This document shows positions 1 to 64,000 of a stretch of 64,000 nt of DNA, piece by piece (position 1 is the stretch's first letter; every line of letters starts with the position of its first letter). Under the pieces are notes generated by a model. The model was not told where the DNA came from. It saw nothing but the letters and a program-made list of their open reading frames with translations, and ran no database searches. The DNA comes from Candidatus Gottesmanbacteria bacterium UBA6580 (GTDB taxonomy: Bacteria > Patescibacteriota > Microgenomatia > UBA10105 > UBA927), in contig DJJA01000003.1 of NCBI GenBank assembly GCA_002433895.1, positions 107,185 to 171,184 on the forward strand. The letters are read 5' to 3'. Made by a program: the position numbers and the translations under genes.

Positions 1-101
1 AAATAGAAAAACAAATACGACAATAATTATTTCCCAAAACACTGAAGAGGTTCGGCGTACCTGTACACGGATGATAATTCTTTATCATGGAAAAATAGTG
101 T

Positions 102-938
102 ATGACGGAAAACCCATACAGAACAATAAAATTAACACTTATTATGCATAACAGCTCAATACGAAGAATTCGCGGTTTATATCTTCATTATCTGTATTCC
201 ATAAAGCGAAATCCTGCCCGCGTTATCGAAATGTTTGTATGGCCCGCATTTGAAATTATGCTCTTTGGTTTCCTCGCTGCAAGCGGGAAAAATATGCCGA
301 CAGAAGCGGCTGTTATTAGCGTTACTATTCTTACCGGCATTGTGTATTGGAACTGCACCGCTCGAGTCATTCAGGAGGCGGTTGCTCAGTTTACCGATGA
401 CTTTGTATCGAAAAATATACAAGGAATACTTGTGGCGCCCATAAGTATTGGAGAGTTGCTCATCGGAATTACCGCAGCATCCCTAACCAAGATAGCCATC
501 TCCCTTACAGTGCTCGGTGGCGTGCTCGTGCTTATATACCCATCGTTCTTTTCTTCGCTGGGGGCACACGCGTTGCTTTGGGTTTTTCAACTCGAACTCG
601 TGGGTGTGGCGTTTTCATACGTTGCGCTATCGGTTGTTTTCTTATTCGGCGAGCGTGTCAGTTTTTCGGGGTGGATAATAAGCACAGTCCTGCAAATTTT
701 CTCGTTGGTTTTTTATGAACGCTCGGCGCTTCCGGGCCTGTTGCATACCGTTTCCTACGCGGTGCCTTCTTCGTACATATTCGAATCGATCCGCGCTTAC
801 CAGTATGGCTCACCGTTGGTAACGAACAGCCACACAATCGCGCTTGCGTTAAGCTTCGCCTATATGATGATAGGCTTTGGCCTTGTTACAATTTCTTATA
901 ATTGGGCAAGAAAAATAGGAACAATTATCAAATCATGA
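102..938 (+). CDS. ABC-2 type exporter permease (Wzm/TagG-like), polysaccharide export
   Basis: 278-aa ORF with about 6 hydrophobic helices and a basic N-terminal segment before the first TM, as in ABC-2 permeases; ATGA start/stop overlap with the downstream glycosyltransferase; the cognate ATPase would lie upstream of the window. Confidence 0.5.
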   Translation: MTENPYRTIKLTLIMHNSSIRRIRGLYLHYLYSIKRNPARVIEMFVWPAFEIMLFGFLAASGKNMPTEAAVISVTILTGIVYWNCTARVIQEAVAQFTDDFVSKNIQGILVAPISIGELLIGITAASLTKIAISLTVLGGVLVLIYPSFFSSLGAHALLWVFQLELVGVAFSYVALSVVFLFGERVSFSGWIISTVLQIFSLVFYERSALPGLLHTVSYAVPSSYIFESIRAYQYGSPLVTNSHTIALALSFAYMMIGFGLVTISYNWARKIGTIIKS

Positions 939-2119
939 ATACCATACCGTTTGATTTTCATGTGCTTCATACGGAGAGCGTCTATTCAAGAGGAGGGGAA
1001 AAGTATCTCTATGAGTTGCTGCTCCGCATTGCCAAAACACAGCGGGTACATTTGTATTTACATGCGATAAGCCCCAAATGGAGGCGTCTGTATAAACAGG
1101 CGAATATATCAGTAACCCAACTTTGGAAACCGCCCCGGCTATTTTGGCTACTCCTTCCTCTCACCCTACTCACCAACTTTCTTCAACTAAAACAAATTTT
1201 AAAACGGGATAGCGTCGTATTTGCTACAAATTTTCCGATGAACTTTCTTGCGGTGCTTCTATCAAAACGGACCATTTGTCATTGTTTTGAACCTCTCGCG
1301 ATTTTCTACGACCCCGTTCGCGTGGCTTCCTTGTCAAAATTTTCACAGCTGTGTGTGGCTGTCGCAAAGCTGCTTTACGCGCCGCTTGATATATGGGCGT
1401 ACAACACCGCAACGATTCTTACGGCTCTCGCTCCGTCTGTTGTGCCTTATATATTAGAAACATACCGAAGAAACCCTGATATTTTCCTCCCCAATGGGGT
1501 AGACACTCGCTTTTTTTCCCCAAAACAACAAAAAAAGAAGGGCCAAATAACCGTCTTAACCATTGGGCATAGCACTGACTACACTATATTTAAGGGAACG
1601 GAAAATTTTTTAGCCATCCTTGTGTCCTTTTCGCGAGCAAATATTCCGTTCGTCGCACATATTTCCGAAAGTATCGCTGACCCTCAAATAAAAAAACAGT
1701 ATCTCTCGTACACTCAGAGACACCACATACATCATCAGGTTCGTTTTATGGGTAACATTGACGAATCTCATCTGGCAGACTATTATCGATCGCTCGATGT
1801 ATTTGTTTACACAGGATCTGTGGTAAGTGCAGGCGGATCAACGGCAAGCCTTTCGGTGTTGGAAGCACAGGCGTGTGGCACGCCCGTTATCCGGAGCATG
1901 GGTGATGATCAGGAAATATGGGAGGGGAAGACGGGGTTTTATATCAATCCACGGAACCACCGGAGGGCGAGCAAAGTAATAGAAAAATTTTTCCGTCTTT
2001 CCGCAAAAGAGAAGAGTGCGATGAGGCGTGCGGCGCGTGAATATGTATGTGCGCGGTTTAGTTGGGACTCGACCAGCAAAGTACTACTGGAAACGGCGAA
2101 AAATCTATATACTCTATGA
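935..2119 (+). CDS. glycosyltransferase family 4 (GT-B, group 1)
   Basis: C-terminal motif EAQACGTPVIRSMGDDQEIWEGKTGFYINP matches the GT1/GT4 E-x7-E nucleotide-sugar binding region; ATG at 935 overlaps the upstream stop (ATGA), so this is the preferred start over 902. Confidence 0.7.
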   Translation: MNTIPFDFHVLHTESVYSRGGEKYLYELLLRIAKTQRVHLYLHAISPKWRRLYKQANISVTQLWKPPRLFWLLLPLTLLTNFLQLKQILKRDSVVFATNFPMNFLAVLLSKRTICHCFEPLAIFYDPVRVASLSKFSQLCVAVAKLLYAPLDIWAYNTATILTALAPSVVPYILETYRRNPDIFLPNGVDTRFFSPKQQKKKGQITVLTIGHSTDYTIFKGTENFLAILVSFSRANIPFVAHISESIADPQIKKQYLSYTQRHHIHHQVRFMGNIDESHLADYYRSLDVFVYTGSVVSAGGSTASLSVLEAQACGTPVIRSMGDDQEIWEGKTGFYINPRNHRRASKVIEKFFRLSAKEKSAMRRAAREYVCARFSWDSTSKVLLETAKNLYTL

Positions 2120-2904
2120 AAATTAACAAATCACTACCCCAGACTTTTTCTTTAACCGCGCCTTTTTACGATCTTATCTATCAACACAGGAATGTCGGTA
2201 AAGAGGTTCGCTTCATCATAAAACACATACACCAACGCCTTCCTCATACCCAAAGACTTTCGCTTTTGGATATAGGGTCGGGAACGGGAACGCACGCAAT
2301 TTTATTCGGAAAACAAGGCTTTGACGTAACAGGGGTAGACCGGTCAGCAGAAATGGTTACCATAGCCAACCATAAATCACTATCCCAAAAAGCCGGGGCC
2401 CGCTTCATACACAAAGATTTTTTAACATTTACATCTTCCACGAAGTACCACGTGGTTGCCTCGTTATTTGACGTCGTCAGCTACATGACAACAAACAATG
2501 ATGTACGCTCCTTTTTTACTAACGCATCGACTTTATTACAGAATAATGGTTTATTGATATTTGACTGCTGGTACGGCCCGGGAGTCTTGCTTTCGCGCCC
2601 AAAAGTAATGCATCAGCGCTACCGCAATGAAAAATTTACCGTGCATAGGAAAAAAACACCCACTATTTCTTACCAAACAAACACTGTTTCAGTTCTTCAT
2701 CAACTTACCGTGCTTGATAAGCTTCGTGAGCGCAAATCGTTTAAAGAAACACACGTTATGCGGTACTTTTTTTATCCTGAGCTGGAAGGCTATCTGCAGC
2801 TTGCGGGTCTAAAAATTATTGAGTGGGGGGTCATCGGCTTTCCGCTCAGGGTTCCTAAAAACCCCCCGTGGAGTATCTATATTGTCGCACAAAAAACGCG
2901 TTAA
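2116..2904 (+). CDS. class I SAM-dependent methyltransferase
   Basis: Motif I LLDIGSGTGTHAILFGKQGFDVTGVDRS (GxGxG Rossmann fold, acidic residue at the end of beta-2); start ATG at 2116 overlaps the upstream TGA. Confidence 0.7.
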   Translation: MKINKSLPQTFSLTAPFYDLIYQHRNVGKEVRFIIKHIHQRLPHTQRLSLLDIGSGTGTHAILFGKQGFDVTGVDRSAEMVTIANHKSLSQKAGARFIHKDFLTFTSSTKYHVVASLFDVVSYMTTNNDVRSFFTNASTLLQNNGLLIFDCWYGPGVLLSRPKVMHQRYRNEKFTVHRKKTPTISYQTNTVSVLHQLTVLDKLRERKSFKETHVMRYFFYPELEGYLQLAGLKIIEWGVIGFPLRVPKNPPWSIYIVAQKTR

Positions 2905-3722
2905 CGGTCTGGAGACACCGACATAATATTTATTTCCACGGCGGTGCCTGCGAACTGAATCCGTGTTTTGTTACCAACACTAATAGGTTGGTAATAATTA
3001 AAATACCGCGAGTCTCCATCTTTCATAACCCGCATCTTCATTGTAAGCGTCACGTCACGAAGCAGCGGATTTTTCCTCGAAAGCGCCTCTCCTTGCCAGG
3101 TGGTGGTCATGACATCTGACAACTCGGTCTTCTTGTTGGTTATCTCCACCACGAGGTCTCCCTTGTTGTCGGTGATTTTTTCTCCGACCTGTATGATGTC
3201 TGCTTCCCAGGGATGAATTTGTATTGCTTTGCCGGTTACTTCCACATATTCGGTATTCCACATGGTGCCAACACCATCTATCCCAACGATTTGCCCAACC
3301 AGAGCAACGTTGTTTGGCGCGATATGAAGAACTTTCCCGATTTGCAAAGATTCCTGGCGAAAAATAAACTGCCTTGTTAGATAATTTCGTTTCGCACGAA
3401 GACGCACCTTCATCCACATAAAGCGCCGGTCGTCTTCACCATATTTAACAACATCAAGAACTTCAACCGCTGGCTTGTTCAGTGCGTCGTATTCGATTGA
3501 TCCTGCAACAACGTCTCTCGCGTTCCAATAATAAGGAGGGGGGACGCCCCACCACCACTCTCCGCCGGAAGCCAACAGCTCAACGGTGACAAGTGTGTCT
3601 TTTTGCATAACTAGCTTTACCACAACACCAATAGAAGCAAGAATAGTTATCACACAAACAATCACAACAATGTCAATGCGGGTAATAAATGAAGAGGGTT
3701 TTTTGCTTGCTGCCGATTTCAT
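2901..3722 (-). CDS. hypothetical membrane-anchored protein (N-terminal TM, extracytoplasmic domain)
   Basis: 273-aa ORF; basic N-terminus then one hydrophobic helix (IDIVVIVCVITILASIGVVV), the rest soluble; no motif recognised. Confidence 0.4.
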   Translation of the reverse strand: MKSAASKKPSSFITRIDIVVIVCVITILASIGVVVKLVMQKDTLVTVELLASGGEWWWGVPPPYYWNARDVVAGSIEYDALNKPAVEVLDVVKYGEDDRRFMWMKVRLRAKRNYLTRQFIFRQESLQIGKVLHIAPNNVALVGQIVGIDGVGTMWNTEYVEVTGKAIQIHPWEADIIQVGEKITDNKGDLVVEITNKKTELSDVMTTTWQGEALSRKNPLLRDVTLTMKMRVMKDGDSRYFNYYQPISVGNKTRIQFAGTAVEINIMSVSPDR

Positions 3723-3786
3723 GTGGTAGAGTGTAACACAACAATAGACGGCGTGTCATCGTGTGTATCAACTACACCAGGAAAGG

Positions 3787-5805
3787 CTAATAAAGCGCGT
3801 CATAAAAATCTCCGGGTGGCAACAATTCTTTATTCATAAAATCTATGCACTGTTTTCTCGCGGACTTATACGCCACACACCTTTGTAAAACCTCTTGTGC
3901 GCCGGCGTCGTCATGCATGCCATGTTGATACAACCGTGCGATTTCAACATGTATCGCTCCAAAGTCAGGTAAGACTTCTTTTGCCAATGTCCACAGTGAC
4001 AATGTTAGGTGTGGGTTGTTTTGCCAATGATATAACCCAGCAACATATAATAACGAGAGATATCTCTCTCGTAGTCTCGGTCGTTCGCGTCCATAATAGT
4101 GCCGAACAGACTCACCGATTTCTCGAGTGTAGGGGTGCAATGCGGTAATCTGATTATCTAAGTGTTTTGGTAGGGCGCGGCGCAACAATGACAAAACCCC
4201 TTTTCCTGACCGGTCAGTATCTAACGAGGCTAAATATGACAAATATTGTGTTACATATTCTATGTTTTGTGGATCAGCAAAAACTGTTTCTTTACTATAA
4301 TACCCATATGCTTCGTAATCTCCTTTGTCTTTCTTTTCTTTGCTTACCTCATAAAGCACCCTGGGAGTTTTTTTATGAAACACGCGAACAAGCCTTTCAC
4401 CAAGCGGGTGTTTGTTTTGCACGGCGCCACCCACATAAATAAGCGCTTGTGTTGTATCAAATGGGGCCAAAAAAAATGCCGCGTCGTATCGTTTCATAAA
4501 TATCCCAACACTGTTTCCTGCCACCCAAAACAAGTAATAAACACTAATAGCCACAACAGCAAGTCCGGCGCTATTATCATGCCGCCCGGCTCTTGCTTCT
4601 TTTATTGAACCAGTGATAAAACCTGTTACCGCCCAAAACAATAACCACACAACAAAATAATCAAGCACAAACTCAAAACAACTATAGATAAAAACGAGAA
4701 CAACCCCCCAAAGCAGCGATCTTCGTGTGGGGTTGCTGTACAAAAGAGTCTTGTGCCTATACCAAAAGCGGGCATGGGAAAATATTAAAAAACCAAACGC
4801 GGCAACCCCAACAAGCCCCATCTCAGCCAACACTTGAAGTGGTTGGCTGTGCGCGAACCAGGAAGACGAAAGAGGGGTGCGCTGGTGACGAAGCGATACA
4901 AGAGAAAATGTGCCGGGGCCATTGCCTAATATCGGGGAGTCAATAAAACCGTCAATTGCTTGTTGCCAATACATGATCCGAACATCCAAAGACCTCGGAC
5001 GGGTATAGAGCTCTTTGGTAGGGGCGTTTCCTCGCGAAGCAACACCTACGTAGCCCACGTAAAAAATGCCGACCGTGCCCAATAATACAATAATATGAAA
5101 GGCTTTTTTATAAAGCCCGGTTTTATAAACCGAACGAAACACAAAAAGCGCATAAAACAACACAATGAGCCATGCCGCCCGCGCCATGGTGGAAAAAAGC
5201 ATAAGAAGATAAAGAATTAATCCGCCCCAACCTGGCTTGGCGCACGCAGAAAACATCTCTAAAAGCACCAATGGAAAAACAAATACAAGAAGATCGGCCA
5301 GATGACTGTGTCCAAAATTTGCGCTCAACAGGTTCATTGAAGGTATAACCGCACGAACGCCGGGGAAAATATGATAACCCAACGACAAGGCGCCGGCAGC
5401 ATAAACCAAAGCCAAAAGACAACGGGAAAAAAATCTCTCGTTTGCGGTGGGAGCCACATCAACAAACAGCCTATACACGACGTACCCGGACAACAACCGC
5501 ACTATCCACGAAAACGAATACCCAACACTAATAGACGTGACCATTGAAATTATGGCCACCACAATAAGCAGTGCCCACGAATAAAATATTTGCCGTGGGA
5601 GGGGGGCGGGCTTGGATTTATTATATATAACACGAAACGCCCACAATATAAGCGTTGCTGCGACGCCGTACACCTCCACGAGGCCCTGTTTTCCGTCGCC
5701 CAGAAGTAACCCTAAAAAAACTAAGAAAAAAAACAGTGCGGCTATCAACTCAGACCTCTGCGCTGTGCTAACTCGCGTCAAAACACGATGAAACAATAGC
5801 TTCAT
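3787..5805 (-). CDS. O-antigen ligase-like (Wzy_C family) polytopic membrane protein with C-terminal soluble helical-repeat domain
   Basis: 672 aa; about 12 hydrophobic helices in the N-terminal 420 aa, then a helical C-terminal domain; architecture typical of O-antigen-ligase-domain proteins in small-genome bacteria. Confidence 0.45.
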   Translation of the reverse strand: MKLLFHRVLTRVSTAQRSELIAALFFFLVFLGLLLGDGKQGLVEVYGVAATLILWAFRVIYNKSKPAPLPRQIFYSWALLIVVAIISMVTSISVGYSFSWIVRLLSGYVVYRLFVDVAPTANERFFSRCLLALVYAAGALSLGYHIFPGVRAVIPSMNLLSANFGHSHLADLLVFVFPLVLLEMFSACAKPGWGGLILYLLMLFSTMARAAWLIVLFYALFVFRSVYKTGLYKKAFHIIVLLGTVGIFYVGYVGVASRGNAPTKELYTRPRSLDVRIMYWQQAIDGFIDSPILGNGPGTFSLVSLRHQRTPLSSSWFAHSQPLQVLAEMGLVGVAAFGFLIFSHARFWYRHKTLLYSNPTRRSLLWGVVLVFIYSCFEFVLDYFVVWLLFWAVTGFITGSIKEARAGRHDNSAGLAVVAISVYYLFWVAGNSVGIFMKRYDAAFFLAPFDTTQALIYVGGAVQNKHPLGERLVRVFHKKTPRVLYEVSKEKKDKGDYEAYGYYSKETVFADPQNIEYVTQYLSYLASLDTDRSGKGVLSLLRRALPKHLDNQITALHPYTREIGESVRHYYGRERPRLRERYLSLLYVAGLYHWQNNPHLTLSLWTLAKEVLPDFGAIHVEIARLYQHGMHDDAGAQEVLQRCVAYKSARKQCIDFMNKELLPPGDFYDALY

Positions 5806-5915
5806 TTACTTCACTATAGCACACAAAACACAGCCGCCTCGACCGCTTGACAAGCTGAGGCTGGTTGTTTAGTATGTGGACAACTTATCCACAGACTGCT
5901 CTTTACCTCATAAAT

Positions 5916-7283
5916 ATGGATTTAAATCGACTATGGAAATCGGTGTTGGCAGAAATTGAGCTTTCCGTCTCAAAGGCCACGTATCACACACACTTCGCCC
6001 ACTCAGAGCTTATCAGTCTTGATGGGGAGGTTGCTTCTGTTGGGTTTCCCAGCCCGATAATGCGCACGCTTGCGGAAACACGGTATTACAGCTTAATTAA
6101 AAGTGTTATTGACCACAAAACAGGAGGAAACACCAGTTTGGTGTTTATGGTGTTACCAAAGAAAGAAACAGGGGGAGGGGACCCCGGACCGCTCTTTACC
6201 CAAACCATAGACACCGAACTAAACACACTAAACCGCGCGAGAAAACTACACATCAATCCTGACCTTACGTTTGATAATTATGCGGTATCCACCACAAACC
6301 AACTTGCCTACGCCGCGGCAACGGCGGTTTCAAAAACCATAGGGAGCGCGTACAATCCATTGTTTTTATACGGCGGGGTTGGGGTTGGAAAAACCCACCT
6401 TATGTATGCGATAGCTAACCACCTGCTTGTCGCTAAACCATCCCTAAAGGTTGTTTACTGCATGGGAGAGGAGTTTTTAAACGAGATTATTGAAGCAATC
6501 CAGACAAAAACAGCGCGTCAATTCAAACAAAAATATAGAGGGGCCGAGCTTCTCATGGTTGACGATGTACAGTTTATCGCCGGCAAACAAACTGCCCAAG
6601 AGGAGTTTTTCCACACGTTTAACGCGGTGTTGCGGGAAGGGGGACAAATACTTCTCACGAGCGATCGGCCGCCCCACGAGATAGCCAGACTTGAAGACCG
6701 GTTGCGGAGCAGGTTTGAGGGTGGGTTAATCGTAGACATTTCTCCACCCGATTTTGAACTTCGCGCGGCTATAGTAAACATAAAAGCAAAAGCGCTTGGA
6801 TTAACCATACCCAGCGACTGCGCGCAGCTGGTTGCAGCAAACGTTGTCGACGCGCGGGCGATAGAAGGGTTTTTACGGAGATTAACGACTGAGCTTGCCA
6901 CGAAACCACAACCAATTACACCAGACCTAATCTCTTCACTTCTTAACACAAAAGTAACCATAAACAATCAGGGTAAAAACGCTCGGCGGGTAACTCCACA
7001 AGAGCTATTGGAGGCGGTTGCAGCGTACTACGACATAAAACCAACACTTCTTAAAGGAGCAAAAAGGGACCGCCCGATCGCAAGACCCAGACAGGTATAT
7101 ATGTACTTATCAAAAATAGAGCTTGGTATGACCTACGATGACATAGGCGGGACACTCAGTGGCAGAGACCACACCACCGTTATGCACGGGGTAGAGACTA
7201 TTACCCAGGAACTGTCCACTAATGAGTCTTTGCGCGCCGCGTTAACGGGGATAAAACAAAAGCTATGGGCCCCCTCATCATGA
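5916..7283 (+). CDS. dnaA: chromosomal replication initiator DnaA
   Basis: Walker A GGVGVGKTHL; Walker B LLMVDDVQF; sensor and box motifs (LTSDRPPHEI, RLRSRFEGGL); C-terminal DNA-binding helix GGTLSGRDHTTVMHG. Start at MDLNRLWKS (5916) is preferred over 5865 because two inverted DnaA boxes (5872-5889) lie just upstream. Confidence 0.95.
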   Translation: MDLNRLWKSVLAEIELSVSKATYHTHFAHSELISLDGEVASVGFPSPIMRTLAETRYYSLIKSVIDHKTGGNTSLVFMVLPKKETGGGDPGPLFTQTIDTELNTLNRARKLHINPDLTFDNYAVSTTNQLAYAAATAVSKTIGSAYNPLFLYGGVGVGKTHLMYAIANHLLVAKPSLKVVYCMGEEFLNEIIEAIQTKTARQFKQKYRGAELLMVDDVQFIAGKQTAQEEFFHTFNAVLREGGQILLTSDRPPHEIARLEDRLRSRFEGGLIVDISPPDFELRAAIVNIKAKALGLTIPSDCAQLVAANVVDARAIEGFLRRLTTELATKPQPITPDLISSLLNTKVTINNQGKNARRVTPQELLEAVAAYYDIKPTLLKGAKRDRPIARPRQVYMYLSKIELGMTYDDIGGTLSGRDHTTVMHGVETITQELSTNESLRAALTGIKQKLWAPSS

Positions 7284-7464
7284 TGTTTCCCACTTATCCA
7301 CATTTATCCGTAAATTATCCACATAGTATTCCACTTTTCCGCGCTCGTTTTCTTCCTAGTTATCCTCATTTTGTTTTATCGGTTTGTCTTGTTGTTGACA
7401 CACAAACTGAAAAAACATACACTTTTCCACGCGTAATTCTTATTACTACTTCTTTTATATCTAT
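7284..7464. promoter_or_regulatory. oriC: DnaA-box cluster plus AT-rich unwinding element between dnaA and dnaN
   Basis: TTATCCACA at 7294-7302 and 7315-7323, TTATCCGTA at 7304-7312, TTATCCTCA near 7349-7357; followed by an AT-rich tract 7370-7464 ending at the dnaN start. Confidence 0.75.
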
Positions 7465-8571
7465 ATGAATATTAAACTCCTTCAAGAAAACATACTGCGG
7501 GCATTAACACATATAACCCGCGTTGTACCGTCAAAGCCCCAACTTCCTATTCTTCAAAATCTGAAGCTTACCGCGACAAAAGAAGGGCTGGAAATTACCG
7601 CAACAAACATGGAAACCACCGAAACCATTTGGGTGGGGGGGAAGGTTGAGAAAGAGGGGTCTGTTTGTGTTTCTGCAAGGGTTCTTTTTGAATTTATTGC
7701 CTCGCTTCCCGCCGACACGGTTCACCTGTCTGTTAAGGAAGAGCAGCTAAGCGTGTCAAGCGGAGGGTTTGAAGCAGAGTTGCCCACCGTATCAGCCACA
7801 GAGTTTCCCTCGTCTCCGGCGTTATTACCTAAAGAAACAGGAAGCGTTGACAAGGAAATGTTTACGAACGCTCTTTCAAGCGTGTTGTTTGCAGCCGCCA
7901 CTGATGAGGGAAGGCCGATGCTTACGGGGGTGAAAGTAATAGAAGAAGACGGAAAAACCACATTTGTCGCAACAGACGGATACAGGCTTTCATTACACAA
8001 AGTGCCGCTTCTAATTAATAAGCTTTCCGGGGCAATAATTCCGGCGAAGGCACTTGCGGAAGTTGTAAAGCTTTCCGGCGAAGACAAGGCGGAAAAGATG
8101 ATACAGGTTGGCCTTGCGGGAGAGCGTCAGGCAGGATTTGTTGTCGGAGAAACAACACTATTGACGAGGTTGCTCGATGGCGAGTATCCCGGGTTTGAAC
8201 GGATTATTCCAAAAACGTTTACCACCCGCGCGCTTATAGAAAAAGAGGGGTTGTTGCGTGCCGTTCGTTCAGCGGCGATTTTTGCCAGAGACAACGCAAA
8301 CATTATTAAATTATCGCTGGATAAACAAAAAATCATCGTCTCTGCTAACGCCGCGCAGGTGGGGAAAAACTCGGTGGAGTTGAGCGCGAAAATTGACGGC
8401 GACGGCGGGGAAATTGCGTTTAATAGCCGGTTTCTTTTAGATTTTTTGACGAATTTTCCTGATGAGGAGTTTTTGTTTGAAATGACAGGCTCGCTAAATT
8501 CTGGGGTTTTTAAACCAGTGAAGCATGATGACTATCTTCACATAATCATGCCTGTCCGGGTTACACCATAG
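7465..8571 (+). CDS. dnaN: DNA polymerase III beta subunit (sliding clamp)
   Basis: 368 aa, typical N-terminus MNIKLLQENILRALTHITRVV, three-domain length, immediately downstream of dnaA and oriC. Confidence 0.92.
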   Translation: MNIKLLQENILRALTHITRVVPSKPQLPILQNLKLTATKEGLEITATNMETTETIWVGGKVEKEGSVCVSARVLFEFIASLPADTVHLSVKEEQLSVSSGGFEAELPTVSATEFPSSPALLPKETGSVDKEMFTNALSSVLFAAATDEGRPMLTGVKVIEEDGKTTFVATDGYRLSLHKVPLLINKLSGAIIPAKALAEVVKLSGEDKAEKMIQVGLAGERQAGFVVGETTLLTRLLDGEYPGFERIIPKTFTTRALIEKEGLLRAVRSAAIFARDNANIIKLSLDKQKIIVSANAAQVGKNSVELSAKIDGDGGEIAFNSRFLLDFLTNFPDEEFLFEMTGSLNSGVFKPVKHDDYLHIIMPVRVTP

Positions 8572-8582
8572 TGGTTTTTTTG

Positions 8583-9581
8583 TTACAACGCGGAGACGAT
8601 TGTGGTGGTGCGGAGCAACGCCGACCCCTCTGTTTCTTCTGCAGACCCCTCAAAGACAAAGACTGGGATAAGATAGTTCTGGAGCGCAGAATAGAAGTAT
8701 CCAAGTGAAACATCGGTAATTTTGATAGCGCTTGGGGCCTCTCCCGTCATAAACTTCTGGTCACCCTGTTTTGTTAAAGAGACGCTGGAAAGCACCCCTC
8801 TGTTTGCCCGCAAGCGGGACACGGCTTCACTATAGGGGACAATCGCGAGGTTTTGTTCAGTGCGTGACACATCTGGTAGTATAAAACCGAGAATTTCGGT
8901 GATGGCGCCGTCACCGTTGATGCTTGCCGAAAAAACGGGCGTGTTTGCGTCGTTTACGTAGAGAGGAATACCATCGAGCGTAACGGTATAGTTTAGACGC
9001 GTAATAACTGCCCCTTGGGGACCGGTTAATTCGGTTGGGTGGGGATCATTAAAAGACAAAAACTGTTGGCTGAGTAGCGTTGTCGTGTAAGGAGCGGGAA
9101 GCACAGAGAGCTCAGTAAGCGCGCTTTGTACTAGTGAGGAGTATGTGTTGAGATCGTTTGAAACAAACCTTCCCGACGTGCTCGCTATCTGAAACGCGAA
9201 AGAAAGCGGGTTTTCAGAGATCAGTCCTGACCTCCCGTTCTGCGAAAAACTTGCATATCTCCCTTTTGATCCGGCTATAACGTTGGGGATAGCGCTGGGA
9301 GCGTAAAGCGCAAACAAACGGGAGCGCTCAGATTCAAAGCTTCTTACGCGGGTTATTTCGTAATATGGCACGCTCGTGGGGAACGTTGCCTCTATGTCTC
9401 CGGAGTAGGTGATAAAGCCACTTGAGAGCGGCTGTGGCATAACCGATGGATTAATGGGTGAAGGGGTAATAAGTTGTGTTTGTCGGCCGCCTTGGGGCAC
9501 CGGAGATCTTTGTATGACTAGCGCCCCGATAAGTAGGAGAAGAAAAACAGTAAGCCCGATAATAATACGTTTTTTATTCAT
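8583..9581 (-). CDS. secreted / membrane-anchored hypothetical protein, last gene of the T4SS-like operon
   Basis: Likely start MNKKRIIIGLTVFLLLLIGALV (signal/anchor) at 9581, directly abutting the stop of the upstream M23 gene (9583); Ser/Thr-rich, beta-rich; no motif recognised. Confidence 0.45.
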   Translation of the reverse strand: MNKKRIIIGLTVFLLLLIGALVIQRSPVPQGGRQTQLITPSPINPSVMPQPLSSGFITYSGDIEATFPTSVPYYEITRVRSFESERSRLFALYAPSAIPNVIAGSKGRYASFSQNGRSGLISENPLSFAFQIASTSGRFVSNDLNTYSSLVQSALTELSVLPAPYTTTLLSQQFLSFNDPHPTELTGPQGAVITRLNYTVTLDGIPLYVNDANTPVFSASINGDGAITEILGFILPDVSRTEQNLAIVPYSEAVSRLRANRGVLSSVSLTKQGDQKFMTGEAPSAIKITDVSLGYFYSALQNYLIPVFVFEGSAEETEGSALLRTTTIVSAL

Positions 9582-9582
9582 A

Positions 9583-11742
9583 TTATTGACACCCCGGAGG
9601 TAGCGGAATAGGAACGTTTTGGTTTGGTCCTTTATACCCCCAATGTAAATGCGTTCCTGTGCCTGGACCGTTGTTGCCATAAGTATACCCTGTTGTATCA
9701 ACATACCCAATAACAGTGCCGGCAGGGATAAGCGTTGGTGAGCCGGAGTTTGCTGCAACCACTGGTGACACATCTAGTAAATGAGCATAATTTGTACAAT
9801 ATTGCTGTTTTGTGGAGGGGTCGGTCGCGACAAGCACCACATTGTTTCCGTAACTTGCCGCCTTGTATTGATACGGTAGATAAGAGTTTGCGTATGAGGC
9901 GATATAGGCGTCGTGAGCTGCAACCACCGGCGTTCCCTGTGCTGCAGCAAAATCCCATGCATTAAGCGTTTTATGAGATCCCGTTGAGGTGAACGGCCCC
10001 TGGCTAATCGGCGCGCGTACCGGGCAAGTGGTGATAGGGGCGACCGGCGAGGTTCCACTCCATACACAACTAAACGTTGTTACATCAGCCGCAACCTCAT
10101 TTATTTCTTGTTTAAGATTTCTCAGTGATGCGAGGATGGCACTCACTTTGGCGCTATGTGAAATAAGGGACAAATTAAGCGGCGAAGGAAAGACAAATAA
10201 AAATATAAGCGCAACAATGACGATTATCGATACGAGAAGCGGCATGTCCTGTCCCATGGGGATGGGAATAGTGGCCGCCCTTCTGGAGCTAGAGAGCTGA
10301 CGGGGGATAAGGGGGTTCGTTAAGAAGAATGACGCTGACCGGTCGACAAACGCGCCTATAGCGCCGCCGACGGCGTTATTAAGCGCGCTTAGTCCAAACC
10401 ACGGGAAAAATGAGGCGCGCACCTTTCTTTTTTGCCGTGCCGTTTTTACGGCCGCCGTCTCGGTAGCGCGAAACACGTCCCACGGGGCAATAGTTGAAGG
10501 TAAGAAGTTCCTTCCTTTTGGTGACGTGGCACTTGCGCGCGCAAGCTCGAAATAATCAAGGACGCGCTCTTTTGTGCCATGAGTAAGAACCGGGCCCAGC
10601 GGCCCCCGGAACACCGAAGAAAACACGTCGCTTACCAGTGACCGTGCCTGTCCCGATTGTTGTCTTTCAGATAGTTGGTGGGTAAGATTTTGAGATATAT
10701 TCGTGAACAATGCGCTATGGACAAAATTTTCTCCAAGCCGGTCAGTAAAGCTTTGCGCGCTTGTTAACATTGATCTGAGCGTGCCATTTACTTTTTCATG
10801 GATAATCATTTCCCGAAGTGGTTCTCCCACAAGAGATAAAACACCATCGGCTCCCTGTTGGAGCCCCTTCGCCGCCCCTTTTGCGTTTGCCGCAGAGAAA
10901 AAGTTTAGTCCACCGTTCCTTTCTTGTTTTGCCTCGAGCGATTCGGCGATGTGCGCCAATTTATTTGCCCGGGCAAGCGATTCGGCGGTTGTTTCAGAAG
11001 GGGGGGCGTTTAACACCACATCGACGAGCACGTCGGGGCGCTTCATATCAATATCGTCATAGAGCGCTGTCGTGAGCGTCGCGGCGCGCTTTGCCTGTTG
11101 TGTGACGCCCGAGACATACGCATTGTTCGCTTCAAGGACGTCGTTAATGGTTGTTTTTAACTGGGCTGCCTGTTCCTGGGTTAATGTGCCCCCGGTTATT
11201 GCGTTTGAGGCAAGTATAAGTTCTGCAAATCTTTCTTTTGTTTGTTGCTGTGTTGCTTCTCCTGATGCTGCGATGAGGGCGCTGTCGGCAACAGCACCCA
11301 CCCGGTCTTCGGAAAGCGTGGGCATGGTCGAGCTAAACCGCGTTACCAGATCATGAACAAACGCGCGCCGCCGCTCTTTTTGACTGGTAACCGAGGTTGC
11401 TGCAGCCTGTTTTATGCGCGATGAGGCGTATTTCCGCACTTCACCCACAGCTTTCACCTCGTTTTCCAACAGCGCTTGGTCGGGAAGTTGCGATTGAAAA
11501 TTAGGGAGTTCTTTTAGTTTTTCTGAGCCCCGGGAAACAATTTCCGTAAACACCTTAACCAATTCGTCTTCCCCCATGATCTCTGCCTGCCCCAGAGATG
11601 TTTTTTGCTCCTCTATGAGTTCCCGAAGATATGAATACTGGCTTGCCGCGGCAATCGCTTCGTATATAGAAATGCTCCCCGAAGCGACGTCAGATAGTAG
11701 GTTATCAGCAAATTCACGGAGCGTTTGAGGATCGTTTGCCAT
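9583..11742 (-). CDS. T4SS-associated cell-wall hydrolase: large helical N-terminal domain, single TM, C-terminal M23 (LytM-type) metallopeptidase
   Basis: C-terminus carries the M23 signature (AWDF, HDAY, YGNNVVLV, YAHLLDV, GTHLHWG = HxxxD ... HxH); TM helix MPLLVSIIVIVALIFLFVF at about aa 495-515; N-terminal 480 aa helical with no motif. Confidence 0.6.
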   Translation of the reverse strand: MANDPQTLREFADNLLSDVASGSISIYEAIAAASQYSYLRELIEEQKTSLGQAEIMGEDELVKVFTEIVSRGSEKLKELPNFQSQLPDQALLENEVKAVGEVRKYASSRIKQAAATSVTSQKERRRAFVHDLVTRFSSTMPTLSEDRVGAVADSALIAASGEATQQQTKERFAELILASNAITGGTLTQEQAAQLKTTINDVLEANNAYVSGVTQQAKRAATLTTALYDDIDMKRPDVLVDVVLNAPPSETTAESLARANKLAHIAESLEAKQERNGGLNFFSAANAKGAAKGLQQGADGVLSLVGEPLREMIIHEKVNGTLRSMLTSAQSFTDRLGENFVHSALFTNISQNLTHQLSERQQSGQARSLVSDVFSSVFRGPLGPVLTHGTKERVLDYFELARASATSPKGRNFLPSTIAPWDVFRATETAAVKTARQKRKVRASFFPWFGLSALNNAVGGAIGAFVDRSASFFLTNPLIPRQLSSSRRAATIPIPMGQDMPLLVSIIVIVALIFLFVFPSPLNLSLISHSAKVSAILASLRNLKQEINEVAADVTTFSCVWSGTSPVAPITTCPVRAPISQGPFTSTGSHKTLNAWDFAAAQGTPVVAAHDAYIASYANSYLPYQYKAASYGNNVVLVATDPSTKQQYCTNYAHLLDVSPVVAANSGSPTLIPAGTVIGYVDTTGYTYGNNGPGTGTHLHWGYKGPNQNVPIPLPPGCQ

Positions 11743-11747
11743 AAAGG

Positions 11748-13664
11748 TTAGCCGGTTTTATTGGTTTGTACGGTTTCGACAGTGAAAATAGGACGATTTG
11801 ATTTCGGAAGCGCAGTCGCTTCCTGTGTCACCGGTTGGGCGTCGTGTTGAGGCGCCTGGTTTACCCCCGGTTTTTCCGCGAGCGCCTCTTGAGGTCTGGT
11901 GGTTGCAACCTCGTGTTCCTCTGGGCTTGCGATGACCCGCATGGCGGCATGCGCGGGACCCGCAAAAAATAACCCTTGTCCCACGTCTGCCGCAAGAAGT
12001 AGGTGTTTTTCTCCTTCAGAAAGATAAAACACCTGCGCGATTGTATCAATCGCCGCAGAAGACTGTTTGAGTAAAATTTGCATACTGCTGTTTTGAATAA
12101 TCGCCTTGCCCATTTCTGTTGCAAGAAAATCTTCCACATCTTGTGTGATGGTTGTAAGCCCAAGATAGTATTTGCGCGCCCGCTTCGCGATACCGTAGAG
12201 AAACTGTGCAGAATCTGGATATTTCATAAGGTACCACGCTTCATCCACGATAAGTAACCGTCGGCGTTTGTTATATCTGATTTTGTTCCAAATAAAATCC
12301 AGGATGAGATACATGGCAATGGGCCGCAGCTCATCTTCCAGATCGCGGATAGAAAACACCGTAAGCTGGTTTCTGATTGCTACATTTGTTTGTTGATCAA
12401 AAATACCCACAAGGCTTCCCCGGACAAATTTTTCTATTCGGTCGGCGAGTCCTTTCGCGAGCACCTCTTCCATGCCGACAAGCGTTTTGTATAAATCCTC
12501 CATTAGTGGTGGCTCTTTTGAGTGTGTGGAGGGGTCGGGGGTAATCCCTTTTTGTTTGTAAGTTAATATAATCGCGCGATCAAGCAACGCATCTTCTGTG
12601 GGGGTGAGCCTCCCCATTACCACCCGGAAAAATCCATGAAGCGACAATATTTTTTGACCCAACTCGCTTTCGTCGTTGCTGCCCCCAGACAGAAGCGCAA
12701 GGTCAAACGGATTTATTTTTGTGGACGATCCGAAACGGAAGCGTATATATTCGCCCCCCAGTGTGTGGGTAAGATTTTCATATTCGTTTTCCGGATCAAT
12801 GATAATTACTTCGGTATCAAACATGAGGCTCCGCATAACCTCAAGCTTCACCATGTAGCTTTTTCCGCCTCCTGACTTACCAAACACAACCGAATTCGCG
12901 TTTTCGAGAGTAAACCGGTCAAAAATAATAAGCGAATCGTTGTGTTCGTTGAGACCATAAAGAATGCCTTCGTTTGCTGTAAGCTCACTTGTCGTGAACG
13001 GGAATGTTGTGGCAAGCGACGTGGTGTCCATGTTTCGTGTTACCACGAGCCGGTCTTTTCCTGTGGGAAGCGTTGTTTTTAGCCCCTCTTCCATCTGAAG
13101 GATGGCTTTTTTCGTGACAATGAGTAGTGATCCTAGTGTTGCTTCCACCTGTTTCGTCGCTTTATCAAGATCCTCGCGGGTTTTAGCGGGGATAGTGACA
13201 TAGAGACCAAATTGGAAAAAGCGCTCAGAGCCTTTTGCCAACTCTTGTTGAAGCGCTAGCGCGTCTTCCAGCGCAACCTGGACTGATGGTTCAATAACGC
13301 GTCCGCGTTTAAGGTCGGACTGTATCGTTGCTTCCATTTCTCCAACTTTGCGCTTAAGGTTTTCGAGAATTTCCTCGCTTCTCGTGGGGTAAATATACAT
13401 GGAAATATCGAGCGTGTGATTAAATGAAATAAGCGGCTCCAGCCAGTTTGCCGAAACAAAACGGGGGTAGCCCGCTACAAAAAGCGTCCGGTAGTACCAG
13501 TCGCCAACCTTAAGCAGGTCAAAATCTACTTCGATTGCGGGCGGCGCAATAACATCAGTAACGGTTAGAGGTTTTTGCCTGAGCGATGCGGCTCCACCCT
13601 TCGGTAGGGGCGGGGACCCCACCATTCGTCCTAGTAACGATGCGATATTTTTTGAATTAGACAT
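11748..13664 (-). CDS. VirB4/TrbE/PrgJ-family type IV secretion ATPase
   Basis: Walker A VVFGKSGGGKSYMVK, Walker B LLIVDEAWYLM, later IITQ motif; N-terminal region like Gram-positive VirB4 homologues; start MSNSKN (13664) is preferred because it just overlaps the upstream gene end. Confidence 0.8.
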   Translation of the reverse strand: MSNSKNIASLLGRMVGSPPLPKGGAASLRQKPLTVTDVIAPPAIEVDFDLLKVGDWYYRTLFVAGYPRFVSANWLEPLISFNHTLDISMYIYPTRSEEILENLKRKVGEMEATIQSDLKRGRVIEPSVQVALEDALALQQELAKGSERFFQFGLYVTIPAKTREDLDKATKQVEATLGSLLIVTKKAILQMEEGLKTTLPTGKDRLVVTRNMDTTSLATTFPFTTSELTANEGILYGLNEHNDSLIIFDRFTLENANSVVFGKSGGGKSYMVKLEVMRSLMFDTEVIIIDPENEYENLTHTLGGEYIRFRFGSSTKINPFDLALLSGGSNDESELGQKILSLHGFFRVVMGRLTPTEDALLDRAIILTYKQKGITPDPSTHSKEPPLMEDLYKTLVGMEEVLAKGLADRIEKFVRGSLVGIFDQQTNVAIRNQLTVFSIRDLEDELRPIAMYLILDFIWNKIRYNKRRRLLIVDEAWYLMKYPDSAQFLYGIAKRARKYYLGLTTITQDVEDFLATEMGKAIIQNSSMQILLKQSSAAIDTIAQVFYLSEGEKHLLLAADVGQGLFFAGPAHAAMRVIASPEEHEVATTRPQEALAEKPGVNQAPQHDAQPVTQEATALPKSNRPIFTVETVQTNKTG

Positions 13665-14319
13665 TTGATTCCTTTCCAAGACTTAACATAGTAACGTCTG
13701 GCGGCGGATTTCCCGGATTGTACATACTGAAAAACAGTTTTACGAGTGCATCAGAGTTAAGTTGTACTGCGTGTAACCCAACTCTCGCGAGCAACCGCAC
13801 AAGGTGATCTCTTTTGGGGAGAAGCACGGTTTGCGCACGGTCGTATATATATGATTTTTCGTAAGGTAGCCCGCCCTTTTTGGGTCCGAATAAAAGTGTA
13901 GAAGATACGCCGAGCTCCACGCTGGAAAACGGAAGGACTATATAGAATTTTTTGTCGAGCACATCCTTTTCTTTTACCATAGACGCGACAAACAGCCGGT
14001 ATCCATGAATACTCTTTGTAAGTTTCGGGTTTTTTTGACGCGCCTCCTGATCTTCGAGCAGCTTGAGGTAGGCAGAAATGTCCTTGTGTTTTGTCTGAAT
14101 AAGAATTTGGATAGGAAATGAAAGGGAGTTGAGTAATCCCGCATACGCGTAAATAATTGCGTCCTGTTCTTTTTCAGAAAGCAGGCCGAAATTGACCGCC
14201 GTTGTGGCAATAACGAGCGAGACTGATCCATCAGCAAACATAACAAGATCACGGTCAATATCGACAATTTCCGTAAATACTTGTGTGGATGCCCGTATGG
14301 GTGTAATTGGTTCTGCCAT
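13657..14319 (-). CDS. hypothetical T4SS operon protein
   Basis: ORF between the PrgI-like gene and virB4; preferred start MAEPITPIR at 14319 (the alternative at 14385 would overlap the upstream gene by 60 nt); no motif. Confidence 0.4.
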   Translation of the reverse strand: MAEPITPIRASTQVFTEIVDIDRDLVMFADGSVSLVIATTAVNFGLLSEKEQDAIIYAYAGLLNSLSFPIQILIQTKHKDISAYLKLLEDQEARQKNPKLTKSIHGYRLFVASMVKEKDVLDKKFYIVLPFSSVELGVSSTLLFGPKKGGLPYEKSYIYDRAQTVLLPKRDHLVRLLARVGLHAVQLNSDALVKLFFSMYNPGNPPPDVTMLSLGKESNV

Positions 14320-14323
14320 ATAA

Positions 14324-15652
14324 TTAAACGGATGTTTTTCCGAAAATTTCCTGGGCGAGCTTTTCGCGCGTGAGCACCTTTTCACTTTTAGCGATTATTT
14401 CGAGTACGGGAACGACCGTGCCATTGAGGGTGATCTGTACCCTGGTAAAAGTAAATCTTCCCCGCGGGTCTTCTATTTCTACAAAGTACACGCCGCTTGT
14501 AAGTGGTGTTGACGCGGCAAATTGTCCGAGCTTGTTTGTTTTGAGCGCGCGCATGGGCACCCCCTCACCGTTTGTGACAGTAACAAGAATGCCGGGCAAC
14601 AAGTTGCCTACGTCATCTTTGACAAGGCCAGTGATCACATTTGGCGCGTTCGTCAGACGCGGTAGCCCCACCTTTACCGCCCCCTCCTCAGTTGTAATGA
14701 CATTAACTGTGCCGCGGGACGACCCCGCAAGGCTATCTTCCCGAGGGGTCGTTGCCCGGGGTGATACTGGCTGTGGCGGAGCCTCCCTGCGTTTGAGTGC
14801 GACCAACTGCTCTTCTGTGTTTGTTTTTGCCGCAAGTGTTTCGGTGAGTTGTTTTTGTAATTCAAGTACCCGCTCTTCCGTCATGGTTTTTGTCGCAAGC
14901 TTTGCTTCGAGAGCCGCGAGGGTTTCCTCAAGCTGTTTAATTTTCTGCTGTGTTTCCTCACTTACCACGCTAGAGGTGGTCTGAGGCGCAGGTGGCGGTG
15001 GCGCCTCGACGTGTTGACCGGTAACCGATGGAACCGGACGCGCAACGGGTGGAGCGGGAGTTGGATGATGTGCGGGTGCTGCTACATGTTTTGGACGGAA
15101 CAAAGACATGATTTCATCGATAAGTGTTACGTGTGGTTTCTGTGCATGCACAGTCATTGGAGAAGTGGGGTGGGGCGTTTGCTGGGCGCCGGCATTTCCC
15201 GGCTGAAACAAGTCAGAAAGCGCGCTTTTCGGGTTCGTTTGTGGTGCTGTTGCGGGTTTTGCCGCTGGTGTCTGCGGAGGGATGACAGGAGCCGCTGACA
15301 CAGCGGCAGCAGGTTTGTTGCCCTGAGGCGTTGGCGGTGCCTTGGCGGCGGGAGGCGTCATTGATGCTTCATGTGACCAAATGTATTGTGTGGGGTTATA
15401 GATGCTTTTAAAGAAAGAAAAAACCCACACATCCATCGGCCGCTCCTCGATTGGGATAAAAGCAAACCCTATACCTAAAAAAGCGAACGCACCGGTAAGC
15501 GGCCAGGTGATAATAAAAGGGAGGGGTAGTTTATACGCGATAAACGCGAGAATTGCTCCGGCACACAAGTAGCCGAATTGTTTCAGCGTCATGTCGCCGA
15601 TCAGCCGAAACTGAAACGTCGTAACATTTTGAGGGACAGGATGTTGTTCCAT
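14324..15652 (-). CDS. PrgI/VirB3-like membrane protein fused to Pro/Ala-rich linker, coiled coil and C-terminal carboxypeptidase-regulatory-like / Cna-B-like beta-sandwich domain
   Basis: N-terminus NVTTFQFRLIGDMTLKQFGYLCAGAILAFIAYKLPLPFIITWP with two TM helices resembles PrgI-family (VirB3 analogue) proteins; then a PAAKAPPTPQ-type low-complexity stretch, a heptad coiled coil (QQKIKQLEETLAALEAKLATKT...), and C-terminal GILVTVTNGEGVPMRALKTNKLGQFAAS..GVYFVEIEDPRGRFTF typical of CarbopepD_reg-like folds. Confidence 0.55.
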   Translation of the reverse strand: MEQHPVPQNVTTFQFRLIGDMTLKQFGYLCAGAILAFIAYKLPLPFIITWPLTGAFAFLGIGFAFIPIEERPMDVWVFSFFKSIYNPTQYIWSHEASMTPPAAKAPPTPQGNKPAAAVSAAPVIPPQTPAAKPATAPQTNPKSALSDLFQPGNAGAQQTPHPTSPMTVHAQKPHVTLIDEIMSLFRPKHVAAPAHHPTPAPPVARPVPSVTGQHVEAPPPPAPQTTSSVVSEETQQKIKQLEETLAALEAKLATKTMTEERVLELQKQLTETLAAKTNTEEQLVALKRREAPPQPVSPRATTPREDSLAGSSRGTVNVITTEEGAVKVGLPRLTNAPNVITGLVKDDVGNLLPGILVTVTNGEGVPMRALKTNKLGQFAASTPLTSGVYFVEIEDPRGRFTFTRVQITLNGTVVPVLEIIAKSEKVLTREKLAQEIFGKTSV

Positions 15653-15774
15653 GTACCCTTCATTGTAGAGGGAAAAATTAAGGTGTTCAATAGCACAAAG
15701 CGCATCAGGACCGTGAAAACTCCACTTTTAGAGTTTTCACGAATGAAAAAAATAATCTATGATAAGATAGCCTC

Positions 15775-17961
15775 ATGAGTGTGTCACCAGTGACGTTGTT
15801 GGAAATTCAAAACGCTAGGGAGAGCGAGGAGTCGCCGCTTGCGATGGAGCAGGTGTTTGCTGCGCTGGGAAGCGGTGGAGCCCACCAGAATATATTCCAG
15901 CGCCTTTTTGGCGGCGGCCATACGCAAGCATCACACTTTAGTCTGGAGATAGTCTCGGTGAATAGTCGGATCCATTTTTTTCTTGCGGCTCCCGATTCAC
16001 TCCGTGAGTATCTCGAGAGCCAGCTCACCGCGCAGTACCCAAGGTTGCTTATTACGAAAATCCCCGACTACATGGAGCATTTTCTTTCGCTTCCACACGC
16101 GTCGGGGCAACTAGTGTACGGGAGCAGCTTTTATTTACCTCTCAAGACATACAAGGACATAAAAGACCTGGATATTCTTTCGGGCGTCGTTGGGCAATTC
16201 GCGAAGTTACAGCCTCAGGAGGCTGTAGCGCTCCAGATACGAGTAGCTCCCGCAGGGAGCGGGTGGCAGCGGTCGATTGCCTCCATGATTGCCAAAGGAG
16301 TGCCCGACCCGAACTCAACCGTTGGGCGCACCAAACAGCACCCGCACGCCAGACTTATGGAAACAAAGATGAACCAGGTGGGTTTTTCAGCGGCGATAAG
16401 GCTTGTCGCTGTTGCGCCAACAGAAGGCCGGGCCAAGCAGGTGCTCCACACGTCCGCAGGTACATTCGGGGTGTACACATCGGGCGAAGGAAACAGCCTG
16501 GTGTTGTCTGAGCCGCAATTTTGGCAAAAAAAGAAATTTGAGCAGTCGTTTTTACTTCGGGGAGATTATTTGCGTCCCCGGTTCCAGGTGTTGGGAGCAA
16601 GCGAGCTATCGTCATTGTGGCATCCGCCCGGCATGGGACTTTCCATGATCAAAAATATTCATTGGGGGGCACGTCTTTTGGGGGAGGCGCCCGCTAACTT
16701 GCCGATTGCGACTGATGATCAGGAAGAAAAACGAAAAATTAATTTTTTTGCAAAAACGGAATACAAAAATACCCCCACCACGTTCGGTGTTAAAAAAGAA
16801 GACCGGAGAAAACACCTCTATGTTATCGGAAAAACTGGCACCGGTAAGTCAACAATGATCGCGAACATGGCAATAAATGATATGAAAAACGGCGAAGGTA
16901 TGGCAGTTATCGATCCACACGGAGATCTCTGTGACATTTTATTACATTATGTACCGTCAAACAGGATAAATGATGTTGCTTACTTGGATCCGTCTGATAT
17001 CGATAACCCGTTTTATTTAAACCCCCTTGAGGTAAAAAATCCGGCGTACCGCGAGTTGATAGCTTCGGGGATCGTGTCGATATTTTATAAGTTGTATCAC
17101 ATGAGTTGGGGGCCGCGGCTTGAGTATATTCTCCGAAACACAATTTTGACCCTAACGCATGTTCCGCAGTCGACATTTCTTGATATACCCGAGCTGCTCA
17201 CCAACGAACGGTTCCGGGAAAAGGTGGTAGAAAAACTTGATGACCGGGTACTCAAAAATTTTTGGCTCAACGAGTTTAATAAGTTGTCTCCACAGCTTAA
17301 AAGCGAGTCGATATCACCAATTCTTAACAAGGTTGGACAATTTCTTTCGTCAAAAACTATTCGAAACATCGTGGGACATCCCACTTCTACCATTGATTTG
17401 GAACACATGATGAACGAGGGGAAGATTGTGATCGTCAATCTTTCTCAGGGGAAGCTCGGGGAAGATAGCAGCGCGTTGTTGGGGGCGATGATTATTACAA
17501 AAATGCAGCTTGCCGCCATGAATAGGGTATATAAATCAGAGGAAGACAGACGGGATTTTTATCTCTATGTCGATGAGTTTCAGAATTTTGCCACGCAGTC
17601 GTTTATAAAGATATTGTCTGAGGCGCGAAAGTACCGTCTAAATCTTTCGCTTGCGAACCAGTATATAGGTCAAATTGATGAAGACGTACAGAAGGCGATT
17701 TTCGGTAACGCAGGCTCAATCGTGTCATTTGCGGTGGGAGCCGCAGACGCGAGGCTTCTGGGGCGTGAATTCGGCGAAAAGTATGAAGAGTCAGAGTTGG
17801 TGGGCCTCGGAAATTTTCAGATAGTCCTAAAGTTATCTATAGACAACCAAACGTCAACGCCGTTTTCGGCAGTTACGTTACCGTTGCCGAAGAGCCGCAA
17901 TGAACATCGTGAGACAGTTATCCGTGTTTCTCGCGAACGGTACACAAAAAAGGTACAATAG
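15775..17961 (+). CDS. type IV coupling-protein-like ATPase (TraG/VirD4/TraD family, TraG-D_C type), no N-terminal TM
   Basis: Walker A YVIGKTGTGKSTMIAN followed by AVIDPHGDL; Walker B / TraG-D_C-like LYVDEFQNFA; divergently transcribed from the virB4 operon; no hydrophobic helices at the N-terminus. Confidence 0.6.
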   Translation: MSVSPVTLLEIQNARESEESPLAMEQVFAALGSGGAHQNIFQRLFGGGHTQASHFSLEIVSVNSRIHFFLAAPDSLREYLESQLTAQYPRLLITKIPDYMEHFLSLPHASGQLVYGSSFYLPLKTYKDIKDLDILSGVVGQFAKLQPQEAVALQIRVAPAGSGWQRSIASMIAKGVPDPNSTVGRTKQHPHARLMETKMNQVGFSAAIRLVAVAPTEGRAKQVLHTSAGTFGVYTSGEGNSLVLSEPQFWQKKKFEQSFLLRGDYLRPRFQVLGASELSSLWHPPGMGLSMIKNIHWGARLLGEAPANLPIATDDQEEKRKINFFAKTEYKNTPTTFGVKKEDRRKHLYVIGKTGTGKSTMIANMAINDMKNGEGMAVIDPHGDLCDILLHYVPSNRINDVAYLDPSDIDNPFYLNPLEVKNPAYRELIASGIVSIFYKLYHMSWGPRLEYILRNTILTLTHVPQSTFLDIPELLTNERFREKVVEKLDDRVLKNFWLNEFNKLSPQLKSESISPILNKVGQFLSSKTIRNIVGHPTSTIDLEHMMNEGKIVIVNLSQGKLGEDSSALLGAMIITKMQLAAMNRVYKSEEDRRDFYLYVDEFQNFATQSFIKILSEARKYRLNLSLANQYIGQIDEDVQKAIFGNAGSIVSFAVGAADARLLGREFGEKYEESELVGLGNFQIVLKLSIDNQTSTPFSAVTLPLPKSRNEHRETVIRVSRERYTKKVQ

Positions 17962-17967
17962 CCCCCT

Positions 17968-18522
17968 ATGAATATAGGACTGTTGGGAGGCGCGTTTAAC
18001 CCGCCGCATTTTGGCCACCTCATGATTGCCCGCCAGGTGTTGGATTTTACCGATACAGACGAGGTGTGGTTTTTGCCTAACTTTGGCCAGATTCCTCCAA
18101 AGCCTGTGGCTGGTGTTGCTGACCGGCTTGCGATGACGAAGTTATTACGGCTTCCAAAAACACGGGTGTCCACGATAGAGATAGACAATTCGCTTGATGG
18201 GGACACGATCCATTTGCTTCCGTATTTGCCCAAAGAGCATAATTTCCGCTTTATTATCGGCTCCGACCAGCTTCCGACGTTTCACTTGTGGGGACGGTGG
18301 GAAGAGTTGCTTCGTTCAATGCCGTTTTTAGTGTTTCCAAGGTATGGGTTTCCCAACGAGCCGTTGTATCCGAACATGACACTCGTTTCTAACGAGCTGC
18401 TTGTGGGAACGAATATTTCATCGACAAAAATCCGCAAGCGGGTTGAGCGCGGGTTGTCCATTGAGGAGTTTGTGCCCCCCAACATTGCTTCGTATATCAC
18501 CTCACATGGGTTATACCGATAA
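17968..18522 (+). CDS. nadD: nicotinate-nucleotide adenylyltransferase
   Basis: GGAFNPPHFGH (HxGH nucleotidyltransferase motif) and ISSTKIRKRV (ISST motif). Confidence 0.85.
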   Translation: MNIGLLGGAFNPPHFGHLMIARQVLDFTDTDEVWFLPNFGQIPPKPVAGVADRLAMTKLLRLPKTRVSTIEIDNSLDGDTIHLLPYLPKEHNFRFIIGSDQLPTFHLWGRWEELLRSMPFLVFPRYGFPNEPLYPNMTLVSNELLVGTNISSTKIRKRVERGLSIEEFVPPNIASYITSHGLYR

Positions 18523-18609
18523 GCTCCCTTGTTCTTCGTGAGATGACAGGATAGAATTATGGTAAGCGCATCTATGCGGCGCGTTGTTTCGTGTAATTTT
18601 ACTTAGTGT

Positions 18610-21600
18610 ATGGCAAACGAAGAATTATTCAAACGGTTGAGTGAAGCAGCCAAAAAAGCAGCGGAGGGTGGCGGACAGCCAAAGCCGCCAGAGGCCCCGC
18701 CGCCACCAGAAGCTCCCGAAGTGAAGCTTGGAGAGCACAATAAGCAGGCCGGTGCAAAAGAGGTCAATAAGGAGCGGGTCGCAAATCTTGCGGCAAAGCT
18801 TGCTGAGGCAACCTCAGAAACCACAAAACGCCTTGTGGGAAGCGAAGTTGATTTTCCGACCGACGAGCGGGTATTTTCTGTCATCGAATCCCTGATTACC
18901 GCCGATGAGTCGCAGCTTGCGGATCCGGAATACATGCGGGGCATCGGGCAGCAGTTGGTGGCATTGGCAAAAGAGTCGGGGCTAACAAGCCCGACCGCGG
19001 TTGAGGCGCGGCGGTATTTACGGAAAATTGTCGCCGAACACCCGAGTCTTAGTGACCTACAGTATGAAGCTGTACCTATTATAGCTGGGGGATCGGGTAA
19101 ACCGGATGAGGAGGCAAACGACGAAGCGACCGTGGACAAGGATCCGGAACTGACCCAAGAGGTGGGTAGATTATTTAATGAGACCGCTGACACCGATCTA
19201 AAAGACACAGCAATTGCCTCTGACTTGCAGGAGCTTCAGTACCGTTTCCGTGTAGATCCGGGAGCCGCATATGACAGTAGGCTTACCGATGATGCGGTGC
19301 GACGCATGGTTGAAAAGGGGAGGCGCGAAGGGCTTGATCCAAAGCTGGTACAGAAAGCAGTGGAGCGGGTGCGTTATTTTGAGCGGTTCACCGACTTGCG
19401 GCACCAGAAATATCAGGAAAAGCTCCGCGGCGGAAGGAGCGTGGCCTGGTCAGAAATCATGGAAAATTCCCCACAGAAGTCGTTGCACGAGCCGGATGAC
19501 GTGTTTACCGATTTCCGATCCATGCCGCCTGCTGATGTAGAAACCATAATTCAGGGGGACGAGGGCGAGGCGAAGTGGTATTTCGATTTTATTGACCAGA
19601 TTTATTCCATGGGACGGGAAGAAACCCGGCCAAGCCTCACCCATGAACAACGCTTTCAGGAGTTTAAAGATTACCTTGTGTGGAAATATGGTAGTGAGTA
19701 TCACATCGCCGTGCAGATGTATCAGAAGCATTGGGATAGCCGCGGACAATATGAATATGCAGTTAAAGGACTCATGTATAACCCGGGCGACGTGAAAGAC
19801 AGGTTAAAGGCGATGTCGTTGTTGCAGGGGGCTGATCTTGACCACCTTTATAAAAACTTTGACCACTCAAACGAAGCATATAGCTTGTACGAACACGTAT
19901 TGTTTGAGCTTATGGCAACCAAGCGCGCGAAATACGGAGAGGCGCTAAAGTATTTGCGCGAAGACATCACATGGAACGGGAAAACCATGAAGCGCGAAGA
20001 CATCCTCAAAGAGCTCAAAGCGAAGCAGCGGATGGAGGGCTATGACCCGACCAAAGGAAAAACACAAAGTCCTCTCTCTATTGAGGATCAGCGGTTGATG
20101 CACGAAATACAACAGCAGATGGATTTAGCGGCGGAAGGTGTCATGTTGTGGGATGACGACGTGCAAAGTTATACCGAGTTACACATCACCCTTACCAAAT
20201 TGCGGAATAGCCGTGAGCAGCTTCTCAAAAAGAAGAGTGCTGGTACCGCGCTTACTGAAAAAGAGGCGGACCAGCTCGGTGAAATTGACAGGCTATATCA
20301 GATCTATTCCCACCGGGAAGAAATGCTTAATGAAAATTTTACCCAGGAGCTATTGGAAACGCGCGGACTTTCCCCGGTCGACATTGAGGTTCGCAAGCGG
20401 TTGGTGGGCTACCTTAAAGCACAGCATCCGGAAGACCCGAACTACAAACCGGCTGAATATGAAGTCCGTATGGCGTTATGGGCATCACGGACCGCCATGA
20501 TTGGCTCAGGACGCATGGCGATGATTGGCGCCATGATGTCGGTGCCTCCCGCTGTCGAATACGGGACATCGTCAGGTAAGCACGTCATGCGCGCGCCGGC
20601 GTTTGAAGATATCCAGCGTATTTTTAATCCGGAAACATTTGCTACCCGTTTTAATATCGGTGGCGACATGGGTATTACCGCGCGGAGCATATTCCGAAAA
20701 AACTTAATGAGAACGAAAGGGATTAATCCTAAAGAGCCTGGATGGTTTAAGAAAATGTCCGGCGCCGCAGAGAGTTTGGGGCGTAAGTTTAAACTCACCA
20801 AAACGAAAGAATGGCATGAGGCGAAGCATCATGAGCATGACAAGCAGCGGCAGCAGTCGATGGAAACATGGGAGTTTGCCGAGGACGCAACCGGTATATC
20901 ATTTAGCGAGTTGTTGGGTCCTGGATTTATGGCAAGCGGAGGATTTTATGATGGAACCGCGTGGCGTCTGGAAAAGGGAGTGGCAGACGAGCTTCGTGGA
21001 AAAATGCTAAGTCTGAAAAAATTGCCCGAAAACGCCGCGCTTTTGGATAATCAGGCGCTTTCTATACAGCTATTGACCGCGGGAAATGCCGCAGAACGCA
21101 AACCAATACTCGACCGCATGCTGCGGCGGAACCCATCGAAGTTTTTGGAGTTGTTGGAGGAAGATACAGAGCGCATATTGACGAAGAATAAGGTGACACA
21201 CGAAGAGTGGAAGAAGTTTAAAGAAGCACTTTCTCTTGCTGAGCTTAAGATGGCTCACGAGAAAGACTGGCAATTTGCACGTATAGATCTTGCTGAGAAA
21301 AAAGATTTTGATGCATTGGTGGTGCCATATCTCAACATATTGAAGCTTGACCCCGCGCGGAGTGAAAGTCTGCGCCAGGTGATCGTCGATATGCAGGCCG
21401 AAATATATCGCGGCCGCAAAGTTGATGCTTCAGGGGGCACCTTTAATAATAAAATGGACGCTATTGCCGCGCTCAAACTTCCACTCACCATGAGCTTGAC
21501 CGACTTTGATTGGAAAGAATCCAACTTTTACCAACTTGGTACCGTTGCTATGCACCGTCGTATTCGAGATGTCGGCGCACAGATGCGTGCCCGTGACGCG

Positions 21601-22221
21601 ATGCTTGGGTTTTTCTCGAATGAAGAGATGGCGCTCTCACCCAATGACTACACGAAATCGCTGCAAAAGATTATGGAGGTGCGCACCGCTATCGTCGATT
21701 ACTCAGGGCCGGATGCTGCGGAGGCGACCGCAAAAGAAATGTTACGGGTATTTTTTGAGATGAACAGACACAGAAGTCTTGGAAGCATTGCCTGGATACC
21801 GGGACTGACGGGGCTGTTACAGCACTGGGAGCCTGATTTCCGGGGGCTCGAAAACAACAAACTTATGCAGTTGCTGATTGGCAAAGAGCGGTGGCAGCAT
21901 TTAGCGAAAGAAAAGATTTCCCATTGGCCACATTCGGTGGCCGAGGCGATTTCATATTCTACGCGGTACACGGGATCACATGGAAATGTGTGGGATGAGG
22001 CCAAGATGGCGGAAATATTGCACACCGCGCATGATATGGGACTGTTTATTAATCACCCTGAGTACCTCAAGGATCTGGAAAAAGAGTTCAAAACCAGCGC
22101 GACGCACCGGTTGAGTGCGTTGTACCGAAAGTATTGGTGGGTGGTGCTCGCTGCGACGGTTGCTATAGCCATAGAGCGGGCGACGAAGGAGCAGGAGAGT
22201 GGGGGCGGAGGAGGACATTAA
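18610..22221 (+). CDS. large (1203 aa) helical protein of unknown function with Pro/Ala-rich N-terminus and C-terminal TM helix
   Basis: Uninterrupted 3.6-kb ORF; N-terminal QPKPPEAPPPPEAPE; predominantly charged/helical; C-terminal YWWVVLAATVAIAIERA hydrophobic helix followed by a GGGGGH tail; no catalytic motif recognised. Confidence 0.5.
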   Translation: MANEELFKRLSEAAKKAAEGGGQPKPPEAPPPPEAPEVKLGEHNKQAGAKEVNKERVANLAAKLAEATSETTKRLVGSEVDFPTDERVFSVIESLITADESQLADPEYMRGIGQQLVALAKESGLTSPTAVEARRYLRKIVAEHPSLSDLQYEAVPIIAGGSGKPDEEANDEATVDKDPELTQEVGRLFNETADTDLKDTAIASDLQELQYRFRVDPGAAYDSRLTDDAVRRMVEKGRREGLDPKLVQKAVERVRYFERFTDLRHQKYQEKLRGGRSVAWSEIMENSPQKSLHEPDDVFTDFRSMPPADVETIIQGDEGEAKWYFDFIDQIYSMGREETRPSLTHEQRFQEFKDYLVWKYGSEYHIAVQMYQKHWDSRGQYEYAVKGLMYNPGDVKDRLKAMSLLQGADLDHLYKNFDHSNEAYSLYEHVLFELMATKRAKYGEALKYLREDITWNGKTMKREDILKELKAKQRMEGYDPTKGKTQSPLSIEDQRLMHEIQQQMDLAAEGVMLWDDDVQSYTELHITLTKLRNSREQLLKKKSAGTALTEKEADQLGEIDRLYQIYSHREEMLNENFTQELLETRGLSPVDIEVRKRLVGYLKAQHPEDPNYKPAEYEVRMALWASRTAMIGSGRMAMIGAMMSVPPAVEYGTSSGKHVMRAPAFEDIQRIFNPETFATRFNIGGDMGITARSIFRKNLMRTKGINPKEPGWFKKMSGAAESLGRKFKLTKTKEWHEAKHHEHDKQRQQSMETWEFAEDATGISFSELLGPGFMASGGFYDGTAWRLEKGVADELRGKMLSLKKLPENAALLDNQALSIQLLTAGNAAERKPILDRMLRRNPSKFLELLEEDTERILTKNKVTHEEWKKFKEALSLAELKMAHEKDWQFARIDLAEKKDFDALVVPYLNILKLDPARSESLRQVIVDMQAEIYRGRKVDASGGTFNNKMDAIAALKLPLTMSLTDFDWKESNFYQLGTVAMHRRIRDVGAQMRARDAMLGFFSNEEMALSPNDYTKSLQKIMEVRTAIVDYSGPDAAEATAKEMLRVFFEMNRHRSLGSIAWIPGLTGLLQHWEPDFRGLENNKLMQLLIGKERWQHLAKEKISHWPHSVAEAISYSTRYTGSHGNVWDEAKMAEILHTAHDMGLFINHPEYLKDLEKEFKTSATHRLSALYRKYWWVVLAATVAIAIERATKEQESGGGGGH

Positions 22222-22264
22222 GAACGCCTCTGTGTTGTGAAGCTGTTGGGCGCGTTTCCCATTT

Positions 22265-23872
22265 TTAGTGGCCGCTGCCACCACCAGTAATGGAGCTGAG
22301 GCCTTTATCAGCGCCCTCACGCGCAATTTGCATCGGCGTTCTCGCTTCCGGCTTGTGGCGGAATGCGCTTGCGATAAAGCTCGCCTGATATCCTAGGTTA
22401 AATAGCGTGCCGACTCCTGATCCCAACGGGCCAACGATAGGTCCGATGCCGCCCGGTACGACCGGTTCTGCCTTAAGTGATTTCTGTAGTCCGGCAACAA
22501 TCGTCGGGATAACCATAAGCATGCCTAGGCCTATAAGACCCGCCATGCCATATGTTCCTTCACCCGTTGAAAGTAGGGGAGGCGCCCAAATAGATGTTGC
22601 GGTGTCCTGAGACGTAAGCACCGCGGTGATGAGGAGTAAGAGCACAGTGATAGGAAATACCAGAATTTTTGATAACAAGTTCCGGAACCACGAGTTAAAC
22701 GCGTTTGTTCCAGGAATTGCCTCCATCATCAGCTGGAACGGGGCGGTGAGCAAGGCGATAATGATGTTAATGTAGGCGTCCAAAAGCATAAAGATAAGCC
22801 GGATGACGCCGAAAAGCAAAATGATAAGGAAGATAACCGCAAGCAGCACCGGGCCGCTTGTTAATCCTAATAATGCCCCGCGTAAACCAAACATATAGCC
22901 AATAACTCCGGGAACCACTGTCCAGCCAGCCACTTTCATCGGATCATTCTGTGTAATCATGGTTCCGATATCGTCATATGCCTGAAAGCCGCTGGCAAAA
23001 AAGAACCGTAGGAGCCCGCTAACGCCACCGTTTAAAAGCAGTCCCGTGGCGTTATCCGGATCTGATGTTGTTGATGGAGCAGAAAAGCTCGGCGGCAATA
23101 AATCGATGTTGAGCGTAGTTGCGAGACTTAATAGTCTACCAAGGTTTCCACCTGACGCGCTGTCTACCGCGGAAGCTGAAAGCACGATGGCAAGATACAT
23201 AAGGTCAATCATGGCTCCTACTATGGCATAGGAGAAGGTGACGAGTCCCAACGCTATGACAATTCTCGGGATGGCATTTTGCACGGTAACCACAGTTTTC
23301 GGGTCAATTTTTTTCCGGAACATCACCATGAAGCCAACGACAATTATAATTGCGGCAAGCAGCGCGTAGGCGATGTTCCGAAATGTTTTCCAGAGAGGTA
23401 GCATGCTTTGGAGTCCGGAAAAACCAATGCCCTGCGCTTCTGCTTTGGGCGGCATAAATCCGAGCGTTCTCCCGACGTCCGCAATATATTCCGAGCTCCG
23501 TGCGGGAGGGTGTTGATACATCGCAAGCGTGCTCCGAGCCATGCCTGCAAGCGCGCTTTTTTGATAGCTTAGTCCGATAGGACAATCCGGATATGCAGCG
23601 TCACAGAGTCCGCGAAATCCCACGAGGAGTTGTACCTGGGCGATAGTGGAAGTGCCGGCGTCCCCAACTTGTTTATTAAGTGCTCCCACTTCCGCGGCCT
23701 TCATAAATCCTGCGATGACGCAGTTTACGTCCATAAACCATGTTGCATCATCACATTCATTTGCTGTTGTGGTGGCGCTATCTGCTCCTTGTGCCAGAGC
23801 GGGCACGGGAATAGCAAGAAATACCACAGCGGCAACAATGAACGCCCAAACATACGTTTTGATACGCGACAT
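22265..23872 (-). CDS. VirB6/TrbL-like polytopic T4SS inner-membrane channel protein
   Basis: Signal peptide MSRIKTYVWAFIVAAVVFLAIPVPALAQG, Cys-containing N-terminal periplasmic segment, then at least 7 hydrophobic helices with long Gly/Ala-rich TMs; terminal gene of the pilin array. Confidence 0.5.
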   Translation of the reverse strand: MSRIKTYVWAFIVAAVVFLAIPVPALAQGADSATTTANECDDATWFMDVNCVIAGFMKAAEVGALNKQVGDAGTSTIAQVQLLVGFRGLCDAAYPDCPIGLSYQKSALAGMARSTLAMYQHPPARSSEYIADVGRTLGFMPPKAEAQGIGFSGLQSMLPLWKTFRNIAYALLAAIIIVVGFMVMFRKKIDPKTVVTVQNAIPRIVIALGLVTFSYAIVGAMIDLMYLAIVLSASAVDSASGGNLGRLLSLATTLNIDLLPPSFSAPSTTSDPDNATGLLLNGGVSGLLRFFFASGFQAYDDIGTMITQNDPMKVAGWTVVPGVIGYMFGLRGALLGLTSGPVLLAVIFLIILLFGVIRLIFMLLDAYINIIIALLTAPFQLMMEAIPGTNAFNSWFRNLLSKILVFPITVLLLLITAVLTSQDTATSIWAPPLLSTGEGTYGMAGLIGLGMLMVIPTIVAGLQKSLKAEPVVPGGIGPIVGPLGSGVGTLFNLGYQASFIASAFRHKPEARTPMQIAREGADKGLSSITGGGSGH

Positions 23873-23909
23873 AGTGTAATTATCCGTGATACATTCCGCT
23901 AAAGTCAAT

Positions 23910-24221
23910 CTACTGGGTTATTGTAAAGTCGGTAACTGTGACACCAGTAAATTTTTCTATAGTGAGAATAATAAGATAGGCGACCGACATAAGAATTATT
24001 CCTGCGATGGCCTGGGTGACTGATCCTTTGGCTGCCTCTAGCTTTTTTTGGTCGCCGGCAGAAAACAGGAAATTAAATCCGCCAACAAGAAGCATGACAA
24101 ATAACGCGACCGCGCCTAGTGATACCACTGCCCGAATAACGCCGGTAACAAGGGGGACAATACATTGAATAGAAGCGACACCTTCGGCTCCCGGTATGTT
24201 TGCGCACGCGTCAGAGTTCAT
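23910..24221 (-). CDS. T4SS pilin-like protein (VirB2/TrbC-like two-helix pilin), paralog 1
   Basis: 103 aa, two hydrophobic helices separated by the conserved FSAGDQKKLEAAK..ITQAIAGIILM loop shared by all paralogs. Confidence 0.6.
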   Translation of the reverse strand: MNSDACANIPGAEGVASIQCIVPLVTGVIRAVVSLGAVALFVMLLVGGFNFLFSAGDQKKLEAAKGSVTQAIAGIILMSVAYLIILTIEKFTGVTVTDFTITQ

Positions 24222-24288
24222 ACTGCTATTATACGAGTATCAGAAGAGGGGTGACAAGCACACTTTTCTGTTTTATACGCTTCGTGTT

Positions 24289-24618
24289 TTAGTAAGGCTT
24301 CGGGAAATTAATTGAGCCGCCAATGATCTGGACGCCCAAGAAGTTTTGGACGAGTGTCATAATGGCCCAAGCAGCGCCCACAATGATGAGTCCGACGATT
24401 GCATGGGTAATCTTATTCCGCGCTTCTTCCATGCCTGCCTTGTCGCCACCTGAGGTGATCCATTTAATACCTCCCAAAATGAGGTAAAGAAATGCCAAAA
24501 GCGCTGCGATAATAAGCACGGTTCCGACAAGCGCGCTGATAAGCTTGCCAACATCGGTAATTTTAATGGAATCCGGCTGCTTAATATCTAATGCGGCCTG
24601 GGCAAATACTTTGTTCAT
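24289..24618 (-). CDS. T4SS pilin-like protein, paralog 2
   Basis: 109 aa; GGIKWITSGGDKAGMEEARNKITHAIVGLIIVGAAWAI core between two TM helices. Confidence 0.6.
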   Translation of the reverse strand: MNKVFAQAALDIKQPDSIKITDVGKLISALVGTVLIIAALLAFLYLILGGIKWITSGGDKAGMEEARNKITHAIVGLIIVGAAWAIMTLVQNFLGVQIIGGSINFPKPY

Positions 24619-24703
24619 AAATGAATCCTTTCGTCAAATCAATACAGCCTTTATTATACCATCATTTACCATTTTTGCGCAACAAAACAAGATTTGTCAA
24701 TCC

Positions 24704-25048
24704 CTAGTTAGTGATTGTTGGGATAGGGAGATTCGGGAAATCGATACCAAAAAAGTTACCCACAATCATCATGACTGCCCAGGACGCGCCCACCACGACC
24801 AACCCGACGAGCGCGTTGGTAATTTTGTCACGGGCAGACTGAAGCTTTGTTTTGTCGCCGCCACTTGTTACCCAGTCAAATCCACCGAGGAGCATGTAAA
24901 GAAGAGTAGAGATAAACGCCAAGATAAGGAATAAACCAACAAGCGCGCTGATCAACGAACCGATAGCCAGCGGACCCACTTCGTTGCCGCCTTGCCCGAG
25001 ATTACCGGGAAGAACGGGATTGACGATTTGTGCGAGGTGTCTATTCAT
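24704..25048 (-). CDS. T4SS pilin-like protein, paralog 3
   Basis: 114 aa; GGFDWVTSGGDKTKLQSARDKITNALVGLVVVGASWAV core. Confidence 0.6.
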   Translation of the reverse strand: MNRHLAQIVNPVLPGNLGQGGNEVGPLAIGSLISALVGLFLILAFISTLLYMLLGGFDWVTSGGDKTKLQSARDKITNALVGLVVVGASWAVMMIVGNFFGIDFPNLPIPTITN

Positions 25049-25050
25049 GG

Positions 25051-25416
25051 TTATTGGTTCGGACTGAGTAGTTCCATCAATCCGCTCGGATCAGACAGTG
25101 TGAAGTCAAAACCAAAGAATGTGCTGGCAAGCGCAAGTATTGCCCAGCCAGCGACAACCACGATAAGCCCGACAAACGAGTTGGTAAGCCGGTCTTTTGA
25201 GCTTTGGAGCTTTGCTTTATCTCCGCCGGAGTTAATCCAATTAAATCCTCCAATGACAAACTGAAATAGAAACCATATACCGGCAGCGACGGTCATGATG
25301 CCAATAACAGAAGACACAACCTTGGTAATGCCGGTAAGCCCGTCTCCTGGCGCGTTGCCGAAAGGCCCCAAGCCTTCACCGCCAATTTGTCCTAATTCAA
25401 GCGCTAAGTATTTCAT
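25051..25416 (-). CDS. T4SS pilin-like protein, paralog 4
   Basis: GGFNWINSGGDKAKLQSSKDRLTNSFVGLIVVVAGWAI core; start MKYLALELGQ at 25416 is preferred because it abuts the upstream gene stop (25418). Confidence 0.55.
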   Translation of the reverse strand: MKYLALELGQIGGEGLGPFGNAPGDGLTGITKVVSSVIGIMTVAAGIWFLFQFVIGGFNWINSGGDKAKLQSSKDRLTNSFVGLIVVVAGWAILALASTFFGFDFTLSDPSGLMELLSPNQ

Positions 25417-25417
25417 G

Positions 25418-25777
25418 TTATTCGTTTGGCCCGTAAATTGTCGGATTGAGAATAAAATCCGCCCGTCCAAATATGAGATGCCCAAATAGCGAAGCTATGG
25501 CAAATGATCCAACAATGATAACGAGACCTAAGAGTGATTGCCATATGCGGCTCCATGCCTCAGCAAGTTTTTTGCTGTCGCCCGCGGCGTTCATGTAGTT
25601 GTAACCGGCGATGATGAAATTAAAGAGTGCATATATGCCTGCGGCGACAAATGCCAAGCGGAGGATGTTCGTGATAAACATGCCGACCGCACCGGTTTGT
25701 ATGCTGCCATACCCGGTGCCCGACAACGGGCTTTCTATTGATCCGACGATGTCTCCAACTTGCGCCAATTCTTTCAT
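25418..25777 (-). CDS. T4SS pilin-like protein, paralog 5
   Basis: 119 aa; AGYNYMNAAGDSKKLAEAWSRIWQSLLGLVIIVGSFAI core. Confidence 0.55.
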   Translation of the reverse strand: MKELAQVGDIVGSIESPLSGTGYGSIQTGAVGMFITNILRLAFVAAGIYALFNFIIAGYNYMNAAGDSKKLAEAWSRIWQSLLGLVIIVGSFAIASLFGHLIFGRADFILNPTIYGPNE

Positions 25778-25784
25778 ACAATAA

Positions 25785-26132
25785 TTATTGCGGGCTCAGT
25801 ATGTTTAGACCGGTGATGACCTCTATGATTTGTATGATCCAAAATGAACCCAATACGATAAGAAGTCCCGCTATCGCGCCGGTGAGCGCCGTTTTGCCTT
25901 GCTGCGCTTTTTTTGCGTCTCCCGCGGCTACTATAACGTTAAATCCGCCGAAAATCAACAAAATGAAGCTTAAAATACCAGCAAGCATGAAGGCATTTTT
26001 TACGATGGCGGTCACCAGCATGCCGAAGTTGGTCAAATTCGGATTAGGTGCTAATTCCTGTAATGACTGGGCAAACACGCGTTCAAGCATACATTCATAT
26101 TTAAGTGTAAGGAATTTGCCCGGGTCAGTCAA
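25785..26132 (-). CDS. T4SS pilin-like protein, paralog 6 (first gene of the array)
   Basis: GGFNVIVAAGDAKKAQQGKTALTGAIAGLLIVLGSFWI core; an alternative start MLERVF lies at 26090. Confidence 0.55.
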   Translation of the reverse strand: MTDPGKFLTLKYECMLERVFAQSLQELAPNPNLTNFGMLVTAIVKNAFMLAGILSFILLIFGGFNVIVAAGDAKKAQQGKTALTGAIAGLLIVLGSFWIIQIIEVITGLNILSPQ

Positions 26133-26158
26133 TTATGCTAAAGTAACCAGATGTTCCC

Positions 26159-26698
26159 ATGAATGACGCAACGCTTATTGCCCGACTATTCGCCCATGAC
26201 CGGCGGGCTGCCGCAGCGTTTTATCAGCAATACGCCCCACAATTGCGCCGCCACATTCTTGCGAAGGTAAAAACCGAAGAGGACGCCGAAGAAATCCTGC
26301 AGGATACGCTTTTTTCATTTTTGGAAGGGCTTAGGGATTTTCAGCAGAAAAGCAGTGTGCGCACATATCTTTTTTCTATTTGCCACCATAAAATTATTGA
26401 TTACTACCGGAGGAAAAAAATAGGGCATTTTGTATTTTCTCAAATGCCACAGCTTGAGATGCTCGTCTCGCCGTTGCTTGGTCCCGAAGCGGAGCTTGAC
26501 GCAACGCTCGTTAAGGAAAAAATACGGCGGGTGCTGGCGCGCATGTTACCGGTTCACCGGCAGGTGCTGATACTTAAATATCTTGATCATGTGTCTGTTG
26601 AAGACATCGCCGAACGGCTCTCCATAACTTTTAAAAGTGCGGAATCGCGGCTCTTTCGGGCAAGACGCGCGTTCGTTGAATTGTTTGTATCGATATAA
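26159..26698 (+). CDS. RNA polymerase sigma-70 factor, ECF subfamily
   Basis: 179 aa; region 2 (YQQYAPQLRRHILAKV ... LQDTLFSF) and region 4 HTH (LILKYLDHVSVEDIAERLSITFKSAESRLFRARRAF). Confidence 0.75.
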   Translation: MNDATLIARLFAHDRRAAAAFYQQYAPQLRRHILAKVKTEEDAEEILQDTLFSFLEGLRDFQQKSSVRTYLFSICHHKIIDYYRRKKIGHFVFSQMPQLEMLVSPLLGPEAELDATLVKEKIRRVLARMLPVHRQVLILKYLDHVSVEDIAERLSITFKSAESRLFRARRAFVELFVSI

Positions 26699-26704
26699 AT
26701 ACTT

Positions 26705-26935
26705 ATGAGTGACGCAACGTACCAAAAATTTGTAAAGCGATGGGAAGAAGTAACTGATATTCCGCCGCAGGCACTCGGGCCATTTACCGGAATCTACAAA
26801 CAAATCACCAAAAGGTTGAAAGTGATGCCGTGGCCATGGTTTGTCGCGGCGAGTATTGGCTTTGTCCTGGCGTTGTATGTTCTTATCGGCTCTACGATCA
26901 CCATCCTCACAAGTTTACTTCAGGGCGGTTTTTAG
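26705..26935 (+). CDS. putative anti-sigma factor (small single-TM protein)
   Basis: 76 aa, cytoplasmic N-terminus then one TM (WFVAASIGFVLALYVLIGSTITIL); immediately downstream of the ECF sigma gene; its 5' coding sequence (ATGAGTGACGCAACG) is nearly identical to that of the sigma gene (ATGAATGACGCAACG). Confidence 0.35.
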   Translation: MSDATYQKFVKRWEEVTDIPPQALGPFTGIYKQITKRLKVMPWPWFVAASIGFVLALYVLIGSTITILTSLLQGGF

Positions 26936-27009
26936 GATTATTGTGGGTATATCATTCCTGTAATAAGGCAACAGCGCGGGTTTTTCGTGCTTTCGTGCGA
27001 CTAACGTAT

Positions 27010-27633
27010 ATGGACCTTATTGGTATGCTTGTTGTGGACGCGGTTGCATTTGGTCGTACCGTGGCGGGTTTAATTATCCGTCCGTACGAAACATATCGGC
27101 GCATCATTAAGCACGGGAAGGTTGGCGAGCTTGTTTTTATTGCGGCCGCGATGGTGCTGTATTTTAGCTTGGCAAGCCTTGTAAAGGTGGCTTCTTTCCG
27201 GCCGTTTTTGTTAACGCAGCAATTTACATTGCTGTTGTGGGCATCAGTAAGCGGGGCACTGCTTTCCGTCGGATGTATTTATGTAACTAGCCGGCTGCTT
27301 CGTGCGCGCACCACTTTTGCGACAGTGCTGATTGCGTGGTCTTACACGCTCATCCCGACTATTTTGTGGTTCCTCACGACATCACTGTTATACGTGATTT
27401 TACCGCCTCCCCGTACGACAAGCGCGCTTGGTATTACATTTAGCCTGCTGTTTTTGATATTTAGCGCGACCCTGTTATGGTGGAAAATAACTCTTTGTTA
27501 TCTCACGCTTCGGTTTAGTCTCAAACTTAATTTAGCAAAAAGCGTGCTGGTTGCGGTTCTATGCGCCCCCGTTCTTGCATGGTGGGCAGTGAATATGTAC
27601 CGATGGGGAGTATTTAAAGTGCCATTTTTATGA
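27010..27633 (+). CDS. polytopic membrane protein (Yip1-like)
   Basis: ATG at 27010 (MDLIGMLVVDAV); 5 hydrophobic helices; ATGA overlap with the HMG-CoA reductase start. Confidence 0.35.
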   Translation: MDLIGMLVVDAVAFGRTVAGLIIRPYETYRRIIKHGKVGELVFIAAAMVLYFSLASLVKVASFRPFLLTQQFTLLLWASVSGALLSVGCIYVTSRLLRARTTFATVLIAWSYTLIPTILWFLTTSLLYVILPPPRTTSALGITFSLLFLIFSATLLWWKITLCYLTLRFSLKLNLAKSVLVAVLCAPVLAWWAVNMYRWGVFKVPFL

Positions 27634-28790
27634 ACATACGGGATTATCAATCGGTGGCAAAACGGCGCGAGGCGGTGGCAAAAGAGCTATCCGTTCCGCT
27701 CGAACATATTGGTTCGTTTACGCTTGATGAAGTTGTTGCAAGCACGAAACATTGTGAAAACATGATAGGAATTGCCCAGGTGCCTATGGGGCTTGCCGGA
27801 CCGCTCACTCTTTTTACATCAGAGGGAACGCGCGTTACTCATTATGTGCCGCTTGCGACGACAGAAGCGGCGCTTGTGGCATCGGTAAGCCGTGGGTGCA
27901 AGGCGATTACCGCAAGCGGGGGAGCTACCGCAGATAGCCATAGAGTGGGAGCAACCCGCGGACCGGTTTTTAAGGTAAGGAATGTAGCAGAAAACAAAAA
28001 ATTACACGATTATTTGGAGCACAATATGCCGCGCCTCAAACAGGTGGCGGAAAAAACATCCGGTCACCTCACCCTCACAGGGGTGAGTTCCGAAGGGGTG
28101 GGACGTTACCGGTACGTGCGGTTTGTTTACGACACACAGGATGCGATGGGGTTAAATATGGTAACTATTGCGACCGACGCCGCTTCAAAGCTCATCGAAG
28201 AGGAAACCGGGGCCGAGTGTGTTGCGCTTTCAGGCAACTTTTGTGTAGACAAGAAACCGTCCTGGAAAAATTTTGTTGAGAACCGGGGCATTAAAGTATG
28301 GGCTGAAGTAGTGCTTACCGAATCCGTGCTCCGTGATGTGCTCAAGACTGACGCCAAACGCGTATATGAAACATGGCTTGCAAAGTGTATGTTGGGAAGC
28401 GCGATGAGCGGATCAATGGGGTTTAATGCACAATACGCTAATATTATAGCCGCTCTTTTTATTGCGACCGGTCAAGATCCCGCGCATACCGTCGAGGGAA
28501 GCGTGGGTATTACCACCGCAGAGGTGATAAACGGTGCCGACCTTTACGTGAGCATATACCTGCCGGATCTTATGGTTGGCACTATTGGTGGAGGCACTGG
28601 ATTAGCAACGCAGAAAGAGGCATTAGGAATTTTGGGGGTTACCGGGGGGACAGGTGGCGAACATGCGACCCGGTTTGCTGAAATTATCGGCGCCACGGTA
28701 CTCGCGGGAGAAATATCATTATTGAGTTCTTTGGAGCAGGGCACATTGGCGCGTGCGCACAGTAAGCTTGCGCGAGGAAAAATTATATGA
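27630..28790 (+). CDS. hmgA: hydroxymethylglutaryl-CoA reductase (class I-like)
   Basis: DAMGLNMVTIATD; catalytic region GTIGGGTGLATQKEALGILGV; ENRGIKVWAEV; about 386 aa soluble catalytic domain. Confidence 0.9.
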   Translation: MNIRDYQSVAKRREAVAKELSVPLEHIGSFTLDEVVASTKHCENMIGIAQVPMGLAGPLTLFTSEGTRVTHYVPLATTEAALVASVSRGCKAITASGGATADSHRVGATRGPVFKVRNVAENKKLHDYLEHNMPRLKQVAEKTSGHLTLTGVSSEGVGRYRYVRFVYDTQDAMGLNMVTIATDAASKLIEEETGAECVALSGNFCVDKKPSWKNFVENRGIKVWAEVVLTESVLRDVLKTDAKRVYETWLAKCMLGSAMSGSMGFNAQYANIIAALFIATGQDPAHTVEGSVGITTAEVINGADLYVSIYLPDLMVGTIGGGTGLATQKEALGILGVTGGTGGEHATRFAEIIGATVLAGEISLLSSLEQGTLARAHSKLARGKII

Positions 28791-29830
28791 TCGGTATCGT
28801 ATCCTATGGTTCATATATACCGCGTTGCCGTATTCCGATTGCGGATATCGCCCGCGCATGGAAAAAAGATGCTAAAGAAGTGGTCCATTCGTTGGGTCTT
28901 ACGGATAAATCAGTGCCCGCGTTTGATGAAGACGCCGCCACGATCGCAATCGAGTCAGCACTATCGTGTTTCGCGCCATTTCATGGCGATCCAACCGATA
29001 TCGACGTGTTATTTGTCGGGAGCGAGAGTCATCCGTACGCCGTTAATCCAACATCAACCATTGTCGGGGAGTTGTTAGGGTTGGGGAATGCCTATCTTGC
29101 CGCTGATTTGGAGTTTGCCTGTAAGGCGGGAACCGCTGCCATGCAGGCAATCGCCGGCTTAGTGGCTGCGGGGCACGCGAAATACGGACTGGCGATCGGC
29201 GCTGACACCGCACAGGGCAAGCCGCATGATTTTTTGGAGTATACGGCGGCAGCCGGAGGAGCTGCTTTTTTGTTGGGAAGTGACCATGTCGCCGCGCGTC
29301 TTTTGGCAGACACTTCCTATTCATCAGACACGCCTGATTTTTGGCGTAGGGATGGTATGCGCTATCCGTCACATGCAGGCAGATTTACGGGAGAGCCCGC
29401 GTATTACAGTCATGTTATGGGCGCCGCGTCACGATTATTTGAGATGACGGGCACAACCGCAGCCGATTACGATTACTGTATTTTTCATATGCCAAACGGC
29501 AAATTCCCGCGGGAGGTGGCAAAACGCCTGGGATTTTCCCGGGAGCAACTCGAGCCGTCACTGCTTGTTGATCATATTGGAAACGCTTATAGCGCAACGA
29601 CGATGTTGGCACTTTCCGCAGTGCTTGATATTGCCCGTGCTGGCCAAAAAATATTTATGGTTTCGTATGGCTCAGGGGCGGGGAGCGACGCGTTTGTATG
29701 GGAGACAACGAGTGAGCTAAATAAAATACAGCAAGTGAGGGAGAAAAAAACATTACGCGTCTCTGATGCCATTAGCAAAAAAACATACGTTGATTATATC
29801 CAGTTTTTAAAATTAACCCATAAATTATGA
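28787..29830 (+). CDS. hydroxymethylglutaryl-CoA synthase (archaeal-type)
   Basis: MIGIVSYGSYIPRCRIPIADIARAW N-terminus and Cys-containing thiolase-fold active-site region (EFACKAGTAAM); translationally coupled to the flanking genes. Confidence 0.85.
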   Translation: MIGIVSYGSYIPRCRIPIADIARAWKKDAKEVVHSLGLTDKSVPAFDEDAATIAIESALSCFAPFHGDPTDIDVLFVGSESHPYAVNPTSTIVGELLGLGNAYLAADLEFACKAGTAAMQAIAGLVAAGHAKYGLAIGADTAQGKPHDFLEYTAAAGGAAFLLGSDHVAARLLADTSYSSDTPDFWRRDGMRYPSHAGRFTGEPAYYSHVMGAASRLFEMTGTTAADYDYCIFHMPNGKFPREVAKRLGFSREQLEPSLLVDHIGNAYSATTMLALSAVLDIARAGQKIFMVSYGSGAGSDAFVWETTSELNKIQQVREKKTLRVSDAISKKTYVDYIQFLKLTHKL

Positions 29831-30966
29831 AAATTTTTGTAAACGGCGCCGCCACAACGCAGTTCGGTGAATTATGGGGCGTATCGCCCCGGTCACTGGC
29901 ACGCGGGTCTGTCTCGAGTGCGTTAAAAGATGCCCGTATTGAGAGCGCCCAGGTGGAGGCGTTGTTTGTGGGCAACATGCTTTCCGGAATGCTTGGTGGT
30001 CAGGAACATTTGGGAGCGTTTTTTGCCGAGGAACTCGGGTTACCGGTCCCGGCATTTAAAGTAGAAGGAGCTTGTGCATCAGGAGGGTTAGCACTTCATA
30101 ATGCGGTCAACAGTTTGCTTTCAGGCCAATACGCTACTGTGGTGGTATTGGGGATAGAAAAAATGACCGACCATAAACCGGAGGATGTAGCAACGGCGCT
30201 GATGGGAGCGGGGAGTGAGGAGGAGCGAAACGCCGGAGCGACGTTCCCGGGGCTATACGCCATTTTAGCCCGTATGCATATGAATGAATTTGGCACGACC
30301 GAGGAGCAGTTAGCAGCAGTCGCGGTCAAAAATCATTACCACGCAAGCTTAAATCCTAACGCCCAGTTTCATAATCTGCTTACCGTGGAGCAGGTAATGA
30401 GAAGCAGTAGGGTAGCAGATCCACTGAAGTTATTGGATTGCTCTCCAATTTCGGATGGCGCCGCCGCGGTGGTGTTGAGCACAAAAAACATAAAAGGCAG
30501 CGTTGAGGTTGCCGCGTCGGTGGTTGCGACCGACACCCTGGGGCTCGCGCAACGAGCTCACCTAACGCAGCTTACCGCAACGCAGCGCGCAGCAGAAAAA
30601 GCGTACCGCATTGCCGGTCTCACCGCAGGCCAGGTAAGTGTGGCAGAGGTGCATGATTGTTTTACGGTAGCTGAAGTGTTAGCGATGGAAGACTTAGGAT
30701 TTTTTCCGCGGGGGAAAGCGGCAGCGGCGATCGAAAAAGGGGAGACGAGGCTGGGAACGTCAGCGGGTATTGTGGTAAATCCGTCCGGAGGACTGAAGGG
30801 GTGCGGACATCCCGTGGGAGCCACCGGAGTAAAACAGGTTGTCGAGCTTGTGGATCAGCTGCGCGGATCCGCGGGGAAGCGGCAGGTAGAGAACGCGACC
30901 ATCGGACTTGCACATAATGTCGGAGGAAGCGGGGCAACCGCTGTTGTACATATTCTTAAAAAATAA
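29827..30966 (+). CDS. acetyl-CoA acetyltransferase (archaeal-type thiolase)
   Basis: Thiolase-like fold with VEGACASGGLALHNAVNSLLSG active-site Cys region and C-terminal GHPVGATG motif. Confidence 0.85.
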   Translation: MKIFVNGAATTQFGELWGVSPRSLARGSVSSALKDARIESAQVEALFVGNMLSGMLGGQEHLGAFFAEELGLPVPAFKVEGACASGGLALHNAVNSLLSGQYATVVVLGIEKMTDHKPEDVATALMGAGSEEERNAGATFPGLYAILARMHMNEFGTTEEQLAAVAVKNHYHASLNPNAQFHNLLTVEQVMRSSRVADPLKLLDCSPISDGAAAVVLSTKNIKGSVEVAASVVATDTLGLAQRAHLTQLTATQRAAEKAYRIAGLTAGQVSVAEVHDCFTVAEVLAMEDLGFFPRGKAAAAIEKGETRLGTSAGIVVNPSGGLKGCGHPVGATGVKQVVELVDQLRGSAGKRQVENATIGLAHNVGGSGATAVVHILKK

Positions 30967-30967
30967 T

Positions 30968-31270
30968 ATGCAATCACCGGTTAAAATTTGGCGGAACCAA
31001 AAAAATATCGCGAGCCTCGTGGGAAAAACGGGGAAGATATTGTCCTGGACAATTGTCCGTGTGCCGCCCGGGGATTTCACCGACCAGGCGCCGTATCCGG
31101 TGGTACTCGTCGAGTTGGAGAGCGGCAAACGGGTGACGTGTCAGCTGGTTGATTATGATGACGCCCATTTGACGTTTGGGCAGAGGGTGGTGACGATTAT
31201 CCGGCGCGTGACGCACCCTGATCCTGACGGCGTTATTCCCTACGGCATTAAAGCTAAACCATTGGTATGA
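30968..31270 (+). CDS. DUF35-family OB-fold protein (thiolase/HMGS complex partner), lacks Zn-ribbon
   Basis: 100-aa ORF starting 1 nt after the thiolase stop; ILSWTIVRVPP..YPVVLVELESGKRVTCQLVD resembles the OB-fold part of archaeal DUF35 scaffold proteins; no CxxC pairs are present. Confidence 0.6.
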   Translation: MQSPVKIWRNQKNIASLVGKTGKILSWTIVRVPPGDFTDQAPYPVVLVELESGKRVTCQLVDYDDAHLTFGQRVVTIIRRVTHPDPDGVIPYGIKAKPLV

Positions 31271-32217
31271 AAAAAGTAACCGTATCTGCTCCTGGCAAGC
31301 TTCATCTATCGGGCGAGCACGCCGTTGTGTATGGTAAACCGGCGTTAGTTGTTGCTACGTCGTTGCGGTTATACACCACATTAGAAACAGGAGCCGGTGC
31401 CACGTTGCTCCGTAAGATGCGCAAAAACGACCGGTATATCGAAGCCATATCGGCAGCGTTTGAAAAAAAATATGGAGCGTCAATTAAGGATGATGTGGGT
31501 ATCACGATTACTTCTTCAATCCCTATAGGAAGCGGCATGGGGTCATCGTCTGCGCTCGCGGTGTCTTTGTCGGGCGCGCTTTGTGTGTGGCATGGTATGC
31601 CGTGGAACCCTCAAGCCGTAAACGATATTGCGTACCAGGCAGAAAAGACAATATACAAAGGCAGTTCCGGAAGTGATCCTGCTGTCTCTACCCACGGCGG
31701 CATCCTATGGTATAGGAAAGAACTGGAGTTCTTGAAAACCCTGTGGCTGTTGCCCTTTAAAATTCCCAAAACATTTGCGCCGTTTGTGCTTATTAATACC
31801 GGAAGAAAAGAAAGCACGGGCGATTTAGTGGCGCACGTTGGTGAGGGAAAAAAGAGAGATGAGAAGAAATTTGCCGTCCTTTTGGACGCAGTGGAAAAGG
31901 TGACAAAACAAACCGCGCAATCAATTCACGATGAAGACGAGAAGGGTTTCCGCCGGTCAATTTCGGAAAATGAACAGTATCTCGAGGAAATGGGCATCGT
32001 GTCCGCACCTGTCCGGGCGTTTATCCGGGCGGTTGAGGAAGCAGGAGGGGTTGCAAAAATCAGCGGCGCCGGAGGGATACAAACAGGCTCCGGGGTGGTG
32101 GTCGCTATCCACGATACGGCACAGAAAATTATTGCTCTGGCAAAAAAGAGAAAATACGAGACATTCCAGGTGGTATTGGGCGGAGAGGGTGTAAAAATGG
32201 AGCAAGCAACAGCATGA
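31267..32217 (+). CDS. mevalonate kinase (GHMP kinase)
   Basis: N-terminal SAPGKLHLSGEHAVVYGKPALV and ATP-binding PIGSGMGSSSALAVS GHMP motif. Confidence 0.8.
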   Translation: MKKVTVSAPGKLHLSGEHAVVYGKPALVVATSLRLYTTLETGAGATLLRKMRKNDRYIEAISAAFEKKYGASIKDDVGITITSSIPIGSGMGSSSALAVSLSGALCVWHGMPWNPQAVNDIAYQAEKTIYKGSSGSDPAVSTHGGILWYRKELEFLKTLWLLPFKIPKTFAPFVLINTGRKESTGDLVAHVGEGKKRDEKKFAVLLDAVEKVTKQTAQSIHDEDEKGFRRSISENEQYLEEMGIVSAPVRAFIRAVEEAGGVAKISGAGGIQTGSGVVVAIHDTAQKIIALAKKRKYETFQVVLGGEGVKMEQATA

Positions 32218-33134
32218 AAAACGTAACCGTTACAGCGCCCGGCAAGCTGTTGTTGATGGGTGACCACGCAGTGGTATACGGCCGTCCATGCTTGGTCACC
32301 GCAGTAAGTGAGCGTATGAGCGTGTGTGTTGAGCAGTCTCCCGACGGGCAACTTCATTTTGACATGCCGGAACATGTGGATACCCGGTTTGTAAGCAGGG
32401 CGCTCGAGACGGCAAGAGCCCACTGGCGTTTACCCATTTCCGATATCACTATCCGTACGGCGAGCCAGTTTTCCGGCAATGTCGGTTTGGGTTCGTCCGC
32501 CGCCGTAACTGTGGGGATGATTGCCGCATTACGTGAGTATTTGGGGAAAAAAGACAGTCTTAAAACATTGTTCACGCTTTCTTACCGGACTATTTTGGAT
32601 GTTCAGGGAAAGGGATCGGGTTTTGATGCCGCAGCAGCGCTTTTTGGCGGAACGTTATATTTTGTGACCGCAGGAAAAACAATTGAACCATTGTCCGTCA
32701 ATAATATGCGGCTAATTGTCGGGTTTACCGGGGTCAAGGCAGATACCGTGACACTTGTGCGGGAGGTAGAAGAAAAAATGAAAGCGCAACCCGAGCGCGT
32801 TAATAGAATATACGACGCGATAGCAAAGCTTGTCGAAGAAGCGAAACCAAAGATGGTAGAAGGAGATTGGGAACGGGTGGGTAAACTTATGGATTTTAAT
32901 CAGGAATACTTGCGGGATCTGGGAGTAAGCTCTGAAAAACTAGAATCGCTGATCGCGGCTTCCAAAAAAGCGGGCGCATGGGGCGCGAAATTGTCAGGAG
33001 CGGGAGGCGGGGATTGCATGATTGCGCTTGTTTCTGACGATAAGCAGCCGGCAGTACAAGAAGCAATTACACAAGCTGGTGGACAAGTTATCCACATTTC
33101 ACCAAATGCGCAGGGAGCGAGGATTGAGCCATGA
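32214..33134 (+). CDS. second GHMP kinase (phosphomevalonate kinase candidate)
   Basis: TAPGKLLLMGDHAVVYGRPCLV and GLGSSAAVTVGMIAAL GHMP motif; located between mevalonate kinase and the decarboxylase. Confidence 0.6.
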   Translation: MKNVTVTAPGKLLLMGDHAVVYGRPCLVTAVSERMSVCVEQSPDGQLHFDMPEHVDTRFVSRALETARAHWRLPISDITIRTASQFSGNVGLGSSAAVTVGMIAALREYLGKKDSLKTLFTLSYRTILDVQGKGSGFDAAAALFGGTLYFVTAGKTIEPLSVNNMRLIVGFTGVKADTVTLVREVEEKMKAQPERVNRIYDAIAKLVEEAKPKMVEGDWERVGKLMDFNQEYLRDLGVSSEKLESLIAASKKAGAWGAKLSGAGGGDCMIALVSDDKQPAVQEAITQAGGQVIHISPNAQGARIEP

Positions 33135-34111
33135 AACAAACCGCCAAGGCACCGGCCAACATTGCGTTTATCAAATATTGGGGCAAATCTGATGCCGCTC
33201 TCCGGTTGCCGCTTAATGATTCCCTTTCCATGAATATGTCGGGAGCGTATACGGTTACCACCGTAGAGTTTTCCGTTGATTTTCATAAAGATGAGGTCGC
33301 GCTGCTCGGTGGGGAATTTTCGGACCACGAGGTGTTCCGCGTCATCGAAGGACTTAATAGGATCCGCGGGAGGGCAGGGGTAAAGCATTATGCGCGGGTG
33401 GTTACGAAAAACACCTTTCCCAAAGGTGCCGGATCTGCGGCCTCTGCTTCAGGATTTGCCGCGTTAACACTTGCGGGTTTTGCGTCGCTTGGATCACGCA
33501 TTCCGGAAAAAGAGCTCACGATATTTGCCAGGTTGGGAAGTGGGTCGGCATGCCGGAGTATACCGGACGGATTTGTCGTCTGGGAAAAGGGGAATGATAA
33601 CGAAACATCGTATGCACGCTCTCTTTTTCCATCAACGTATTGGGATATCCGTGATGTCCTTGTTATTGTGGATAAACGCATGAAAAAGGTGTCAACGACA
33701 GAGGGCATGGAAACGGTTACGACCAGCCCGCACCTTTCTTCGCGTCTTGCTGCGGTGCCACCACGTATGGCGGCTATACAACAGGCGATGAACGAGAAAA
33801 ATTTTGTCAGATTCGGAGAAATTACCGAGGAAGATTGCCTCGATATGCATCGGGTGATGCAGACACAGAATCCACCGCTTTTTTACTGGAATGAGGCGAC
33901 TGAACGCATCATGTCGGCGGTGAAGAGTTGGAGAAACGCGTCATTGCCCGTATACTTTACCATTGACGCGGGTCCCAACGTGCATTTGCTGTGCGAAGGG
34001 AAAGACGAAGCCCGGCTCCTTGAGATGATAAAGACGCTGCGGGGCGTTGAGGAGGTTATCTTGAATAAGCCGGCGGAAGGGGCGAAGATTATTAGCGAAC
34101 ACTTGTTTTAA
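33131..34111 (+). CDS. mvaD: diphosphomevalonate decarboxylase
   Basis: APANIAFIKYWGK N-terminus, GSGSACRS motif, GHMP fold. Confidence 0.85.
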   Translation: MKQTAKAPANIAFIKYWGKSDAALRLPLNDSLSMNMSGAYTVTTVEFSVDFHKDEVALLGGEFSDHEVFRVIEGLNRIRGRAGVKHYARVVTKNTFPKGAGSAASASGFAALTLAGFASLGSRIPEKELTIFARLGSGSACRSIPDGFVVWEKGNDNETSYARSLFPSTYWDIRDVLVIVDKRMKKVSTTEGMETVTTSPHLSSRLAAVPPRMAAIQQAMNEKNFVRFGEITEEDCLDMHRVMQTQNPPLFYWNEATERIMSAVKSWRNASLPVYFTIDAGPNVHLLCEGKDEARLLEMIKTLRGVEEVILNKPAEGAKIISEHLF

Positions 34112-34117
34112 CATGTT

Positions 34118-34801
34118 ATGAAATCAGGCAACATACCAGCGCATATCGCAATTATTATGGACGGTAACCGCAGGTGGGCACGTGAGCACAATTTGCAGGT
34201 GCTTGCAGGGCACCAGAAGGTTGCTGATGAGGTGTTGGAGCCGCTTGTCGAACATGCCGCGGCGAGAGGAGTGAAATACATTACTTTTTGGGCTTTTTCG
34301 ACTGAAAATTGGATGCGTGAGCCGAAGGAAGTAGAGGGGATTATGTCGATATTCCGTCACACTATCCGAAAACGCTGGCAGCGGTTGCACGAAAAAGGAG
34401 TCCGTGTTCGGGTGATCGGGGATATTTCTAAATTTGCGCCAGATATCAGGAAGGCGTTGGAAGATGTGATGCAGCAAACCGAACACAACACAAAAATTAC
34501 GGCAATATTCGCACTTAACTATGGCGGAAGGGATGAGTTGGTCCGCGCTGTCCGGCAATTTGCCGATTGTGGGCACGTGAGCGAACATGATATTTCTGAC
34601 GCGCTGGATACAAAGGGTATTCCCGATCCCGACCTTATCATCCGCACGAGCGGTGAGCAGCGGCTAAGCGGGTTTTTGCCTTGGCAGGGCGTATATAGCG
34701 AGCTATATTTTCCGTCGTGGCACATGCCGGACTTTACTCCGCAAAAGCTAGACAAAGCATTGGCAGAGTACGGCAAAAGGAAACGAAGATTCGGGAAGTG
34801 A
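34118..34801 (+). CDS. uppS: undecaprenyl diphosphate synthase (cis-prenyltransferase)
   Basis: HIAIIMDGNRRWA, ITFWAFSTENW, and C-terminal RTSGEQRLSGFLPWQ motifs. Confidence 0.9.
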   Translation: MKSGNIPAHIAIIMDGNRRWAREHNLQVLAGHQKVADEVLEPLVEHAAARGVKYITFWAFSTENWMREPKEVEGIMSIFRHTIRKRWQRLHEKGVRVRVIGDISKFAPDIRKALEDVMQQTEHNTKITAIFALNYGGRDELVRAVRQFADCGHVSEHDISDALDTKGIPDPDLIIRTSGEQRLSGFLPWQGVYSELYFPSWHMPDFTPQKLDKALAEYGKRKRRFGK

Positions 34802-34803
34802 TA

Positions 34804-35154
34804 TTACTGGAAGATTTGCCCGATGGAGGTTTCCCACCCCAAAACCACACCGAGGATCTGGACAATCCAAAATGCTCCAAAAATGAGGATAAATCCCACA
34901 ATGGAGTTGGTAAGCGTCATTCTGCCCTGTGCTAATTTTTTTGCATCTCCGGCACTCGTCATGATGGAAAATCCGCTGCTGATGATCATGAGAAGCAATC
35001 CTATTCCTGCTGCCGCAAAAATATAGGGGAGTGCCTGGCCGACGATGACGCCGATTGTGGCGTCGCCAAAATTAAAGTTAACCGGTCCTTCAATGGATAC
35101 ATTGGAGCCACCGTTTCCTTCGATATTAACTACTTGGGCAAGGAGTGTGCGCAT
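34804..35154 (-). CDS. T4SS pilin-like protein, paralog 7
   Basis: 116 aa; SGFSIMTSAGDAKKLAQGRMTLTNSIVGFILIFGAFWIV core shared with the 23.9-26.1 kb array. Confidence 0.55.
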   Translation of the reverse strand: MRTLLAQVVNIEGNGGSNVSIEGPVNFNFGDATIGVIVGQALPYIFAAAGIGLLLMIISSGFSIMTSAGDAKKLAQGRMTLTNSIVGFILIFGAFWIVQILGVVLGWETSIGQIFQ

Positions 35155-35156
35155 AG

Positions 35157-35630
35157 TTAGCCCCTGCTAAATCCTGGTAACTGTAATATATCGACTCCAA
35201 TAAGCCTGAGCAAGAATACGGAAAAAATGATAAGTAATAACCCCGAGATCGCTGCGGTCATGAGCTCCTTTGCTTCATGCAGTTTTTCCGGGTTTCCCGC
35301 GCTCGTAATGCGTTGAAAACCGGAAAATAGAATAAGCAGGAATGCGACACCTCCGCCCAGCCCTGTGCCGAGCCTGATAAATGATGCGATAAACGCGTTT
35401 GGGCTATCACCACCAAAACAACCAATTGCCGTCCACGCACCTCCGCCATCAAAACAGGATTTACATTCGCCGTTTTGTGTGGTCACCGACCGGCACGCCG
35501 CCTCTCCCAGGGACTGATCGACGACTGCTTCAGCATAGGCAACCCTCCCTGTACCGGAAAAAGCCGGGATTACGAGGAGAGATACCAGGCTCATAAAAAA
35601 TAAAAATAGCGATAGTACCGCCCGTTTCAT
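35157..35630 (-). CDS. pilin-like protein with signal peptide and Cys-rich N-terminal extension, paralog 8
   Basis: Start MKRAVLSLFLFFMSLVSLLVIPAFSG at 35630; 4 Cys in CRSVTTQNGECKSCFDGGGAWTAIGCFGG; C-terminal ILFSGFQRITSAGNPEKLHEAKELMTAAISGLLLIIFS pilin core. Confidence 0.5.
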   Translation of the reverse strand: MKRAVLSLFLFFMSLVSLLVIPAFSGTGRVAYAEAVVDQSLGEAACRSVTTQNGECKSCFDGGGAWTAIGCFGGDSPNAFIASFIRLGTGLGGGVAFLLILFSGFQRITSAGNPEKLHEAKELMTAAISGLLLIIFSVFLLRLIGVDILQLPGFSRG

Positions 35631-35712
35631 GCTTCTTAAGTGTAGCAAATTATGCGGTATAAGAAAAGACGAGGGGTAGAGTTTCATGGGTCTGGTACAA
35701 TGGAAAGACCTT

Positions 35713-37476
35713 ATGAAGTTTTCCCGTTTTTTCGTTGGTTTTCTGCTTGTGTTGATCACACTGTCCGTCCCTCTTGCCACGTATGCCCAAAGCTGCGACA
35801 CGTCTTGCGGAGATCCGGACGAGTGTTCGCGGAAAATTGCGAAATGTCAGGAAGAATGGAACGCCATGGAAAAGGCGAAAGCGCCGCATGTATCGGCGCT
35901 TAGTAAAATGGAGGCGGATATTCTCGCGTTCCAAAACCGGATAAAAGGTATAGAGGTGGATTTAGTGAAGAAAGCGTCGGCAATAGTTGAAGCAGAAAAA
36001 GAGCTGGCGTCAGTGCTCGCACTTGCCACGAGGCGTATCGCCGCACTCTACCGGAGAACACAAACGTATAACCCCCTGTTGCCATTTCTGACCTCAACCG
36101 ACGTGGGGGCGGTGCTTCGGGCGTTTACCTATCAGCACGTGGTGATTGATGAGGACAAAAAAAGTATTGCACAGACCGCGGTAGCCATCCGCGATCTAGA
36201 GGCCCGGAAGTCCAGCCTGGAAAAGGAGAGGAATACTCTGGGTTCTCTCAAAGAAGACTTGGACCGCCGCGCGATATCAGTCCGGAAATTAGTGGGCGAC
36301 GCCTCCGCTTACCAGACAAAGCTATCATCAGCTATTGCCGCACTGTCCGCTAAACAGCAATCATTTTTGGCGGCAAAACTTTCCGGTCTTAATCTGCCGT
36401 CCAGCTTAGGCGCCGGGCCGTTGTATTGTACGGACGACCGGAATTTAAACCCCGGATTTTCCCCGGCATTCGCATTTTTTACATATGGCATTCCGCACCG
36501 GGTTGGCATGAACCAGTATGGCGCGTTGGGGAGGGCAAACGATGGGCATGATTATGACAAAATATTGCGGGCATACTTTAACTTTGATGATTATCAGGAC
36601 AAAGGCAATATCACGATAAAAGTAAATAATGGCGGGGGAGTAAATCAGGGATCGGTGATCTGGTCGGGGAGCCTCGAGGAATATGTGAAAAGGATTTATG
36701 AAGTGCCTGCGAGCTGGCCAGCGGAAGCGCTGAAGGCGCAAGCAATAGCTGCCCGATCGTACGCGCTGTATTCTACTGACAATGGCAACAATTCAATATG
36801 TGCCACTCAAAGTTGCCAGGTATTTAAGACCGATCCCAAAGGCGGCGCGTGGGAACAGGCAGTAAATGACACGTCAGGAAAGGTGATGGTGCAGGGAGGC
36901 CAGGCAATTGCGGCATGGTTTTCGTCGACTGATGGAGGCTACACGTTCCAAAACAACGATGTGTGGGGAGGAAGCCACCGGTCGTGGACGAAGCGCACCC
37001 GCGACGTAAATGGGGACATTGCCAGCTTTTCGGATTTACAGAGCAAAGCATACGACCGCAGCTCCCCCTGTTTTTATGCGGCGCAGGGATACCGTAATGA
37101 ATACGGAAAAAGCGCGTGGCTCAAAAGCGAAGAGGTTGCTGATATCGCGAACGTAATTTTGCTGGCGCGTAAGGACAGCGGCACCAAGGAACATCTGTAT
37201 CAGCCGGACAAGCCTAATCCTGCGGGTACTGACACGTGGGATAGGGATAGGGTAAAGCAGGAGCTGAAGAACCGTGGAGGAACACCGTTTAGTTCTGTAT
37301 CGAGCGTGACCGTTTCAGGTGTTGATTGGGGGCTTGGGAGAACCACCGGTATCACCATAAGCGGAGACGCAGGAACGATGACATTTGAAGGCGTTGAATT
37401 TAAAGACTTTTTTAATCTTCGGGCGCCGGCAAACATCCAGATTGTCGGTCCATTGTTTAACATCGAGAAGAAGTAG
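35713..37476 (+). CDS. SpoIID/LytB-domain protein with N-terminal signal peptide and coiled-coil region
   Basis: AIAARSYALYSTDNGNNSICATQSCQVFK ... AWFSSTDGGYTFQNNDVWGG is the SpoIID/LytB amidase-enhancer signature; start MKFSRFFVGFLLVLITLSVPLATYAQS. Confidence 0.7.
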   Translation: MKFSRFFVGFLLVLITLSVPLATYAQSCDTSCGDPDECSRKIAKCQEEWNAMEKAKAPHVSALSKMEADILAFQNRIKGIEVDLVKKASAIVEAEKELASVLALATRRIAALYRRTQTYNPLLPFLTSTDVGAVLRAFTYQHVVIDEDKKSIAQTAVAIRDLEARKSSLEKERNTLGSLKEDLDRRAISVRKLVGDASAYQTKLSSAIAALSAKQQSFLAAKLSGLNLPSSLGAGPLYCTDDRNLNPGFSPAFAFFTYGIPHRVGMNQYGALGRANDGHDYDKILRAYFNFDDYQDKGNITIKVNNGGGVNQGSVIWSGSLEEYVKRIYEVPASWPAEALKAQAIAARSYALYSTDNGNNSICATQSCQVFKTDPKGGAWEQAVNDTSGKVMVQGGQAIAAWFSSTDGGYTFQNNDVWGGSHRSWTKRTRDVNGDIASFSDLQSKAYDRSSPCFYAAQGYRNEYGKSAWLKSEEVADIANVILLARKDSGTKEHLYQPDKPNPAGTDTWDRDRVKQELKNRGGTPFSSVSSVTVSGVDWGLGRTTGITISGDAGTMTFEGVEFKDFFNLRAPANIQIVGPLFNIEKK

Positions 37477-37505
37477 CGGCACATATCGTTCATGGTGTAC
37501 AATAC

Positions 37506-38141
37506 GTGCTGATGCCCACTGTATTCGAAGAAAAGAAAAAAAGAAAAATCCTCCAAGACCCGTCCGTTGTTGAACGGACAATTATGACTCCGTTGACGAG
37601 CTTTGCGGTAAGTCCCGATGGCGTCCGTTTTGAAACACAGGAAGATCAAGAAGAGGTGGTGTTGTTTTTGCGTCAACACATCGTCGTGCTTTTAGGACCG
37701 TTTCTCCTCGTGGTATTCCTTGCTCTTGCTCCTGTTTCGTTTTTCCCCTTGTTATCCCGGCTTCTTGTGTTGCCTGTTACCATACCCCTCAACTACATCA
37801 TTGTTGGCACTGCTTTTTGGTATGTGGTCACGTTTGGCTTTGCACTCATGAGTTTTCTGCGGTGGTTTTTCAATATTTATATCGTTACCAATAGACGCAT
37901 CGTTGATATAGATTTTGTCCACCTGCTTTATAAGGAATTTTCCGAAGCGAGATTGGATAAAATTCAGGATATTACCTATAAAAGCAGCGGGATATTTTCC
38001 GTGTTTTTTGATTTTGGTGACGCATTTGTACAGACAGCGGGTGGAAATATTCCCAATATTGAATTTTTCACCGTCCCGTATCCTGCTAAAGTGGTAAAAA
38101 CCATTAGTGAGCTTTTAGAAAAGCAGAAATCATCATTATGA
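37506..38141 (+). CDS. membrane protein with bacterial PH (bPH_2/YdbT-like) domain
   Basis: Two TM helices followed by IYIVTNRRIVDIDFVHLLY...DAFVQTAGGNIPNIEFFTVPYP, typical of DUF304/bPH_2. Confidence 0.45.
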   Translation: MLMPTVFEEKKKRKILQDPSVVERTIMTPLTSFAVSPDGVRFETQEDQEEVVLFLRQHIVVLLGPFLLVVFLALAPVSFFPLLSRLLVLPVTIPLNYIIVGTAFWYVVTFGFALMSFLRWFFNIYIVTNRRIVDIDFVHLLYKEFSEARLDKIQDITYKSSGIFSVFFDFGDAFVQTAGGNIPNIEFFTVPYPAKVVKTISELLEKQKSSL

Positions 38142-38356
38142 GCCCGGATATTACCAATATCGCCTTTATTATTTTCAAATTTTTTGTCCTTTTTGGTTTT
38201 GGCCTCTATATCGTATTTGCCGCGGTCATATTCCGTCAGGAACAGTTGATGGCTAATGTGCTTGAAGAGTCATTTGAGCCGGTGCTACGATTTGCCGCCG
38301 GTTTACATTTTATCGCTGCTCTTGCTGTTTTTCTTCTCGCGCTTCTAATTCTCTGA
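38138..38356 (+). CDS. small membrane protein
   Basis: 72 aa, two hydrophobic helices, overlaps the upstream stop. Confidence 0.3.
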   Translation: MSPDITNIAFIIFKFFVLFGFGLYIVFAAVIFRQEQLMANVLEESFEPVLRFAAGLHFIAALAVFLLALLIL

Positions 38357-38388
38357 CGATTTCGTGATACGATAGATTAGAGAACGAT

Positions 38389-40221
38389 ATGGTAGATCAC
38401 ATTCGACCGGTAACTGCTTCGGTGGTCGCGCTTGCGACAGAGACGAAATGGGGGCAGGTGCTTCAGACGCCCCATGCGTACGGAGTGGTGGAAGTGTATG
38501 TGCCTGATGGGGTGGCGCGCGTCCGTGGGGTGCAGCTTCTGACAAAACTTACCCATGCTTTTGATGCGGCACCGGTGTCCCTTGCCGCGCTCACTGCTAT
38601 TGCGGATGAGGTGATGAGTGATGATATTGTGAGCCTCGTATTACTCGTTCCTGTAGGGAGTACGATATATTTAGTCTCACGCGGCCGTGGGTGTGTGTAT
38701 TTGAAACGCGAAAATAAGCTCGCAAAGCTATTGGAGAATGCAGATTCCCTTTCCGGCAGCGTGCGGCCGGAAGACACCATTATCGCGGCAACAAACGGGT
38801 TTACCCGGACATTAACCCAAGAGGAAATAGTTGGCGTATTTGATCATCTAACACCCACTGAGGTTGCCGAAAAGCTTACGATACGGTTGCATGAACGAAA
38901 CACCGATGAAGGGGGAGCAGCCGCACTTATTTTTCAGGCGGTAGAAGAAGTGGTTACTGATCCGCAAAACGAAGATATACGTGAGGCGATTACCCATGCC
39001 CCCAAGATAAGCAGGACAATTCTCCTTACCCGGGCAAAAGCGATTGGCCGGCGCTTTATGACCGTAAACCAGCGGATGAAGGTGCGCCGGATGGTGACTA
39101 CTATGCGTGCCCGCAACATGCTGTCGCGCCGGCATTTACTGGTGTATACAATCGTCGGGCTGTTTATCATAAGCGTCATACTTGGTATCCGGAGACAGAT
39201 ACTATCCAATACAAAGACAGCGGTGTCCGAAATACTCGTTGAGGCACAACATTCGTTTGATGAGGGGATGGCGCTGTTGGAGTTAAATCCCGTGAAGGGC
39301 CGCGAGCGGTTGGCTGCCGCGCGCGATTTATTGGATCCGGTGATAGCCAAAAAGCTTCGGTCAGAAGAAGGAAAAAAGGCGAAGGAGCTTTACGACGAGG
39401 TAGCGAAAAATCTTACCCGCGCTATGCGGGTGACCAAGGTTGCTCCCGAGTTATATTTTGATATGTCGTTGTTAAAAAGCGGAGCAAAAGCGACCGATTT
39501 GTCGCTTTTTAACGAAGTAATCGGCGTGTTGGACTCCCAGGGAAAAACCGCGTTTACGCTGGGGGCTGTTTCCAAAAAAAGTGACATTGTCGGAGGAGGA
39601 GAAAATTTTTCGGGTAGCACACAGATAGCTGCGTATGGGGATAAATTATATGTATGGACGCCGCAAGGCATACATCAAATCCGTCTATCAGATCAAAAAA
39701 CAGTAGCAAATATCATACCCGCTTCTGATGAGTGGGGAAGTATCGCGGATATGGCCGCGTTTGGAGGAAACATTTACCTTCTCGACACGGGAAAAAGCAG
39801 AATATGGAAATACGTAGCGGCAGAGCAGGGATTTAGCACATTATTTGAATATTTAAATCCCGACACATTGCCTGATTTATCCAGGGCAACCAGCATGTCG
39901 ATAGACGGGTCAGTGTGGCTGGGGACTGCCACAGGCAACATATTGCGGTTTACCGCAGGGAAAGAGAACAGCTACACCCCACAAGGAGCAGATACCGCTT
40001 TAGGCTCATTGCTTATGGTGTATACCGATGATGAAGCGAAGCTGGTGTATGTGCTGGATCCGGAACGCCATCGGGTTGTGGTCTTTGATAAAGACGGATT
40101 GTATATATCCCAATATGTTTGGGAAGCGTCATTTTCTCCTACAAAGATAGTCGCCTCAGAAAGCACAAAAAAGCTGTTTTTGCTTGCGGAAGGCAAAATC
40201 TACACCATTCCGCTACAATAG
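38389..40221 (+). CDS. hypothetical single-pass membrane protein with C-terminal NHL/SMP-30-like beta-propeller repeats
   Basis: 610 aa; central TM (LLVYTIVGLFIISVILGI); C-terminal repeated motifs (LYVWTPQGIHQI, NIYLLDTGKSRIWKY, LVYVLDPERHRVVVFDKDG). Confidence 0.35.
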   Translation: MVDHIRPVTASVVALATETKWGQVLQTPHAYGVVEVYVPDGVARVRGVQLLTKLTHAFDAAPVSLAALTAIADEVMSDDIVSLVLLVPVGSTIYLVSRGRGCVYLKRENKLAKLLENADSLSGSVRPEDTIIAATNGFTRTLTQEEIVGVFDHLTPTEVAEKLTIRLHERNTDEGGAAALIFQAVEEVVTDPQNEDIREAITHAPKISRTILLTRAKAIGRRFMTVNQRMKVRRMVTTMRARNMLSRRHLLVYTIVGLFIISVILGIRRQILSNTKTAVSEILVEAQHSFDEGMALLELNPVKGRERLAAARDLLDPVIAKKLRSEEGKKAKELYDEVAKNLTRAMRVTKVAPELYFDMSLLKSGAKATDLSLFNEVIGVLDSQGKTAFTLGAVSKKSDIVGGGENFSGSTQIAAYGDKLYVWTPQGIHQIRLSDQKTVANIIPASDEWGSIADMAAFGGNIYLLDTGKSRIWKYVAAEQGFSTLFEYLNPDTLPDLSRATSMSIDGSVWLGTATGNILRFTAGKENSYTPQGADTALGSLLMVYTDDEAKLVYVLDPERHRVVVFDKDGLYISQYVWEASFSPTKIVASESTKKLFLLAEGKIYTIPLQ

Positions 40222-40234
40222 CCCCGGAGCCATC

Positions 40235-40690
40235 ATGAAGATAGTAAACAAAAAAGCATTGTTTGATTACCAAATCCTCGATCGGTTAGAGGCAGGAGTG
40301 AGCCTCACTGGAGCCGAGGTAAAGTCGTTGCGCAGCGGTCACGCGAAGCTCGACGGTTCATTTGTGCGTATTATCGGTACGGAAGCGTACCTTATCAACG
40401 CACAGATATTTCCCTATACCTACGCCAGTCCGCCAGCTGGCGGAGGAACCTATGACCCAAAGCGCACACGGAAGCTACTGTTTCACCGGAAAGAGCTCGT
40501 AAGCCTAAAAAGCAAGATAGATGGCGCTAATTTGACCCTTATTCCTCTGAGCTGGTATACTAAAGGCCCCTTTGTGAAGCTCGAAGTAGGACTTGCCAGA
40601 GGCAAGAAACAATACGAAAAACGGGAGAAAATGCGTCAGGATGTGCAAAAAAGAGAGCTTGAGCGGGACTTCCGGGGGAAAGTGAAATAG
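40235..40690 (+). CDS. smpB: SsrA-binding protein
   Basis: MKIVNKKALFDYQILDRLEAGVSLTGAEVKSLR ... LVSLKSKI; canonical SmpB. Confidence 0.9.
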   Translation: MKIVNKKALFDYQILDRLEAGVSLTGAEVKSLRSGHAKLDGSFVRIIGTEAYLINAQIFPYTYASPPAGGGTYDPKRTRKLLFHRKELVSLKSKIDGANLTLIPLSWYTKGPFVKLEVGLARGKKQYEKREKMRQDVQKRELERDFRGKVK

Positions 40691-41107
40691 GGGATGCATC
40701 AGATCGACGATGCGGGCACGTTAAAAAACAGCAAGCCGGCGATGACAAAAGAGCCGCAAAAATTATTGTCAATTATAATTGCTAATACACTTAGCGAGCT
40801 TGAGGAAAAGTACGCCTACCTTGTAGAACGGCTTATGCTCAAGCGATCACAGTCAGCTTACGCTTACGCGTACGCCAACTAAGATCCATCCCGATTATTC
40901 TTTCGTCTGGTGAGGATTTTTGGGGTGTAAACAAAGCCAGGCCGTCAGGTTACTCATGATCGGGAGTAACCGGAGTATTATTTCGATCAACCCTCTAGAA
41001 AAGTATTTGTCCGCTTTTTTCTTTTCTAGAGAACTAAACGGACTACGCTTGTAGAAGTTTTTGATGTACTCCTTCGGACCCGGGCTCAACACCCGGCATC
41101 TCCACCC
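40690..41107 (+). ncRNA. ssrA: transfer-messenger RNA (ssrA)
   Basis: 5' GGGGATGCATCAGATCGACGATGCGGG resembles the E. coli tmRNA 5' end GGGGCUGAUUCUGGAUUCGACGGG; 3' end TCGGACCCGGGCTCAACACCCGGCATCTCCACCCA gives a T-arm (CCGGG/CTCAACA/CCCGG) and an acceptor strand CATCTCC pairing with GGGGATG including a G3:U70 wobble, discriminator A; a GCCGCAAAAA element about 65 nt from the 5' end as in E. coli; begins at the last nt of the smpB stop codon. Confidence 0.75.
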
Positions 41108-41180
41108 ATTCGCGTCCGCCACCTGGCGGATCGGGCAAGCAATGCTGCCTCCTTGTACAATGGTATAAGGAGGCTTTATT

Positions 41181-41867
41181 GTGGCGGTTTTGGACTATAT
41201 CTTCCCGAAACGGTGCCTCAGTTGCGGCAGCGTGGGCGCGTATTTTTGTGCCAGATGCAGACCCGGAGTTCGTCATATTTTACCCACTGAAGCAATATGT
41301 CCCGTGTGTGGGCGGCCGGCAATTGATGGCAAGACACACCCGCGGTGCCGGTCCCGCTACAGTTTGGACGGCCTTACGAGTTTTTTCCGTTACGATGGTA
41401 TCGTAAAGAAAGCGGTCACCTCACTGAAATACCGTGGTGTTTTTGATCTTGCCGCAGCGTTCATTGCGCTTATTTCTTCTGGATATAGCGGGTTGCCGGG
41501 CATTTCCGGTAGGGATGATGTTGTGCTCGTACCTATACCACTTCATACACACCGGCAGAGAACGCGCGGGTTTAATCAGGCAGAGATTTTGGGAAGTACG
41601 CTCGCGCAACGATTGCACATAAAAATGCATACGGGTATACTCAGGCGCATTGCTGATACACCGCCACAGGTTTCTATGCAAGAGCGGAGCGCCCGGTTTA
41701 TAAACCTCCGGCGGGCATTTACGTGTGAAAGCGATGGTTTAGAGCGTTACAACAGTATAATATTGTTAGACGACGTCTACACAACCGGGGCGACCATGCG
41801 ATCTGCGGGACATACGCTAAAGCGGGCAGGCGCGCGTTTTGTGTGGGCGGTGACTATGGCACGATAA
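41181..41867 (+). CDS. comF: ComF family protein (phosphoribosyltransferase domain)
   Basis: GTG start with AAGGAGG 8 nt upstream; N-terminal Zn-finger CLSCGS..CARCR; C-terminal PRTase motif ILLDDVYTTGATM. Confidence 0.8.
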   Translation: MAVLDYIFPKRCLSCGSVGAYFCARCRPGVRHILPTEAICPVCGRPAIDGKTHPRCRSRYSLDGLTSFFRYDGIVKKAVTSLKYRGVFDLAAAFIALISSGYSGLPGISGRDDVVLVPIPLHTHRQRTRGFNQAEILGSTLAQRLHIKMHTGILRRIADTPPQVSMQERSARFINLRRAFTCESDGLERYNSIILLDDVYTTGATMRSAGHTLKRAGARFVWAVTMAR

Positions 41868-41868
41868 T

Positions 41869-42537
41869 ATGAACAATAGATTATCCGGACAATCCAAAGT
41901 GATCGCGATAGTAGCTGGTGGAGTGATACACAACGGACAACGGAAGGCTATCCGCGCGTCAGATGTCGTTATCGGGGTTGACCGCGGGGCGCTGTGGCTG
42001 GTGCGGCGGGGAATACCTCCTGATATCGCCATAGGCGATTTTGATTCGGTAACGGTCGTGGAAAAAAAACGTATTCACGACATATCCCGCGTGTACATTG
42101 AGTACCTGCCACACAAAGACGTGACGGATCTCGAACTTGCTATAGAAGAGGCAATTCGGCTGCGGGCGAAGGAAGTGCGCATATTTGGGGCATTAGGAAG
42201 GCGGTTTGATCACGCAATGGCAGCAACACAGTTATTGGGGAGGCTAGAGTCGCACAATATTTATGGAATAATTGTGGATAACTTTAATAAAATACATATT
42301 GTGCGTCGTCAATTGACCTTGCCAAAGACGCATGACCTCCGGTACGTTTCGGTAATTCCTCTGCATACACAGGCAACGGTTAGTCTCTCGGGATTTGCCT
42401 ATGATGTGTCGCGCAGAACATTTCATTCTGGTTCTACTTTGGGTATTAGTAACGAAATAGTCGCCAGGTTTGCGACGATCACCGTTCATTCAGGGAAGGT
42501 TTTAATCATTCAAAGCAATGATGTACCGGTTAGGTGA
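41869..42537 (+). CDS. thiamine pyrophosphokinase
   Basis: VIAIVAGG..VIGVDRGALWL..PDIAIGDFDSV (GDFDS motif) and KDVTDLELA. Confidence 0.7.
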   Translation: MNNRLSGQSKVIAIVAGGVIHNGQRKAIRASDVVIGVDRGALWLVRRGIPPDIAIGDFDSVTVVEKKRIHDISRVYIEYLPHKDVTDLELAIEEAIRLRAKEVRIFGALGRRFDHAMAATQLLGRLESHNIYGIIVDNFNKIHIVRRQLTLPKTHDLRYVSVIPLHTQATVSLSGFAYDVSRRTFHSGSTLGISNEIVARFATITVHSGKVLIIQSNDVPVR

Positions 42538-42569
42538 CCCACCGGTTTCTTGGTATAATGACGCGTACG

Positions 42570-42660
42570 GGAGGAGTCGCATAGCCCGGTCCATTGCGAG
42601 GGTTTGCTAAACCCTTGAGCCGATGAGGCTCGCGTGGGTTCGAATCCCACCTCCTCCGCC
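42570..42660 (+). tRNA. tRNA-Ser(GCU)
   Basis: Acceptor GGAGGAG/CTCCTCC, discriminator G, anticodon stem AGGGT/ACCCT with loop TTGCTAA, long variable arm, T-loop GGTTCGAATCC. Confidence 0.85.
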
Positions 42661-42682
42661 GGGTTTTACATGGTGTGTATTT

Positions 42683-42769
42683 GGAAGGGTCGCATAGTGG
42701 ACTAGTGCACTTGTCTTGAAAACAAGCGTCGGCGCAAGCTGACCGTGGGTTCGAATCCCACCCCTTCCG
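42683..42769 (+). tRNA. tRNA-Ser(UGA)
   Basis: Acceptor GGAAGGG/CCCTTCC, anticodon stem CTTGT/ACAAG with loop CTTGAAA, long variable arm, T-loop GGTTCGAATCC. Confidence 0.85.
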
Positions 42770-42843
42770 CTCGAAGAGAGGCCTTGTCTCCTTTGCGTGA
42801 GGGTTGTAGGAAATGGATAATACGAGGGGTTGTTGCAGAGACA

Positions 42844-42928
42844 GGAGAGGTCGCATAGTGGCCTAGTGCAGAAGTTTACTAAACTTCCGTATCGCAAGAT
42901 ACCGTGGGTTCAAATCCCACCCTCTCCG
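42844..42928 (+). tRNA. Ser-type (class II) tRNA with apparent ACU anticodon
   Basis: Acceptor GGAGAGG/CCTCTCC, discriminator G, long variable hairpin GTATCGCAAGATAC, T-loop GGTTCAAATCC; anticodon stem GAAGT/ACTTC encloses loop TTACTAA, i.e. A34-C35-U36. Confidence 0.65.
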
Positions 42929-42951
42929 CTGATACATACGCGAAGCAGGAG

Positions 42952-44259
42952 CTATCTCCATGGGTACAACCACGTCAGGCTGGTGGCGATTGTGTGCCCC
43001 ACGCGGTTAAACGCCGGAGCAGTGGTATCCGGAAACGCGACTTCATCCTCGGTATATCGCCGCGCTTTAAACAGAAAGTTAATCGGGAAGGCTCCGCTCA
43101 TTTTTGTGGTAAACGGGCTGATGATATCCCAAACGATTTCTTTTTCCGGTGTTACTTCAAATATGTGTCCCCGGGGGCCATCGGTGATAAGTACGTTCCC
43201 GTTGGGAAGCTGTTGTGCCCCGCCGACCAGCGGTCCATAGAAAGCGAGCTTATCCATCACACCCGGCCCTCCGTCAAAAGTCCATGTGACGGTGTTGGTT
43301 TTGGGGTCTATCACTACGACGCGGCTGCCGTATAACGGTATGGGTGACGGGGTTCGGGTGAATCCATTGTCAAATACCATAATAGCACCGTTCGGAAGCA
43401 CGCTTGGATCATGTTGGGTGTTTAGTATTCCTTTCGGTGAACGCCATATTATTTCCCCATCCCGCTTCCGTATAAGTATGACGGTGTTTATGGACCGTAT
43501 GCTCACAAGATATGCCTCTTCTCCATCGATTGGATTTTCCGGAACGTGGCTTATGCCGTTAATATACGTCCAACCCGAGCGGGATAGCGATTGGTCAATG
43601 ATATCTATGGCAGGACGTAGGTGTTCGTGCGCGTGCCAACTCCACACAGTGTTTCCGGCGGGGTCCAGCTCTATTATTTCGTCGGACCATATATCACCCT
43701 TGAGTTCCGTACCAGGAATCCCCCCACGGATTTCCTGTGCAATAGAGCGTGGCAGTTTTTCCCAGCTCGCAAAGGCAATGTTGCCGTTTTGTAAAACCGC
43801 TACATCGTGGTGTGCGGATTCATGAACTATTTCCCGTACTACCCGGGAACTCCAATCAAGCTCTTGAATAACGCCGGTGTTGCCTCCGCCGGGATACATC
43901 TCAGAATACCGGGGAGCCTCCATAGCGACGAGAAGGTGATTATTAGGCAATAGTTGGGCGGATAACACTTGGCGGTCAGTAGTCCAAGAGTGGACTGGCC
44001 GGCCAAGCATATCGGTAAGATATACAGCGCCCTTGTTTTTTGCGTCGGCATTCAGCGCGTTATTATATGGCGCAATGAGCGTATAACCAGCGGAGACACG
44101 GTCAGGGTTGCGGATTGCCGGAGTGTGAAAAATGCTCACGGGAGCTATATACGGCCGTACGATAAAAGCATATATGCCTATATATGCAGCGGCCATGACG
44201 ATAAGGATGGTGAGCGGGCGATTTTTCCGCATGAAAAAGATAAATACTTCATTTATCAT
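42952..44259 (-). CDS. membrane-anchored beta-propeller protein, arylsulfotransferase (ASST)-like
   Basis: N-terminal TM; repeated hydrophobic beta-strand motifs; HESAHHDVAVLQNGNI resembles the His-rich ASST active-site region; weak call. Confidence 0.35.
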   Translation of the reverse strand: MINEVFIFFMRKNRPLTILIVMAAAYIGIYAFIVRPYIAPVSIFHTPAIRNPDRVSAGYTLIAPYNNALNADAKNKGAVYLTDMLGRPVHSWTTDRQVLSAQLLPNNHLLVAMEAPRYSEMYPGGGNTGVIQELDWSSRVVREIVHESAHHDVAVLQNGNIAFASWEKLPRSIAQEIRGGIPGTELKGDIWSDEIIELDPAGNTVWSWHAHEHLRPAIDIIDQSLSRSGWTYINGISHVPENPIDGEEAYLVSIRSINTVILIRKRDGEIIWRSPKGILNTQHDPSVLPNGAIMVFDNGFTRTPSPIPLYGSRVVVIDPKTNTVTWTFDGGPGVMDKLAFYGPLVGGAQQLPNGNVLITDGPRGHIFEVTPEKEIVWDIISPFTTKMSGAFPINFLFKARRYTEDEVAFPDTTAPAFNRVGHTIATSLTWLYPWR

Positions 44260-44313
44260 ACTGCGTCCTAACCAGAACGCAAATTATGAATAGGCCCTCT
44301 TTTTTATGTGTTG

Positions 44314-45981
44314 TTAATAATGAAACAGCCGTTGTTGTTGTTCCGGGGTTGGCAGAGGAAGGGATTCGGCCGTGTTTTGTGGGTATGATAAGGTTCGGCC
44401 GTTGTTAAACTTGTGGTGGATTTGTTTGAGATACCACACGACAAAAGGGTGTTTGTCTGCGACATTTGTGGTGTCCCATGGATCATTGATGACGTCGTAC
44501 AATTCAATATCCGATGATGAAGTGCCGTCGAGTGACCGTAGGTACATTTTCCAACGCGAAGTGGTGATTGCTCTTTGACGTAACGGCACCGAAGCATTTT
44601 TTGGGTTAAAAGAGTTGTAATATTCTGATATGACCGGCCGAAAAAGCCGTAAGGTTGGCAGCCCCATAACGGCGTCCGAGAGATCCTGTCCCTCAAGCGA
44701 CCGGATGTTCGGTAAACCCAAGAGGCCGACAATTGTGGGATATATGTCAATTATTCCTACTGGTTGGTGAATAACTTTCGGATGTACCTGAGGAACGGAT
44801 AGTATGAGCGGGACGCGAAGCACTCCGCCATAAAGTGACCGGTGCATAAGATCACCGTGCTCCATGAATTCTTCACCGTGATCGGAAGTAATGATAAGGA
44901 TAGTGTCATGCGAAAGCATCGGCTGTAATTGTGCGAGAATATCCGATAGTTGGGTGTCGAGCTGAAAAATTAACTCATCATATAGCGCCTTCATGTACGC
45001 GACATCCTGCGGATTATCTTTTTGTTGGGTATAAAAATATTCGGCTTCCAGACAGTAGTTTTTGCAGTCGCCGCTTGTTAAATCGTTATACAGCCGGCGC
45101 GCGGTTTCATAGTCATCTGTGGCCATATACTTTGAAAAAAGAGATGAAAGATTTTGTGTCATGGGAGGGTTCTGACGGAAAAATCGTTTTGTAAACTCCA
45201 TAAACTCAGGAGTGAAGCTAAAGTATTCGTCTTTTGTCACCGGAATTTTTTGACTACTGTCATTACTGAAGTGGAAGGGCCGAGTTCCAGGTAGGTATGG
45301 TTGGTGGACATAATAGGTGTGGAGAAAAAGAAAAGTCGGTTCACCTTTTTTTCGATTTTCATCCAGTTTATCTATTCCTCTTTTCCAATTATCGAGCCCG
45401 TATTCCCGTTCGTAGTCATATTCGGCATCAATATAGGTAAATCCACGGGCAAAGCCCCTGTTGAGCGGAAGATATTCGCTATCAATAGGTCCGTAGTATA
45501 GCGTAGCGTATCCGGCATTTTTTAGTGTTTCGGCAAGCGTAACACTGGATTGGGGAAGCTGAGAAGTCCCCGCTTCTAGCATGCCGTGGGTAGAAGGATA
45601 TTGTGAAGTGAAAAGGGACATATGGCTAGGTAGGGTGAAATAGCTTTGTGAACTTGCATTGGTAAAGTAGGTATTGCGTTTTGCAAACCCACAAAGGTTC
45701 GGCGCGGTATTTTTCGGGTATCCATAGCAGGGCAGGTGTAAGCCGGATAATGTGTCGAGGGATATGACGACGACATTACAGCGGTCACAAATAGGGGCGC
45801 GAAGCACTTTTTTCTTTAGGGATGCAGGAAGCGCCGTTAGTGTAAGCGCAATGAGGGTTGTGCAAACTACTCCGGTGGCAATCAGGGCGATGAGGCGGAG
45901 GCGTGACCACTTGGTCGTAATGTGTTTTTTCTTTTTTACGGGCATAATGGCAGTGTAGGAGTAGCGTGTGGTGGCTGTCAA
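44314..45981 (-). CDS. sulfatase-family (alkaline-phosphatase superfamily) hydrolase/transferase, membrane-anchored, Thr at nucleophile position
   Basis: N-terminal TM; CNVVVISLDTLSGLHLPCYGY metal-binding start; SQSYFTLPSHMSLFTSQYP aligns to the sulfatase C-T-P-S-R-x-S-L-L-T-G-R-Y-P signature with T for C/S and H for R; C-terminal ILIITSDHGEEF. Confidence 0.7.
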   Translation of the reverse strand: MTATTRYSYTAIMPVKKKKHITTKWSRLRLIALIATGVVCTTLIALTLTALPASLKKKVLRAPICDRCNVVVISLDTLSGLHLPCYGYPKNTAPNLCGFAKRNTYFTNASSQSYFTLPSHMSLFTSQYPSTHGMLEAGTSQLPQSSVTLAETLKNAGYATLYYGPIDSEYLPLNRGFARGFTYIDAEYDYEREYGLDNWKRGIDKLDENRKKGEPTFLFLHTYYVHQPYLPGTRPFHFSNDSSQKIPVTKDEYFSFTPEFMEFTKRFFRQNPPMTQNLSSLFSKYMATDDYETARRLYNDLTSGDCKNYCLEAEYFYTQQKDNPQDVAYMKALYDELIFQLDTQLSDILAQLQPMLSHDTILIITSDHGEEFMEHGDLMHRSLYGGVLRVPLILSVPQVHPKVIHQPVGIIDIYPTIVGLLGLPNIRSLEGQDLSDAVMGLPTLRLFRPVISEYYNSFNPKNASVPLRQRAITTSRWKMYLRSLDGTSSSDIELYDVINDPWDTTNVADKHPFVVWYLKQIHHKFNNGRTLSYPQNTAESLPLPTPEQQQRLFHY

Positions 45982-46200
45982 CGAAGGGTGTTCGGTTTCC
46001 CGCGCCGCAAAATTTTGTCTCCCGTTTTAAAAAGACCGCCTGCGTTTTTGGAATAATCCAGCATGACCGTTACTAGACATGGCGGTATGCCCCGCCGTGA
46101 GAAGTACGGCGCGGATTATTACCGTATTTTCCGCTCTTCTGTCATCCAATGTATATGTAGGCTGCATTGCAATTTCGGTTCATCTCGGTATACTGAATAT

Positions 46201-46716
46201 ATGAAGACCGCAGCGCAATCAGAGCCGAAAGACGAAGAAGTATATGTGATGTGGAGCTCCCCTTCGCGGCTGTTTAAGAAACGGGACCGGGAATTTTTTG
46301 TTAATATTCTCGCGATCGTATTTTTGTTATCCGTTATTCTTGTTTTTGTCCGGGAATTTGTGCTTATCGCGACGGTATTGTCGATTGTGTTTTTAATCTA
46401 TGTACTCTCCACCGTTCCGCCTGAAGATGTAAAACACCGCATCACTAACCTTGGGATAGAGAGCGCTGGGCATTTTTATCGGTGGGAAGAGTTTGCCGAT
46501 TTTTGGTTTGACGAACAATGGGGACAAAAAATGGCGGTACTCAGGCCATTTATGTCGCCGAGGATTATTATACTTTTGGGTGATCAAAAGCCGGAAAAAA
46601 TCAGAGAATATATCGCGCAGCATATCCCGTTCCGTGAAGAGCCGGATCGGACTTGGGTGGACAATGCCGCACGATGGATATCGGAAAAAATCCCGCTGGA
46701 AAAGCCCCAAGCCTAG
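46201..46716 (+). CDS. hypothetical two-TM membrane protein
   Basis: ATG at 46201 (MKTAAQSEPK); two hydrophobic helices (FFVNILAIVFLLSVILVF, LIATVLSIVFLIYVLS). Confidence 0.3.
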   Translation: MKTAAQSEPKDEEVYVMWSSPSRLFKKRDREFFVNILAIVFLLSVILVFVREFVLIATVLSIVFLIYVLSTVPPEDVKHRITNLGIESAGHFYRWEEFADFWFDEQWGQKMAVLRPFMSPRIIILLGDQKPEKIREYIAQHIPFREEPDRTWVDNAARWISEKIPLEKPQA

Positions 46717-46756
46717 CCACGATACGCTCTATTGGTGTACAATACGCTAGTATTTC

Positions 46757-46828
46757 GCGCCCATAGTTCAATGGATAGAATAGGAGCTTGCGGAGCTTCT
46801 GATACAGGTTCGACTCCTGTTGGGCGTA
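46757..46828 (+). tRNA. tRNA-Arg(GCG) (anticodon assignment tentative)
   Basis: Acceptor GCGCCCA/TGGGCGT (G1:U72), D-arm GTTCAATGGATAGAAT, anticodon stem GGAGC/GCTTC (one G:U) with loop TTGCGGA, T-arm ACAGG TTCGACT CCTGT, discriminator A; 72 nt. Confidence 0.65.
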
Positions 46829-46835
46829 CAAGAAT

Positions 46836-47249
46836 ATGATAATTGCTCTCTGCGGCAGCCTTGCTTTTCACAAAGAAATGCGTCTCGCACAGCGGGAGTT
46901 AACGTCGTTCGGTCACCGCGTATTTGTTCCCAAAAGCCTCGATTTGATAGAAAAAGAAGGATTTGTTAAACCTACAACGGTGGATGAACGGCTTCGTGCG
47001 GAAAAAAAATACGATTTCATCCGTGAACACTTCCGTAAAATCACAAAAGCAGATGCGATACTCGTTATAAACCCAACGCATCACGGGGTGAAAGGATACA
47101 TCGGCGGCAATACCTTTTTAGAGATGGGAATCGCGTTTTATTTGGGAAAAACAATTTATCTTATCAATCCGGTACCAAAGATGGACTATGAATTAGAGCT
47201 AGCCGCCATGCACCCTATTGTTCTTGACGGTGATCTCCGCGCTCTCTGA
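46836..47249 (+). CDS. nucleoside 2-deoxyribosyltransferase-like protein (YtoQ/NDT-superfamily), paralog A
   Basis: 137 aa; IALCGSLAFHKEM ... GYIGGNTFLEMGIAFYLGKTIYLI matches the NDT flavodoxin-like fold with catalytic Glu in the TFLEMG loop. Confidence 0.5.
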   Translation: MIIALCGSLAFHKEMRLAQRELTSFGHRVFVPKSLDLIEKEGFVKPTTVDERLRAEKKYDFIREHFRKITKADAILVINPTHHGVKGYIGGNTFLEMGIAFYLGKTIYLINPVPKMDYELELAAMHPIVLDGDLRAL

Positions 47250-47296
47250 TTTTTTCAGATCGGCGAGCTTTTGAAGTATAATTGGTGGGTGGTATT

Positions 47297-47387
47297 GGAG
47301 AGGTGCAGGGAATGGCTATCCGGACAGTCTCGAAAACTGTTATCTCCGTCAGGGGATTTGTGGGTTCGAGTCCCACCCTCTCCGCCA
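47297..47387 (+). tRNA. tRNA-Ser(CGA)
   Basis: Acceptor GGAGAGG/CCTCTCC, discriminator G then CCA, anticodon stem ACAGT/ACTGT with loop CTCGAAA, long variable arm, T-loop GGTTCGAGTCC. Confidence 0.8.
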
Positions 47388-47400
47388 GAAAAGAGGAACT

Positions 47401-47817
47401 ATGACCATTACAATTTGCGGAAGTATGCAGTTTCATAAAGAAATGGCGTTTATGCGTGACGAGTTGTTGTCGCGCGGGTTTACCGTGTATGTGCCGGGCG
47501 AACTCGATGATATTCATAAAAATGAATCATATATGGATAGCGATGAAGAGCGGATCACCGCAAAAATTGAATACAATTTCATCCGTGAGCATTTCAAAAA
47601 AATCGAGATAGCGGACGCTATCCTTATCCTGAATTATGAAAAAAAGGGGATCCCCGGATATATCGGTGGTAATACATTTTTAGAGATGGGGTACGCGTTT
47701 GGATTAGGAAAAAAAGTATATTTGCTGTATCCCGTTCCCGACATGGATTACAAGACTGAAATGCACGCAATACAGCCGATTGTTATTAACGGTGACTTGT
47801 CCCAAATTACCCCTTAA
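47401..47817 (+). CDS. nucleoside 2-deoxyribosyltransferase-like protein, paralog B
   Basis: 138 aa; ITICGSMQFHKEM ... GYIGGNTFLEMGYAFGLGKKVYLL; about 55 percent identical by eye to paralog A. Confidence 0.5.
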   Translation: MTITICGSMQFHKEMAFMRDELLSRGFTVYVPGELDDIHKNESYMDSDEERITAKIEYNFIREHFKKIEIADAILILNYEKKGIPGYIGGNTFLEMGYAFGLGKKVYLLYPVPDMDYKTEMHAIQPIVINGDLSQITP

Positions 47818-49895
47818 GGCTCTACATCTTTTCCGTCTGTTTTAGTTGCGTTGATGTATGTTGTCACGATGTTTCCCTGCGCATCTTTCAGCGTGAGGGT
47901 GCCGCCGTTTAGTCCTTTAAGCGTATTATTTTTTAATTTTTCGACCCCGGAAGTGCCATCATAGGTTGTTGATGAGTAAAGCCATGTGCAGCATTCGGCG
48001 TAAAAACTGTTTTGGACCACGCCTATTTCAACGATGTCGCTTGTATTGGTGATACGCGTTATCGCCGGAGTAAAGGTGATGCCATCAAAGGCGGCGAGCG
48101 TGACTACTTCCGGATCCGCCGGCTTCCGGGGAATAACGCCGATGGCTACCGGTTTATCAGGCAACGAATTTCCCACGATGCGTTGGTGAAGCGCAACTTT
48201 GATGAGCTTTCCGTTAAATACGTTCTCCAGTAGCGTCAGCAGTTCTGTTTCTTTTGCTTTGTTTATTCGCCCGGGCGTCACCCATACCATAACTCCGGGT
48301 ACGTCTTCTGCGAGTGGCTTTTTGTCGCTGCTGATAATTGATCCCCTGCGCGCGGGAGAAACCCGTGTTTCAAGGCGAGAGGTGTCATCAAGTCCCGGTA
48401 AAAGCAGAGACCAGTCCCATGGAATACGCCACCTATTGTCTTCCTTCACAAAAGGCACATCGGTGTCGACGGTGAATGTCCCGAGTTGCCGGGTAAAGTA
48501 GGTAAACGTCATTGGCACAAATTGTGGCGATTGGCGACTGGTTATTACCTTCCCTTTTTGTTCGATGTTTATAAATTCAATTTCTCCGTCTGCCATAATG
48601 CTATGAGCAAATCTACGGAACCCGTCTCTTGTTGCGGTGCTCCGGAAATGTTTTGTGGTGTCTTCATACACGTCCGCAAACAGGAAATGTTCTGTGTTGT
48701 AGACAAACTGGTTAATGACCGATTGTGGTGAGGGAAATAATATGGGGATAGATGAAATGACATTTGCCGTCAGTAGTACGCCGTATACAACGGCTCCAAC
48801 ACGCTGGGGCAGCTTTGTGATGATGGCGCCGCCGGTAATATAGAGAAGCGGGAGAATGACGACAAGATACCGCACCCAAAAGGGGACTACAGCGTAGAGT
48901 ACGAGGGTAACAAAAAGTATGCCGATAACCACCCCCCAACCCGCGTCTGTTGCTTTGTCGCGAAGCTTCGTGAAGCCAGCGGCGACTGCAGAAAAAAATA
49001 GTATCCCCCATGTGGGGCTCCACTCAGGCGCGATTTCCCAACGGTGTGAAAAAATATTTTGATATCTGCCGGTAATAAGGGTAACGATATCGCTTCCCCA
49101 GGTGGGTGCCAGATTTGCGTTGCGGTAGAAGCTGATGGTCCATTTTTGTATTTTTATCCAGTCAAGCAGGGTATGCCCATGGGTGAAATAGCCGGTGTAC
49201 GGAACGAGATACCCAATAAGTCCGCCGACAAAAAGCATAACGATAAGACGTGGCGAGCGGGTAGAGACATGGATATACCAGATGGCGGCAGCCATGATAA
49301 CGGGTGTGAGTACCGGTAATTTTGTGGCGGAAAATAATCCGAGCGCCACACCGGAAGCGAGCGCCAACGCCGGCTGGTGACGCTTTGTGCGGCCGGCGCA
49401 TATGATGAGTGACAGAAACAGTACGAGGAGACCCGCCTGTAACGCATCCATCATGGTAAGGGCAAATTGGTTGGTTATCAGTGGGTCGGTTGCAAGAAGC
49501 ACAGTGAGCATAAGCGCGGGGACTGTTTTTTTGATCAGCAGAAGCGCCAAAAAGTACGTGCCGATAAGAAGAGAGACCGTGGTGATAAGGCCGTAGAGGT
49601 ACCCGTTATTCAGCGATATGATGCTGAGGCCGATAAGGTATTTTCCTAGCGGGGGCATTTCAGCGTTTGTGCTGGTAGGGTCTCCTCCGCTGATAAGCCG
49701 GTACCCTTCATAGAGATATAATCCGTCGTCGCCGATCGTGCGAAGCGAAAGCGGGAGTTTCCATTGGGACTGTTCGTACCTATCTTTCCAATATGCTTCG
49801 TCAAACTGCGAAAAAAACAGCGCGCGATGCGCATAAACGACCAAACTGAGATACGAGACAAGAAGTACAAGAAATAGAATAAAGGCACGTCGCAT
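47814..49895 (-). CDS. GT-C fold membrane glycosyltransferase (ArnT/PMT, GT39/GT83-like) with C-terminal extracytoplasmic domain
   Basis: FDEAYW (DE motif in the first loop) and PPLGKYLIGLSI characteristic of PMT_2/ArnT-type enzymes; about 11 TM helices, then a 270-aa soluble C-terminal domain. Confidence 0.55.
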   Translation of the reverse strand: MRRAFILFLVLLVSYLSLVVYAHRALFFSQFDEAYWKDRYEQSQWKLPLSLRTIGDDGLYLYEGYRLISGGDPTSTNAEMPPLGKYLIGLSIISLNNGYLYGLITTVSLLIGTYFLALLLIKKTVPALMLTVLLATDPLITNQFALTMMDALQAGLLVLFLSLIICAGRTKRHQPALALASGVALGLFSATKLPVLTPVIMAAAIWYIHVSTRSPRLIVMLFVGGLIGYLVPYTGYFTHGHTLLDWIKIQKWTISFYRNANLAPTWGSDIVTLITGRYQNIFSHRWEIAPEWSPTWGILFFSAVAAGFTKLRDKATDAGWGVVIGILFVTLVLYAVVPFWVRYLVVILPLLYITGGAIITKLPQRVGAVVYGVLLTANVISSIPILFPSPQSVINQFVYNTEHFLFADVYEDTTKHFRSTATRDGFRRFAHSIMADGEIEFINIEQKGKVITSRQSPQFVPMTFTYFTRQLGTFTVDTDVPFVKEDNRWRIPWDWSLLLPGLDDTSRLETRVSPARRGSIISSDKKPLAEDVPGVMVWVTPGRINKAKETELLTLLENVFNGKLIKVALHQRIVGNSLPDKPVAIGVIPRKPADPEVVTLAAFDGITFTPAITRITNTSDIVEIGVVQNSFYAECCTWLYSSTTYDGTSGVEKLKNNTLKGLNGGTLTLKDAQGNIVTTYINATKTDGKDVEP

Positions 49896-50054
49896 ACTGA
49901 TAACCCAATTCTAGCAGAGAGCAGGCATAGGCGGTATAATAAGGCTTGTACATCGCTTATTGATGTATGCATTCGGTCGTGGGAGTGGAGGATGCACAAC
50001 TCGCGACACGAAAATGGCAATATCAGGAAAAACCACACGGTTTTGTCCGGTAAG

Positions 50055-50126
50055 GCTCTCGTAGTTCAATGGATAGAATGCGGCCCTCCGAAGGCTGTGA
50101 TGGCAGTTCGACTCTGCCCGGGAGTA
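50055..50126 (+). tRNA. tRNA-Arg(CCG)
   Basis: Acceptor GCTCTCG/CGGGAGT, same D-arm as the 46757 tRNA, anticodon stem CGGCC/GGCTG with loop CTCCGAA, T-arm GGCAG TTCGACT CTGCC, discriminator A. Confidence 0.8.
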
Positions 50127-50148
50127 CTCAGGCTGATATACTATATTT

Positions 50149-50745
50149 ATGAAGGATCAAAAGAGGCTAACGAACCTTATCTATGAAGCGGCAAACGTCA
50201 AACGGATGCTCCGGACCGGTTGGCAGCGCCTTGGTGATAATGAAGAAGGCGTTGGCGAGCACTCGTTTATGACTGCGGTTATTGCGTATTTACTTGCCCG
50301 GGAAATAAATGCCGTGGGTGACGCTTCGCGGAACGTATCGATGGAAAAAATTATGTTAATGAGTATATTCCATGATTTTCATGAGGGGCGGACCGGTGAG
50401 ATGGATAAGGTGGCGAAACTGTATATGACCCGGCATGAAGACAAAGCAAACGAAGATATTTTTAAAGGCGTAGATGACGATCTGCTGACATTGTTAAGCG
50501 AATATGAGGCACGAAAATCACTTGATGCCCAAGTAGTATATGAAGCAAATGTGATTGCGTTCGGAGTGGAGTGCAAAATTTTGATGGAAAAAGGAAATAC
50601 GCATGCTAAGGAGTGGATGGATGCAAATTCCAAAAGAGTGCGGCTACCTGAGTCTATTGAACTTATGACCTCTCTTGCAGTCACCGACTCGCAGGATTGG
50701 TGGAAAGATATCCGTGAAGCTATCCACGAAGAATTTGCTAAGTGA
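50149..50745 (+). CDS. HD-domain phosphohydrolase (YfbR-like 5'-deoxynucleotidase family)
   Basis: EHSFMTAVIAYLLA ... IFHDFHEGRTGEMDKV carries the H..HD metal-binding signature. Confidence 0.6.
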   Translation: MKDQKRLTNLIYEAANVKRMLRTGWQRLGDNEEGVGEHSFMTAVIAYLLAREINAVGDASRNVSMEKIMLMSIFHDFHEGRTGEMDKVAKLYMTRHEDKANEDIFKGVDDDLLTLLSEYEARKSLDAQVVYEANVIAFGVECKILMEKGNTHAKEWMDANSKRVRLPESIELMTSLAVTDSQDWWKDIREAIHEEFAK

Positions 50746-51666
50746 TTATTCCCCCTCCTTAAATAACACCGCCGCCATTTTTTTTGTAATCCGGCTGCTT
50801 GTTGCAAATACTACCCCGACAATAATGAGTGCTGCTCCGAGAAGGTAGGTAAGTGTAAGGCGTTCGCCCAGGATAACCGCGTTTATCGCGACAGCTATCA
50901 CCAGTTGTATGTATTCTTTCAGCGATGCTGTTGAGGCAGAAACGTGTTGTACTCCCCACTGAAACAGGAAAAAAGTAATAATAGTAATTCCGACCGCCGC
51001 GTACAACAACACGCCGGTATATGAAGGGATAGTGAGAGCAGGTGAAAGGAGTGTTTGGCCGGCAAGAAGTGCGGCGGCGGTTGCCGCAATCGTGACGGTA
51101 AAAATATTGACTGATGTGGACAGAATAGGAGAAAAATCCCCGTGTAAGAGTATGCGCCGTGAAAAAATAATATACATTGTCCAGCACAGAAGACTTCCAA
51201 CCATAAATATGTTACCCAGCAAATTCCCTGACGTAATATTTCCTTTGTCTATCATTGGTAACAGCACGATACAGAGTGCGCCGATAAGACCGATACATAT
51301 GCCCGCCAGTTTATTTTTCTGGATGGGCTCGTTTAAAAATAATGGAGAGAAAAGCGCTACAGTGATGGGAATTGTTGTGCCAAGTATGCTCCCCGTATTT
51401 GCCGTAGTAAGCGAGAGTCCTAAATAATAAAACAAAATATTTCCCGTGTTGAATAATCCAAGCGGTAGCAGCGCGCGCCAAAAACCTTTTGGTTTATTGG
51501 TACGGAGAAAAAAAGGGAGAATTATCAGTGATGCCAAAATAAACCGGTGGCTGGCGGCAACAAATGGTGGTACCTCCATGAAAAGCAATTTGGAAACCGA
51601 TCCGGCACTTGCCCATAAACCAGCGGAAACAAGGATAGCCAGCAGTGCTTTGGTGTGAATTGACAT
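50746..51666 (-). CDS. EamA/DMT-superfamily transporter
   Basis: 306 aa, 10 hydrophobic helices in two 5-TM halves, typical EamA duplication. Confidence 0.7.
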   Translation of the reverse strand: MSIHTKALLAILVSAGLWASAGSVSKLLFMEVPPFVAASHRFILASLIILPFFLRTNKPKGFWRALLPLGLFNTGNILFYYLGLSLTTANTGSILGTTIPITVALFSPLFLNEPIQKNKLAGICIGLIGALCIVLLPMIDKGNITSGNLLGNIFMVGSLLCWTMYIIFSRRILLHGDFSPILSTSVNIFTVTIAATAAALLAGQTLLSPALTIPSYTGVLLYAAVGITIITFFLFQWGVQHVSASTASLKEYIQLVIAVAINAVILGERLTLTYLLGAALIIVGVVFATSSRITKKMAAVLFKEGE

Positions 51667-51710
51667 GAGAAGTATTATATTCCTCCCCGTGTCATGAAAC
51701 TACTTCAGCT

Positions 51711-52490
51711 TCACTTTTTGGCAGATTTTCTCGTTTGTTCTTTCATCCAGGTGAGCAGCTTGCCGTGCGTGTCATACGGAAACGTTGTCCGTTTCCAGAA
51801 CTCAAGTGTGTTGCTCTTACGAACAGCGGGAGAGTTAAGGTGTGCCATTATCCCCGGCGCTTCCATGGGATCATGCGCGACGATGACGTCTTCTGCGGCA
51901 AATCCATTGGCTGCCACGTCCCATCCGCAGGTGAGTATCATGGTGCGCGCAAGATGTGACGCTGTGGTAAACACTGCTACCCGTCGCAGCTGCTGCTGAT
52001 TGACGATAATTGATAGGCTTTCCGCGTTTTTGGATGTATTTGCTGCCTGTTCATTGATAATTGCACCATCCGGTACGGTCACGCGGTTATTTGATATTTC
52101 AGCGACATATTTCCGGAATACCCAGTCATATGAACCGTTTATTCGTTTGCCTTCGCCATTTAACATTATGACCTGTTTCGGCGTTTTTCCTTCGAGCGCC
52201 CACTCCACATACTTGATGGCAGCTGCTTTCAGCCGTTTTTTGGTGATGCCATTCGGGAACGGTAGTCCATTTTTTCCATACGATGGACCGCCGTCAAATA
52301 CCGCAATCGCGTCAAAGGGAATGTTGCCACTGTTATCGGCGCAATGTACCGGTTGGCCAAAGGCCGCCGTTATCACACGGTGGGTCGTGTCAAAATTAAT
52401 AGCCGGCGGAGCCAACAGCGCGATTGCTCCGGTCAGAAGCAGCGCTTTTCTCCCGGTGAGTCTTTTTTGTCTACCATGTTCTTTGCGCAT
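51711..52490 (-). CDS. DUF218 (YdcF/ElyC/SanA-like) protein with signal anchor
   Basis: NTSKNAESLSIIVNQQQLRRVAVFTTASHLARTMI matches the conserved DUF218 core. Confidence 0.5.
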   Translation of the reverse strand: MRKEHGRQKRLTGRKALLLTGAIALLAPPAINFDTTHRVITAAFGQPVHCADNSGNIPFDAIAVFDGGPSYGKNGLPFPNGITKKRLKAAAIKYVEWALEGKTPKQVIMLNGEGKRINGSYDWVFRKYVAEISNNRVTVPDGAIINEQAANTSKNAESLSIIVNQQQLRRVAVFTTASHLARTMILTCGWDVAANGFAAEDVIVAHDPMEAPGIMAHLNSPAVRKSNTLEFWKRTTFPYDTHGKLLTWMKEQTRKSAKK

Positions 52491-52569
52491 ACGTTTGTTG
52501 TGAGAAAAATTACAATGGTGGCTATTATAGCATCAGATCAAGCTCTATAAATGATATAATTGCCATATT

Positions 52570-52654
52570 GGAGGAGTGGCCCAGCGGCTACGGCATACGC
52601 TTGGAAAGCGTACGGGAGCAATCCCTCGCAGGTTCGAGTCCTGTCTCCTCCGCA
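52570..52654 (+). tRNA. tRNA-Ser(GGA)
   Basis: Acceptor GGAGGAG/CTCCTCC, discriminator G, anticodon stem TACGC/GCGTA with loop TTGGAAA, long variable arm, T-loop GGTTCGAGTCC. Confidence 0.8.
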
Positions 52655-52713
52655 CGTTACCAGTTTTTTGTTCATGTGTAACACAATTCAGCAATTGGTG
52701 AGATAATGGGCAA

Positions 52714-54279
52714 GTGAAGCGTTTTTTCTTCGGTGATTTCCGGTTTGTTCATATACTATTTACGATATTTTGGTTTGGATTTCTCCTTACCGGCTTACGA
52801 GTTTTCCCCGATTATGGCGTTCCCATAGACGAATACTCCCAGATAGACATCGGCCGGGTAAATTATGAGCGTATTGTTCATGGAAATATGGAAATACAAA
52901 CGCATTTCGACCGGTATTATGGACCGGCGTTTGAGGTGCCACTCTATCTTGTGAGCAATAGCATTACCGATTGGCTTGGTATCGATATCATGAGCGCGCG
53001 GCATTTGGGGATATTTTTATTTTTCGCTTGTTCGCTTATCGTTTTTTATGTGCTGCTTGCCGCCATACACCATAACCCGGTATACGGACTGCTCGGCGTC
53101 ATTTTGCTCGTTATTACTCCCCGGTTTTTTGCGGAGGGATTTTATAACACGAAAGATATGGCGTTTTTATCGATGACCATTTGGGTGTTATACGCGGGTT
53201 TTTGGGTAAATCCCAAAAAGTGGATGACGGTAGCTGTCGCGGGGATTGTGACCGGCCTTGCCATATCGGTGCGCGCGCAAGGCCTTCTGTTGCTTATGGC
53301 GGTGGCGCTGACGATGGCGCTGCATAAGGATGTGGGTATCTGGAGGAGGGCGGCGGTAGCGACGGGGTATATTGCCGTATCACTCGTGACACTGTTTTTT
53401 ACTTTTCCCGTTTTTTGGAACGATACACTCCGGAATATTATTGGATTTTGGCAGTCAGCCGCAAATCCCGTTGGTGTCCCGACGTTATATTTCGGTACAT
53501 GGTATATCAGTCCGAATTTACCATGGCATTACCATTTTGTGTGGGTTGGTATTACCGGTTTATTATCGGTTATAGGCACTGCTATTGCAGGGATTGGATG
53601 GTATGTGGCGAAGTCAATCAGGACGGGGAAATACCATACTTCGGAATACCGGACGAACTTTACGATGATTGCCATAATCGTCGGGACATTTGCGGTGTCG
53701 GTATTTTTTAATCCGCGTTCTTATGATGGATGGCGTCACATATATTATATATATCCGTGCCTGATTGGATTTTCAGTTTATTTTTTCCGGGCAGTATATG
53801 AACGTCAAGCGTCTGTTTTGTTGCGGGGGTTGTTTTTTGGAGTGACCGTTGCGGTATGCGTGGACTGTTTTTTTGCCCTGGCGTTTATAGTGCGTAATCA
53901 CCCGAACCAGTATGTATATTTTAATATGCTTGCAGGTGGGTACAAAAACGCAAAGGAAAATTTTGATATGGATTACTGGGGGATTTCCCAAAAACAAGCG
54001 CTTGAACATCTTGTTACATGGCCGGATAATCCTTCCCGGTTCGTCTATTTTGATCAAATGCTTCCGTATGCGCGGTATGGTATGCTGCCGCGGTTGTTAA
54101 AAAAAGGGTGGATATACACCGAGTCGATTAGTAATGCTGATATGTATATTGCCGCGTACCGGGATTATAAAACGGTGTCTCTGAAGAATTTTTCAAAAGT
54201 GTATTCGGTTATGGTTGAGGGGGTAGATATTTCCGCCGTATACGCATCCCAGCCATACGTTTCACTGCTAAAACAATGA
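52714..54279 (+). CDS. polytopic membrane protein, GT-C-like glycosyltransferase candidate
   Basis: 521 aa, at least 11 TM helices; PIDEYSQID loop with DE motif after TM1 as in GT-C enzymes; weak. Confidence 0.4.
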   Translation: MKRFFFGDFRFVHILFTIFWFGFLLTGLRVFPDYGVPIDEYSQIDIGRVNYERIVHGNMEIQTHFDRYYGPAFEVPLYLVSNSITDWLGIDIMSARHLGIFLFFACSLIVFYVLLAAIHHNPVYGLLGVILLVITPRFFAEGFYNTKDMAFLSMTIWVLYAGFWVNPKKWMTVAVAGIVTGLAISVRAQGLLLLMAVALTMALHKDVGIWRRAAVATGYIAVSLVTLFFTFPVFWNDTLRNIIGFWQSAANPVGVPTLYFGTWYISPNLPWHYHFVWVGITGLLSVIGTAIAGIGWYVAKSIRTGKYHTSEYRTNFTMIAIIVGTFAVSVFFNPRSYDGWRHIYYIYPCLIGFSVYFFRAVYERQASVLLRGLFFGVTVAVCVDCFFALAFIVRNHPNQYVYFNMLAGGYKNAKENFDMDYWGISQKQALEHLVTWPDNPSRFVYFDQMLPYARYGMLPRLLKKGWIYTESISNADMYIAAYRDYKTVSLKNFSKVYSVMVEGVDISAVYASQPYVSLLKQ

Positions 54280-54968
54280 ATGCCGCAAGAGAACTACTGA
54301 CCCGTATATATGCCGATAAGGAATTCGCCAACGCGATAGCGCCTGATCTTTTTCCCGTATCGATTAATGCCACGCAAGGCGCATTTTTGGTTCATATCAT
54401 AGAGCAGTATAAACCGAAAGTTATCGTAGAGCTGGGTTTTCGTTATGGTATTTCATCTTTATGGATACAAAGTGCCGCGCACCTTCCTCATCGCCATATT
54501 ATTATTGATCCCTATCATCACATTCCAAATCCCCCAAAACGATACACAATAGACACGTTTATTAAGAAGCAAAAAGGCGTGATACAAGAAGAAGGGATGA
54601 CGAGTCAGGAGTATCTCGCGGGACTGTTGAGTAAAAAAATACAAGTCGATATGGTGTTTATCGATGCCAGCCAATGGTTTGATAGCGTGATGACCGACAT
54701 GTATTTCGTAAGTAGAATACTGCGGGTGCGGGGAATAGTGGTTATCCGAAATATTTGGAGCAAACCTGTACGCCGCGCGGTTATGTATTATCTGAAAAAT
54801 CTCCCGTTTCGTGTTGTTGGTATTGCCCCCTGGCAAGGGTGGATCATCGCGCATGTTCCCGTGTTTGGTGAACTATTGCTCCGGGCAGTTATAAGGCCTT
54901 TGGATTTATGTGTGATGCAACTCACCCGTAACGACAACAGGGAATGGAATTCATATATTCCGTTTTAA
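54276..54968 (+). CDS. class I SAM-dependent methyltransferase-like protein
   Basis: VIVELGFRYGISSL (motif I-like) and MVFIDASQWFDSV (motif II/III-like), similar to the O-methyltransferase / CmcI-type Rossmann fold. Confidence 0.45.
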   Translation: MNAARELLTRIYADKEFANAIAPDLFPVSINATQGAFLVHIIEQYKPKVIVELGFRYGISSLWIQSAAHLPHRHIIIDPYHHIPNPPKRYTIDTFIKKQKGVIQEEGMTSQEYLAGLLSKKIQVDMVFIDASQWFDSVMTDMYFVSRILRVRGIVVIRNIWSKPVRRAVMYYLKNLPFRVVGIAPWQGWIIAHVPVFGELLLRAVIRPLDLCVMQLTRNDNREWNSYIPF

Positions 54969-54975
54969 TCATTGT

Positions 54976-55446
54976 ATGATTACCTGTGCGTTTGAAAATG
55001 GAAAAGCAGCGAACCTCCGTCATGTTGTGGTTCATGCGATTGTCGAAAGGGACGGTGCGTTGCTTTTAGTTAAGCGGTCGCCCGGTATATCAGAAGGCGG
55101 TAAGTGGTCATTACCCTCCGGGTATTTAGACCGTGACGAAACAGCCGCACAGGGTGCGCTCCGCGAGCTCAAAGAAGAGACCGGCTGGGATGGAGAGGTG
55201 CGATCACTATTTATTATTAAAACTGATCCCCACCGACCGCATGAAGATAGACAAAATGTATCCTTCCATTTTCTTATTACTCCAACGAAGCAAGCAGGTG
55301 TAAAAGATGGGGAATCAACTGCGGTCGCCTGGGTGCCAATACGCGAGCTCCCGCCGCTTTACGGATTAGCTTTTGACCATGGCGAAGCGGTGGAGTGGTA
55401 TCTCCGTTACCGGTCCCAAGAGTTTTCACTTCCTCTGGTGATGTAA
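54976..55446 (+). CDS. NUDIX hydrolase
   Basis: NUDIX box GGKWSLPSGYLDRDETAAQGALRELKEETGW. Confidence 0.8.
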   Translation: MITCAFENGKAANLRHVVVHAIVERDGALLLVKRSPGISEGGKWSLPSGYLDRDETAAQGALRELKEETGWDGEVRSLFIIKTDPHRPHEDRQNVSFHFLITPTKQAGVKDGESTAVAWVPIRELPPLYGLAFDHGEAVEWYLRYRSQEFSLPLVM

Positions 55447-55548
55447 ACTGGCCGTTGTAACAGATGCAACAGAAGCAAATGATGCTTGCTCTGGCAGACG
55501 GCAGATATTAGAAATCCTTCACTTAGTGTGTTATTCTGCGCTCATTAT

Positions 55549-57330
55549 ATGACTGATGTTGATGAGATCAAATCAAGACTAAATATTGTTGATATTGTCG
55601 GAGCCCGCGTGCAGCTCAAGAACGCAGGACGGAACTTTAAAGGGCTTTGTCCTTTTCATAGCGAAAAAACTCCGTCGTTTATGGTAAGCCCCGACCGGCA
55701 GACATTTCATTGTTTCGGATGTGGCAAGGGAGGGAGTATTTTTGATTTTATCATGCTTTCAGAGCATGTTGATTTTTCTGAAGCGCTTGAAACGCTTGCT
55801 GAGCGTGCTGGTGTCAAGCTGGAACGCCGGGCAACAGATACTCCAGAGGCAAAAATGAGACAGAAGCTGCTGGAGGTAAATCACCTGGCGAGTGAGTACT
55901 ATCATTTTTTGCTGACAAAGCATCAGGTAGGAGAGAACGCTATGGACTACCTGAAGCATCGCGGTATTTCTGATAAATCGATAAAAACATTTACCTTGGG
56001 ATATAGCCCGAATAATTGGGATGGCCTGTTGGGATTTCTCAAGAAAAAAGGATATGAAGAGCGCGTGCTGGAGACTGCAGGTTTGGTTATCCGGGGTAAC
56101 CGTGGATACTATGACCGGTTCCGGGGTAGGGTCATGTTTACCCTAAAAGATCACCGGGGCAACGTGGTAGGATTTTCGGGAAGGGTACTCGACCCGGCCG
56201 CAAAAGAAGCTAAGTATATAAACACATCAGAAACTCCGGTCTATACAAAGGGCAAAGTGTTGTATGCACTTGATGTCACGAAAGATGCCATCCAAAAAAG
56301 TAATGAAGCAGTACTTATGGAGGGGGAGCTCGATGTCATTTCTTCTTTTCAGGCAGGAATATCCAATGTCGTCGCGATAAAGGGGTCAGCAGTGACGGAA
56401 GACCATGCCAGATTACTCCGCCGTTTTGCTGAACGTCTTGTATTTGCCCTAGATAGCGATCTTGCGGGCGACGCGGCAGCACGAAGAGGTATAGAAATTG
56501 CCGAACGGATAGGATTTGATATGCGGGTCGCGGTGATGCCGTCAGGAAAAGATCCTGATGAAGCCGCCCGGGAAAATCCCGGACTCCTGAAAAAAGCGAT
56601 TAAAGAGGCGGCGCCGATTTATGACTACTTTTTATCATCCGCGCTTTCCCGGTACGATATTTCAAGTTCGTACGGCAAACGGAAAGTATCCGATGAGTTT
56701 ATTCCGGTGCTTATGAAAATGGATAATCCCATTGTGCAGGGACACTATGCCCGAAAGCTCGCGGTAGGATTGGGGTTATCGGAAGAAACAATCCAACAGG
56801 GGATGAGTAAGTATAGAACCGGAAGAGGCGGGCAAACGAGGGAAAAACAGGAACAGCTGGCAGAAAAAAAGATGCTGTCGCTGGTGGAAAAATCCGAAGT
56901 GTATCTTTTGGCGCTGCTGCTGCAGGGCAAAACACATGATTTGTTACCTGTTTGTATGGCTGCTATTCCGGTCAATGAGTTTCATTTTAAGCCGCTCCGT
57001 TTAATTATGGAAAAATTAGAGCTCTTCATGAACGAGCGAAAGACATTTGTGGCGAAAGATTTTGCCGAGACACTGCCAAGCGAGCTTATCCCGACATTTG
57101 ACGAGGCGTTTTTAACCGATGTGTCTGATTTTGTTGAAGATGACGTGCGGTTTAGCCGTGCGTGGGATAAAGCTATCCGCAAAGTCCGTCTTGAACATAT
57201 CAATGTCCGCTTGGAAGAAATTAGCAGGAAACAGCGTGATCCGGATATATCCAACGAAGAACGCGCCGCATATGATCAGGAATTTATGGAGCTGACCCAA
57301 AAACGGGCAGCCATAGAAAAAGGCAAGTAA
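55549..57330 (+). CDS. dnaG: DNA primase
   Basis: CHC2 zinc finger CPFHSEKTPSFMVSPDRQTFHCFGCGKGG; TOPRIM motif AVLMEGELDVIS ... FALDSD; start MTDVDEIKSRLNIVDIV. Confidence 0.9.
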   Translation: MTDVDEIKSRLNIVDIVGARVQLKNAGRNFKGLCPFHSEKTPSFMVSPDRQTFHCFGCGKGGSIFDFIMLSEHVDFSEALETLAERAGVKLERRATDTPEAKMRQKLLEVNHLASEYYHFLLTKHQVGENAMDYLKHRGISDKSIKTFTLGYSPNNWDGLLGFLKKKGYEERVLETAGLVIRGNRGYYDRFRGRVMFTLKDHRGNVVGFSGRVLDPAAKEAKYINTSETPVYTKGKVLYALDVTKDAIQKSNEAVLMEGELDVISSFQAGISNVVAIKGSAVTEDHARLLRRFAERLVFALDSDLAGDAAARRGIEIAERIGFDMRVAVMPSGKDPDEAARENPGLLKKAIKEAAPIYDYFLSSALSRYDISSSYGKRKVSDEFIPVLMKMDNPIVQGHYARKLAVGLGLSEETIQQGMSKYRTGRGGQTREKQEQLAEKKMLSLVEKSEVYLLALLLQGKTHDLLPVCMAAIPVNEFHFKPLRLIMEKLELFMNERKTFVAKDFAETLPSELIPTFDEAFLTDVSDFVEDDVRFSRAWDKAIRKVRLEHINVRLEEISRKQRDPDISNEERAAYDQEFMELTQKRAAIEKGK

Positions 57331-57395
57331 ATACGCTATAATACGTTTAATCGAAGCTTTAATGTTGCGTGCGACATTGGCTTTCGGAGAACACC

Positions 57396-58484
57396 ATGCA
57401 AAAACCGAAATCCGCGGGAACCGCTCCCAATCTTATTAAACAAGGCAAATCAAACGGATTTGTCACGCAGGACGACATTCTGGCACTTTTCCCCAAACCT
57501 GAAGATAAAATTACCGAACTAGACCATCTCTATGACCAGCTTATCCGCGCAGGGGTTGATGTGTTTGAAACCACGAGCGCCGATATTGAACAGGAAGCAA
57601 GAAAAAGTATTGCCGATTTGGAAAAAGAAATAGAGGCGTTAGTGCGGGCAAGTGATGAGGGTATTTCTGATCCCGTGAGGATGTATCTAAAAGAAATCGG
57701 GCGTATTCCCCTCCTTACATTTGCTGACGAGATGAGCCTTGCGAAGCGCTACGAAAAAGGTGACCGGCGGGCAAAAAAGAAACTCATCGAAAGTAATTTG
57801 CGGCTCGTCGTTTCCATCGCGAAAAAATATATCGGTCGCGGTATGAGCTTATTGGATTTGATACAGGAAGGTAATCAGGGGTTAATTAGGGCTGTTGAGA
57901 AATACGATTGGCGCAAGGGATTTAAGTTTTCGACATACGCCACGTGGTGGATCCGGCAGGCGATCACCCGGGCTATTGCCGATCAGGCGAGGACGATCCG
58001 TATTCCGGTGCATATGGTTGAGACAATCAACCGGTTTGCGCGCATAAGCCGCAGGCTCATGCAGGATTTGGGCCGTGAGCCCACACCCGAAGAAATCGCA
58101 AAGGCAATGGAAGTAGATGTGGTGAAAGTCCGCGAGATCATGAAAGTTTCACAAGAACCCACCAGTCTGGAAACCCCAGTGGGTGATGAAGAAGATTCTC
58201 ATTTAGGAGACTTTATATCAGATCCCGGCCCGACGCCGTATGATCAGACATCCCGCCAGTTGCTGAAAGAACACATGGAAGAGGTGCTGGCCACGCTGTC
58301 GGACCGCGAAAAGAAAGTATTAATTCTCCGGTTTGGATTGGAAGACGGTCGACCCCGCACCCTCGAAGAAGTCGGCGCGCAGTTTGGAGTCACCCGTGAG
58401 CGCATCCGGCAGATCGAGGCCAAAGCCTTACGGAAATTGCGTCATCCATCGCGCAGCAAAAAACTCAAAGATTACCTCGAGTAA
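57396..58484 (+). CDS. rpoD: RNA polymerase sigma factor RpoD (sigma-70/SigA)
   Basis: Region 2 [51 protein letters not shown]; region 4 [30 protein letters not shown]; ATG at 57396 preceded by GGAGA. Confidence 0.9.
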
Positions 58485-58514
58485 CACAGCAGAGATATTT
58501 TCCCGGAGAATAAG

Positions 58515-60350
58515 TTATATTGTGGATGCGCCTCTGGCGGAACGGACCCGGTTCACTTTTGAAAGATGAATTTTTCTAAGCCGTAGTGAAAGGGGAGTGA
58601 TTTCCAAAAGTTCATCATCCTCGATAAAATCAAGCGCTTGCTCTAGGCTCATTTGTAGTGGGGGATCAAGTTGGATAGCAATATCTGCGTTTGCAGAGTG
58701 GATGTTGGTAAGCCGTTTGGATTTGCATACGTTGATATCGATATCTTCACTTCTGTTATTTATTCCGATAATCATACCTTCATAGACCGGCACGCCCGGA
58801 CCGATTAATGCCTTTCCCCGTTCTTGGACAGTAGTTAACGCGTAGCCGGTGGATTTCCCGCTTTCGATTGCGATAAGTACACCATTTCTTGCTTTTGCTT
58901 TTTTCGGTGTAATAGGGAAATAGCCGATGATACGGGTGGCGATAATACCGCTGCCGCGGGTTTTCGTCATGATATCTCCTCTAAACCCAAGGAGATTTCT
59001 GGTTGAAATTTTATAGACCATTTTTGTTACGCCGCGTTCGTTGGTGTGAGTGTCGAGCATTTCACCGTGACGTTTTCCCATTTCTTCGGTGATTATACCG
59101 ACGAGCGAGCCATCGAGTTCTATCGTAAGCTCTTCGTACGGCTCATGGATAACACCATCTATTTCTTTAACGATGACTTCGGGCTTGCCAACCTGGCACT
59201 CAAATCCCTCACGCCGCATTGTTTCAAGAAGGACGGCAATATGCAGCTCTCCCCGGCCGGAAACAAGGAATCCGTTACTTGTCTGGCTCGGTTCAATTTT
59301 CAGTCCGACATTTGTTTCGATTTCGCGGGTAAGTCTGTCAGCTAGTTGAGTGGGCGTGCCAAATTTTGATTCCTTACCGGCAAATGGGGAAGTGTTCGGA
59401 CCGACCAGCACTTTAAGGGTAGGTTCCTCGATTGACATTTTCGGAAATCCGGTAGGGTCTACGGGGTCAGATAATGTCTGTCCTATAGACACATCACCAT
59501 TTCCGGTAATCGCGATGATGTCACCTGTTTCGCCTACGGAAGCAGGTACCCGGTTGAGACCGACACTCGTAAACACTTCATCTACCCGGAGTGTTCCGCG
59601 TGATTCATTTTCGTCTAAGATCAGGAGGGAGTCACCTTTTTTCACTTTACCCTGGGACACCTTGCCTATGGCAAATTTTCCTTTGTGTGTATCAAAATCA
59701 AGCGTCGTGACAAGCATTTTAAATGGCTTTTCGCCGTCTCCGGCGGGCGCGGGAATATGCTTGATGATTGCTTCAAATAACGGTTCGAGTGTGGCGTGCT
59801 CCTCCGCATGCTCGGGGAATGTTGCCCACGCTTTTTCTTCGCGGCCAATGGCGTACAGCACCGGGAAATTAAGGTGGCCTTCATGGTGGGCAAGATGCAG
59901 GAACAACTCTTCAACTTCGTGAAGAACTTCCTGAGGTCTTGCGTCTTTGCGGTCAATTTTATTTATTACCACAATGACGGTCAGGTTGTGTTCCAATGCT
60001 TTTTGGAGAACAAAATGAGTTTGCGGCAACGGGCCTTCTGCAGCATCAACAATAAGGAGTGCTCCGTCAGCCATATTTATGACGCGCTCGACTTCACCTG
60101 AAAAATCGGAGTGTCCCGGGGTGTCGATAATGTTAATTTTGGTGGTTTTGTAGTGAACCGATGTATTTTTGGCAAGTATAGTAATACCCTTTTCCCGTTC
60201 CAGATCGTTACTATCGAGGATAGTGCTCGCCGTCATTTCCGCCTGGTTTTCTCTGAACGTGTGGGTTTGTTTCAGCATGCCGTCCACGAGCGTAGTTTTT
60301 CCGTGATCCACGTGGGCAATAATCGCGATATTTCGGATATCCTGTTTCAT
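58515..60350 (-). CDS. typA: translational GTPase TypA/BipA
   Basis: [19 protein letters not shown] (G1), [19 protein letters not shown] (G3), NKIDR (G4), and the BipA-specific C-terminal domain; start MKQDIRN at 60350. Confidence 0.9.
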
Positions 60351-60448
60351 AAATGGAGTTCGAAAACGGGGTGACGGGCACGAACACACGAGGCATCCAC
60401 CTGAGACACGGCCATTGACGATACGCGCTAGTATACCAGAAATTGGGG

Positions 60449-61279
60449 TTAGTCCGCAACTTCGCGCGCCTGGGTTTTTTCTTTACGTACGAATACCCAC
60501 CAGCTCATAAAGGCGATATAGCTACCATAGATAGCGAGCTGTGTAATGTCCATCGTGTGGCTTATTCCGAAAATAGCTTTTATCATGTCCCCAGCGATGG
60601 TAGCTTTTGCCGGAAGAAAAGCGAGCGTTACAGTGGTTAGCTCAGGAATCACACCGGCTTCGGCAAATTCATGCACACCACGCGCAAACAAACCGGCGGC
60701 AAAGAATATAAGCAGTATGCTCGTTGTCCTGAAAGCGAGTAGGATGGGGAGCCGAATGGTAGCGGCAAATAGCCCCGCAGAAATGAATAGTCCGCCGACA
60801 AGTCCGCCGGCAAACCCAGTGAATATTTCTTGAGGATTAGCGGAGAAGAAAATAGTTGAGAGAAAAAGTACAATTTCAAAACCCTCCCGGAACACAGCGG
60901 TGAATGCGAGCCAAAATAGGCCTTTTTGTTCTTCCTGTTTTATCGTTTCACTAATTTTGACGATGAGCCGGGTTTTGTAGCCTGCAAAATATTTATGTAG
61001 GAAAAACACCGCCCAGGTGATAAATACCGCTGAAGTTACCATAAAAATACCCTCGATAAATTCTTCTATTTTTCCGGAATACAGTTCCTGAATTTTAATT
61101 CCGAAAACGCTTCCTAATCCAAGTAATCCGACACTACACACCGCAGCAAACATGGTCGCTAACCAAACGGTACGGACGCTTTTTTGCTGATTGAGCTTGA
61201 TAAGAATACCAAGTATCGTAGCAACGATAAGCGACGCCTCAATAACTTCCCGCAAAGTGATAAGAAACGCAGCAATCAT
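60449..61279 (-). CDS. FTR1/EfeU-family high-affinity iron permease
   Basis: Two RExxE motifs in TM1 and TM4 (REVIEAS, REGFEIV); 7 TM helices. Confidence 0.75.
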   Translation of the reverse strand: MIAAFLITLREVIEASLIVATILGILIKLNQQKSVRTVWLATMFAAVCSVGLLGLGSVFGIKIQELYSGKIEEFIEGIFMVTSAVFITWAVFFLHKYFAGYKTRLIVKISETIKQEEQKGLFWLAFTAVFREGFEIVLFLSTIFFSANPQEIFTGFAGGLVGGLFISAGLFAATIRLPILLAFRTTSILLIFFAAGLFARGVHEFAEAGVIPELTTVTLAFLPAKATIAGDMIKAIFGISHTMDITQLAIYGSYIAFMSWWVFVRKEKTQAREVAD

Positions 61280-61444
61280 ATTTCCTCTCTTTTTTGCATA
61301 AAAAAACGACCCCTTAGGTGCAAGGCCGTTATGGTTTTTGATCGAGGACGGGAGCGATCCCCGTTGTATGTGCTCCCTTTACGAGAAAAACAGTGAACTC
61401 ATGTAATGTACATTACTAAATAATGGTACGCGGCGCAAGTGGTT

Positions 61445-61789
61445 TTATATCTGAGTTCTGACCGTGAGGAACACGAGGCTTTCATCATCGGTATTTTTGA
61501 CGCTATGTGCATGAGAAGGGGGAACGGTGACGAAATCACCGGCGGTTACGTCAAACCAATCATTGCCGACAAGCATCTGCCCTTTTCCTTCCAGAAAGAA
61601 ATAAAACTCTTCCCCGTCAGCGTGTTCGTGTGGGGTGAGTTGCCTACCCGGTTCGAGCCACGCATAGTTCATTGTCGCTACATTGCCCTGATGGTGTCCA
61701 TGCGGCGGGACAAGGCGTTTCACTTGCGTTGTTCCCTCATGGGTGGTTTCTGTTGGGATGGTATCAATATTTTTAATAGGATGAGTCAT
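61445..61789 (-). CDS. cupin-domain protein
   Basis: 114 aa; HEHADGEEFYFFLEGKG ... GDFVTVPPSHAHSV (cupin motifs 1 and 2 with His ligands). Confidence 0.6.
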   Translation of the reverse strand: MTHPIKNIDTIPTETTHEGTTQVKRLVPPHGHHQGNVATMNYAWLEPGRQLTPHEHADGEEFYFFLEGKGQMLVGNDWFDVTAGDFVTVPPSHAHSVKNTDDESLVFLTVRTQI

Positions 61790-61975
61790 ATAGACTGCCG
61801 CTATCGCGTTATGCGTGAAAGCGGATATTGCCTTACCGTTATAATTATTTACGGTAATTATGTTTTGTATATATGCGCGTATTATATCCTATCCCGCCTA
61901 AGGCTATGCAGCGGTTTGGATACATATACGTATTGCTTGCTGCGGAGCGATCATATTCATAGAATGAGATAACAC

Positions 61976-63466
61976 ATGTTTAATAATTTCCTGCGATACG
62001 CTTGTTTATTTATTATTACCGCGGTTGTCGCAGGGTTCATCATTGTAGGGCAAAAAGAGCACCGTATAGAGTGTAAAAAATGTAACGTTATATTTATTTC
62101 ACTCGATCAGGTCCGTGCAAAAAGCCTGCCGTGTTTTGGATATACAAAAGATACGATGCCTAATCTTTGCCGGTTTGCGGCGAACTCAAGAATTTTTTCC
62201 CGTGCCTATGCTACCGCGGCCCGTACGATGGATAGCCATTTTTCTATGATGACCTCTCTGTATCCGAGCGCCCATACGATGAATCTACCTTACAGTAGTG
62301 TGTTGCCAAACGATATTCCGACCCTCGCGCAACTCATGAAGGAAGGGGGATACCGGACGTATTTTTTGGGACCAACCACCGATCCCCATTTACCGCTTAC
62401 CCATGGGATGGAGCGGGGATTTGACGAGATTTTTGAGGCGGATGAGCCCCGTATATGGACAGAAACGCTTGACGTGGTCGCAACATTATCCGGCCGGTTG
62501 GACAAGCCATCTTTCTTTTTTATGCACACTTATCTCGCGCACGAGCCATATATGCCGGCAAACGAACATGTGCGGTTGTTTCATGACGGACCCGACAGAA
62601 AGCGAATGACGTTTGAGGACTTATGCAGGTTTACCTACCTTAAACTGAGATCGCTGCATCCGGATGCTGTTTTCCGGTTAACCGGAGACGCTTACGCATA
62701 TTGCGAACGTCTTGATTCGTATCAGAGCGCATCCCAATCGTACGAAATATTTGATGATGGCTATACGATTTTTAACGACGAGTATTGGCGGCAATTTGAC
62801 GAGTTGCCACAAGCGGAAAAGGGTGAATACACCCACGCGTTATATGCCGCAACACTTTTTGAGCTGGATATTCAACTTGGAGAATTTTTCGAAGGCCTGA
62901 AACAGAAAGGAATGCTGGAAAATACTGTCATAGTAATTGTGGGAGATCAGGGTGATGAATTTTTTGAACATGGCGCTTACTCACACGGATGGTCATTATA
63001 TAACGAGGTATTGCGCGTTCCGTTTATTGTGTATGTCCCGGGATATCCGTCCGGCCGGTCAGACAAACTGGTCTCGCTTGTCGATGTCATGCCCACTATT
63101 TTGGGCATTACCGGGAAAAAAATACCGGCAAATATTTCAGGCTTCGATGTGTTTTCCGGGCGAACTCATCCTTTGGTTATCGCCGAGCACCTCAATGGTG
63201 GGCCATTAAGTGTACGGACAGACCGGCATAGCCTCATGGTGTACGACACCGATCTGGAAACAGAAATCGAGTTATACGATATAAATGTTGATCCTGATGA
63301 ACGAACGAATATCGCGGAGGGAAACCGGTCACTCGTGCAACGCTTACTGAAAGCGTATAAGAAATTAAAGTCAGCATTTCCTGAATATTCGCGCGCGTCG
63401 TATCCGCTACCCACCTGGATTAACGAACAGGACCGGCAAAAGCTTATTGAGAGCGGATATTTTTAG
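61976..63466 (+). CDS. sulfatase-family hydrolase/transferase, membrane-anchored, Thr at nucleophile position (paralog of 44314-45981)
   Basis: N-terminal TM; CNVIFISLDQVRAKSLPCFGY; TAARTMDSHFSMMTSLYP aligns to the sulfatase signature with T for C/S and H for R; IVIVGDQGDEFFEHGAYSHG. Confidence 0.7.
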   Translation: MFNNFLRYACLFIITAVVAGFIIVGQKEHRIECKKCNVIFISLDQVRAKSLPCFGYTKDTMPNLCRFAANSRIFSRAYATAARTMDSHFSMMTSLYPSAHTMNLPYSSVLPNDIPTLAQLMKEGGYRTYFLGPTTDPHLPLTHGMERGFDEIFEADEPRIWTETLDVVATLSGRLDKPSFFFMHTYLAHEPYMPANEHVRLFHDGPDRKRMTFEDLCRFTYLKLRSLHPDAVFRLTGDAYAYCERLDSYQSASQSYEIFDDGYTIFNDEYWRQFDELPQAEKGEYTHALYAATLFELDIQLGEFFEGLKQKGMLENTVIVIVGDQGDEFFEHGAYSHGWSLYNEVLRVPFIVYVPGYPSGRSDKLVSLVDVMPTILGITGKKIPANISGFDVFSGRTHPLVIAEHLNGGPLSVRTDRHSLMVYDTDLETEIELYDINVDPDERTNIAEGNRSLVQRLLKAYKKLKSAFPEYSRASYPLPTWINEQDRQKLIESGYF

Positions 63467-64000
63467 CGCTGCCACGAAGGGTACTGTAGCGGGATATCGT
63501 CAGGTGATACGACAGGTGTTCCCTGAAAAAGTAATGCAGTTGCGTTTTTGATAAGTGTATTCCCCAAAATAATAAGTGATTGCGGTGATGCTGGATCGAT
63601 TGACAACGCAGTTTCGTTTTGGGTAAGCGTGTTACGGGCGATAACGGAGTTGTTATGGCGGCTAGCATGCGCAGCGGGATCTGTGTCGGCATCTCCAGCG
63701 CCGCTTTCCAGCGCAATACCCACAAGAGAGTTTGCCGCGGTGTTTGCGTAAAAGATATTATCGGTTGCAGGCATTTGGCGGGTAAATGCAAGGAACGCAG
63801 AACCCGTATTGTTTATCGACTGGTTGTGAACGACTTTTATACCGCTGGCGTTACTGATAAACACGCCCATACCAAAACCATTGCGTTTGTCCCGCGCCTC
63901 GACACAATAGGACCAGCCTTGAGTATCCCGGAGCGTATTATTTTTAATAAATGTATCTGAAAACTGCCCTCCGAATATTTTTAGTGCTGCACATCCAGAT
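63463..64000 (-). CDS. right-handed parallel beta-helix repeat protein (NosD/pectate-lyase-like), 5' end beyond the window
   Basis: C-terminal 135 aa show repeated N-x-[ILV]-x-x-N-x-x beta-helix rungs (NNSVIARNTLTQNETALSI, LGNTLIKNATALLF); the ORF continues past the window edge. Confidence 0.4.
   Translation of the reverse strand, partial: SGCAALKIFGGQFSDTFIKNNTLRDTQGWSYCVEARDKRNGFGMGVFISNASGIKVVHNQSINNTGSAFLAFTRQMPATDNIFYANTAANSLVGIALESGAGDADTDPAAHASRHNNSVIARNTLTQNETALSIDPASPQSLIILGNTLIKNATALLFQGTPVVSPDDIPLQYPSWQR

Follow-up and report, generated by a model that had tools for sequence, protein, structure and literature searches.

A type IV secretion system (T4SS) locus beside a replication origin raises the question of whether it belongs to a conjugative element or to the chromosome, and what it might then transfer. 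The locus under study occupies positions 8583-26132 of the window, the whole 64-kb stretch of DNA that was analysed, from an uncultured Gottesmanbacteria genome. A preliminary description had called such loci a hallmark of CPR/Saccharibacteria-like organisms. They are indeed CPR-typical, and published as such, but the lineage here is of class Microgenomatia rather than Saccharibacteria. The open reading frames lie where that description placed them; corrected starts make p332 and the TrsD-like protein shorter than their longest ORFs, as listed here with the other features.

5865-7283, plus strand: dnaA (Pfam Bac_DnaA, 205 bits)
7465-8571, plus strand: dnaN (all three DNA_pol3_beta domains matched)
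8583-9581, minus strand: p332, exported protein with an N-terminal membrane anchor
9583-11742, minus strand: M23 peptidase protein, 719 aa (Pfam Peptidase_M23)
11748-13664, minus strand: VirB4 ATPase, MPF_FATA (CD1110) type (NCBIfam NF045971, PDB 4ag5)
13657-14319, minus strand: TrsD-like protein, 220 aa (NCBIfam TrsD; related to the VirB4 N-terminal region)
14324-15652, minus strand: PrgI/VirB3-like membrane protein (Pfam PrgI and CarboxypepD_reg)
15775-17961, plus strand: VirD4/TraG-like coupling-type ATPase (Pfam TrwB_AAD_bind, TraG-D_C, DUF87)
17968-18522, plus strand: nadD, nicotinate-nucleotide adenylyltransferase (TIGR00482, 127.6 bits, cutoff 112)
18610-22221, plus strand: p1203, 1203-aa protein, convergent with the VirB6-like gene
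22265-23872, minus strand: VirB6-like polytopic membrane protein by predicted fold, 535 aa, last gene of the pilin operon
23910-26132, minus strand: array of six VirB2-like pilin genes (T4SS_pilin PF18895), with ORFs at 23910-24221, 24289-24618, 24704-25048, 25051-25419, 25418-25777 and 25785-26090/26132

Genomic setting and inheritance

The locus lies immediately after dnaA-dnaN, as first described, and its minus-strand VirB4 operon ends 11 nt from dnaN. An origin region bordering the T4SS locus is marked by clusters of DnaA boxes, at 5875-5893 and 7294-7368, with exact TTATCCACA copies at 5885, 7294 and 7315, and the cumulative GC skew reaches its minimum at ~6-8 kb in the window. The boxes and the skew minimum place oriC at ~5.8-7.4 kb.

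Relaxase and integrase had been reported missing. Domain searches of ORFs of at least 120 aa across the whole 64 kb bear this out, finding no relaxase, integrase or transposase domain. No tRNA target was found within 8-27 kb of the window, and there is no composition break across the locus. The claim that repeats are absent holds for att-like boundary repeats, but short, low-identity repeats are present.

Supporting a chromosomal origin, the PrgI, TrsD and VirB4 genes stand side by side in 79 of 80 Microgenomatia species genomes, the exception being one short contig in which PrgI was undetected. dnaN lies downstream of VirB4 in all 58 loci whose flank measures 8 kb or more, and the identities of VirB4 and DnaA vary together (rho 0.88, n=61). 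On account of this contiguity, synteny and co-variation, the locus is vertically inherited chromosome and no mobile element. Its architecture is preserved between species down to 44% VirB6-like identity, and two related loci (L085 and L086) keep it whole, six-pilin arrays included.

The VirB4 operon

The single operon is confirmed, running from the PrgI-like gene through a formerly unassigned gene, now TrsD-like, to VirB4, the M23 peptidase and finally p332, with tight spacing (-8 to +7 nt). VirB4 exceeds the cutoff for the CD1110-family model (402.6 against 325 bits) and matches Pfam P-loop_TraG (88 bits) and PDB 4ag5 (E 3e-46). Its Walker A (GKSGGGKS) and Walker B (LLIVDEA) motifs are intact, and its closest plasmid relatives are Gram-positive CD1110-family genes at 30-39% identity.

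Behind its N-terminal two-TM PrgI domain (TM segments within residues 26-68), the PrgI-like protein carries a Pro-rich linker, then a coiled region and, at the C-terminus, a CarboxypepD_reg-like beta-sandwich. Both domain matches fall just below their gathering scores: PrgI at E 1.8e-5 and 25.7 bits against 27, spanning profile positions 1-87 of 91, and CarboxypepD_reg at E 3.3e-5. By itself, the TrsD-like protein matches TrsD (E 1.9e-4) and VirB4_plasma (E 5.6e-5), while all 40 members of its family match both TrsD (E 1.3e-8 at best) and the VirB4_plasma N-region (E 4e-10 at best). An hhalign comparison of this family with the lineage's own profile of VirB4 gave no significant match.

The 719-aa protein has an N-terminal region of ~490 aa, one TM segment (~492-528) and a C-terminal M23 peptidase domain (residues 594-705; 37.1 bits, cutoff 28.7), as well as a weak PHROG endolysin match. 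It is a candidate cell-wall-opening enzyme, a functional analogue of VirB1/PrgK/CwlT. p332 is built of three tandem alpha+beta (cystatin/PepSY-like) modules and is YycI/YycH/PepSY-like rather than clearly VirB8-like; no VirB8-like (NTF2-like) component was identified in the locus.

Pilins and the VirB6-like protein

The proposed array of six pilins ending in a VirB6-like protein stands, on PF18895 matches and a predicted fold respectively; what had been missed are nadD and p1203, between the VirD4-like and VirB6-like genes. The six pilins match PF18895 at E 1e-10 to 1.5e-4, two above the gathering score of 26.6 and four at 22-25 bits. Each forms a hairpin of two helices around a basic loop (GGFxxxxSxGDxxK), and their pairwise identity averages 29.8% (range 18-47%). 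Elsewhere, the window also encodes a seventh protein with a pilin domain.

No sequence family matches the VirB6-like protein. An N-terminal signal/TM is followed in it by ~120 exoplasmic residues and a helical TM bundle, and its tail ends in GGGSGH. The top matches of its predicted fold (pLDDT 70) are TrwI/VirB6 and DotA, with low TM-scores of 0.24-0.44 and only 9-17% identity to TrwI. The fold is predicted to be closest to VirB6, with support at the fold level only.

The VirD4-like ATPase, nadD and p1203

The ATPase diverges from prgI across a gap of 122 nt and has no TM or hydrophobic segment, in keeping with the soluble protein that had been proposed. TrwB_AAD_bind (29.1 bits) and TraG-D_C (24.9 bits) both exceed cutoff; DUF87 scores 40.4 bits, PDB TrwB matches at E 1.3e-5, and precomputed matches assign the N-terminus to DUF8128. 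Walker A (GKTGTGKS) and Walker B (FYLYVDEF) are intact. The protein also has distant phage relatives. Its family averages about two copies per genome, mostly distant from virB4, and is non-essential in Southlakia epibionticum (PMC12102498). A T4CP-like gene lies beside the virB4 cluster for 148 of 5,713 published T4CP homologues (PMC12102498), compared with 27 of 51 loci in this Gottesmanbacteria lineage. The tie to the T4SS is positional only.

nadD is a housekeeping gene embedded in the T4SS locus. Of 80 related loci, 46 gave a tblastn match to it, and those that also have the T4CP-like gene show the two side by side. p1203 matches nothing in Pfam, NCBIfam, PHROG or PDB and has no predicted TM segment. 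Its C-terminus is tail-anchor-like: RKYWWV is followed by ~15 hydrophobic residues, an acidic stretch and a terminal GGGGGH. The family is narrowly distributed (101 cluster representatives in 1.84e9 proteins, mostly collinear, 1100-1600 aa), and its position is kept in loci L005-L012, L085 and L086. An oligoGly-His C-terminal tail is common to p1203 and the VirB6-like protein.

Comparison with known systems

The suggested comparison with Saccharibacteria showed the locus to be collinear with SEML1_0004-0019 of S. epibionticum ML1 (Saccharimonadia), whose T4SS is essential and has a pilin array without a recognizable relaxase or coupling protein (PMC10633639). Both directly follow dnaA-dnaN(-recF), and both carry minus-strand exported protein(s), a cell-wall hydrolase or peptidase, VirB4, TrsD-like and PrgI genes, a VirB6-like gene and six divergent VirB2-like pilins, with relaxase absent. 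They differ in class, and one M23 peptidase here stands against a lysozyme and a DD-peptidase in ML1. Here the VirB6-like gene follows the pilins as part of one operon, whereas in ML1 it and the pilin operon are divergently arranged. At 535 aa, the VirB6-like protein is short and without the ARM-repeat extension, the VirD4-like ATPase, nadD and p1203 are inserted between prgI and virB6, and the NTF2-like (VirB8-like) protein was not identified.

A survey of Patescibacteria (Quinonero-Coronel 2025; PMC12102498) nests their VirB4 clade in MPF_FATA, with TrsD, PrgI and VirB6, and reports few relaxases, nearby dnaA/dnaN and from 2 to 11 VirB2 genes per array. The locus agrees in VirB4 affinity, in its TrsD, PrgI/VirB3, VirB6 and VirB2-array genes, in an M23-type enzyme replacing VirB1, in lacking a relaxase and in having dnaA and dnaN nearby, as in other Microgenomatia. 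Published arrays average 25% pilin identity (PMC12102498), against the 29.8% found here. A monoderm envelope is assumed for the organism (PMC12102498), which would therefore have no VirB7/9/10 outer-membrane core. This core is absent here, as in Gram-positive MPF_FATA systems and unlike in the R388 Trw T4SS (TrwI/VirB6-TrwJ/VirB5 stalk, TrwK/VirB4) or Legionella DotA, the other comparison systems; VirB5 and VirB11 were not found.

Gram-positive MPF_FATA systems offer further parallels. The gene order of pCF10 is prgI-prgJ-prgK-prgL, and it is mirrored here by the VirB3-like protein, VirB4, wall hydrolase and anchored exported protein. The VirB4, above the CD1110 family cutoff, recalls CTn2 (CD1110/CD1115), and the TrsD-like protein recalls pGO1. 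In contrast to these systems, the locus is inherited vertically as part of the chromosome, lacks relaxase, oriT and surface adhesin, and has VirB2-like pilins, which they do not. Its hydrolase is of the M23 type, not lytic transglycosylase/CHAP, its exported protein is not clearly VirB8-like and its coupling protein has no N-terminal TM domain.

Function and alternative explanations

The PrgI/VirB4/M23/pilin/VirB6 model and the lack of DNA-processing or mobility genes argue for host-contact-dependent macromolecule transfer by a chromosomal, origin-adjacent T4SS, not for conjugation, and we regard this explanation as a whole as probable. The earlier suggestion of a repurposed, non-conjugative apparatus is supported by the domains, folds, missing mobility genes and 58/58 synteny. 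A working conjugation or DNA-export system, its relaxase unrecognisable (e.g. p1203) or encoded elsewhere in the genome, is quite improbable. In its favour are the adjacent coupling ATPase, a difference from S. epibionticum, and the large p1203, highly conserved in blocks and without assignment. However, p1203 matches no Pfam, NCBIfam or PDB relaxase, its sole His cluster (KHHEHD) sits in a poorly conserved stretch, and no relaxase Pfam family was found across the 64 kb. The locus also co-diverges with dnaA at a fixed position by oriC, and only 109 relaxases were found among 3,035 Patescibacteria genomes (PMC12102498). Conservation data effectively refute the idea that an integrative conjugative element settled beside the origin and is now decaying. 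VirB4 is of the type found in Gram-positive conjugative elements, and decay would be expected to leave relaxase and integrase missing, but every ORF and ATPase motif is intact, coupling is tight, composition break and boundary repeats are lacking, and the architecture persists between divergent species. The core is present in 79-80 of 80 Microgenomatia species genomes, and the homologous S. epibionticum locus is essential.

Two further alternatives concern what the machine does. An adhesive pilus for host attachment only, with nothing translocated, is improbable: Patescibacteria attachment is already attributed to type IV pili, and relatives retain a coupling-type ATPase beside the operon, against which stand the six divergent pilins, suggestive of surface variation for host recognition (PMC12102498), the seventh pilin-domain protein and the lack of an identified substrate. 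Import, with the pilus and VirB4/VirD4-like motors taking up host DNA or RNA as in archaeal Ced, is somewhat unlikely, and is a sub-hypothesis on direction for the same machine. Uptake would feed an organism unable to make nucleotides. VirB4 matches CedB weakly (E 1.3e-13) and two TrsD family members match CedA weakly, the VirD4-like ATPase matches CedD (E 5.5e-8), and a relaxase is absent; these Ced matches are, however, far under cutoffs and reflect general VirB4/VirD4 homology. A cultured Microgenomatia strain, OT8, gains host RNA and shows possible T4SS pili, and a review speculates on pilus-mediated uptake. Nevertheless, the locus has no uptake-specific nuclease or channel gene. Loss of comEC in S. 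epibionticum abolishes competence but keeps viability, so transformation-type DNA uptake is not why its T4SS is essential.

For host-contact-dependent transfer, a mechanism can be proposed from R388 and Gram-positive T4SS models. VirB4 hexamers would be tethered to the membrane by the PrgI/VirB3-like protein, with the TrsD-like protein as an accessory, while the M23 peptidase, scaffolded or regulated by p332, would open the peptidoglycan locally. VirB4 would extract the six pilins from the membrane and load them on the VirB6-like platform, and the resulting pilus or tube would reach the host cell. At the cytoplasmic face, the TM-less VirD4-like ATPase and tail-anchored p1203 may handle substrates or act as scaffolds.

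In summary, this is the relaxase-free, pilin-rich chromosomal T4SS known from ultra-small Patescibacteria (CPR). Since the system was previously described for them (Wang 2023 Cell; Quinonero-Coronel 2025 Microb Genom), with relaxase absence, origin proximity and pilin arrays all published, the observation holds but is not novel. Added to the published picture are fold support for VirB6, a YycI/YycH/PepSY-like p332, and the narrow p1203 family with its tail-anchor-like C-terminus and shared oligoGly-His tail. A review proposes the pilus as a conduit, and strain OT8 shows tubular structures that point to its host, from which it acquires RNA; transfer in the present organism could be effector export or uptake of host material.

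Gene content and layout of the locus

The T4SS locus at window positions 8583-26132 is a member of the known Patescibacteria T4SS. An ORF map and profile searches bore out nearly every element listed in the preliminary description, which had overlooked nadD and an ORF of 1203 codons (its product here called p1203) between the VirD4-like gene and the gene for a polytopic membrane protein. Of the families proposed for checking the locus, VirB4 (with an NCBIfam model), Peptidase_M23 and TraG-D_C scored above their cutoffs; PrgI and four of the pilins fell below the gathering score.

Genes of the locus and its origin-proximal flank
5865-8571 (+): dnaA-dnaN
8583-15652 (-): operon read from 15652, encoding PrgI, a TrsD-like protein, VirB4, an M23 protein and an anchored exported protein
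15775-17961 (+): VirD4-like ATPase
17968-18522 (+): nadD
18610-22221 (+): p1203
22265-23872 (-): VirB6-like polytopic protein of 535 aa, last gene of the pilin operon
23910-26132 (-): six PF18895 pilin genes found by profile search, first in the pilin operon

The VirB4 operon

Neighbouring genes of the minus-strand operon are separated by -8 to +5 nt. A VirB4-family ATPase, by which a T4SS of any class is recognised, is present with intact Walker A (GKSGGGKS) and Walker B (LLIVDEA) motifs. Its start as called differs from the start of the longest ORF. The best curated model for this protein is the Firmicutes CD1110 family (NCBIfam NF045971, 402.6 bits against a cutoff of 325), and it matches Thermoanaerobacter VirB4 (PDB 4ag5) with an E value of 3e-46. 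On plasmids, the nearest relatives come from Gram-positive bacteria and are 30-39% identical.

As in MPF_FATA and Patescibacteria T4SSs, virB4 is adjoined by a gene for a PrgI-family, VirB3-like membrane protein. The Pfam PrgI match (E 1.8e-5) reaches 25.7 bits, 1.3 under the gathering score of 27, and spans profile positions 1-87 of 91; the protein has two transmembrane (TM) segments and a C-terminal CarboxypepD_reg-like domain. The 220-aa protein, left unassigned in the preliminary description, is by profile matches TrsD-like, a marker of the pGO1 subclass. All 40 of 40 family members match NCBIfam TrsD (NF041427, best E 1.3e-8), each below the curated cutoff of 200 bits, and all 40 also match the N-terminal region of a VirB4 model (best E 4e-10). 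The possibility that TrsD-like is a paralogue of the N-domain of the lineage's own VirB4 was rejected, as neither BLASTP nor profile-profile comparison with hhalign was significant. A TrsD-like/VirB4 relationship appears solely through the curated NCBIfam models.

The 719-aa protein has a single TM segment and a C-terminal Peptidase_M23 domain (37.1 bits, cutoff 28.7). This is the only wall-active domain found, searches for the SLT and CHAP domains of VirB1-like lytic transglycosylases having returned none, and the M23 protein is a functional counterpart of VirB1, as described in other Patescibacteria. The last gene encodes a 332-aa protein with an N-terminal anchor, and 11 nt separate its stop codon from the end of dnaN. 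Compared with VirB8-like (PrgL/TraM/TcpC) components, which combine an N-terminal TM segment with an NTF2-like domain, this protein has the anchor and is not clearly VirB8-like.

The pilin array and the VirB6-like protein

The preliminary description had proposed a six-pilin array ending in a VirB6-like channel protein. The pilins held up: all six ORFs match the VirB2/TrbC-like pilin family PF18895 (E 1e-10 to 1.5e-4), with two exceeding the gathering score of 26.6 and the other four reaching 22-25 bits, and they share hairpin and loop motifs as small two-helix hairpin proteins, with a mean identity of 29.8%. The VirB6 assignment failed by sequence and was recovered by fold. Neither Pfam nor NCBIfam gave a TrbL/VirB6 or PrgH match for the protein or for any of 44 homologues, and a family profile run against PDB sequences returned nothing relevant; its modelled structure is consistent with a VirB6-like helical fold in a polytopic membrane protein of the T4SS cluster.

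Several further features were observed around the array. The six pilins lack a Sec-type signal peptide. A short conserved motif, M..(V/L)(F/L)AQ, starts five of seven pilin-domain proteins just before the first hydrophobic helix; it may be a processing site, and it suggests that the true start of pil6 is at 26090. The seventh T4SS_pilin-domain protein (35157-35801, minus strand; 214 aa) is encoded 9 kb outside the locus, next to the gene for a SpoIID-domain protein (35686-37476). It scores 28.6 bits with PF18895, above the cutoff, and carries a long N-terminal extension that contains Cys. Divergent from the pilin array, 26159-27633 (+) encodes an ECF-type sigma factor, a 76-aa ORF and a Yip1-domain membrane protein. 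This module may control the pilin operon as a sigma/anti-sigma regulator. It holds its position in two distant relatives, L085 (6294-7714) and L086 (4729-6265), of the 80 numbered genomic loci compared here.

A soluble VirD4-like ATPase and nadD

The claim of a soluble TraG/VirD4-like ATPase divergent from the operon proved sound. The 728-aa protein, encoded across a 122-nt gap from prgI, matches TrwB_AAD_bind (29.1 bits, cutoff 20.5) and TraG-D_C (24.9 bits, cutoff 22), and its only PDB relative is TrwB (E 1.3e-5). These matches point to the TrwB/TraG nucleotide-binding domain of a VirD4/TraG coupling protein. A hydropathy scan found no hydrophobic segment that could serve as an N-terminal TM anchor, and the N-terminal third (330 aa) corresponds to DUF8128. 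A VirD4-like gene is adjacent to the virB4 cluster in 27 of 51 relatives. The protein also matches PHROG 5156 (function not annotated) at 246 bits, and SPO1-like Bacillus phages encode relatives about 22% identical to it (e.g. gp27.4).

Between the VirD4-like gene and p1203 lies nadD, a housekeeping gene identified by TIGR00482 above cutoff. It was found in 46 of the 80 related loci and adjoins the VirD4-like gene in every related locus having that gene.

The p1203 family and the oligoGly-His tails

No match to p1203 was found in Pfam, NCBIfam, PHROGs or PDB sequences, and seven divergent relatives likewise carried no Pfam domain. An exhaustive phmmer search among 1.84 billion proteins returned 101 cluster representatives, mostly collinear and 1100-1600 aa long. 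At its C-terminus the family has RKYWWV, then about 15 hydrophobic residues, then an acidic stretch and often a final His, a pattern that resembles a tail anchor.

The tail of p1203 reads GGGGGH (22190-22221, plus strand) and that of the convergent VirB6-like protein GGGSGH (22265-22290, minus strand). Of the 843 ORFs in the window, no others have such an oligoGly-His end. It occurs in 19 of 3,817 ORFs from the 80 related loci, where all 19 are p1203-type or VirB6-like genes; the tail-bearing ORFs include large proteins that have diverged beyond recognition as p1203 homologues. Related loci with the tail include L005-L012, L028, L037, L041, L055 and L075. As the two genes converge, a shared bidirectional terminator hairpin might have produced the GGGGH tails as a by-product; an RNA fold z-score of +0.51 led to the rejection of this explanation. 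The cause of the tails common to p1203 and the VirB6-like protein lies at the protein level.

One functional proposal for these parts, which we regard as rather improbable, is that the Gottesmanbacteria T4SS gained a dedicated cytoplasmic module. The TM-less DUF8128-VirD4 ATPase and the tail-anchored p1203 family (1100-1600 aa) would then form the substrate-handling end of a conduit for host-derived nucleic acid (e.g. RNA) or a large effector, and the conserved oligoGly-His tag common to the p1203 family and the VirB6-like platform would mark proteins docked at the same machine site. The adjacent VirD4-like gene and the p1203 family are lineage-level variations of a known system.

Chromosomal inheritance

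Both dnaA and dnaN are unambiguous by profile search, clusters of exact DnaA boxes occur ahead of dnaA and within the dnaA-dnaN spacer, and the cumulative GC-skew minimum falls at about 6-8 kb. Gene calls on two of the four identical metagenome contigs returned include a small ORF (7265-7468, plus strand; 61-67 aa) that overlaps the DnaA-box cluster in the spacer; it is unlikely to be a real gene.

As the preliminary description had stated, relaxase and integrase are absent: a Pfam scan of all ORFs of at least 120 aa over the 64 kb, flanks included, found no relaxase (MOB) domain and no integrase, recombinase or transposase domain. The lack of any relaxase hit makes conjugation unlikely. The reported lack of repeats was also reproduced, only chance-level repeats and none resembling att sites or boundaries being present. 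There is no tRNA within 8-27 kb (the nearest is at 42.5 kb), and no step in GC or composition was seen at the locus. With no boundaries given by repeats, tRNAs or composition, the reading of the locus as a mobile element was rejected. The flanks are housekeeping: glycosyltransferases, the mevalonate pathway, uppS, smpB, dnaG, rpoD and typA.

The 80 nearest genomic relatives by VirB4 share 64-96% identity, the closest species genome being Candidatus Gottesmanbacteria UBA5942 (VirB4 96% identical), and identical copies of dnaN occur on contigs, up to 385 kb long, from sludge and bioreactor metagenomes. Informative labels among the 80 loci are Microgenomatia (Gottesman-, Woese-, Shapiro-, Beckwith- and Chisholmbacteria) or 'Patescibacteria group'. 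About 35 of the 80 MAGs are labelled otherwise, mostly as 'uncultured Gammaproteobacteria'; these were taken as mislabels because of their 64-87% VirB4 identity and common synteny. The lineage is therefore CPR, as had been proposed, but not Saccharibacteria; the preliminary description spoke of CPR/Saccharibacteria-like episymbionts.

By tblastn, TrsD and VirB4 are contiguous in 80/80 loci, with the PrgI-like gene immediately before them in 79, the exception being a 2.8-kb contig in which it went undetected. The earlier claim that the locus is chromosomal and directly follows dnaA-dnaN gains weight from synteny and from divergence: dnaN follows VirB4 in all 58 loci with at least 8 kb of downstream sequence (median gap 3.2 kb), and VirB4 and DnaA identities are correlated across 61 genomes (Spearman 0.88). 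The entire layout is kept in L085 and L086 (VirB6-like identity 55% and 44%), in the order six pilins and VirB6-like; convergent ~1200-aa protein, nadD or another gene, and DUF8128-VirD4; and divergent PrgI-TrsD-VirB4. The T4SS locus is vertically inherited chromosome, not an element.

Other observations concern single relatives and the wider flanks. An in-frame stop codon interrupts the VirB4 homologue in L024 (5985-7847); a pseudogene or a fault in the assembly may account for it. At 27630-34801 (+) an operon carries the complete mevalonate pathway, with genes for HMG-CoA reductase, HMG-CoA synthase, thiolase and its OB-fold partner, two GHMP kinases, and diphosphomevalonate decarboxylase, and then comes uppS; L085 and L086 keep this set alongside the T4SS locus. 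Seven tRNA genes, five of them tRNA-Ser, lie within 10 kb (42570-52653, plus strand), and one tRNA-Ser (42844-42929) has the unusual anticodon ACT according to ARAGORN. An arylsulfotransferase and two sulfatases, an unexpected set for a reduced CPR genome, are encoded at 42952-45981 (-) and 61976-63466 (+).

Relation to published systems

The T4SS of S. epibionticum adjoins dnaA-dnaN-recF (Wang et al. 2023, PMC10633639). Its order is exported proteins, lysozyme, peptidase, VirB4, TrsD-like, PrgI, two large ARM-repeat proteins (one VirB6-like), NTF2-like and six pilins, and it has no recognizable relaxase or coupling protein (PMC10633639). The comparison with Saccharibacteria suggested in the preliminary description showed the core order of the window to be collinear with this locus. 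The S. epibionticum T4SS is essential for epibiotic growth (PMC10633639). This is the only species in which essentiality has been tested.

A survey of 3,035 genomes placed the Patescibacteria VirB4 clade within MPF_FATA, with TrsD as the most abundant component and commonest virB4 partner (Quinonero-Coronel et al. 2025, PMC12102498). It also reported PrgI, VirB6 and arrays of 2-11 VirB2 genes, above all in Microgenomatia and Saccharimonadia, and M23 and lysozyme enzymes in place of VirB1 (PMC12102498). Mean pilin identity in the surveyed VirB2 arrays was 25%, compared with 29.8% in the window. Relaxases numbered only 109, the surroundings of virB4 were enriched in dnaA and dnaN, and VirD4 homologues lay near virB4 in only 148 of 5,713 cases (PMC12102498). 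For the locus described here, the observation is confirmed, and its interpretation, which had already been published, is supported.

Proposed mechanism and implications

The analysis shows which genes are present, their ATPase motifs and folds, and how far they are conserved; the steps of a possible mechanism come from R388 and Gram-positive T4SS models. PrgI would tether VirB4, and the M23 peptidase would open the cell wall. VirB4 would then feed membrane-embedded pilins to the VirB6-like platform, building a tube toward the host, with the soluble VirD4-like ATPase and p1203 at the cytoplasmic face. Such a system may export effectors or import material from the host. The first cultured Microgenomatia are reported, in a 2026 preprint, to form tubular structures toward the host and to feed on host RNA.

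The current picture of Patescibacteria T4SSs is unchanged by this locus. Patescibacteria account for a large part of bacterial diversity, and their T4SS is close to the origin, rich in pilins and devoid of relaxase. The locus adds a well-resolved example from Microgenomatia, a class whose first cultured member was reported only in 2026. Its core order of exported protein, peptidase, VirB4, TrsD and PrgI beside dnaN is common to two distant classes, and the comparison highlights the lineage-specific parts: the adjacent VirD4-like ATPase, the p1203 family, and the oligoGly-His tail common to p1203 and the VirB6-like protein.

What the first reader, a model, noticed from the sequence alone, without database searches (positions are those of the whole stretch)
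14324..15652. PrgI/VirB3-like membrane module fused to a long Pro/Ala linker, a coiled coil and a carboxypeptidase-regulatory-like beta-sandwich
VirB3/PrgI proteins are normally about 100-120 aa. Here the two-TM PrgI-like N-terminus continues into a 330-aa tail that could span the cell wall: a low-complexity PAAKAPPTPQ stretch, a heptad coiled coil, and a C-terminal CarbopepD_reg/Cna-B-like domain. This would be an unusual surface-exposed extension of a core T4SS subunit.
Basis: partly seen in the sequence, partly recalled or inferred. Interest (0 to 1): 0.6.

Follow-up and report, generated by a model that had tools for sequence, protein, structure and literature searches.

The report
Long-tailed VirB3/PrgI secretion-system subunit
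This gene encodes the small membrane anchor (VirB3/PrgI) of a type IV secretion machine in an ultrasmall Patescibacteria bacterium. It carries a conserved 350-residue tail (flexible linker, coiled coil, beta-sandwich) that is real and apparently undescribed, but that most likely hangs into the cytoplasm rather than reaching the cell surface.

Summary
Window 14324-15652 (-) is one intact 442-aa ORF with four parts: a PrgI/VirB3-like two-helix membrane hairpin (aa 1-93), a Pro/Ala-rich disordered linker (aa 94-229), a 61-residue heptad helix (aa 230-290), and a transthyretin/CarboxypepD_reg/CnaB-like beta-sandwich with a terminal helix (aa 315-442).

It is not a frameshift artefact. The same fusion occupies a single ORF in 148 of 160 related loci, and the exceptions are contig ends or frameshifted assemblies. 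The C-domain profile finds more than 1000 clusters at 50% identity.

The gene sits in the known oriC-proximal Patescibacteria T4SS cluster, here from Ca. Gottesmanbacteria (Microgenomatia). The cluster holds six VirB2-like pilins, a VirB6-like protein, a T4CP-like ATPase, PrgI-ext, TrsD, VirB4, an M23 hydrolase, dnaN and dnaA.

- Two TM helices put both termini on the same side of the membrane.
- K/R counts favour N-in/C-in.
- pCF10 PrgI aligns in register and has strongly basic flanks.
- VirB3 termini are cytoplasmic.
- Natural VirB3-VirB4 fusions extend from this same end.

My best reading is a cytoplasmic tether/adaptor arm at the TrsD/VirB4 ATPase centre, possibly docking the TM-less T4CP-like ATPase encoded next door. 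This is a new variant of a known subunit, of moderate interest.

The parts
14324..15652 (-). prgI-ext: 442-aa extended PrgI/VirB3-family protein (coordinates include the stop codon)
   Evidence: Single ORF. Pfam PrgI plus CarboxypepD_reg. 752 full-length homologues in Patescibacteria.
15374..15652 (-). aa 1-93: PrgI/VirB3-like domain. It comprises a near-invariant N-terminal segment (aa 1-25), TM1 (aa ~26-46, nt 15515-15577), an L-P-x-P turn, TM2 (aa ~48-68, nt 15449-15511) and a conserved post-TM helix (aa 69-93).
   Evidence: Pfam PF12666 over aa 5-88. Hydropathy. Invariant columns. AF2 helices H11-41, H46-65, H72-85. In-register alignment to pCF10 PrgI.
14966..15373 (-). aa 94-229: Pro/Ala/Thr/Gln-rich disordered linker, net positive. 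It contains three conserved short motifs: aa 141-150 PKSALSDLFQ, aa 171-188 with a short amphipathic helix, and aa 206-215 PVPSVTGQHV.
   Evidence: Composition. pLDDT <50 except aa 177-185. Motif conservation. Linker length varies from 57 to 191 aa in relatives.
14783..14965 (-). aa 230-290: 61-residue alpha-helix with a discontinuous heptad pattern (coiled coil). The core R261-V-L-E-L-Q-K-Q-L-T270 is 92% identical on average; R261, E264, Q266, Q268 and L269 are invariant.
   Evidence: AF2 H230-290, block pLDDT 74-93. Family-level 3.5-residue periodicity. Invariant columns.
14327..14710 (-). aa 315-442: transthyretin-like (CarboxypepD_reg/CnaB-like) beta-sandwich followed by a conserved C-terminal helix (aa 424-437)
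   Evidence: Pfam PF13620. AF2 models. Foldseek against PDB. The profile finds 1605 cluster representatives, with the match almost always at the C-terminus of 300-560-aa proteins.
15653..15774 (.). 122-bp divergent intergenic region between prgI-ext and the T4CP-like gene, with promoter-like hexamers on both strands
   Evidence: 6 promoter-like sites against 0.6 expected. These are consensus matches only.
13657..14319 (-). trsD-like gene, equivalent to the VirB4 N-terminal domain. The likely true start is the ATG at 14319, 4 nt after the prgI-ext stop.
   Evidence: NCBIfam TrsD and VirB4_plasma N-region hits, and a weak TraC_F_IV hit. The 220-aa orthologue starts 4 nt after prgI-ext in L001-L003.
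11748..13679 (-). virB4-like ATPase (CD1110 family) lacking the N-terminal domain
   Evidence: NCBIfam NF045971 at E=3e-120, matching profile positions 180-730 of 752. Pfam P-loop_TraG/AAA_10.
15775..17961 (+). T4CP/VirD4-like ATPase without any TM segment, transcribed divergently from prgI-ext
   Evidence: Pfam DUF87, TrwB_AAD_bind and TraG-D_C. NCBIfam conju_CD1115. No hydrophobic segment. 57/60 orthologues also lack one, whereas pCF10 PcfC has two hydrophobic TM regions.
9583..11742 (-). 719-aa protein with a C-terminal M23 peptidase domain (VirB1-type cell-wall hydrolase candidate)
   Evidence: Pfam PF01551. Conserved position after virB4.
22265..23908 (-). 547-aa polytopic membrane protein (VirB6-like candidate)
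   Evidence: Multiple hydrophobic segments. No Pfam hit. Conserved position next to the pilin array. The VirB6 role is inferred.
23910..26090 (-). Array of six tandem VirB2-like T4SS pilin genes (101-121 aa, two hydrophobic helices each)
   Evidence: Pfam PF18895 T4SS_pilin, E=1e-10 to 1e-4. Hydropathy.

Best explanation
The gene encodes the VirB3/PrgI-type cytoplasmic-membrane subunit of the chromosomal, oriC-proximal type IV secretion system of a Candidatus Gottesmanbacteria bacterium (class Microgenomatia, Patescibacteria).

Shown:
- aa 1-93 are a PrgI-family two-helix hairpin.
- The gene is translationally adjacent to trsD (the detached VirB4 N-domain) and virB4.
- The 350-aa C-terminal extension is a conserved, clade-wide module, not an artefact. 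It consists of a disordered basic Pro/Ala linker with three short conserved motifs, a ~9-nm heptad helix, and a transthyretin-like beta-sandwich capped by a helix.

Inferred from homology and the positive-inside rule:
- Both termini are cytoplasmic.
- The near-invariant N-segment and post-TM2 helix clasp TrsD/VirB4 as VirB3 does in R388.
- The tail hangs into the cytoplasm beside the ATPase barrel.

Inferred mechanism: the tail acts as a flexible tether plus oligomerising coiled coil plus protein-binding head, comparable to ZipA. It scaffolds the ATPase energy centre or recruits a soluble partner to it. My favoured partner is the TM-less T4CP-like ATPase encoded divergently next door, which lacks the N-terminal membrane anchor that classical coupling proteins use. 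Substrates or adaptors are the alternative.

Confidence by step:
- PrgI/VirB3 homologue in a T4SS: ~0.9.
- Tail cytoplasmic: ~0.7.
- Tail is a scaffold/adaptor at the ATPases: ~0.5.
- T4CP specifically as partner: ~0.25.
For: Identity and context:
- PrgI profile match covering the whole profile; 70/70 relatives match.
- Order prgI-ext, trsD, virB4 in 78/80 genome loci and in L001-L003.
- Cluster content matches the published Patescibacteria T4SS near dnaA (PMC12102498). TrsD and VirB4 assignments come, the pilins.
- The Saccharibacteria orthologue SEML1_0010 (PrgI family, 300 aa) is essential.

Fusion is real:
-.

Topology:
- Only two TM helices, and none in 120 tails.
- K+R distribution is about 2 / 0-1 / 2.6-4.
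- pCF10 PrgI aligns in register and has K/R-rich N and C flanks.
- VirB3 wraps the VirB4 N-domain (PMC9259494).
- VirB3-VirB4 fusions exist (PMC12102498).
- Mossey et al. 2010 reporter fusions placed both termini in the cytoplasm (my own knowledge; the paper was not retrievable).

Tail is functional rather than a spacer:
- Coiled-coil core and C-domain are as conserved as the PrgI domain.

Partner idea:
- The T4CP-like ATPase has no TM here or in 57/60 orthologues, whereas the PcfC control has two TM regions.
- pIP501 offers a precedent, where the small 2-TM TraI is proposed to anchor the T4CP TraJ to the membrane (PMC12857230).
- The transthyretin-like fold also occurs in cytoplasmic proteins, such as HIUase, catechol dioxygenases and transhydroxylase.
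- A cytoplasmic protein of this genome, the VirB4 C-terminus, also ends in a Pro/Gln/Ala-rich stretch (translation).
Against: - No direct topology evidence. No dedicated TM-topology predictor, reporter data or complex model was available.
- The flank just after TM2 is net acidic in this sequence (E69, E70, D74 against R71). By a charge-difference rule this would favour export.
- Pro-rich linker plus coiled coil plus CnaB/CarboxypepD_reg-type sandwich is a classic extracellular, wall-spanning architecture. Most Foldseek hits are surface proteins.
- The only Rosetta-stone evidence for a cytoplasmic location was a receiver-domain fusion, which proved to be a probable assembly chimera.
- T4CP adjacency is not universal. 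About 20 of 80 loci, including the Woesebacteria/Collierbacteria-type ones, keep the tail but have no T4CP within 4 kb.
- In Southlakia the distant t4cp is not essential (PMC12102498).
Confidence: 0.55

Rival explanations
1. First reader's model. The hairpin has N-out/C-out topology, or only one helix spans the membrane. The tail is exported, the Pro/Ala linker crosses the peptidoglycan/S-layer, the coiled coil oligomerises into a stalk, and the beta-sandwich forms a surface ring or adhesin around the T4SS pilus.
For: - The architecture resembles extracellular stalk proteins. Foldseek hits are dominated by CnaB pilin/adhesin domains, carboxypeptidase regulatory domains and the archaeal S-layer anchor SlaB.
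- There is an acidic patch right after TM2.
- This T4SS makes VirB2-like pilins in a monoderm, and no wall-spanning component is known for it.
- VirB3 is hexameric in R388, so six tails could form a collar.
Against: - It requires a topology opposite to that of VirB3/PrgI homologues.
- It would place 4-6 K/R residues outside and leave a 5-residue turn with 0-1 K/R as the only cytoplasmic loop.
- The near-invariant N-segment and post-TM2 helix, which in VirB3 contact cytoplasmic VirB4, would be outside.
- There is no third TM in any of 120 tails.
- The C-domain is very strongly conserved (mean column identity 75%). That is unlike surface-exposed domains of epibionts, though this argument is only suggestive.
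Confidence: 0.22
2. The tail is cytoplasmic but is purely a structural self-assembly element. Coiled-coil bundling of neighbouring PrgI subunits would stabilise or count the hexameric inner-membrane complex. There is no recruited partner, and the beta-sandwich only caps the bundle.
For: - Heptad helix with an invariant core.
- VirB3 sits at 6 copies around VirB4 in R388.
- The tail persists in loci without an adjacent T4CP.
Against: - The three conserved short linear motifs in the disordered linker and the highly conserved sandwich surface look like partner-binding features.
- Linker length varies from 57 to 191 aa, which suits a tether better than a rigid scaffold.
Confidence: 0.18
3. Artefact: two separate genes (a short prgI and a downstream soluble protein) joined by a sequencing or assembly frameshift, or a chance resemblance of a generic 2-TM protein to PrgI.
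For: - Both Pfam hits in this one sequence fall just below the gathering thresholds.
- A few database entries show prgI and the tail as two overlapping ORFs.
Against: - The fusion is a single ORF in 148/160 independent loci from many projects and lineages.
- The split cases lie in assemblies where neighbouring genes are also fragmented, or where the pieces overlap out of frame.
- All 70 relatives match PrgI, and the gene always precedes trsD-virB4.
Confidence: 0.02

Closest known systems
PrgI of Enterococcus faecalis pCF10 / VirB3 family (Pfam PF12666; TrwM of R388)
   Same: Two-TM hairpin with a short conserved N-segment and a post-TM helix. The gene lies immediately upstream of the VirB4 ATPase genes. 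It aligns in register with pCF10 PrgI. The expected role is anchoring or wrapping the VirB4 N-domain.
   Different: 442 aa against 117 aa. It carries a 350-aa linker / coiled-coil / beta-sandwich extension that is absent from classical members. Its VirB4 partner is split into TrsD plus VirB4.
SEML1_0010, the 'PrgI family protein' of Southlakia epibionticum ML1 (Saccharibacteria), in Wang et al. 2023 (PMC10633639)
   Same: Patescibacteria T4SS PrgI homologue with the PrgI domain at aa 5-90 and a long C-terminal extension (300 aa in total). It is followed by a TrsD-like gene and virB4, and it is essential for epibiotic growth.
   Different: Its tail is annotated only with a weak helical-bundle match, not with a CarboxypepD_reg-like sandwich. 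It belongs to a different class, Saccharimonadia rather than Microgenomatia. The published text searched does not discuss the extension.
Natural VirB3-VirB4 fusion proteins (e.g. Campylobacter plasmids; cited in PMC12102498)
   Same: A large cytoplasmic polypeptide is appended to the C-terminus of the VirB3 hairpin, which is the same attachment point as here.
   Different: There the appended part is the VirB4 ATPase itself. Here it is a non-enzymatic tether / coiled-coil / sandwich module, and TrsD/VirB4 remain separate genes.
ZipA of E. coli, and TraI-TraJ of pIP501 (functional analogies only)
   Same: ZipA consists of a membrane anchor, a long Pro/Gln-rich flexible cytoplasmic tether and a globular head that binds a soluble partner (my own knowledge). 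pIP501 TraI is a small 2-TM protein proposed to anchor the T4CP TraJ to the membrane.
   Different: No sequence or fold relationship. The partner of the present tail is unknown.
CarboxypepD_reg (PF13620) / CnaB / transthyretin-like beta-sandwich domains
   Same: Same fold by Foldseek (E down to 5e-5, TM-score up to 0.75) and a weak profile match. The characteristic T-x-x-x-G-x-F turn and G-x-Y strand are present.
   Different: The Pfam hit is below the gathering score in this sequence. The domain has an extra N-terminal strand/helix and a conserved C-terminal helix. No isopeptide-bond residues were examined. The context is the C-terminus of a T4SS membrane subunit, probably intracellular.

Membership tests
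PrgI / VirB3 family (PF12666) | Significant profile match over the whole domain | tested here: met
   E=1.8e-5 over aa 5-88, covering profile positions 1-87 of 91. The score of 25.7 bits is 1.3 bits under the gathering score for this sequence alone. 70/70 relatives match, best E=3.7e-9. A related fragment scores 47.8 bits.
PrgI / VirB3 family (PF12666) | Two transmembrane helices forming a hairpin | tested here: met
   Hydropathy segments at aa ~26-46 and 48-68. AF2 hairpin, block pLDDT 79-92 across aa 21-60 and 71 for aa 61-70. Invariant L-P-x-P turn.
PrgI / VirB3 family (PF12666) | Small size (about 100-130 aa, 10-15 kDa) with only short extensions | tested here: not met
   442 aa, against 117 aa for pCF10 PrgI and the size stated in PMC12857230. 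This is the feature that makes it a variant.
PrgI / VirB3 family (PF12666) | Gene located next to virB4 in a T4SS cluster | tested here: met
   prgI-ext is followed by trsD (the VirB4 N-domain) and virB4 in the window and in 78/80 genome loci.
PrgI / VirB3 family (PF12666) | N- and C-termini cytoplasmic | tested here: inconclusive
   The positive-inside count favours N-in/C-in, and pCF10 PrgI aligns in register and is strongly N-in/C-in. No dedicated predictor or experiment was available.
PrgI / VirB3 family (PF12666) | Binds and anchors the VirB4 N-terminal domain | not testable with these tools
   Needs complex prediction or biochemistry.
Patescibacteria MPF-FATA-like chromosomal T4SS (Quinonero-Coronel et al. 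2025) | VirB4 plus TrsD plus PrgI/VirB3 plus VirB2-like pilin array, near dnaA/dnaN, with no relaxase nearby | tested here: met
   VirB4 and TrsD. Six T4SS_pilin genes. dnaA and dnaN at 5865-8571. No relaxase was seen among the ORFs scanned in 900-26100. Synteny is identical in L001-L003.
CarboxypepD_reg / transthyretin-like fold (PF13620) | Profile match above the curated threshold | tested here: inconclusive
   24.6 bits against a gathering score of 32.3 in this sequence. 60/70 relatives match at E<=1e-3, best 1.9e-8. A PDB sequence search gives only E~0.8 to carboxypeptidase M.
CarboxypepD_reg / transthyretin-like fold (PF13620) | Seven-stranded Greek-key beta-sandwich | tested here: met
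   AF2 model with strands at 341-420 and block pLDDT 82-91 over the sandwich. Foldseek hits 8bdw, 3mn8, 5aq0, 3qva and transthyretin.
CnaB domains of Gram-positive surface proteins | Intramolecular Lys-Asn/Asp isopeptide bond and extracellular, sortase-anchored context | not tested
   Isopeptide residues were not examined. There is no signal peptide and no C-terminal LPXTG sorting signal: the protein ends in ...EIFGKTSV. It is therefore not filed as CnaB.

The most novel reading that the evidence does not exclude
The tail is in fact exported. Six copies around the channel would bundle through their coiled coils into a wall-spanning stalk or collar, topped by a ring of beta-sandwich domains. 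This would give the monoderm Patescibacteria T4SS an envelope-crossing structure built from VirB3 itself, a role no VirB3 homologue is known to have. It would require an inverted (N-out/C-out) VirB3 topology.
Probability: 0.2. Interest if true: 0.7.

Novelty: new variant of a known kind. Interest (0 to 1): 0.4.

Why it matters
The Patescibacteria T4SS is the only T4SS shown to be essential for its owner's growth, in the Tn-seq study of Southlakia. Its substrate and mechanism are unknown.

VirB3 is normally a minimal adaptor. Here it carries a strongly conserved 350-residue module across a whole class: more than 1000 clusters at 50% identity, and 148/160 loci examined. The papers I could search do not mention it. 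That points to a lineage-specific interaction at the ATPase centre, or less likely in the envelope, which could explain how this relaxase-less machine docks a coupling-type ATPase that has no membrane anchor.

It gives concrete targets for experiments: the coiled coil, the sandwich surface and three linker motifs. It also corrects an impression in the literature. In Gottesmanbacteria-type Microgenomatia, prgI is consistently two genes upstream of virB4.

Tried and rejected
1. Receiver-domain fusion (P0231). This protein has a response-regulator domain, then the coiled coil and C-domain, and sits next to a histidine kinase and trsD. It looked like Rosetta-stone proof of a cytoplasmic tail. I rejected it: the contig is a 1.85-kb singleton, and a sibling 95% identical over the shared part (P0269) has the normal PrgI N-terminus. 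A second odd chimera (NusA_N plus C-domain, P0271) comes from a similarly short singleton contig from the same archive. The case is probably an assembly chimera.

2. 'Split' prgI plus tail gene pairs (L005, L086, L087, and three metagenome loci). I rejected these as evidence for separate genes. The pieces overlap out of frame, and in L086 the neighbouring genes are fragmented too.

3. hhalign of the N-domain alignment against the single pCF10 PrgI sequence. It gave an in-register alignment but only 5% probability. I used it only for register and charge comparison, not as proof of homology.

4. PDB sequence searches. The N-domain profile found nothing relevant, and the C-domain profile gave only E~0.8 hits.

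5. The third homologue search, using the N-domain profile, returned only short fragments. It said nothing about tails in other classes.

6. The single-sequence heptad test was not better than shuffles. Only the family-level periodicity was informative.

8. T4CP adjacency as a co-occurrence test was inconclusive, because the flanks were only 4 kb.
Full report
**1. The observation.**

Window 14324-15652 on the minus strand is a single 442-aa ATG-initiated ORF. Pfam matches PrgI (PF12666) across aa 5-88, which is profile positions 1-87 of 91. E=1.8e-5 and 25.7 bits, against a gathering score of 27. Pfam also matches CarboxypepD_reg (PF13620) at aa 340-411, with E=3.3e-5 and 24.6 bits against a gathering score of 32.3. 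Both hits are marginal in this one sequence but solid for the family. Of 70 aligned relatives (47-87% identical), 70 match PrgI (best E=3.7e-9) and 60 match CarboxypepD_reg (best E=1.9e-8).

Kyte-Doolittle scanning finds only two adjacent hydrophobic helices, at about aa 26-46 and 48-68. Residues 96-225 are 24% Pro and 18% Ala.

AlphaFold2 with a 70-sequence alignment gives the following:
- a helical hairpin (H11-41, H46-65; block pLDDT 79-92 across aa 21-60, 71 for aa 61-70);
- a short helix at aa 72-85;
- disorder from aa 86 to 228, apart from a small helix at aa 177-185;
- one 61-residue helix (aa 230-290; block pLDDT 74-93);
- a beta-sandwich (strands at aa 316-420; block pLDDT about 92-95 over its core) with a terminal helix at aa 424-437.

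A crude heptad score on the single sequence is no better than shuffles. Across the family, however, the conserved hydrophobic columns (234, 238, 241, 245, 248, 252 ... 262, 265, 269, 273 ... 283, 286, 290) give a sharp spectral peak at period 3.5. A discontinuous coiled coil is therefore supported.

A separate model of aa 310-442 was searched with Foldseek against the PDB. It hits CnaB2 (8bdw), the basal pilin EbpB, the transthyretin-like domains of carboxypeptidases D, N and M, transthyretin/HIUase, catechol dioxygenases and SlaB. E ranges from 5e-5 to 1e-3, with target TM-scores up to 0.75.

**2. It is a real, conserved fusion.**

The full-length protein finds 752 homologues. The best 120 are all 351-497 aa, nearly all with ~100% coverage, and where named they are 'PrgI family protein' from Patescibacteria.

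A profile of the C-domain alone was searched against 1.84 billion cluster representatives. It finds 1605 proteins at E<=1e-3 and 1028 at E<=1e-10. The match is almost always at the C-terminus of a 300-560-aa protein. Of the 148 newly listed proteins, 127 also carry the PrgI-like N-domain, and the others are mostly fragments.

In 80 loci from species-representative genomes, the N-domain and C-domain lie in one stop-to-stop ORF in 78. The two exceptions are a frameshift and a contig end. In 80 metagenome loci, 70 are fused, 7 run off the contig, and 3 look frameshifted. Apparent split genes occur in assemblies where the pieces overlap out of frame; in L086 the neighbouring genes are broken too.

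Conservation is not that of a spacer. The N-domain is nearly invariant (M1-F26 almost entirely). The helix core RVLELQKQLT and the sandwich (KTNKLGQFAASTPL, EIEDPR, REKLAQEIFG) are highly conserved. Three short motifs inside the otherwise variable linker are also conserved, while the linker itself ranges from 57 to 191 aa.

**3. Context.**

The genome-record titles place the family in Candidatus Gottesmanbacteria and other Microgenomatia (Woese-, Levy-, Davies-, Chisholm- and Collierbacteria). The closest genome locus is UBA5942, at 80% identity.

The window carries a complete Patescibacteria-type T4SS cluster beside the replication origin:
- dnaA at 5865-7283 and dnaN at 7465-8571;
- a 396-aa membrane protein;
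- a 719-aa M23-peptidase protein;
- VirB4 of the CD1110 family, matching the profile only from position 180;
- a TrsD-like protein, equivalent to the missing VirB4 N-domain, whose likely ATG at 14319 lies 4 nt after the prgI-ext stop;
- prgI-ext itself;
- a divergently transcribed T4CP/VirD4-like ATPase;
- a cytidylyltransferase-like gene;
- a 1203-aa protein with no family match;
- a 547-aa polytopic protein;
- six tandem VirB2-like pilin genes.

The order is identical in loci only 61% identical to the window. It corresponds to the system described by Quinonero-Coronel et al. 2025 (PMC12102498) and to the essential T4SS of Southlakia epibionticum (PMC10633639).

In Southlakia the 'PrgI family protein' SEML1_0010 is 903 bp (300 aa). 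It has the PrgI domain at aa 5-90 and a helical tail, and it is scored essential. Long-tailed PrgI is thus not confined to one class. Neither paper, nor the 2025 FEMS review (PMC12857230), discusses the extension. Searching PMC12102498 for 'carboxypeptidase', 'coiled' or 'transmembrane' found nothing.

**4. Where is the tail?**

- *Same side as the N-terminus.* There are two TM helices and no further hydrophobic segment in any of 120 tails. The maximum 19-residue KD score is 1.54. The tail therefore shares its side of the membrane with the N-terminus.
- *Positive-inside rule.* Family-wide K+R counts are about 2 in the N-flank, about 1 in the 5-residue turn (0 in the more divergent members), and 2.6 after TM2. 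The last figure rises to 3-4 in divergent members, which end the domain in KK or RK. This favours N-in/C-in.
- *Comparison with pCF10 PrgI.* This 117-aa protein aligns in register: IWGITVREF with IGDMTLKQF, an LP turn, and GWYPV with AFIPI. It has very basic N and C flanks and an acidic turn.
[quoted passage not shown] In the R388 cryo-EM structure, VirB3 wraps the N-domain of cytoplasmic VirB4. Natural VirB3-VirB4 fusions extend from exactly this end. From memory, Mossey et al. 2010 showed both termini to be cytoplasmic with PhoA/GFP fusions, but that paper was not retrievable.

There are counter-arguments. The flank immediately after TM2 is net acidic in this sequence. The Pro-rich linker plus coiled coil plus CnaB-like sandwich is a typical extracellular design. 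However, the transthyretin-like fold also occurs in cytoplasmic enzymes, and the cytoplasmic VirB4 of this genome also ends in a Pro/Gln/Ala-rich stretch.

I put the cytoplasmic location at about 0.7.

**5. Mechanism.**

Shown: homology, synteny, architecture and conservation.

Inferred:
- The hairpin, N-segment and post-TM2 helix anchor TrsD/VirB4 as in other T4SSs.
- The tail forms a cytoplasmic arm. It has a basic flexible tether with docking motifs, an oligomerising ~9-nm coiled coil and a protein-binding sandwich. This is comparable in logic to ZipA.

The most specific candidate partner is the neighbouring T4CP-like ATPase. It has no TM segment here or in 57 of 60 orthologues, whereas the pCF10 coupling protein PcfC shows two N-terminal hydrophobic TM regions by the same test. 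In pIP501, a small 2-TM protein (TraI) has been proposed to anchor the T4CP TraJ to the membrane.

This partner assignment is a hypothesis at about 0.25. T4CP adjacency is not universal among tail-bearing loci. A purely structural self-assembly role and an exported stalk remain alternatives.

**6. Comparison and novelty.**

By profile, hairpin and gene position, the protein is a member of the PrgI/VirB3 family. It fails the family's 'small protein' criterion, so it is a variant rather than a typical member. The C-domain has the CarboxypepD_reg/transthyretin-like fold but is not demonstrably a CnaB domain. The surrounding system is already known.

What appears to be undescribed is the conserved tail module on VirB3 across Microgenomatia. 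I rate it 'new variant of a known kind' with interest 0.4. It is a useful lead for a system of high current interest. It is not a surprise that overturns anything, and its function is unproven.

**7. Dead ends.**

- The receiver-domain fusion P0231 looked like proof of a cytoplasmic location, but it is probably a chimeric 1.85-kb contig.
- hhalign to a single PrgI sequence gave low probability.
- PDB sequence searches were uninformative.
- The N-domain homologue search returned only fragments.
- Two fold libraries were unavailable.

Noticed in passing
window 13657-14319 (-) and 11748-13679 (-): VirB4 is split. A ~220-aa TrsD-like protein corresponds to the VirB4 N-terminal domain, and the 643-aa VirB4 matches the CD1110-family profile only from position 180. 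The trsD ATG lies 4 nt after the prgI-ext stop, which suggests translational coupling.
   Followed up: partly
window 15775-17961 (+): The T4CP/VirD4-like ATPase has no transmembrane segment, and 57/60 orthologues next to prgI-ext also lack one. pCF10 PcfC, the control, shows two N-terminal TM regions. How this ATPase reaches the membrane is unexplained.
   Followed up: partly
window 23910-26090 (-): Six tandem, divergent VirB2-like T4SS pilin genes (101-121 aa, PF18895), directly followed by a 547-aa polytopic protein (22265-23908) that gives no Pfam hit. The latter is a candidate for the 'missing' VirB6 of Microgenomatia.
   Followed up: partly
window 18610-22221 (+) and 17968-18522 (+): A 1203-aa protein with no Pfam or NCBIfam match and no TM segment, and a cytidylyltransferase-like gene. 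Both are embedded in the T4SS cluster, and both keep their positions in loci only 61% identical (L001-L003).
   Followed up: no
loci L006-L085 compared with PMC12102498: The published survey says only 22.6% of Microgenomatia VirB3 homologues are associated with virB4. In the 80 genome loci fetched here, prgI-ext is followed by trsD and virB4 in essentially all. The published figure may reflect detection limits or the definition of neighbourhood.
   Followed up: no
L004 (P0231) and P0271: Short singleton metagenome contigs from the same archive (ENA) encode the coiled coil and C-domain fused to a response-regulator receiver domain or to a NusA N-domain. A sibling 95% identical over the shared part has the normal PrgI N-terminus, so these are probably assembly chimeras.
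   Followed up: yes
window 15653-15774: The 122-bp divergent intergenic region holds 6 sigma-70-like promoter matches against 0.6 expected. On the minus strand, one -10 element ends only 10 nt before the prgI-ext ATG, which suggests a very short leader or a leaderless transcript.
   Followed up: no
window 40690-41107 (+); 42570-42928, 46757-46828, 50055-50126, 52570-52652 (+): A tmRNA gene and six tRNA genes are present, and there is no rRNA in the window. Cumulative GC skew rises almost monotonically from about 8 kb, just past dnaA/dnaN. This is consistent with a replication origin near 6-8 kb.
   Followed up: no
record titles of L007, L009, L012 and others: Many MAG records carrying this Patescibacteria-specific cluster are titled 'uncultured Gammaproteobacteria/Pseudomonadales bacterium'. 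This is evidently a placeholder or a mislabel in those submissions.
   Followed up: no
window 11748-11940 (-), VirB4 aa ~580-643: VirB4 ends in a Pro/Gln/Ala-rich low-complexity tail (…PQEALAEKPGVNQAPQHDAQPVTQEATALPK…). Such segments therefore occur in cytoplasmic proteins of this organism.
   Followed up: no

Follow-up and report, generated by a model that had tools for sequence, protein, structure and literature searches.

The closest described systems

The T4SSs of cultivated Patescibacteria are essential for epibiotic growth; their cargo and organisation are unknown and most of them are without relaxases (PMC10633639, PMC12102498). The window, by which we mean the whole stretch of 64,000 nucleotides analysed here, holds a locus that shares with the MPF_FATA-like T4SSs described in this group (Wang et al. 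2023, PMC10633639; Quinonero-Coronel et al. 2025, PMC12102498) a VirB4, a TrsD/TraC-like protein, a PrgI (VirB3)-like protein, an M23 cell-wall hydrolase and a tandem array of divergent VirB2-like pilins, and like them it is adjacent to dnaA/dnaN. VirB4 with TrsD, VirB3/PrgI, the VirB2-like array, the cell-wall hydrolase and dnaA/dnaN near the cluster, by which PMC12102498 defines such a system, are all present in the window. One difference is that the T4CP is encoded inside the T4SS cluster here, as are only 148 of the 5,713 T4CPs in the Patescibacteria survey (PMC12102498).

Between this T4CP and the pilin genes lies a gene for a 1203-residue protein, hereafter BIG, which is probably an unrecognised part, or else a cargo, of the T4SS. 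Our main reading, to which we give a probability of roughly 0.4, is that BIG is a tail-anchored, cytoplasm-facing, lineage-specific accessory subunit of a chromosomal MPF_FATA-like T4SS in Patescibacteria of the Microgenomates group.

The gene and its neighbours

BIG is a genuine gene. Its start codon placement is supported by the conservation of M1, which is invariant together with E5 in 27 orthologues, and the existence of full-length orthologues at 45-96% identity, with an omega of ~ 0.016, shows that it is not a chance ORF. The original prediction of a very large ORF within a T4SS-like locus was essentially right, both as to the reading frame and as to its placement. The features of the gene and of its surroundings are collected in Table 1.

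Table 1. Features of BIG and of the surrounding locus, in window coordinates
Feature	Position	Strand	Basis
Divergent operon: M23 peptidase, VirB4-like ATPase, TrsD/TraC-like, PrgI (VirB3)-like	9583..15652	-	Pfam and NCBIfam
T4CP-like ATPase, 728 aa	15775-17961	+	DUF87, TrwB_AAD_bind, TraG-D_C; VirD4-like NCBIfam matches
nadD-like nucleotidyltransferase between T4CP and BIG	17968-18522	+	CTP_transf_like
BIG, 1203-aa ORF	18610..22221	+	ATG start; translated from the window sequence
N-terminal amphipathic helix, residues 1-20 (MANEELFKRLSEAAKKAAEG)	18610..18669	+	77% mean column identity, close clade
Pro-rich low-complexity linker, residues 21-37 (GGQPKPPEAPPPPEAPE)	18670..18720	+	Sequence
Variable helical N-terminal region, residues 38-295	18721..19494	+	Whole-protein model, conservation
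Compact non-repetitive all-alpha core (predicted), residues 296-1174	19495..22131	+	AF2 model, invariant columns
R-K-Y-W-W motif and probable hydrophobic C-terminal anchor, residues 1173-1188	22126..22173	+	Hydropathy, conservation
Short charged tail, residues 1189-1203, ending GGGGGH	22174..22218	+	Sequence
547-aa polytopic membrane protein, convergent, ends ...GGGSGH	22265-23908	-	~ 6 hydrophobic segments, signal-peptide-like N-terminus
Six VirB2-like pilin genes (23910-24221, 24289-24618 and four more between 24704 and 26132)	23910-26132	-	PF18895 T4SS_pilin matches for all six

BIG lies on the T4CP strand, and the scan between nadD and BIG gave no convincing promoter or terminator and nothing above background, an arrangement that favours a subunit. 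The nadD gene between T4CP and BIG is a variable insertion, since it is missing in L020, where BIG follows directly behind the T4CP with a 50-bp gap, and is joined by an NAD synthase gene (nadE) in L022 and L023. The T4CP shows no TM segment, with no hydrophobic window ≥ 1.6, and such a protein needs a membrane link, which again speaks for a subunit. On the other side, the 547-aa membrane protein adjoins BIG in all the loci compared and has no Pfam or NCBIfam match even at E ≤ 10. We infer for it the label of a candidate VirB6 analogue; it fits the VirB6-type description better than BIG, which has a single, C-terminal hydrophobic segment against the five or more TM segments expected of VirB6/TrbL/PrgH proteins. 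The gene order of the divergent M23/VirB4/TrsD/PrgI operon is identical in all related loci, and no relaxase was found among the 20 locus genes scanned, as the definition in PMC12102498 requires.

Position of BIG across genomes

BIG occupies an identical slot in every locus with readable flanks (17 GTDB species, 3 distant long-flank representatives and 20 metagenome loci), which supports its link to the T4SS locus, and all loci examined carry one copy. The slot is bounded by a T4CP without a TM domain and, on the other side, by the convergent polytopic membrane protein and the VirB2-like pilin array, the latter two being found downstream of BIG in 17 of 17 GTDB loci. Where the upstream flank is available, VirB4, TrsD and PrgI are present in 13 of 13 GTDB loci and the T4CP in 12 of 13. 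The arrangement holds in L020, L022 and L023 though BIG is only 23-30% identical there. The 20 metagenome loci come from a scan that started at the T4CP and met a BIG family member directly behind it.

In L017, a locus with BIG, no T4CP is present in the 23.5 kb available, and some other lineages carry T4CPs of the type found in BIG loci, likewise without a TM domain, apart from any T4SS genes and with no BIG nearby. Hence BIG cannot simply be "the T4CP anchor", an idea that these loci weaken. Furthermore, the cluster also contains genes foreign to T4SSs, namely nadD, nadE and, in L022, an IS200-type transposase, so that position alone is not proof of a T4SS role.

Sequence architecture

An amphipathic helix similar to that of residues 1-20 can be seen by eye within the first ~ 30 residues in the majority of the distant BIG members. 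The linker behind it, which is the Pro-rich N-terminus already pointed out in the original prediction, displays the lowest conservation and the most gaps of the alignment and a pLDDT < 50 in the whole-protein model. Residues 38-295 reach a pLDDT of 70-85 over most of their length in the same model and are less conserved than the core; the majority of the distant homologues can be aligned only from about residue 120-290 on.

Eight core residues are invariant in 60-64 diverse sequences (E666, R670, F681, G688, R786, R983, D987 and P1064), five of which are charged, and N673, W785, R840, R984, E1038 and N1052 are near-invariant in 60 sequences of 19-66% identity. Self-comparison by hhalign revealed no internal repeats, which rules out a solenoid. 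A compact, non-repetitive core with invariant E666, R670, R786, R983 and D987 suggests a surface for a specific interaction or activity more than it does a generic spacer.

No signal peptide is apparent in BIG, the N-terminus being charged, helical and without a hydrophobic leader, and its only strong hydrophobic stretch is C-terminal and preceded by R-K, a layout in favour of a subunit. The hydrophobic segment spans residues 1175-1188 (YWWVVLAATVAIAI), a 14-residue run followed by 15 further residues. The hydropathy maximum, a 19-residue Kyte-Doolittle window at 1170-1188, scores 1.3, which is below the usual cut-off of 1.6, and the segment is for this reason only probably a TM segment; this moderate hydrophobicity counts against the subunit reading. 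R1173, W1176 and W1177 are near-invariant in the family and the stretch is kept in nearly all full-length members. The single C-terminal TM segment formerly proposed is thus retained as a probable one.

Behind the anchor, an acidic/basic cluster (EEEKK-like) is common to the whole family, with a terminal His in 33 of 64 sequences. BIG ends in ...ESGGGGGH*, with five Gly and a single His, so the "poly-Gly-His" tail of the original prediction keeps its Gly run and has no poly-His run. A Gly-run with terminal His is found in both BIG and the adjacent 547-aa membrane protein, in the Gottesmanbacteria clade only, and the common tail of these two neighbours is in line with a subunit. No other ORF of the window ends in this way, and among the ~ 23-kb loci one further such ORF, a short one in L017, was taken as a chance match. 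An origin of the two tails as a DNA inverted repeat or terminator artefact of convergent genes was rejected, for their codons differ.

Homology searches and predicted structure

BIG is the founding member of an unannotated Patescibacteria family. The whole protein matches 0 families in Pfam and NCBIfam at E ≤ 0.01-0.1 and 0 in PADLOC, the last including anti-phage defence models, and neither Walker A, HUH (H-hydrophobic-H), LPXTG nor DDxxD motifs occur anywhere in its sequence, in agreement with the earlier impression that recognisable motifs are lacking. A single HExxH at residue 736 was discarded, not being conserved. Two insignificant matches (E 0.034 and 0.063) were returned by PHROGs, four BIG sub-fragments gave no Pfam or NCBIfam match at E ≤ 10, and distant and positional relatives gave nothing significant in the family databases. 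There was likewise no match in BIG to relaxase, primase (TOPRIM, AEP, polymerase), nuclease or P-loop families. When the single sequence and two profiles were compared with PDB sequences, only designed helical repeats were found, on low-complexity N-terminal columns. Clear homology to a housekeeping family unrelated to secretion, which would have refuted the original prediction, was looked for as well and not found. These searches produced no sequence or structural relative with a functional precedent, which weighs against the subunit reading.

The family is small, with 41 close clusters and 108 representatives among 1.84 billion proteins; the 41 close homologues are full-length, at 45-96% identity, and a repeat search with the diverse alignment returned the same 41. 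Its named members are Patescibacteria, mostly the ultrasmall Ca. Gottesmanbacteria.

The AF2 model of the whole protein, built with 42 close homologues, was poor (pLDDT 59.8, pTM 0.30) and Foldseek on it is meaningless. The model of residues 296-1203, comprising core, anchor and tail and based on the diverse alignment, reached a pLDDT of 87.4 and a pTM of 0.88. According to DSSP both models are almost all helix, as the original prediction of a helical protein had it, and the 296-1203 model consists of helices and two small hairpins. Foldseek with this good model found no match in the PDB (best E 0.18, TM ~ 0.09) or in BFVD (best E 8.5e-3, TM 0.13). The core is thus a confidently predicted all-alpha fold that matches nothing in these two collections.

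Constraint and divergence

In comparisons with the closest orthologue, dN and omega are 0.033 and 0.016 for BIG, 0.031 and 0.015 for the T4CP, and 0.018 and 0.013 for VirB4; the values for BIG are lower than those of HMG-CoA reductase or nadD. Within the clade BIG is under strong purifying selection, as constrained as the T4CP and VirB4, and this, together with a single copy per locus, favours a subunit. Between clades, identity is 23-30% in BIG, 69-76% in the ATPases and 36-72% in the membrane protein and the pilins, and the T4CP is 69-71% identical across the lineages where BIG is at 23-30%. Apart from the M23 protein, all other T4SS gene products diverge much less than BIG.

At least 5 loci have in this slot a protein missed by the BIG family HMM, barely related and with the same architecture. 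Homology of BIG-1, the family found here, to these positional analogues is not established, with an hhalign probability of 13.5% (E 0.002) and no link from iterative HMM searches. Steep divergence between clades and slot proteins that escape the HMM form a pattern that a host-facing protein would also show, a point against the subunit reading.

Proposed role and alternatives

As an accessory subunit, BIG would be synthesised without a signal peptide and inserted into the producer's own membrane through the C-terminal R-K-Y-W-W motif and hydrophobic anchor. The ~ 900-residue all-alpha core, with a flexible N-terminal arm tipped by the amphipathic helix, would then lie on the cytoplasmic side, at the foot of the machine. 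There BIG could be a platform, positioning or regulating the soluble T4CP and/or VirB4, or a substrate, relative to the channel and the pilin array. We infer this topology, a probable co-transcription with the T4CP, a physical interaction and the platform role; the data themselves show the gene, its family, its constant place in the locus, its architecture, the confident fold that Foldseek does not match and the selection on it.

Alternatively, BIG could itself be the cargo, recruited by the T4CP via its charged C-terminal tail, and delivered into a host bacterium, whose membrane it would enter by its anchor. We hold this to be less probable than a subunit. T4SS export signals are typically C-terminal, and at the C-terminus of BIG an acidic/basic cluster comes after the hydrophobic segment; a signal peptide is absent. 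Its gene is a neighbour of the T4CP gene, a common arrangement for substrates and relaxases (T4CP-relaxase adjacency, PMC12102498), and most Patescibacteria T4SS clusters are without a relaxase and have an unknown substrate (PMC12102498; PMC10633639). The steep divergence between clades, with a barely related slot protein in some lineages, would also suit a cargo. However, constraint within the clade equals that of the ATPases (omega 0.016) and BIG is single-copy and universal in the locus, unlike typical effector repertoires; moreover, a tightly packed 900-aa core (pTM 0.88) would need unfolding for export, and a tail anchor normally commits a protein to the producer's own membrane. The near absence of Cys (0 in 1203 aa of BIG and 0.06% family-wide versus 0.7% in the long ORFs of the window) is a weak argument for secretion, VirB4 and the T4CP being equally Cys-poor.

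A broader reading, which we find unlikely, takes the slot itself as a previously unrecognised class of T4SS proteins, large, tail-anchored and all-alpha with a new fold, represented by BIG-1 here and by a barely related BIG-2 elsewhere, constrained within lineages and remodelled between them. Such proteins would be a host-specific element, either a translocated host-membrane protein or a transfer determinant, and if this is true the class would account for the substrate or adaptor still missing from the Patescibacteria T4SSs without a relaxase.

It is less probable still that BIG works as an enzyme or membrane-proximal factor of a new all-alpha type, with no structural part, in a T4SS-linked step such as pilin, lipid or envelope processing at the cytoplasmic face. 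The fold is compact and non-repetitive, a few polar residues (the E666, R670, R786, R983 and D987 named above) are invariant across 60 sequences of 19-66% identity, and the syntenic block also contains, at a distance of a few kb, genes of the mevalonate pathway and polyprenyl synthase genes; against this, no enzyme family matches by sequence or by fold (best PDB Foldseek E 0.18, TM ~ 0.09) and the rapid divergence of most of the BIG sequence between clades would be unusual for an enzyme.

Similarly improbable is a lineage-specific membrane-associated housekeeping protein, for instance an envelope or division scaffold, without any role in secretion and merely located in a syntenic origin-proximal block. 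Synteny across these genomes indeed extends from dnaA/dnaN over the genes for the sigma factor, Yip1 and the mevalonate pathway, so that the conserved position of BIG is partly phylogenetic inertia, and the cluster also harbours the housekeeping genes nadD and nadE. Yet the family, very narrow with its 108 representatives, has been found only in T4SS loci of the type described here. The nadD and nadE genes are present in some loci and missing in others, but BIG or a positional analogue keeps its place between the T4CP side of the cluster and the operon of the membrane protein and the pilins, and the pace at which BIG changes from clade to clade is far above that of housekeeping genes. Finally, the surface fibre of the original prediction is not supported, given the lack of a signal peptide and of LPXTG and the compact, non-repetitive core (pTM 0.88).

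Comparison with known systems

TssL/DotU (IcmH) proteins of the T6SS and of the Dot/Icm T4SS are tail-anchored subunits of the membrane complex with an all-alpha cytoplasmic domain and no signal peptide. The predicted topology of BIG is alike, with no signal peptide, an all-alpha domain and one probable C-terminal anchor. However, no relation in sequence or fold was detected, the DotU/TssL domain giving no Pfam or NCBIfam match and no Foldseek match in the PDB, and BIG is about six times larger and has the additional N-terminal arm.

A second likeness is to the adaptors and receptors of T4CPs, such as DotM/DotN/IcmSW/LvgA, the partners of DotL, and the membrane partners proposed for TM-less T4CPs of Gram-positive plasmids. 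BIG is likewise encoded with an anchor-less T4CP, helical and lineage-specific, and as a subunit its place would be where the channel opens to the cytoplasm. It differs in that no homology was found, in that T4CPs of the same type exist elsewhere without BIG, and in that one BIG locus has no T4CP in 23.5 kb. With conjugative relaxases (MOB) and primases BIG shares only its position next to a T4CP and its large size; having no relaxase, primase or nuclease domain, no HUH motif, a predicted all-alpha core and a predicted membrane anchor, it does not look like the relaxase or primase surrogate once suggested.

The published inventories of Patescibacteria T4SSs list components with known homologues, leave genes without Pfam, NCBIfam or TIGRFAM matches grey and do not describe this 1,200-aa gene (PMC10633639, PMC12102498). 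BIG shows that such homology-based inventories overlook conserved lineage-specific components, and it provides a concrete and testable candidate for a missing T4SS part, be it a platform, an adaptor or a cargo.

Gene content and organisation of the locus

The window derives from a Microgenomates-group Patescibacterium, its best matches in GTDB being MAGs of Ca. Gottesmanbacteria. The large ORF studied here, BIG, starts with an ATG, encodes 1203 residues and, as the original prediction stated and the gene order confirms, lies between the coupling ATPase (T4CP)/nadD genes and the membrane-protein/pilin operon of a type IV secretion system (T4SS) locus. Given that dnaA and dnaN are found just upstream, the locus adjoins the replication origin. 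It is the relaxase-less, MPF_FATA-like, origin-proximal T4SS type already described for Patescibacteria (PMC12102498; PMC10633639); BIG is absent from these two descriptions, in whose figures genes without family matches are grey. The 547-aa protein has no family match either, hence its earlier "VirB6" label is a putative one.

Features of the window and of the loci compared with it
Locus	Feature	Position	Strand	Remark
Window	dnaA	5865-7283		upstream of locus
Window	dnaN	7465-8571		upstream of locus
Window	396-aa ORF	8583-9773		
Window	M23 peptidase	9583-11742	-	
Window	VirB4-like ATPase	11748-13679	-	
Window	TrsD/TraC-like protein	13657-14385	-	
Window	PrgI (VirB3)-like protein	14324-15652	-	
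Window	T4CP-like ATPase	15775-17961	+	divergent from the M23/VirB4/TrsD/PrgI genes
Window	nadD-like gene	17968-18522	+	
Window	BIG	18610-22221	+	
Window	547-aa polytopic membrane protein	22265-23908	-	convergent with BIG
Window	six tandem VirB2-like pilin genes	23910-26132	-	second gene at 24289-24618
Window	ECF-type sigma factor, Yip1, mevalonate pathway			beyond pilin genes
Window	tmRNA gene and six tRNA genes	40690-41107 and 42570-52652		downstream; ordinary chromosomal content
L017	nadD and 258-aa ORF	8286-10001		
L022	NAD-biosynthesis genes	7560-9704		
L023	NAD-biosynthesis genes	8614-9947		
L027	ORF in BIG position	14562-18842		
L104	ORF in BIG position	3019-7077		
L081	ORF in BIG position	3927-7118		
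L040	ORF in BIG position	4855-8514		
L031	ORF in BIG position	5602-9225		

Among the neighbouring genes, the M23 peptidase is bitopic, with an N-terminal region of ~500 residues, a strong TM segment at residues 500-518 and a C-terminal M23 domain, and evolves faster than any other gene of the cluster. The peptidase ORF and the 396-aa ORF overlap by about 190 nt, so the start of one of them is probably further downstream. The second pilin gene is by far the best conserved of the six, with 66-83% identity in four distant loci (L017, L020, L022 and L023) against 39-65% for the other five. The T4CP has no transmembrane segment; where a TM domain would usually stand it carries ~330 N-terminal residues, a region precomputed as DUF8128 in related loci. 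Its conservation across lineages is extreme (69-71% identity).

Distribution of the BIG family

BIG is a genuine gene, since it is matched over its whole length by 41 protein clusters of 1185-1246 residues (45-96% identity), its M1 and E5 do not vary, and comparison with the closest orthologue gives a dN of 0.033 with an omega of about 0.016. Searching 1.84 billion representatives with a profile recovered 108 family proteins; full-length ones (1130-1590 aa) number about 65, and all named entries are "hypothetical protein". No credible Pfam domain was found in the six proteins scanned among the longest distant matches.

Examination of related genomes for co-occurrence with T4SS genes places BIG in the T4SS loci of 17 GTDB species. 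In 17/17 of these loci the membrane protein convergent with BIG is kept, as is the pilin array; VirB4, TrsD and PrgI are kept in all 13 having an upstream flank and the T4CP in 12 of those 13. Locus L017, where BIG is 45% identical, has no T4CP from the PrgI-like gene to BIG, nor anywhere else in the 23.5 kb of sequence available for it. Three distant loci with long flanking sequences (L020, L022 and L023) show the same gene arrangement with a BIG only 23-30% identical; nadD is missing in L020 and joined by nadE in L022 and L023, and an IS200-type (Y1_Tnp) transposase also lies inside the L022 cluster. NAD-biosynthesis genes are located between T4CP and BIG in most lineages, and in L017 nadD is accompanied by a 258-aa ORF matching nadE of L022 and L023 by size and position alone.

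A metagenome scan starting from the T4CP gave 80 loci. T4CPs at least 64% identical are mostly in T4SS loci, with no further T4SS gene on contigs that are too short, and in 20 of the loci with such a T4CP a BIG-family protein is immediately downstream. T4CPs at most 61% identical are located elsewhere, with neither T4SS genes nor a BIG-family protein nearby.

In five loci (L027, L031, L040, L081 and L104) the position of BIG is filled by a 1066-1435-aa ORF undetected by the BIG family HMM. The T4CPs of these loci show 68-83% identity over the aligned part, those of L081 and L104 being partial fragments, and the ORFs share the layout of BIG: a helix at the N-terminus, then a linker, and at the C-terminal end a hydrophobic segment with a short tail. 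Those of L027, L104 and L081 form, together with a further protein (P0143), a second group, BIG-2. Profile-profile comparison of the BIG family (BIG-1) with BIG-2 displays a weak collinear match over the R..D / Y.G / N-R motifs (probability 13.5%, E 0.002) and iterative HMM searches gave no link; for these two reasons homology between the groups is unproven.

Conserved anatomy and predicted fold

By inspection, family members carry an amphipathic helix somewhere in their first ~30 residues. Next come a low-complexity linker, often Pro- or charge-rich, and a variable helical region up to about residue 295. The Pro-rich N-terminus reported for BIG is found at residues 21-37. Across 60-64 sequences (19-66% identity) eight core residues are invariant (E666, R670, F681, G688, R786, R983, D987 and P1064), and the near-invariant ones include N673, W785, R840, D965, R984, Y1031, E1038 and N1052. 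At the C-terminal end, an R-K-Y-W-W motif is followed by a hydrophobic stretch of some 14-18 residues, then by a cluster of acidic and basic residues and a short tail. The single C-terminal TM segment of the original prediction is a probable one: residues 1175-1188 are the sole markedly hydrophobic stretch of BIG, of moderate hydrophobicity, the best 19-residue window (1170-1188) having a Kyte-Doolittle mean of 1.3. Given this layout and the lack of a signal peptide, BIG would be a tail-anchored protein, with a moderately hydrophobic putative anchor and its bulk predicted to face the cytoplasm.

The Gly-His tail was correctly described, BIG ending in ESGGGGGH, and a terminal His is present in 33/64 family members. 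The ends of BIG (...SGGGGGH, 22201-22218, +) and of the convergent 547-aa protein (...TGGGSGH, 22265-22285, -) are the only C-termini with a Gly run and His among ORFs of at least 60 aa in the window. Both orthologues keep this tail in most Gottesmanbacteria-clade loci in which the gene end is present (L001-L017), with a looser form in L008 and absence in L010, and in distant lineages it is gone from the orthologue of the 547-aa protein. An inverted-repeat artefact is ruled out as the codons differ. As a speculation, the twin tails could be a docking peptide shared by both proteins, with the locus-encoded, Gly-Gly-specific M23 peptidase family as one conceivable partner.

BIG had been described as helical and motif-less, and both points hold. 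Walker A, HUH, LPXTG and DDxxD motifs are all absent, the one HExxH is not conserved, and no internal repeats were found. Searches against Pfam, NCBIfam and PADLOC gave no match, and PHROGs two insignificant ones alone. No PDB sequence matched the single sequence or the close-family profile, and matches of a diverse profile were limited to designed helical repeats on low-complexity N-terminal columns. Both AlphaFold models are almost all helix. The first, built with close homologues only, was poor (pLDDT 59.8), whereas 64 diverse sequences gave for residues 296-1203 a pLDDT of 87.4 and a pTM of 0.88, with a compact all-alpha architecture and two small hairpins. BIG is outside every known family, and its fold is currently without relatives in PDB or BFVD. 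Together, the family, motif and fold results argue against an ATPase or channel protein and against two suggestions of the original prediction, a surface fibre (no LPXTG, no repeats, compact fold) and a relaxase or primase surrogate (no family match, no HUH, all-alpha model).

Evolutionary behaviour

Within the Gottesmanbacteria clade BIG is as constrained as the ATPases, the omega values being rough because even the closest pair has a dS at or close to saturation. Between clades the picture is reversed and BIG is the least conserved of the genes tabulated with an identity. BIG (1203 aa) and VirB4 (643 aa) contain no cysteine and the T4CP (728 aa) contains one, while the long ORFs of the window average 0.7%.

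Substitution rates against the closest orthologues (L002; omega rough, dS at or near saturation) and identity of L020, L022 and L023 proteins to window proteins
Protein	dN	omega	Between-clade identity
VirB4	0.018	0.013	74-76%
T4CP	0.031	0.015	69-71%
BIG	0.033	0.016	23-30%
nadD	0.060	0.042	
HMG-CoA reductase	0.093	0.061	
Pilins			39-72%
547-aa membrane protein			36-40%

Possible function of BIG

The reading we favour, with a rough probability of 0.4, is that BIG is a tail-anchored, cytoplasm-facing accessory subunit of the Patescibacteria T4SS locus. It is proposed because of the invariant position, the single copy, the ATPase-like constraint within the clade, the specific non-repetitive fold and the probable co-transcription with a T4CP devoid of a TM segment. 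BIG might serve at the base of the machine as a platform that would position or regulate soluble ATPases or the substrate. A role simply as the anchor of the T4CP is weakened, since the same T4CP type occurs elsewhere without BIG and the BIG of L017 has no T4CP beside it.

The main rival, in which BIG is itself a T4SS cargo, translocated and inserted in the host membrane, is rather unlikely. Adjacency to the T4CP, the missing signal peptide, the charged C-terminal tail, lineage-by-lineage remodelling and the near absence of Cys, though VirB4 and T4CP are also Cys-poor, would fit a cargo; however, the strong within-clade constraint, universal presence, compact fold and tail anchor speak against it. 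We also give little credence to a lineage-remodelled, host-specific class of cargo or adaptor. Less probable still is a novel enzyme, and the odds are equally poor for a housekeeping scaffold unrelated to secretion and hitch-hiking in the syntenic block as nadD/nadE do.

BIG can be compared with known systems. TssL/DotU are tail-anchored membrane-complex subunits whose topology that of BIG would resemble, and BIG may also be likened to T4CP adaptor proteins; both are analogies, no homology having been detected. The locus itself is a member of the Patescibacteria T4SS type, and BIG, a real, conserved, unannotated and component-sized gene in this known kind of system, is a good testable lead on the role of relaxase-less Patescibacteria T4SSs.
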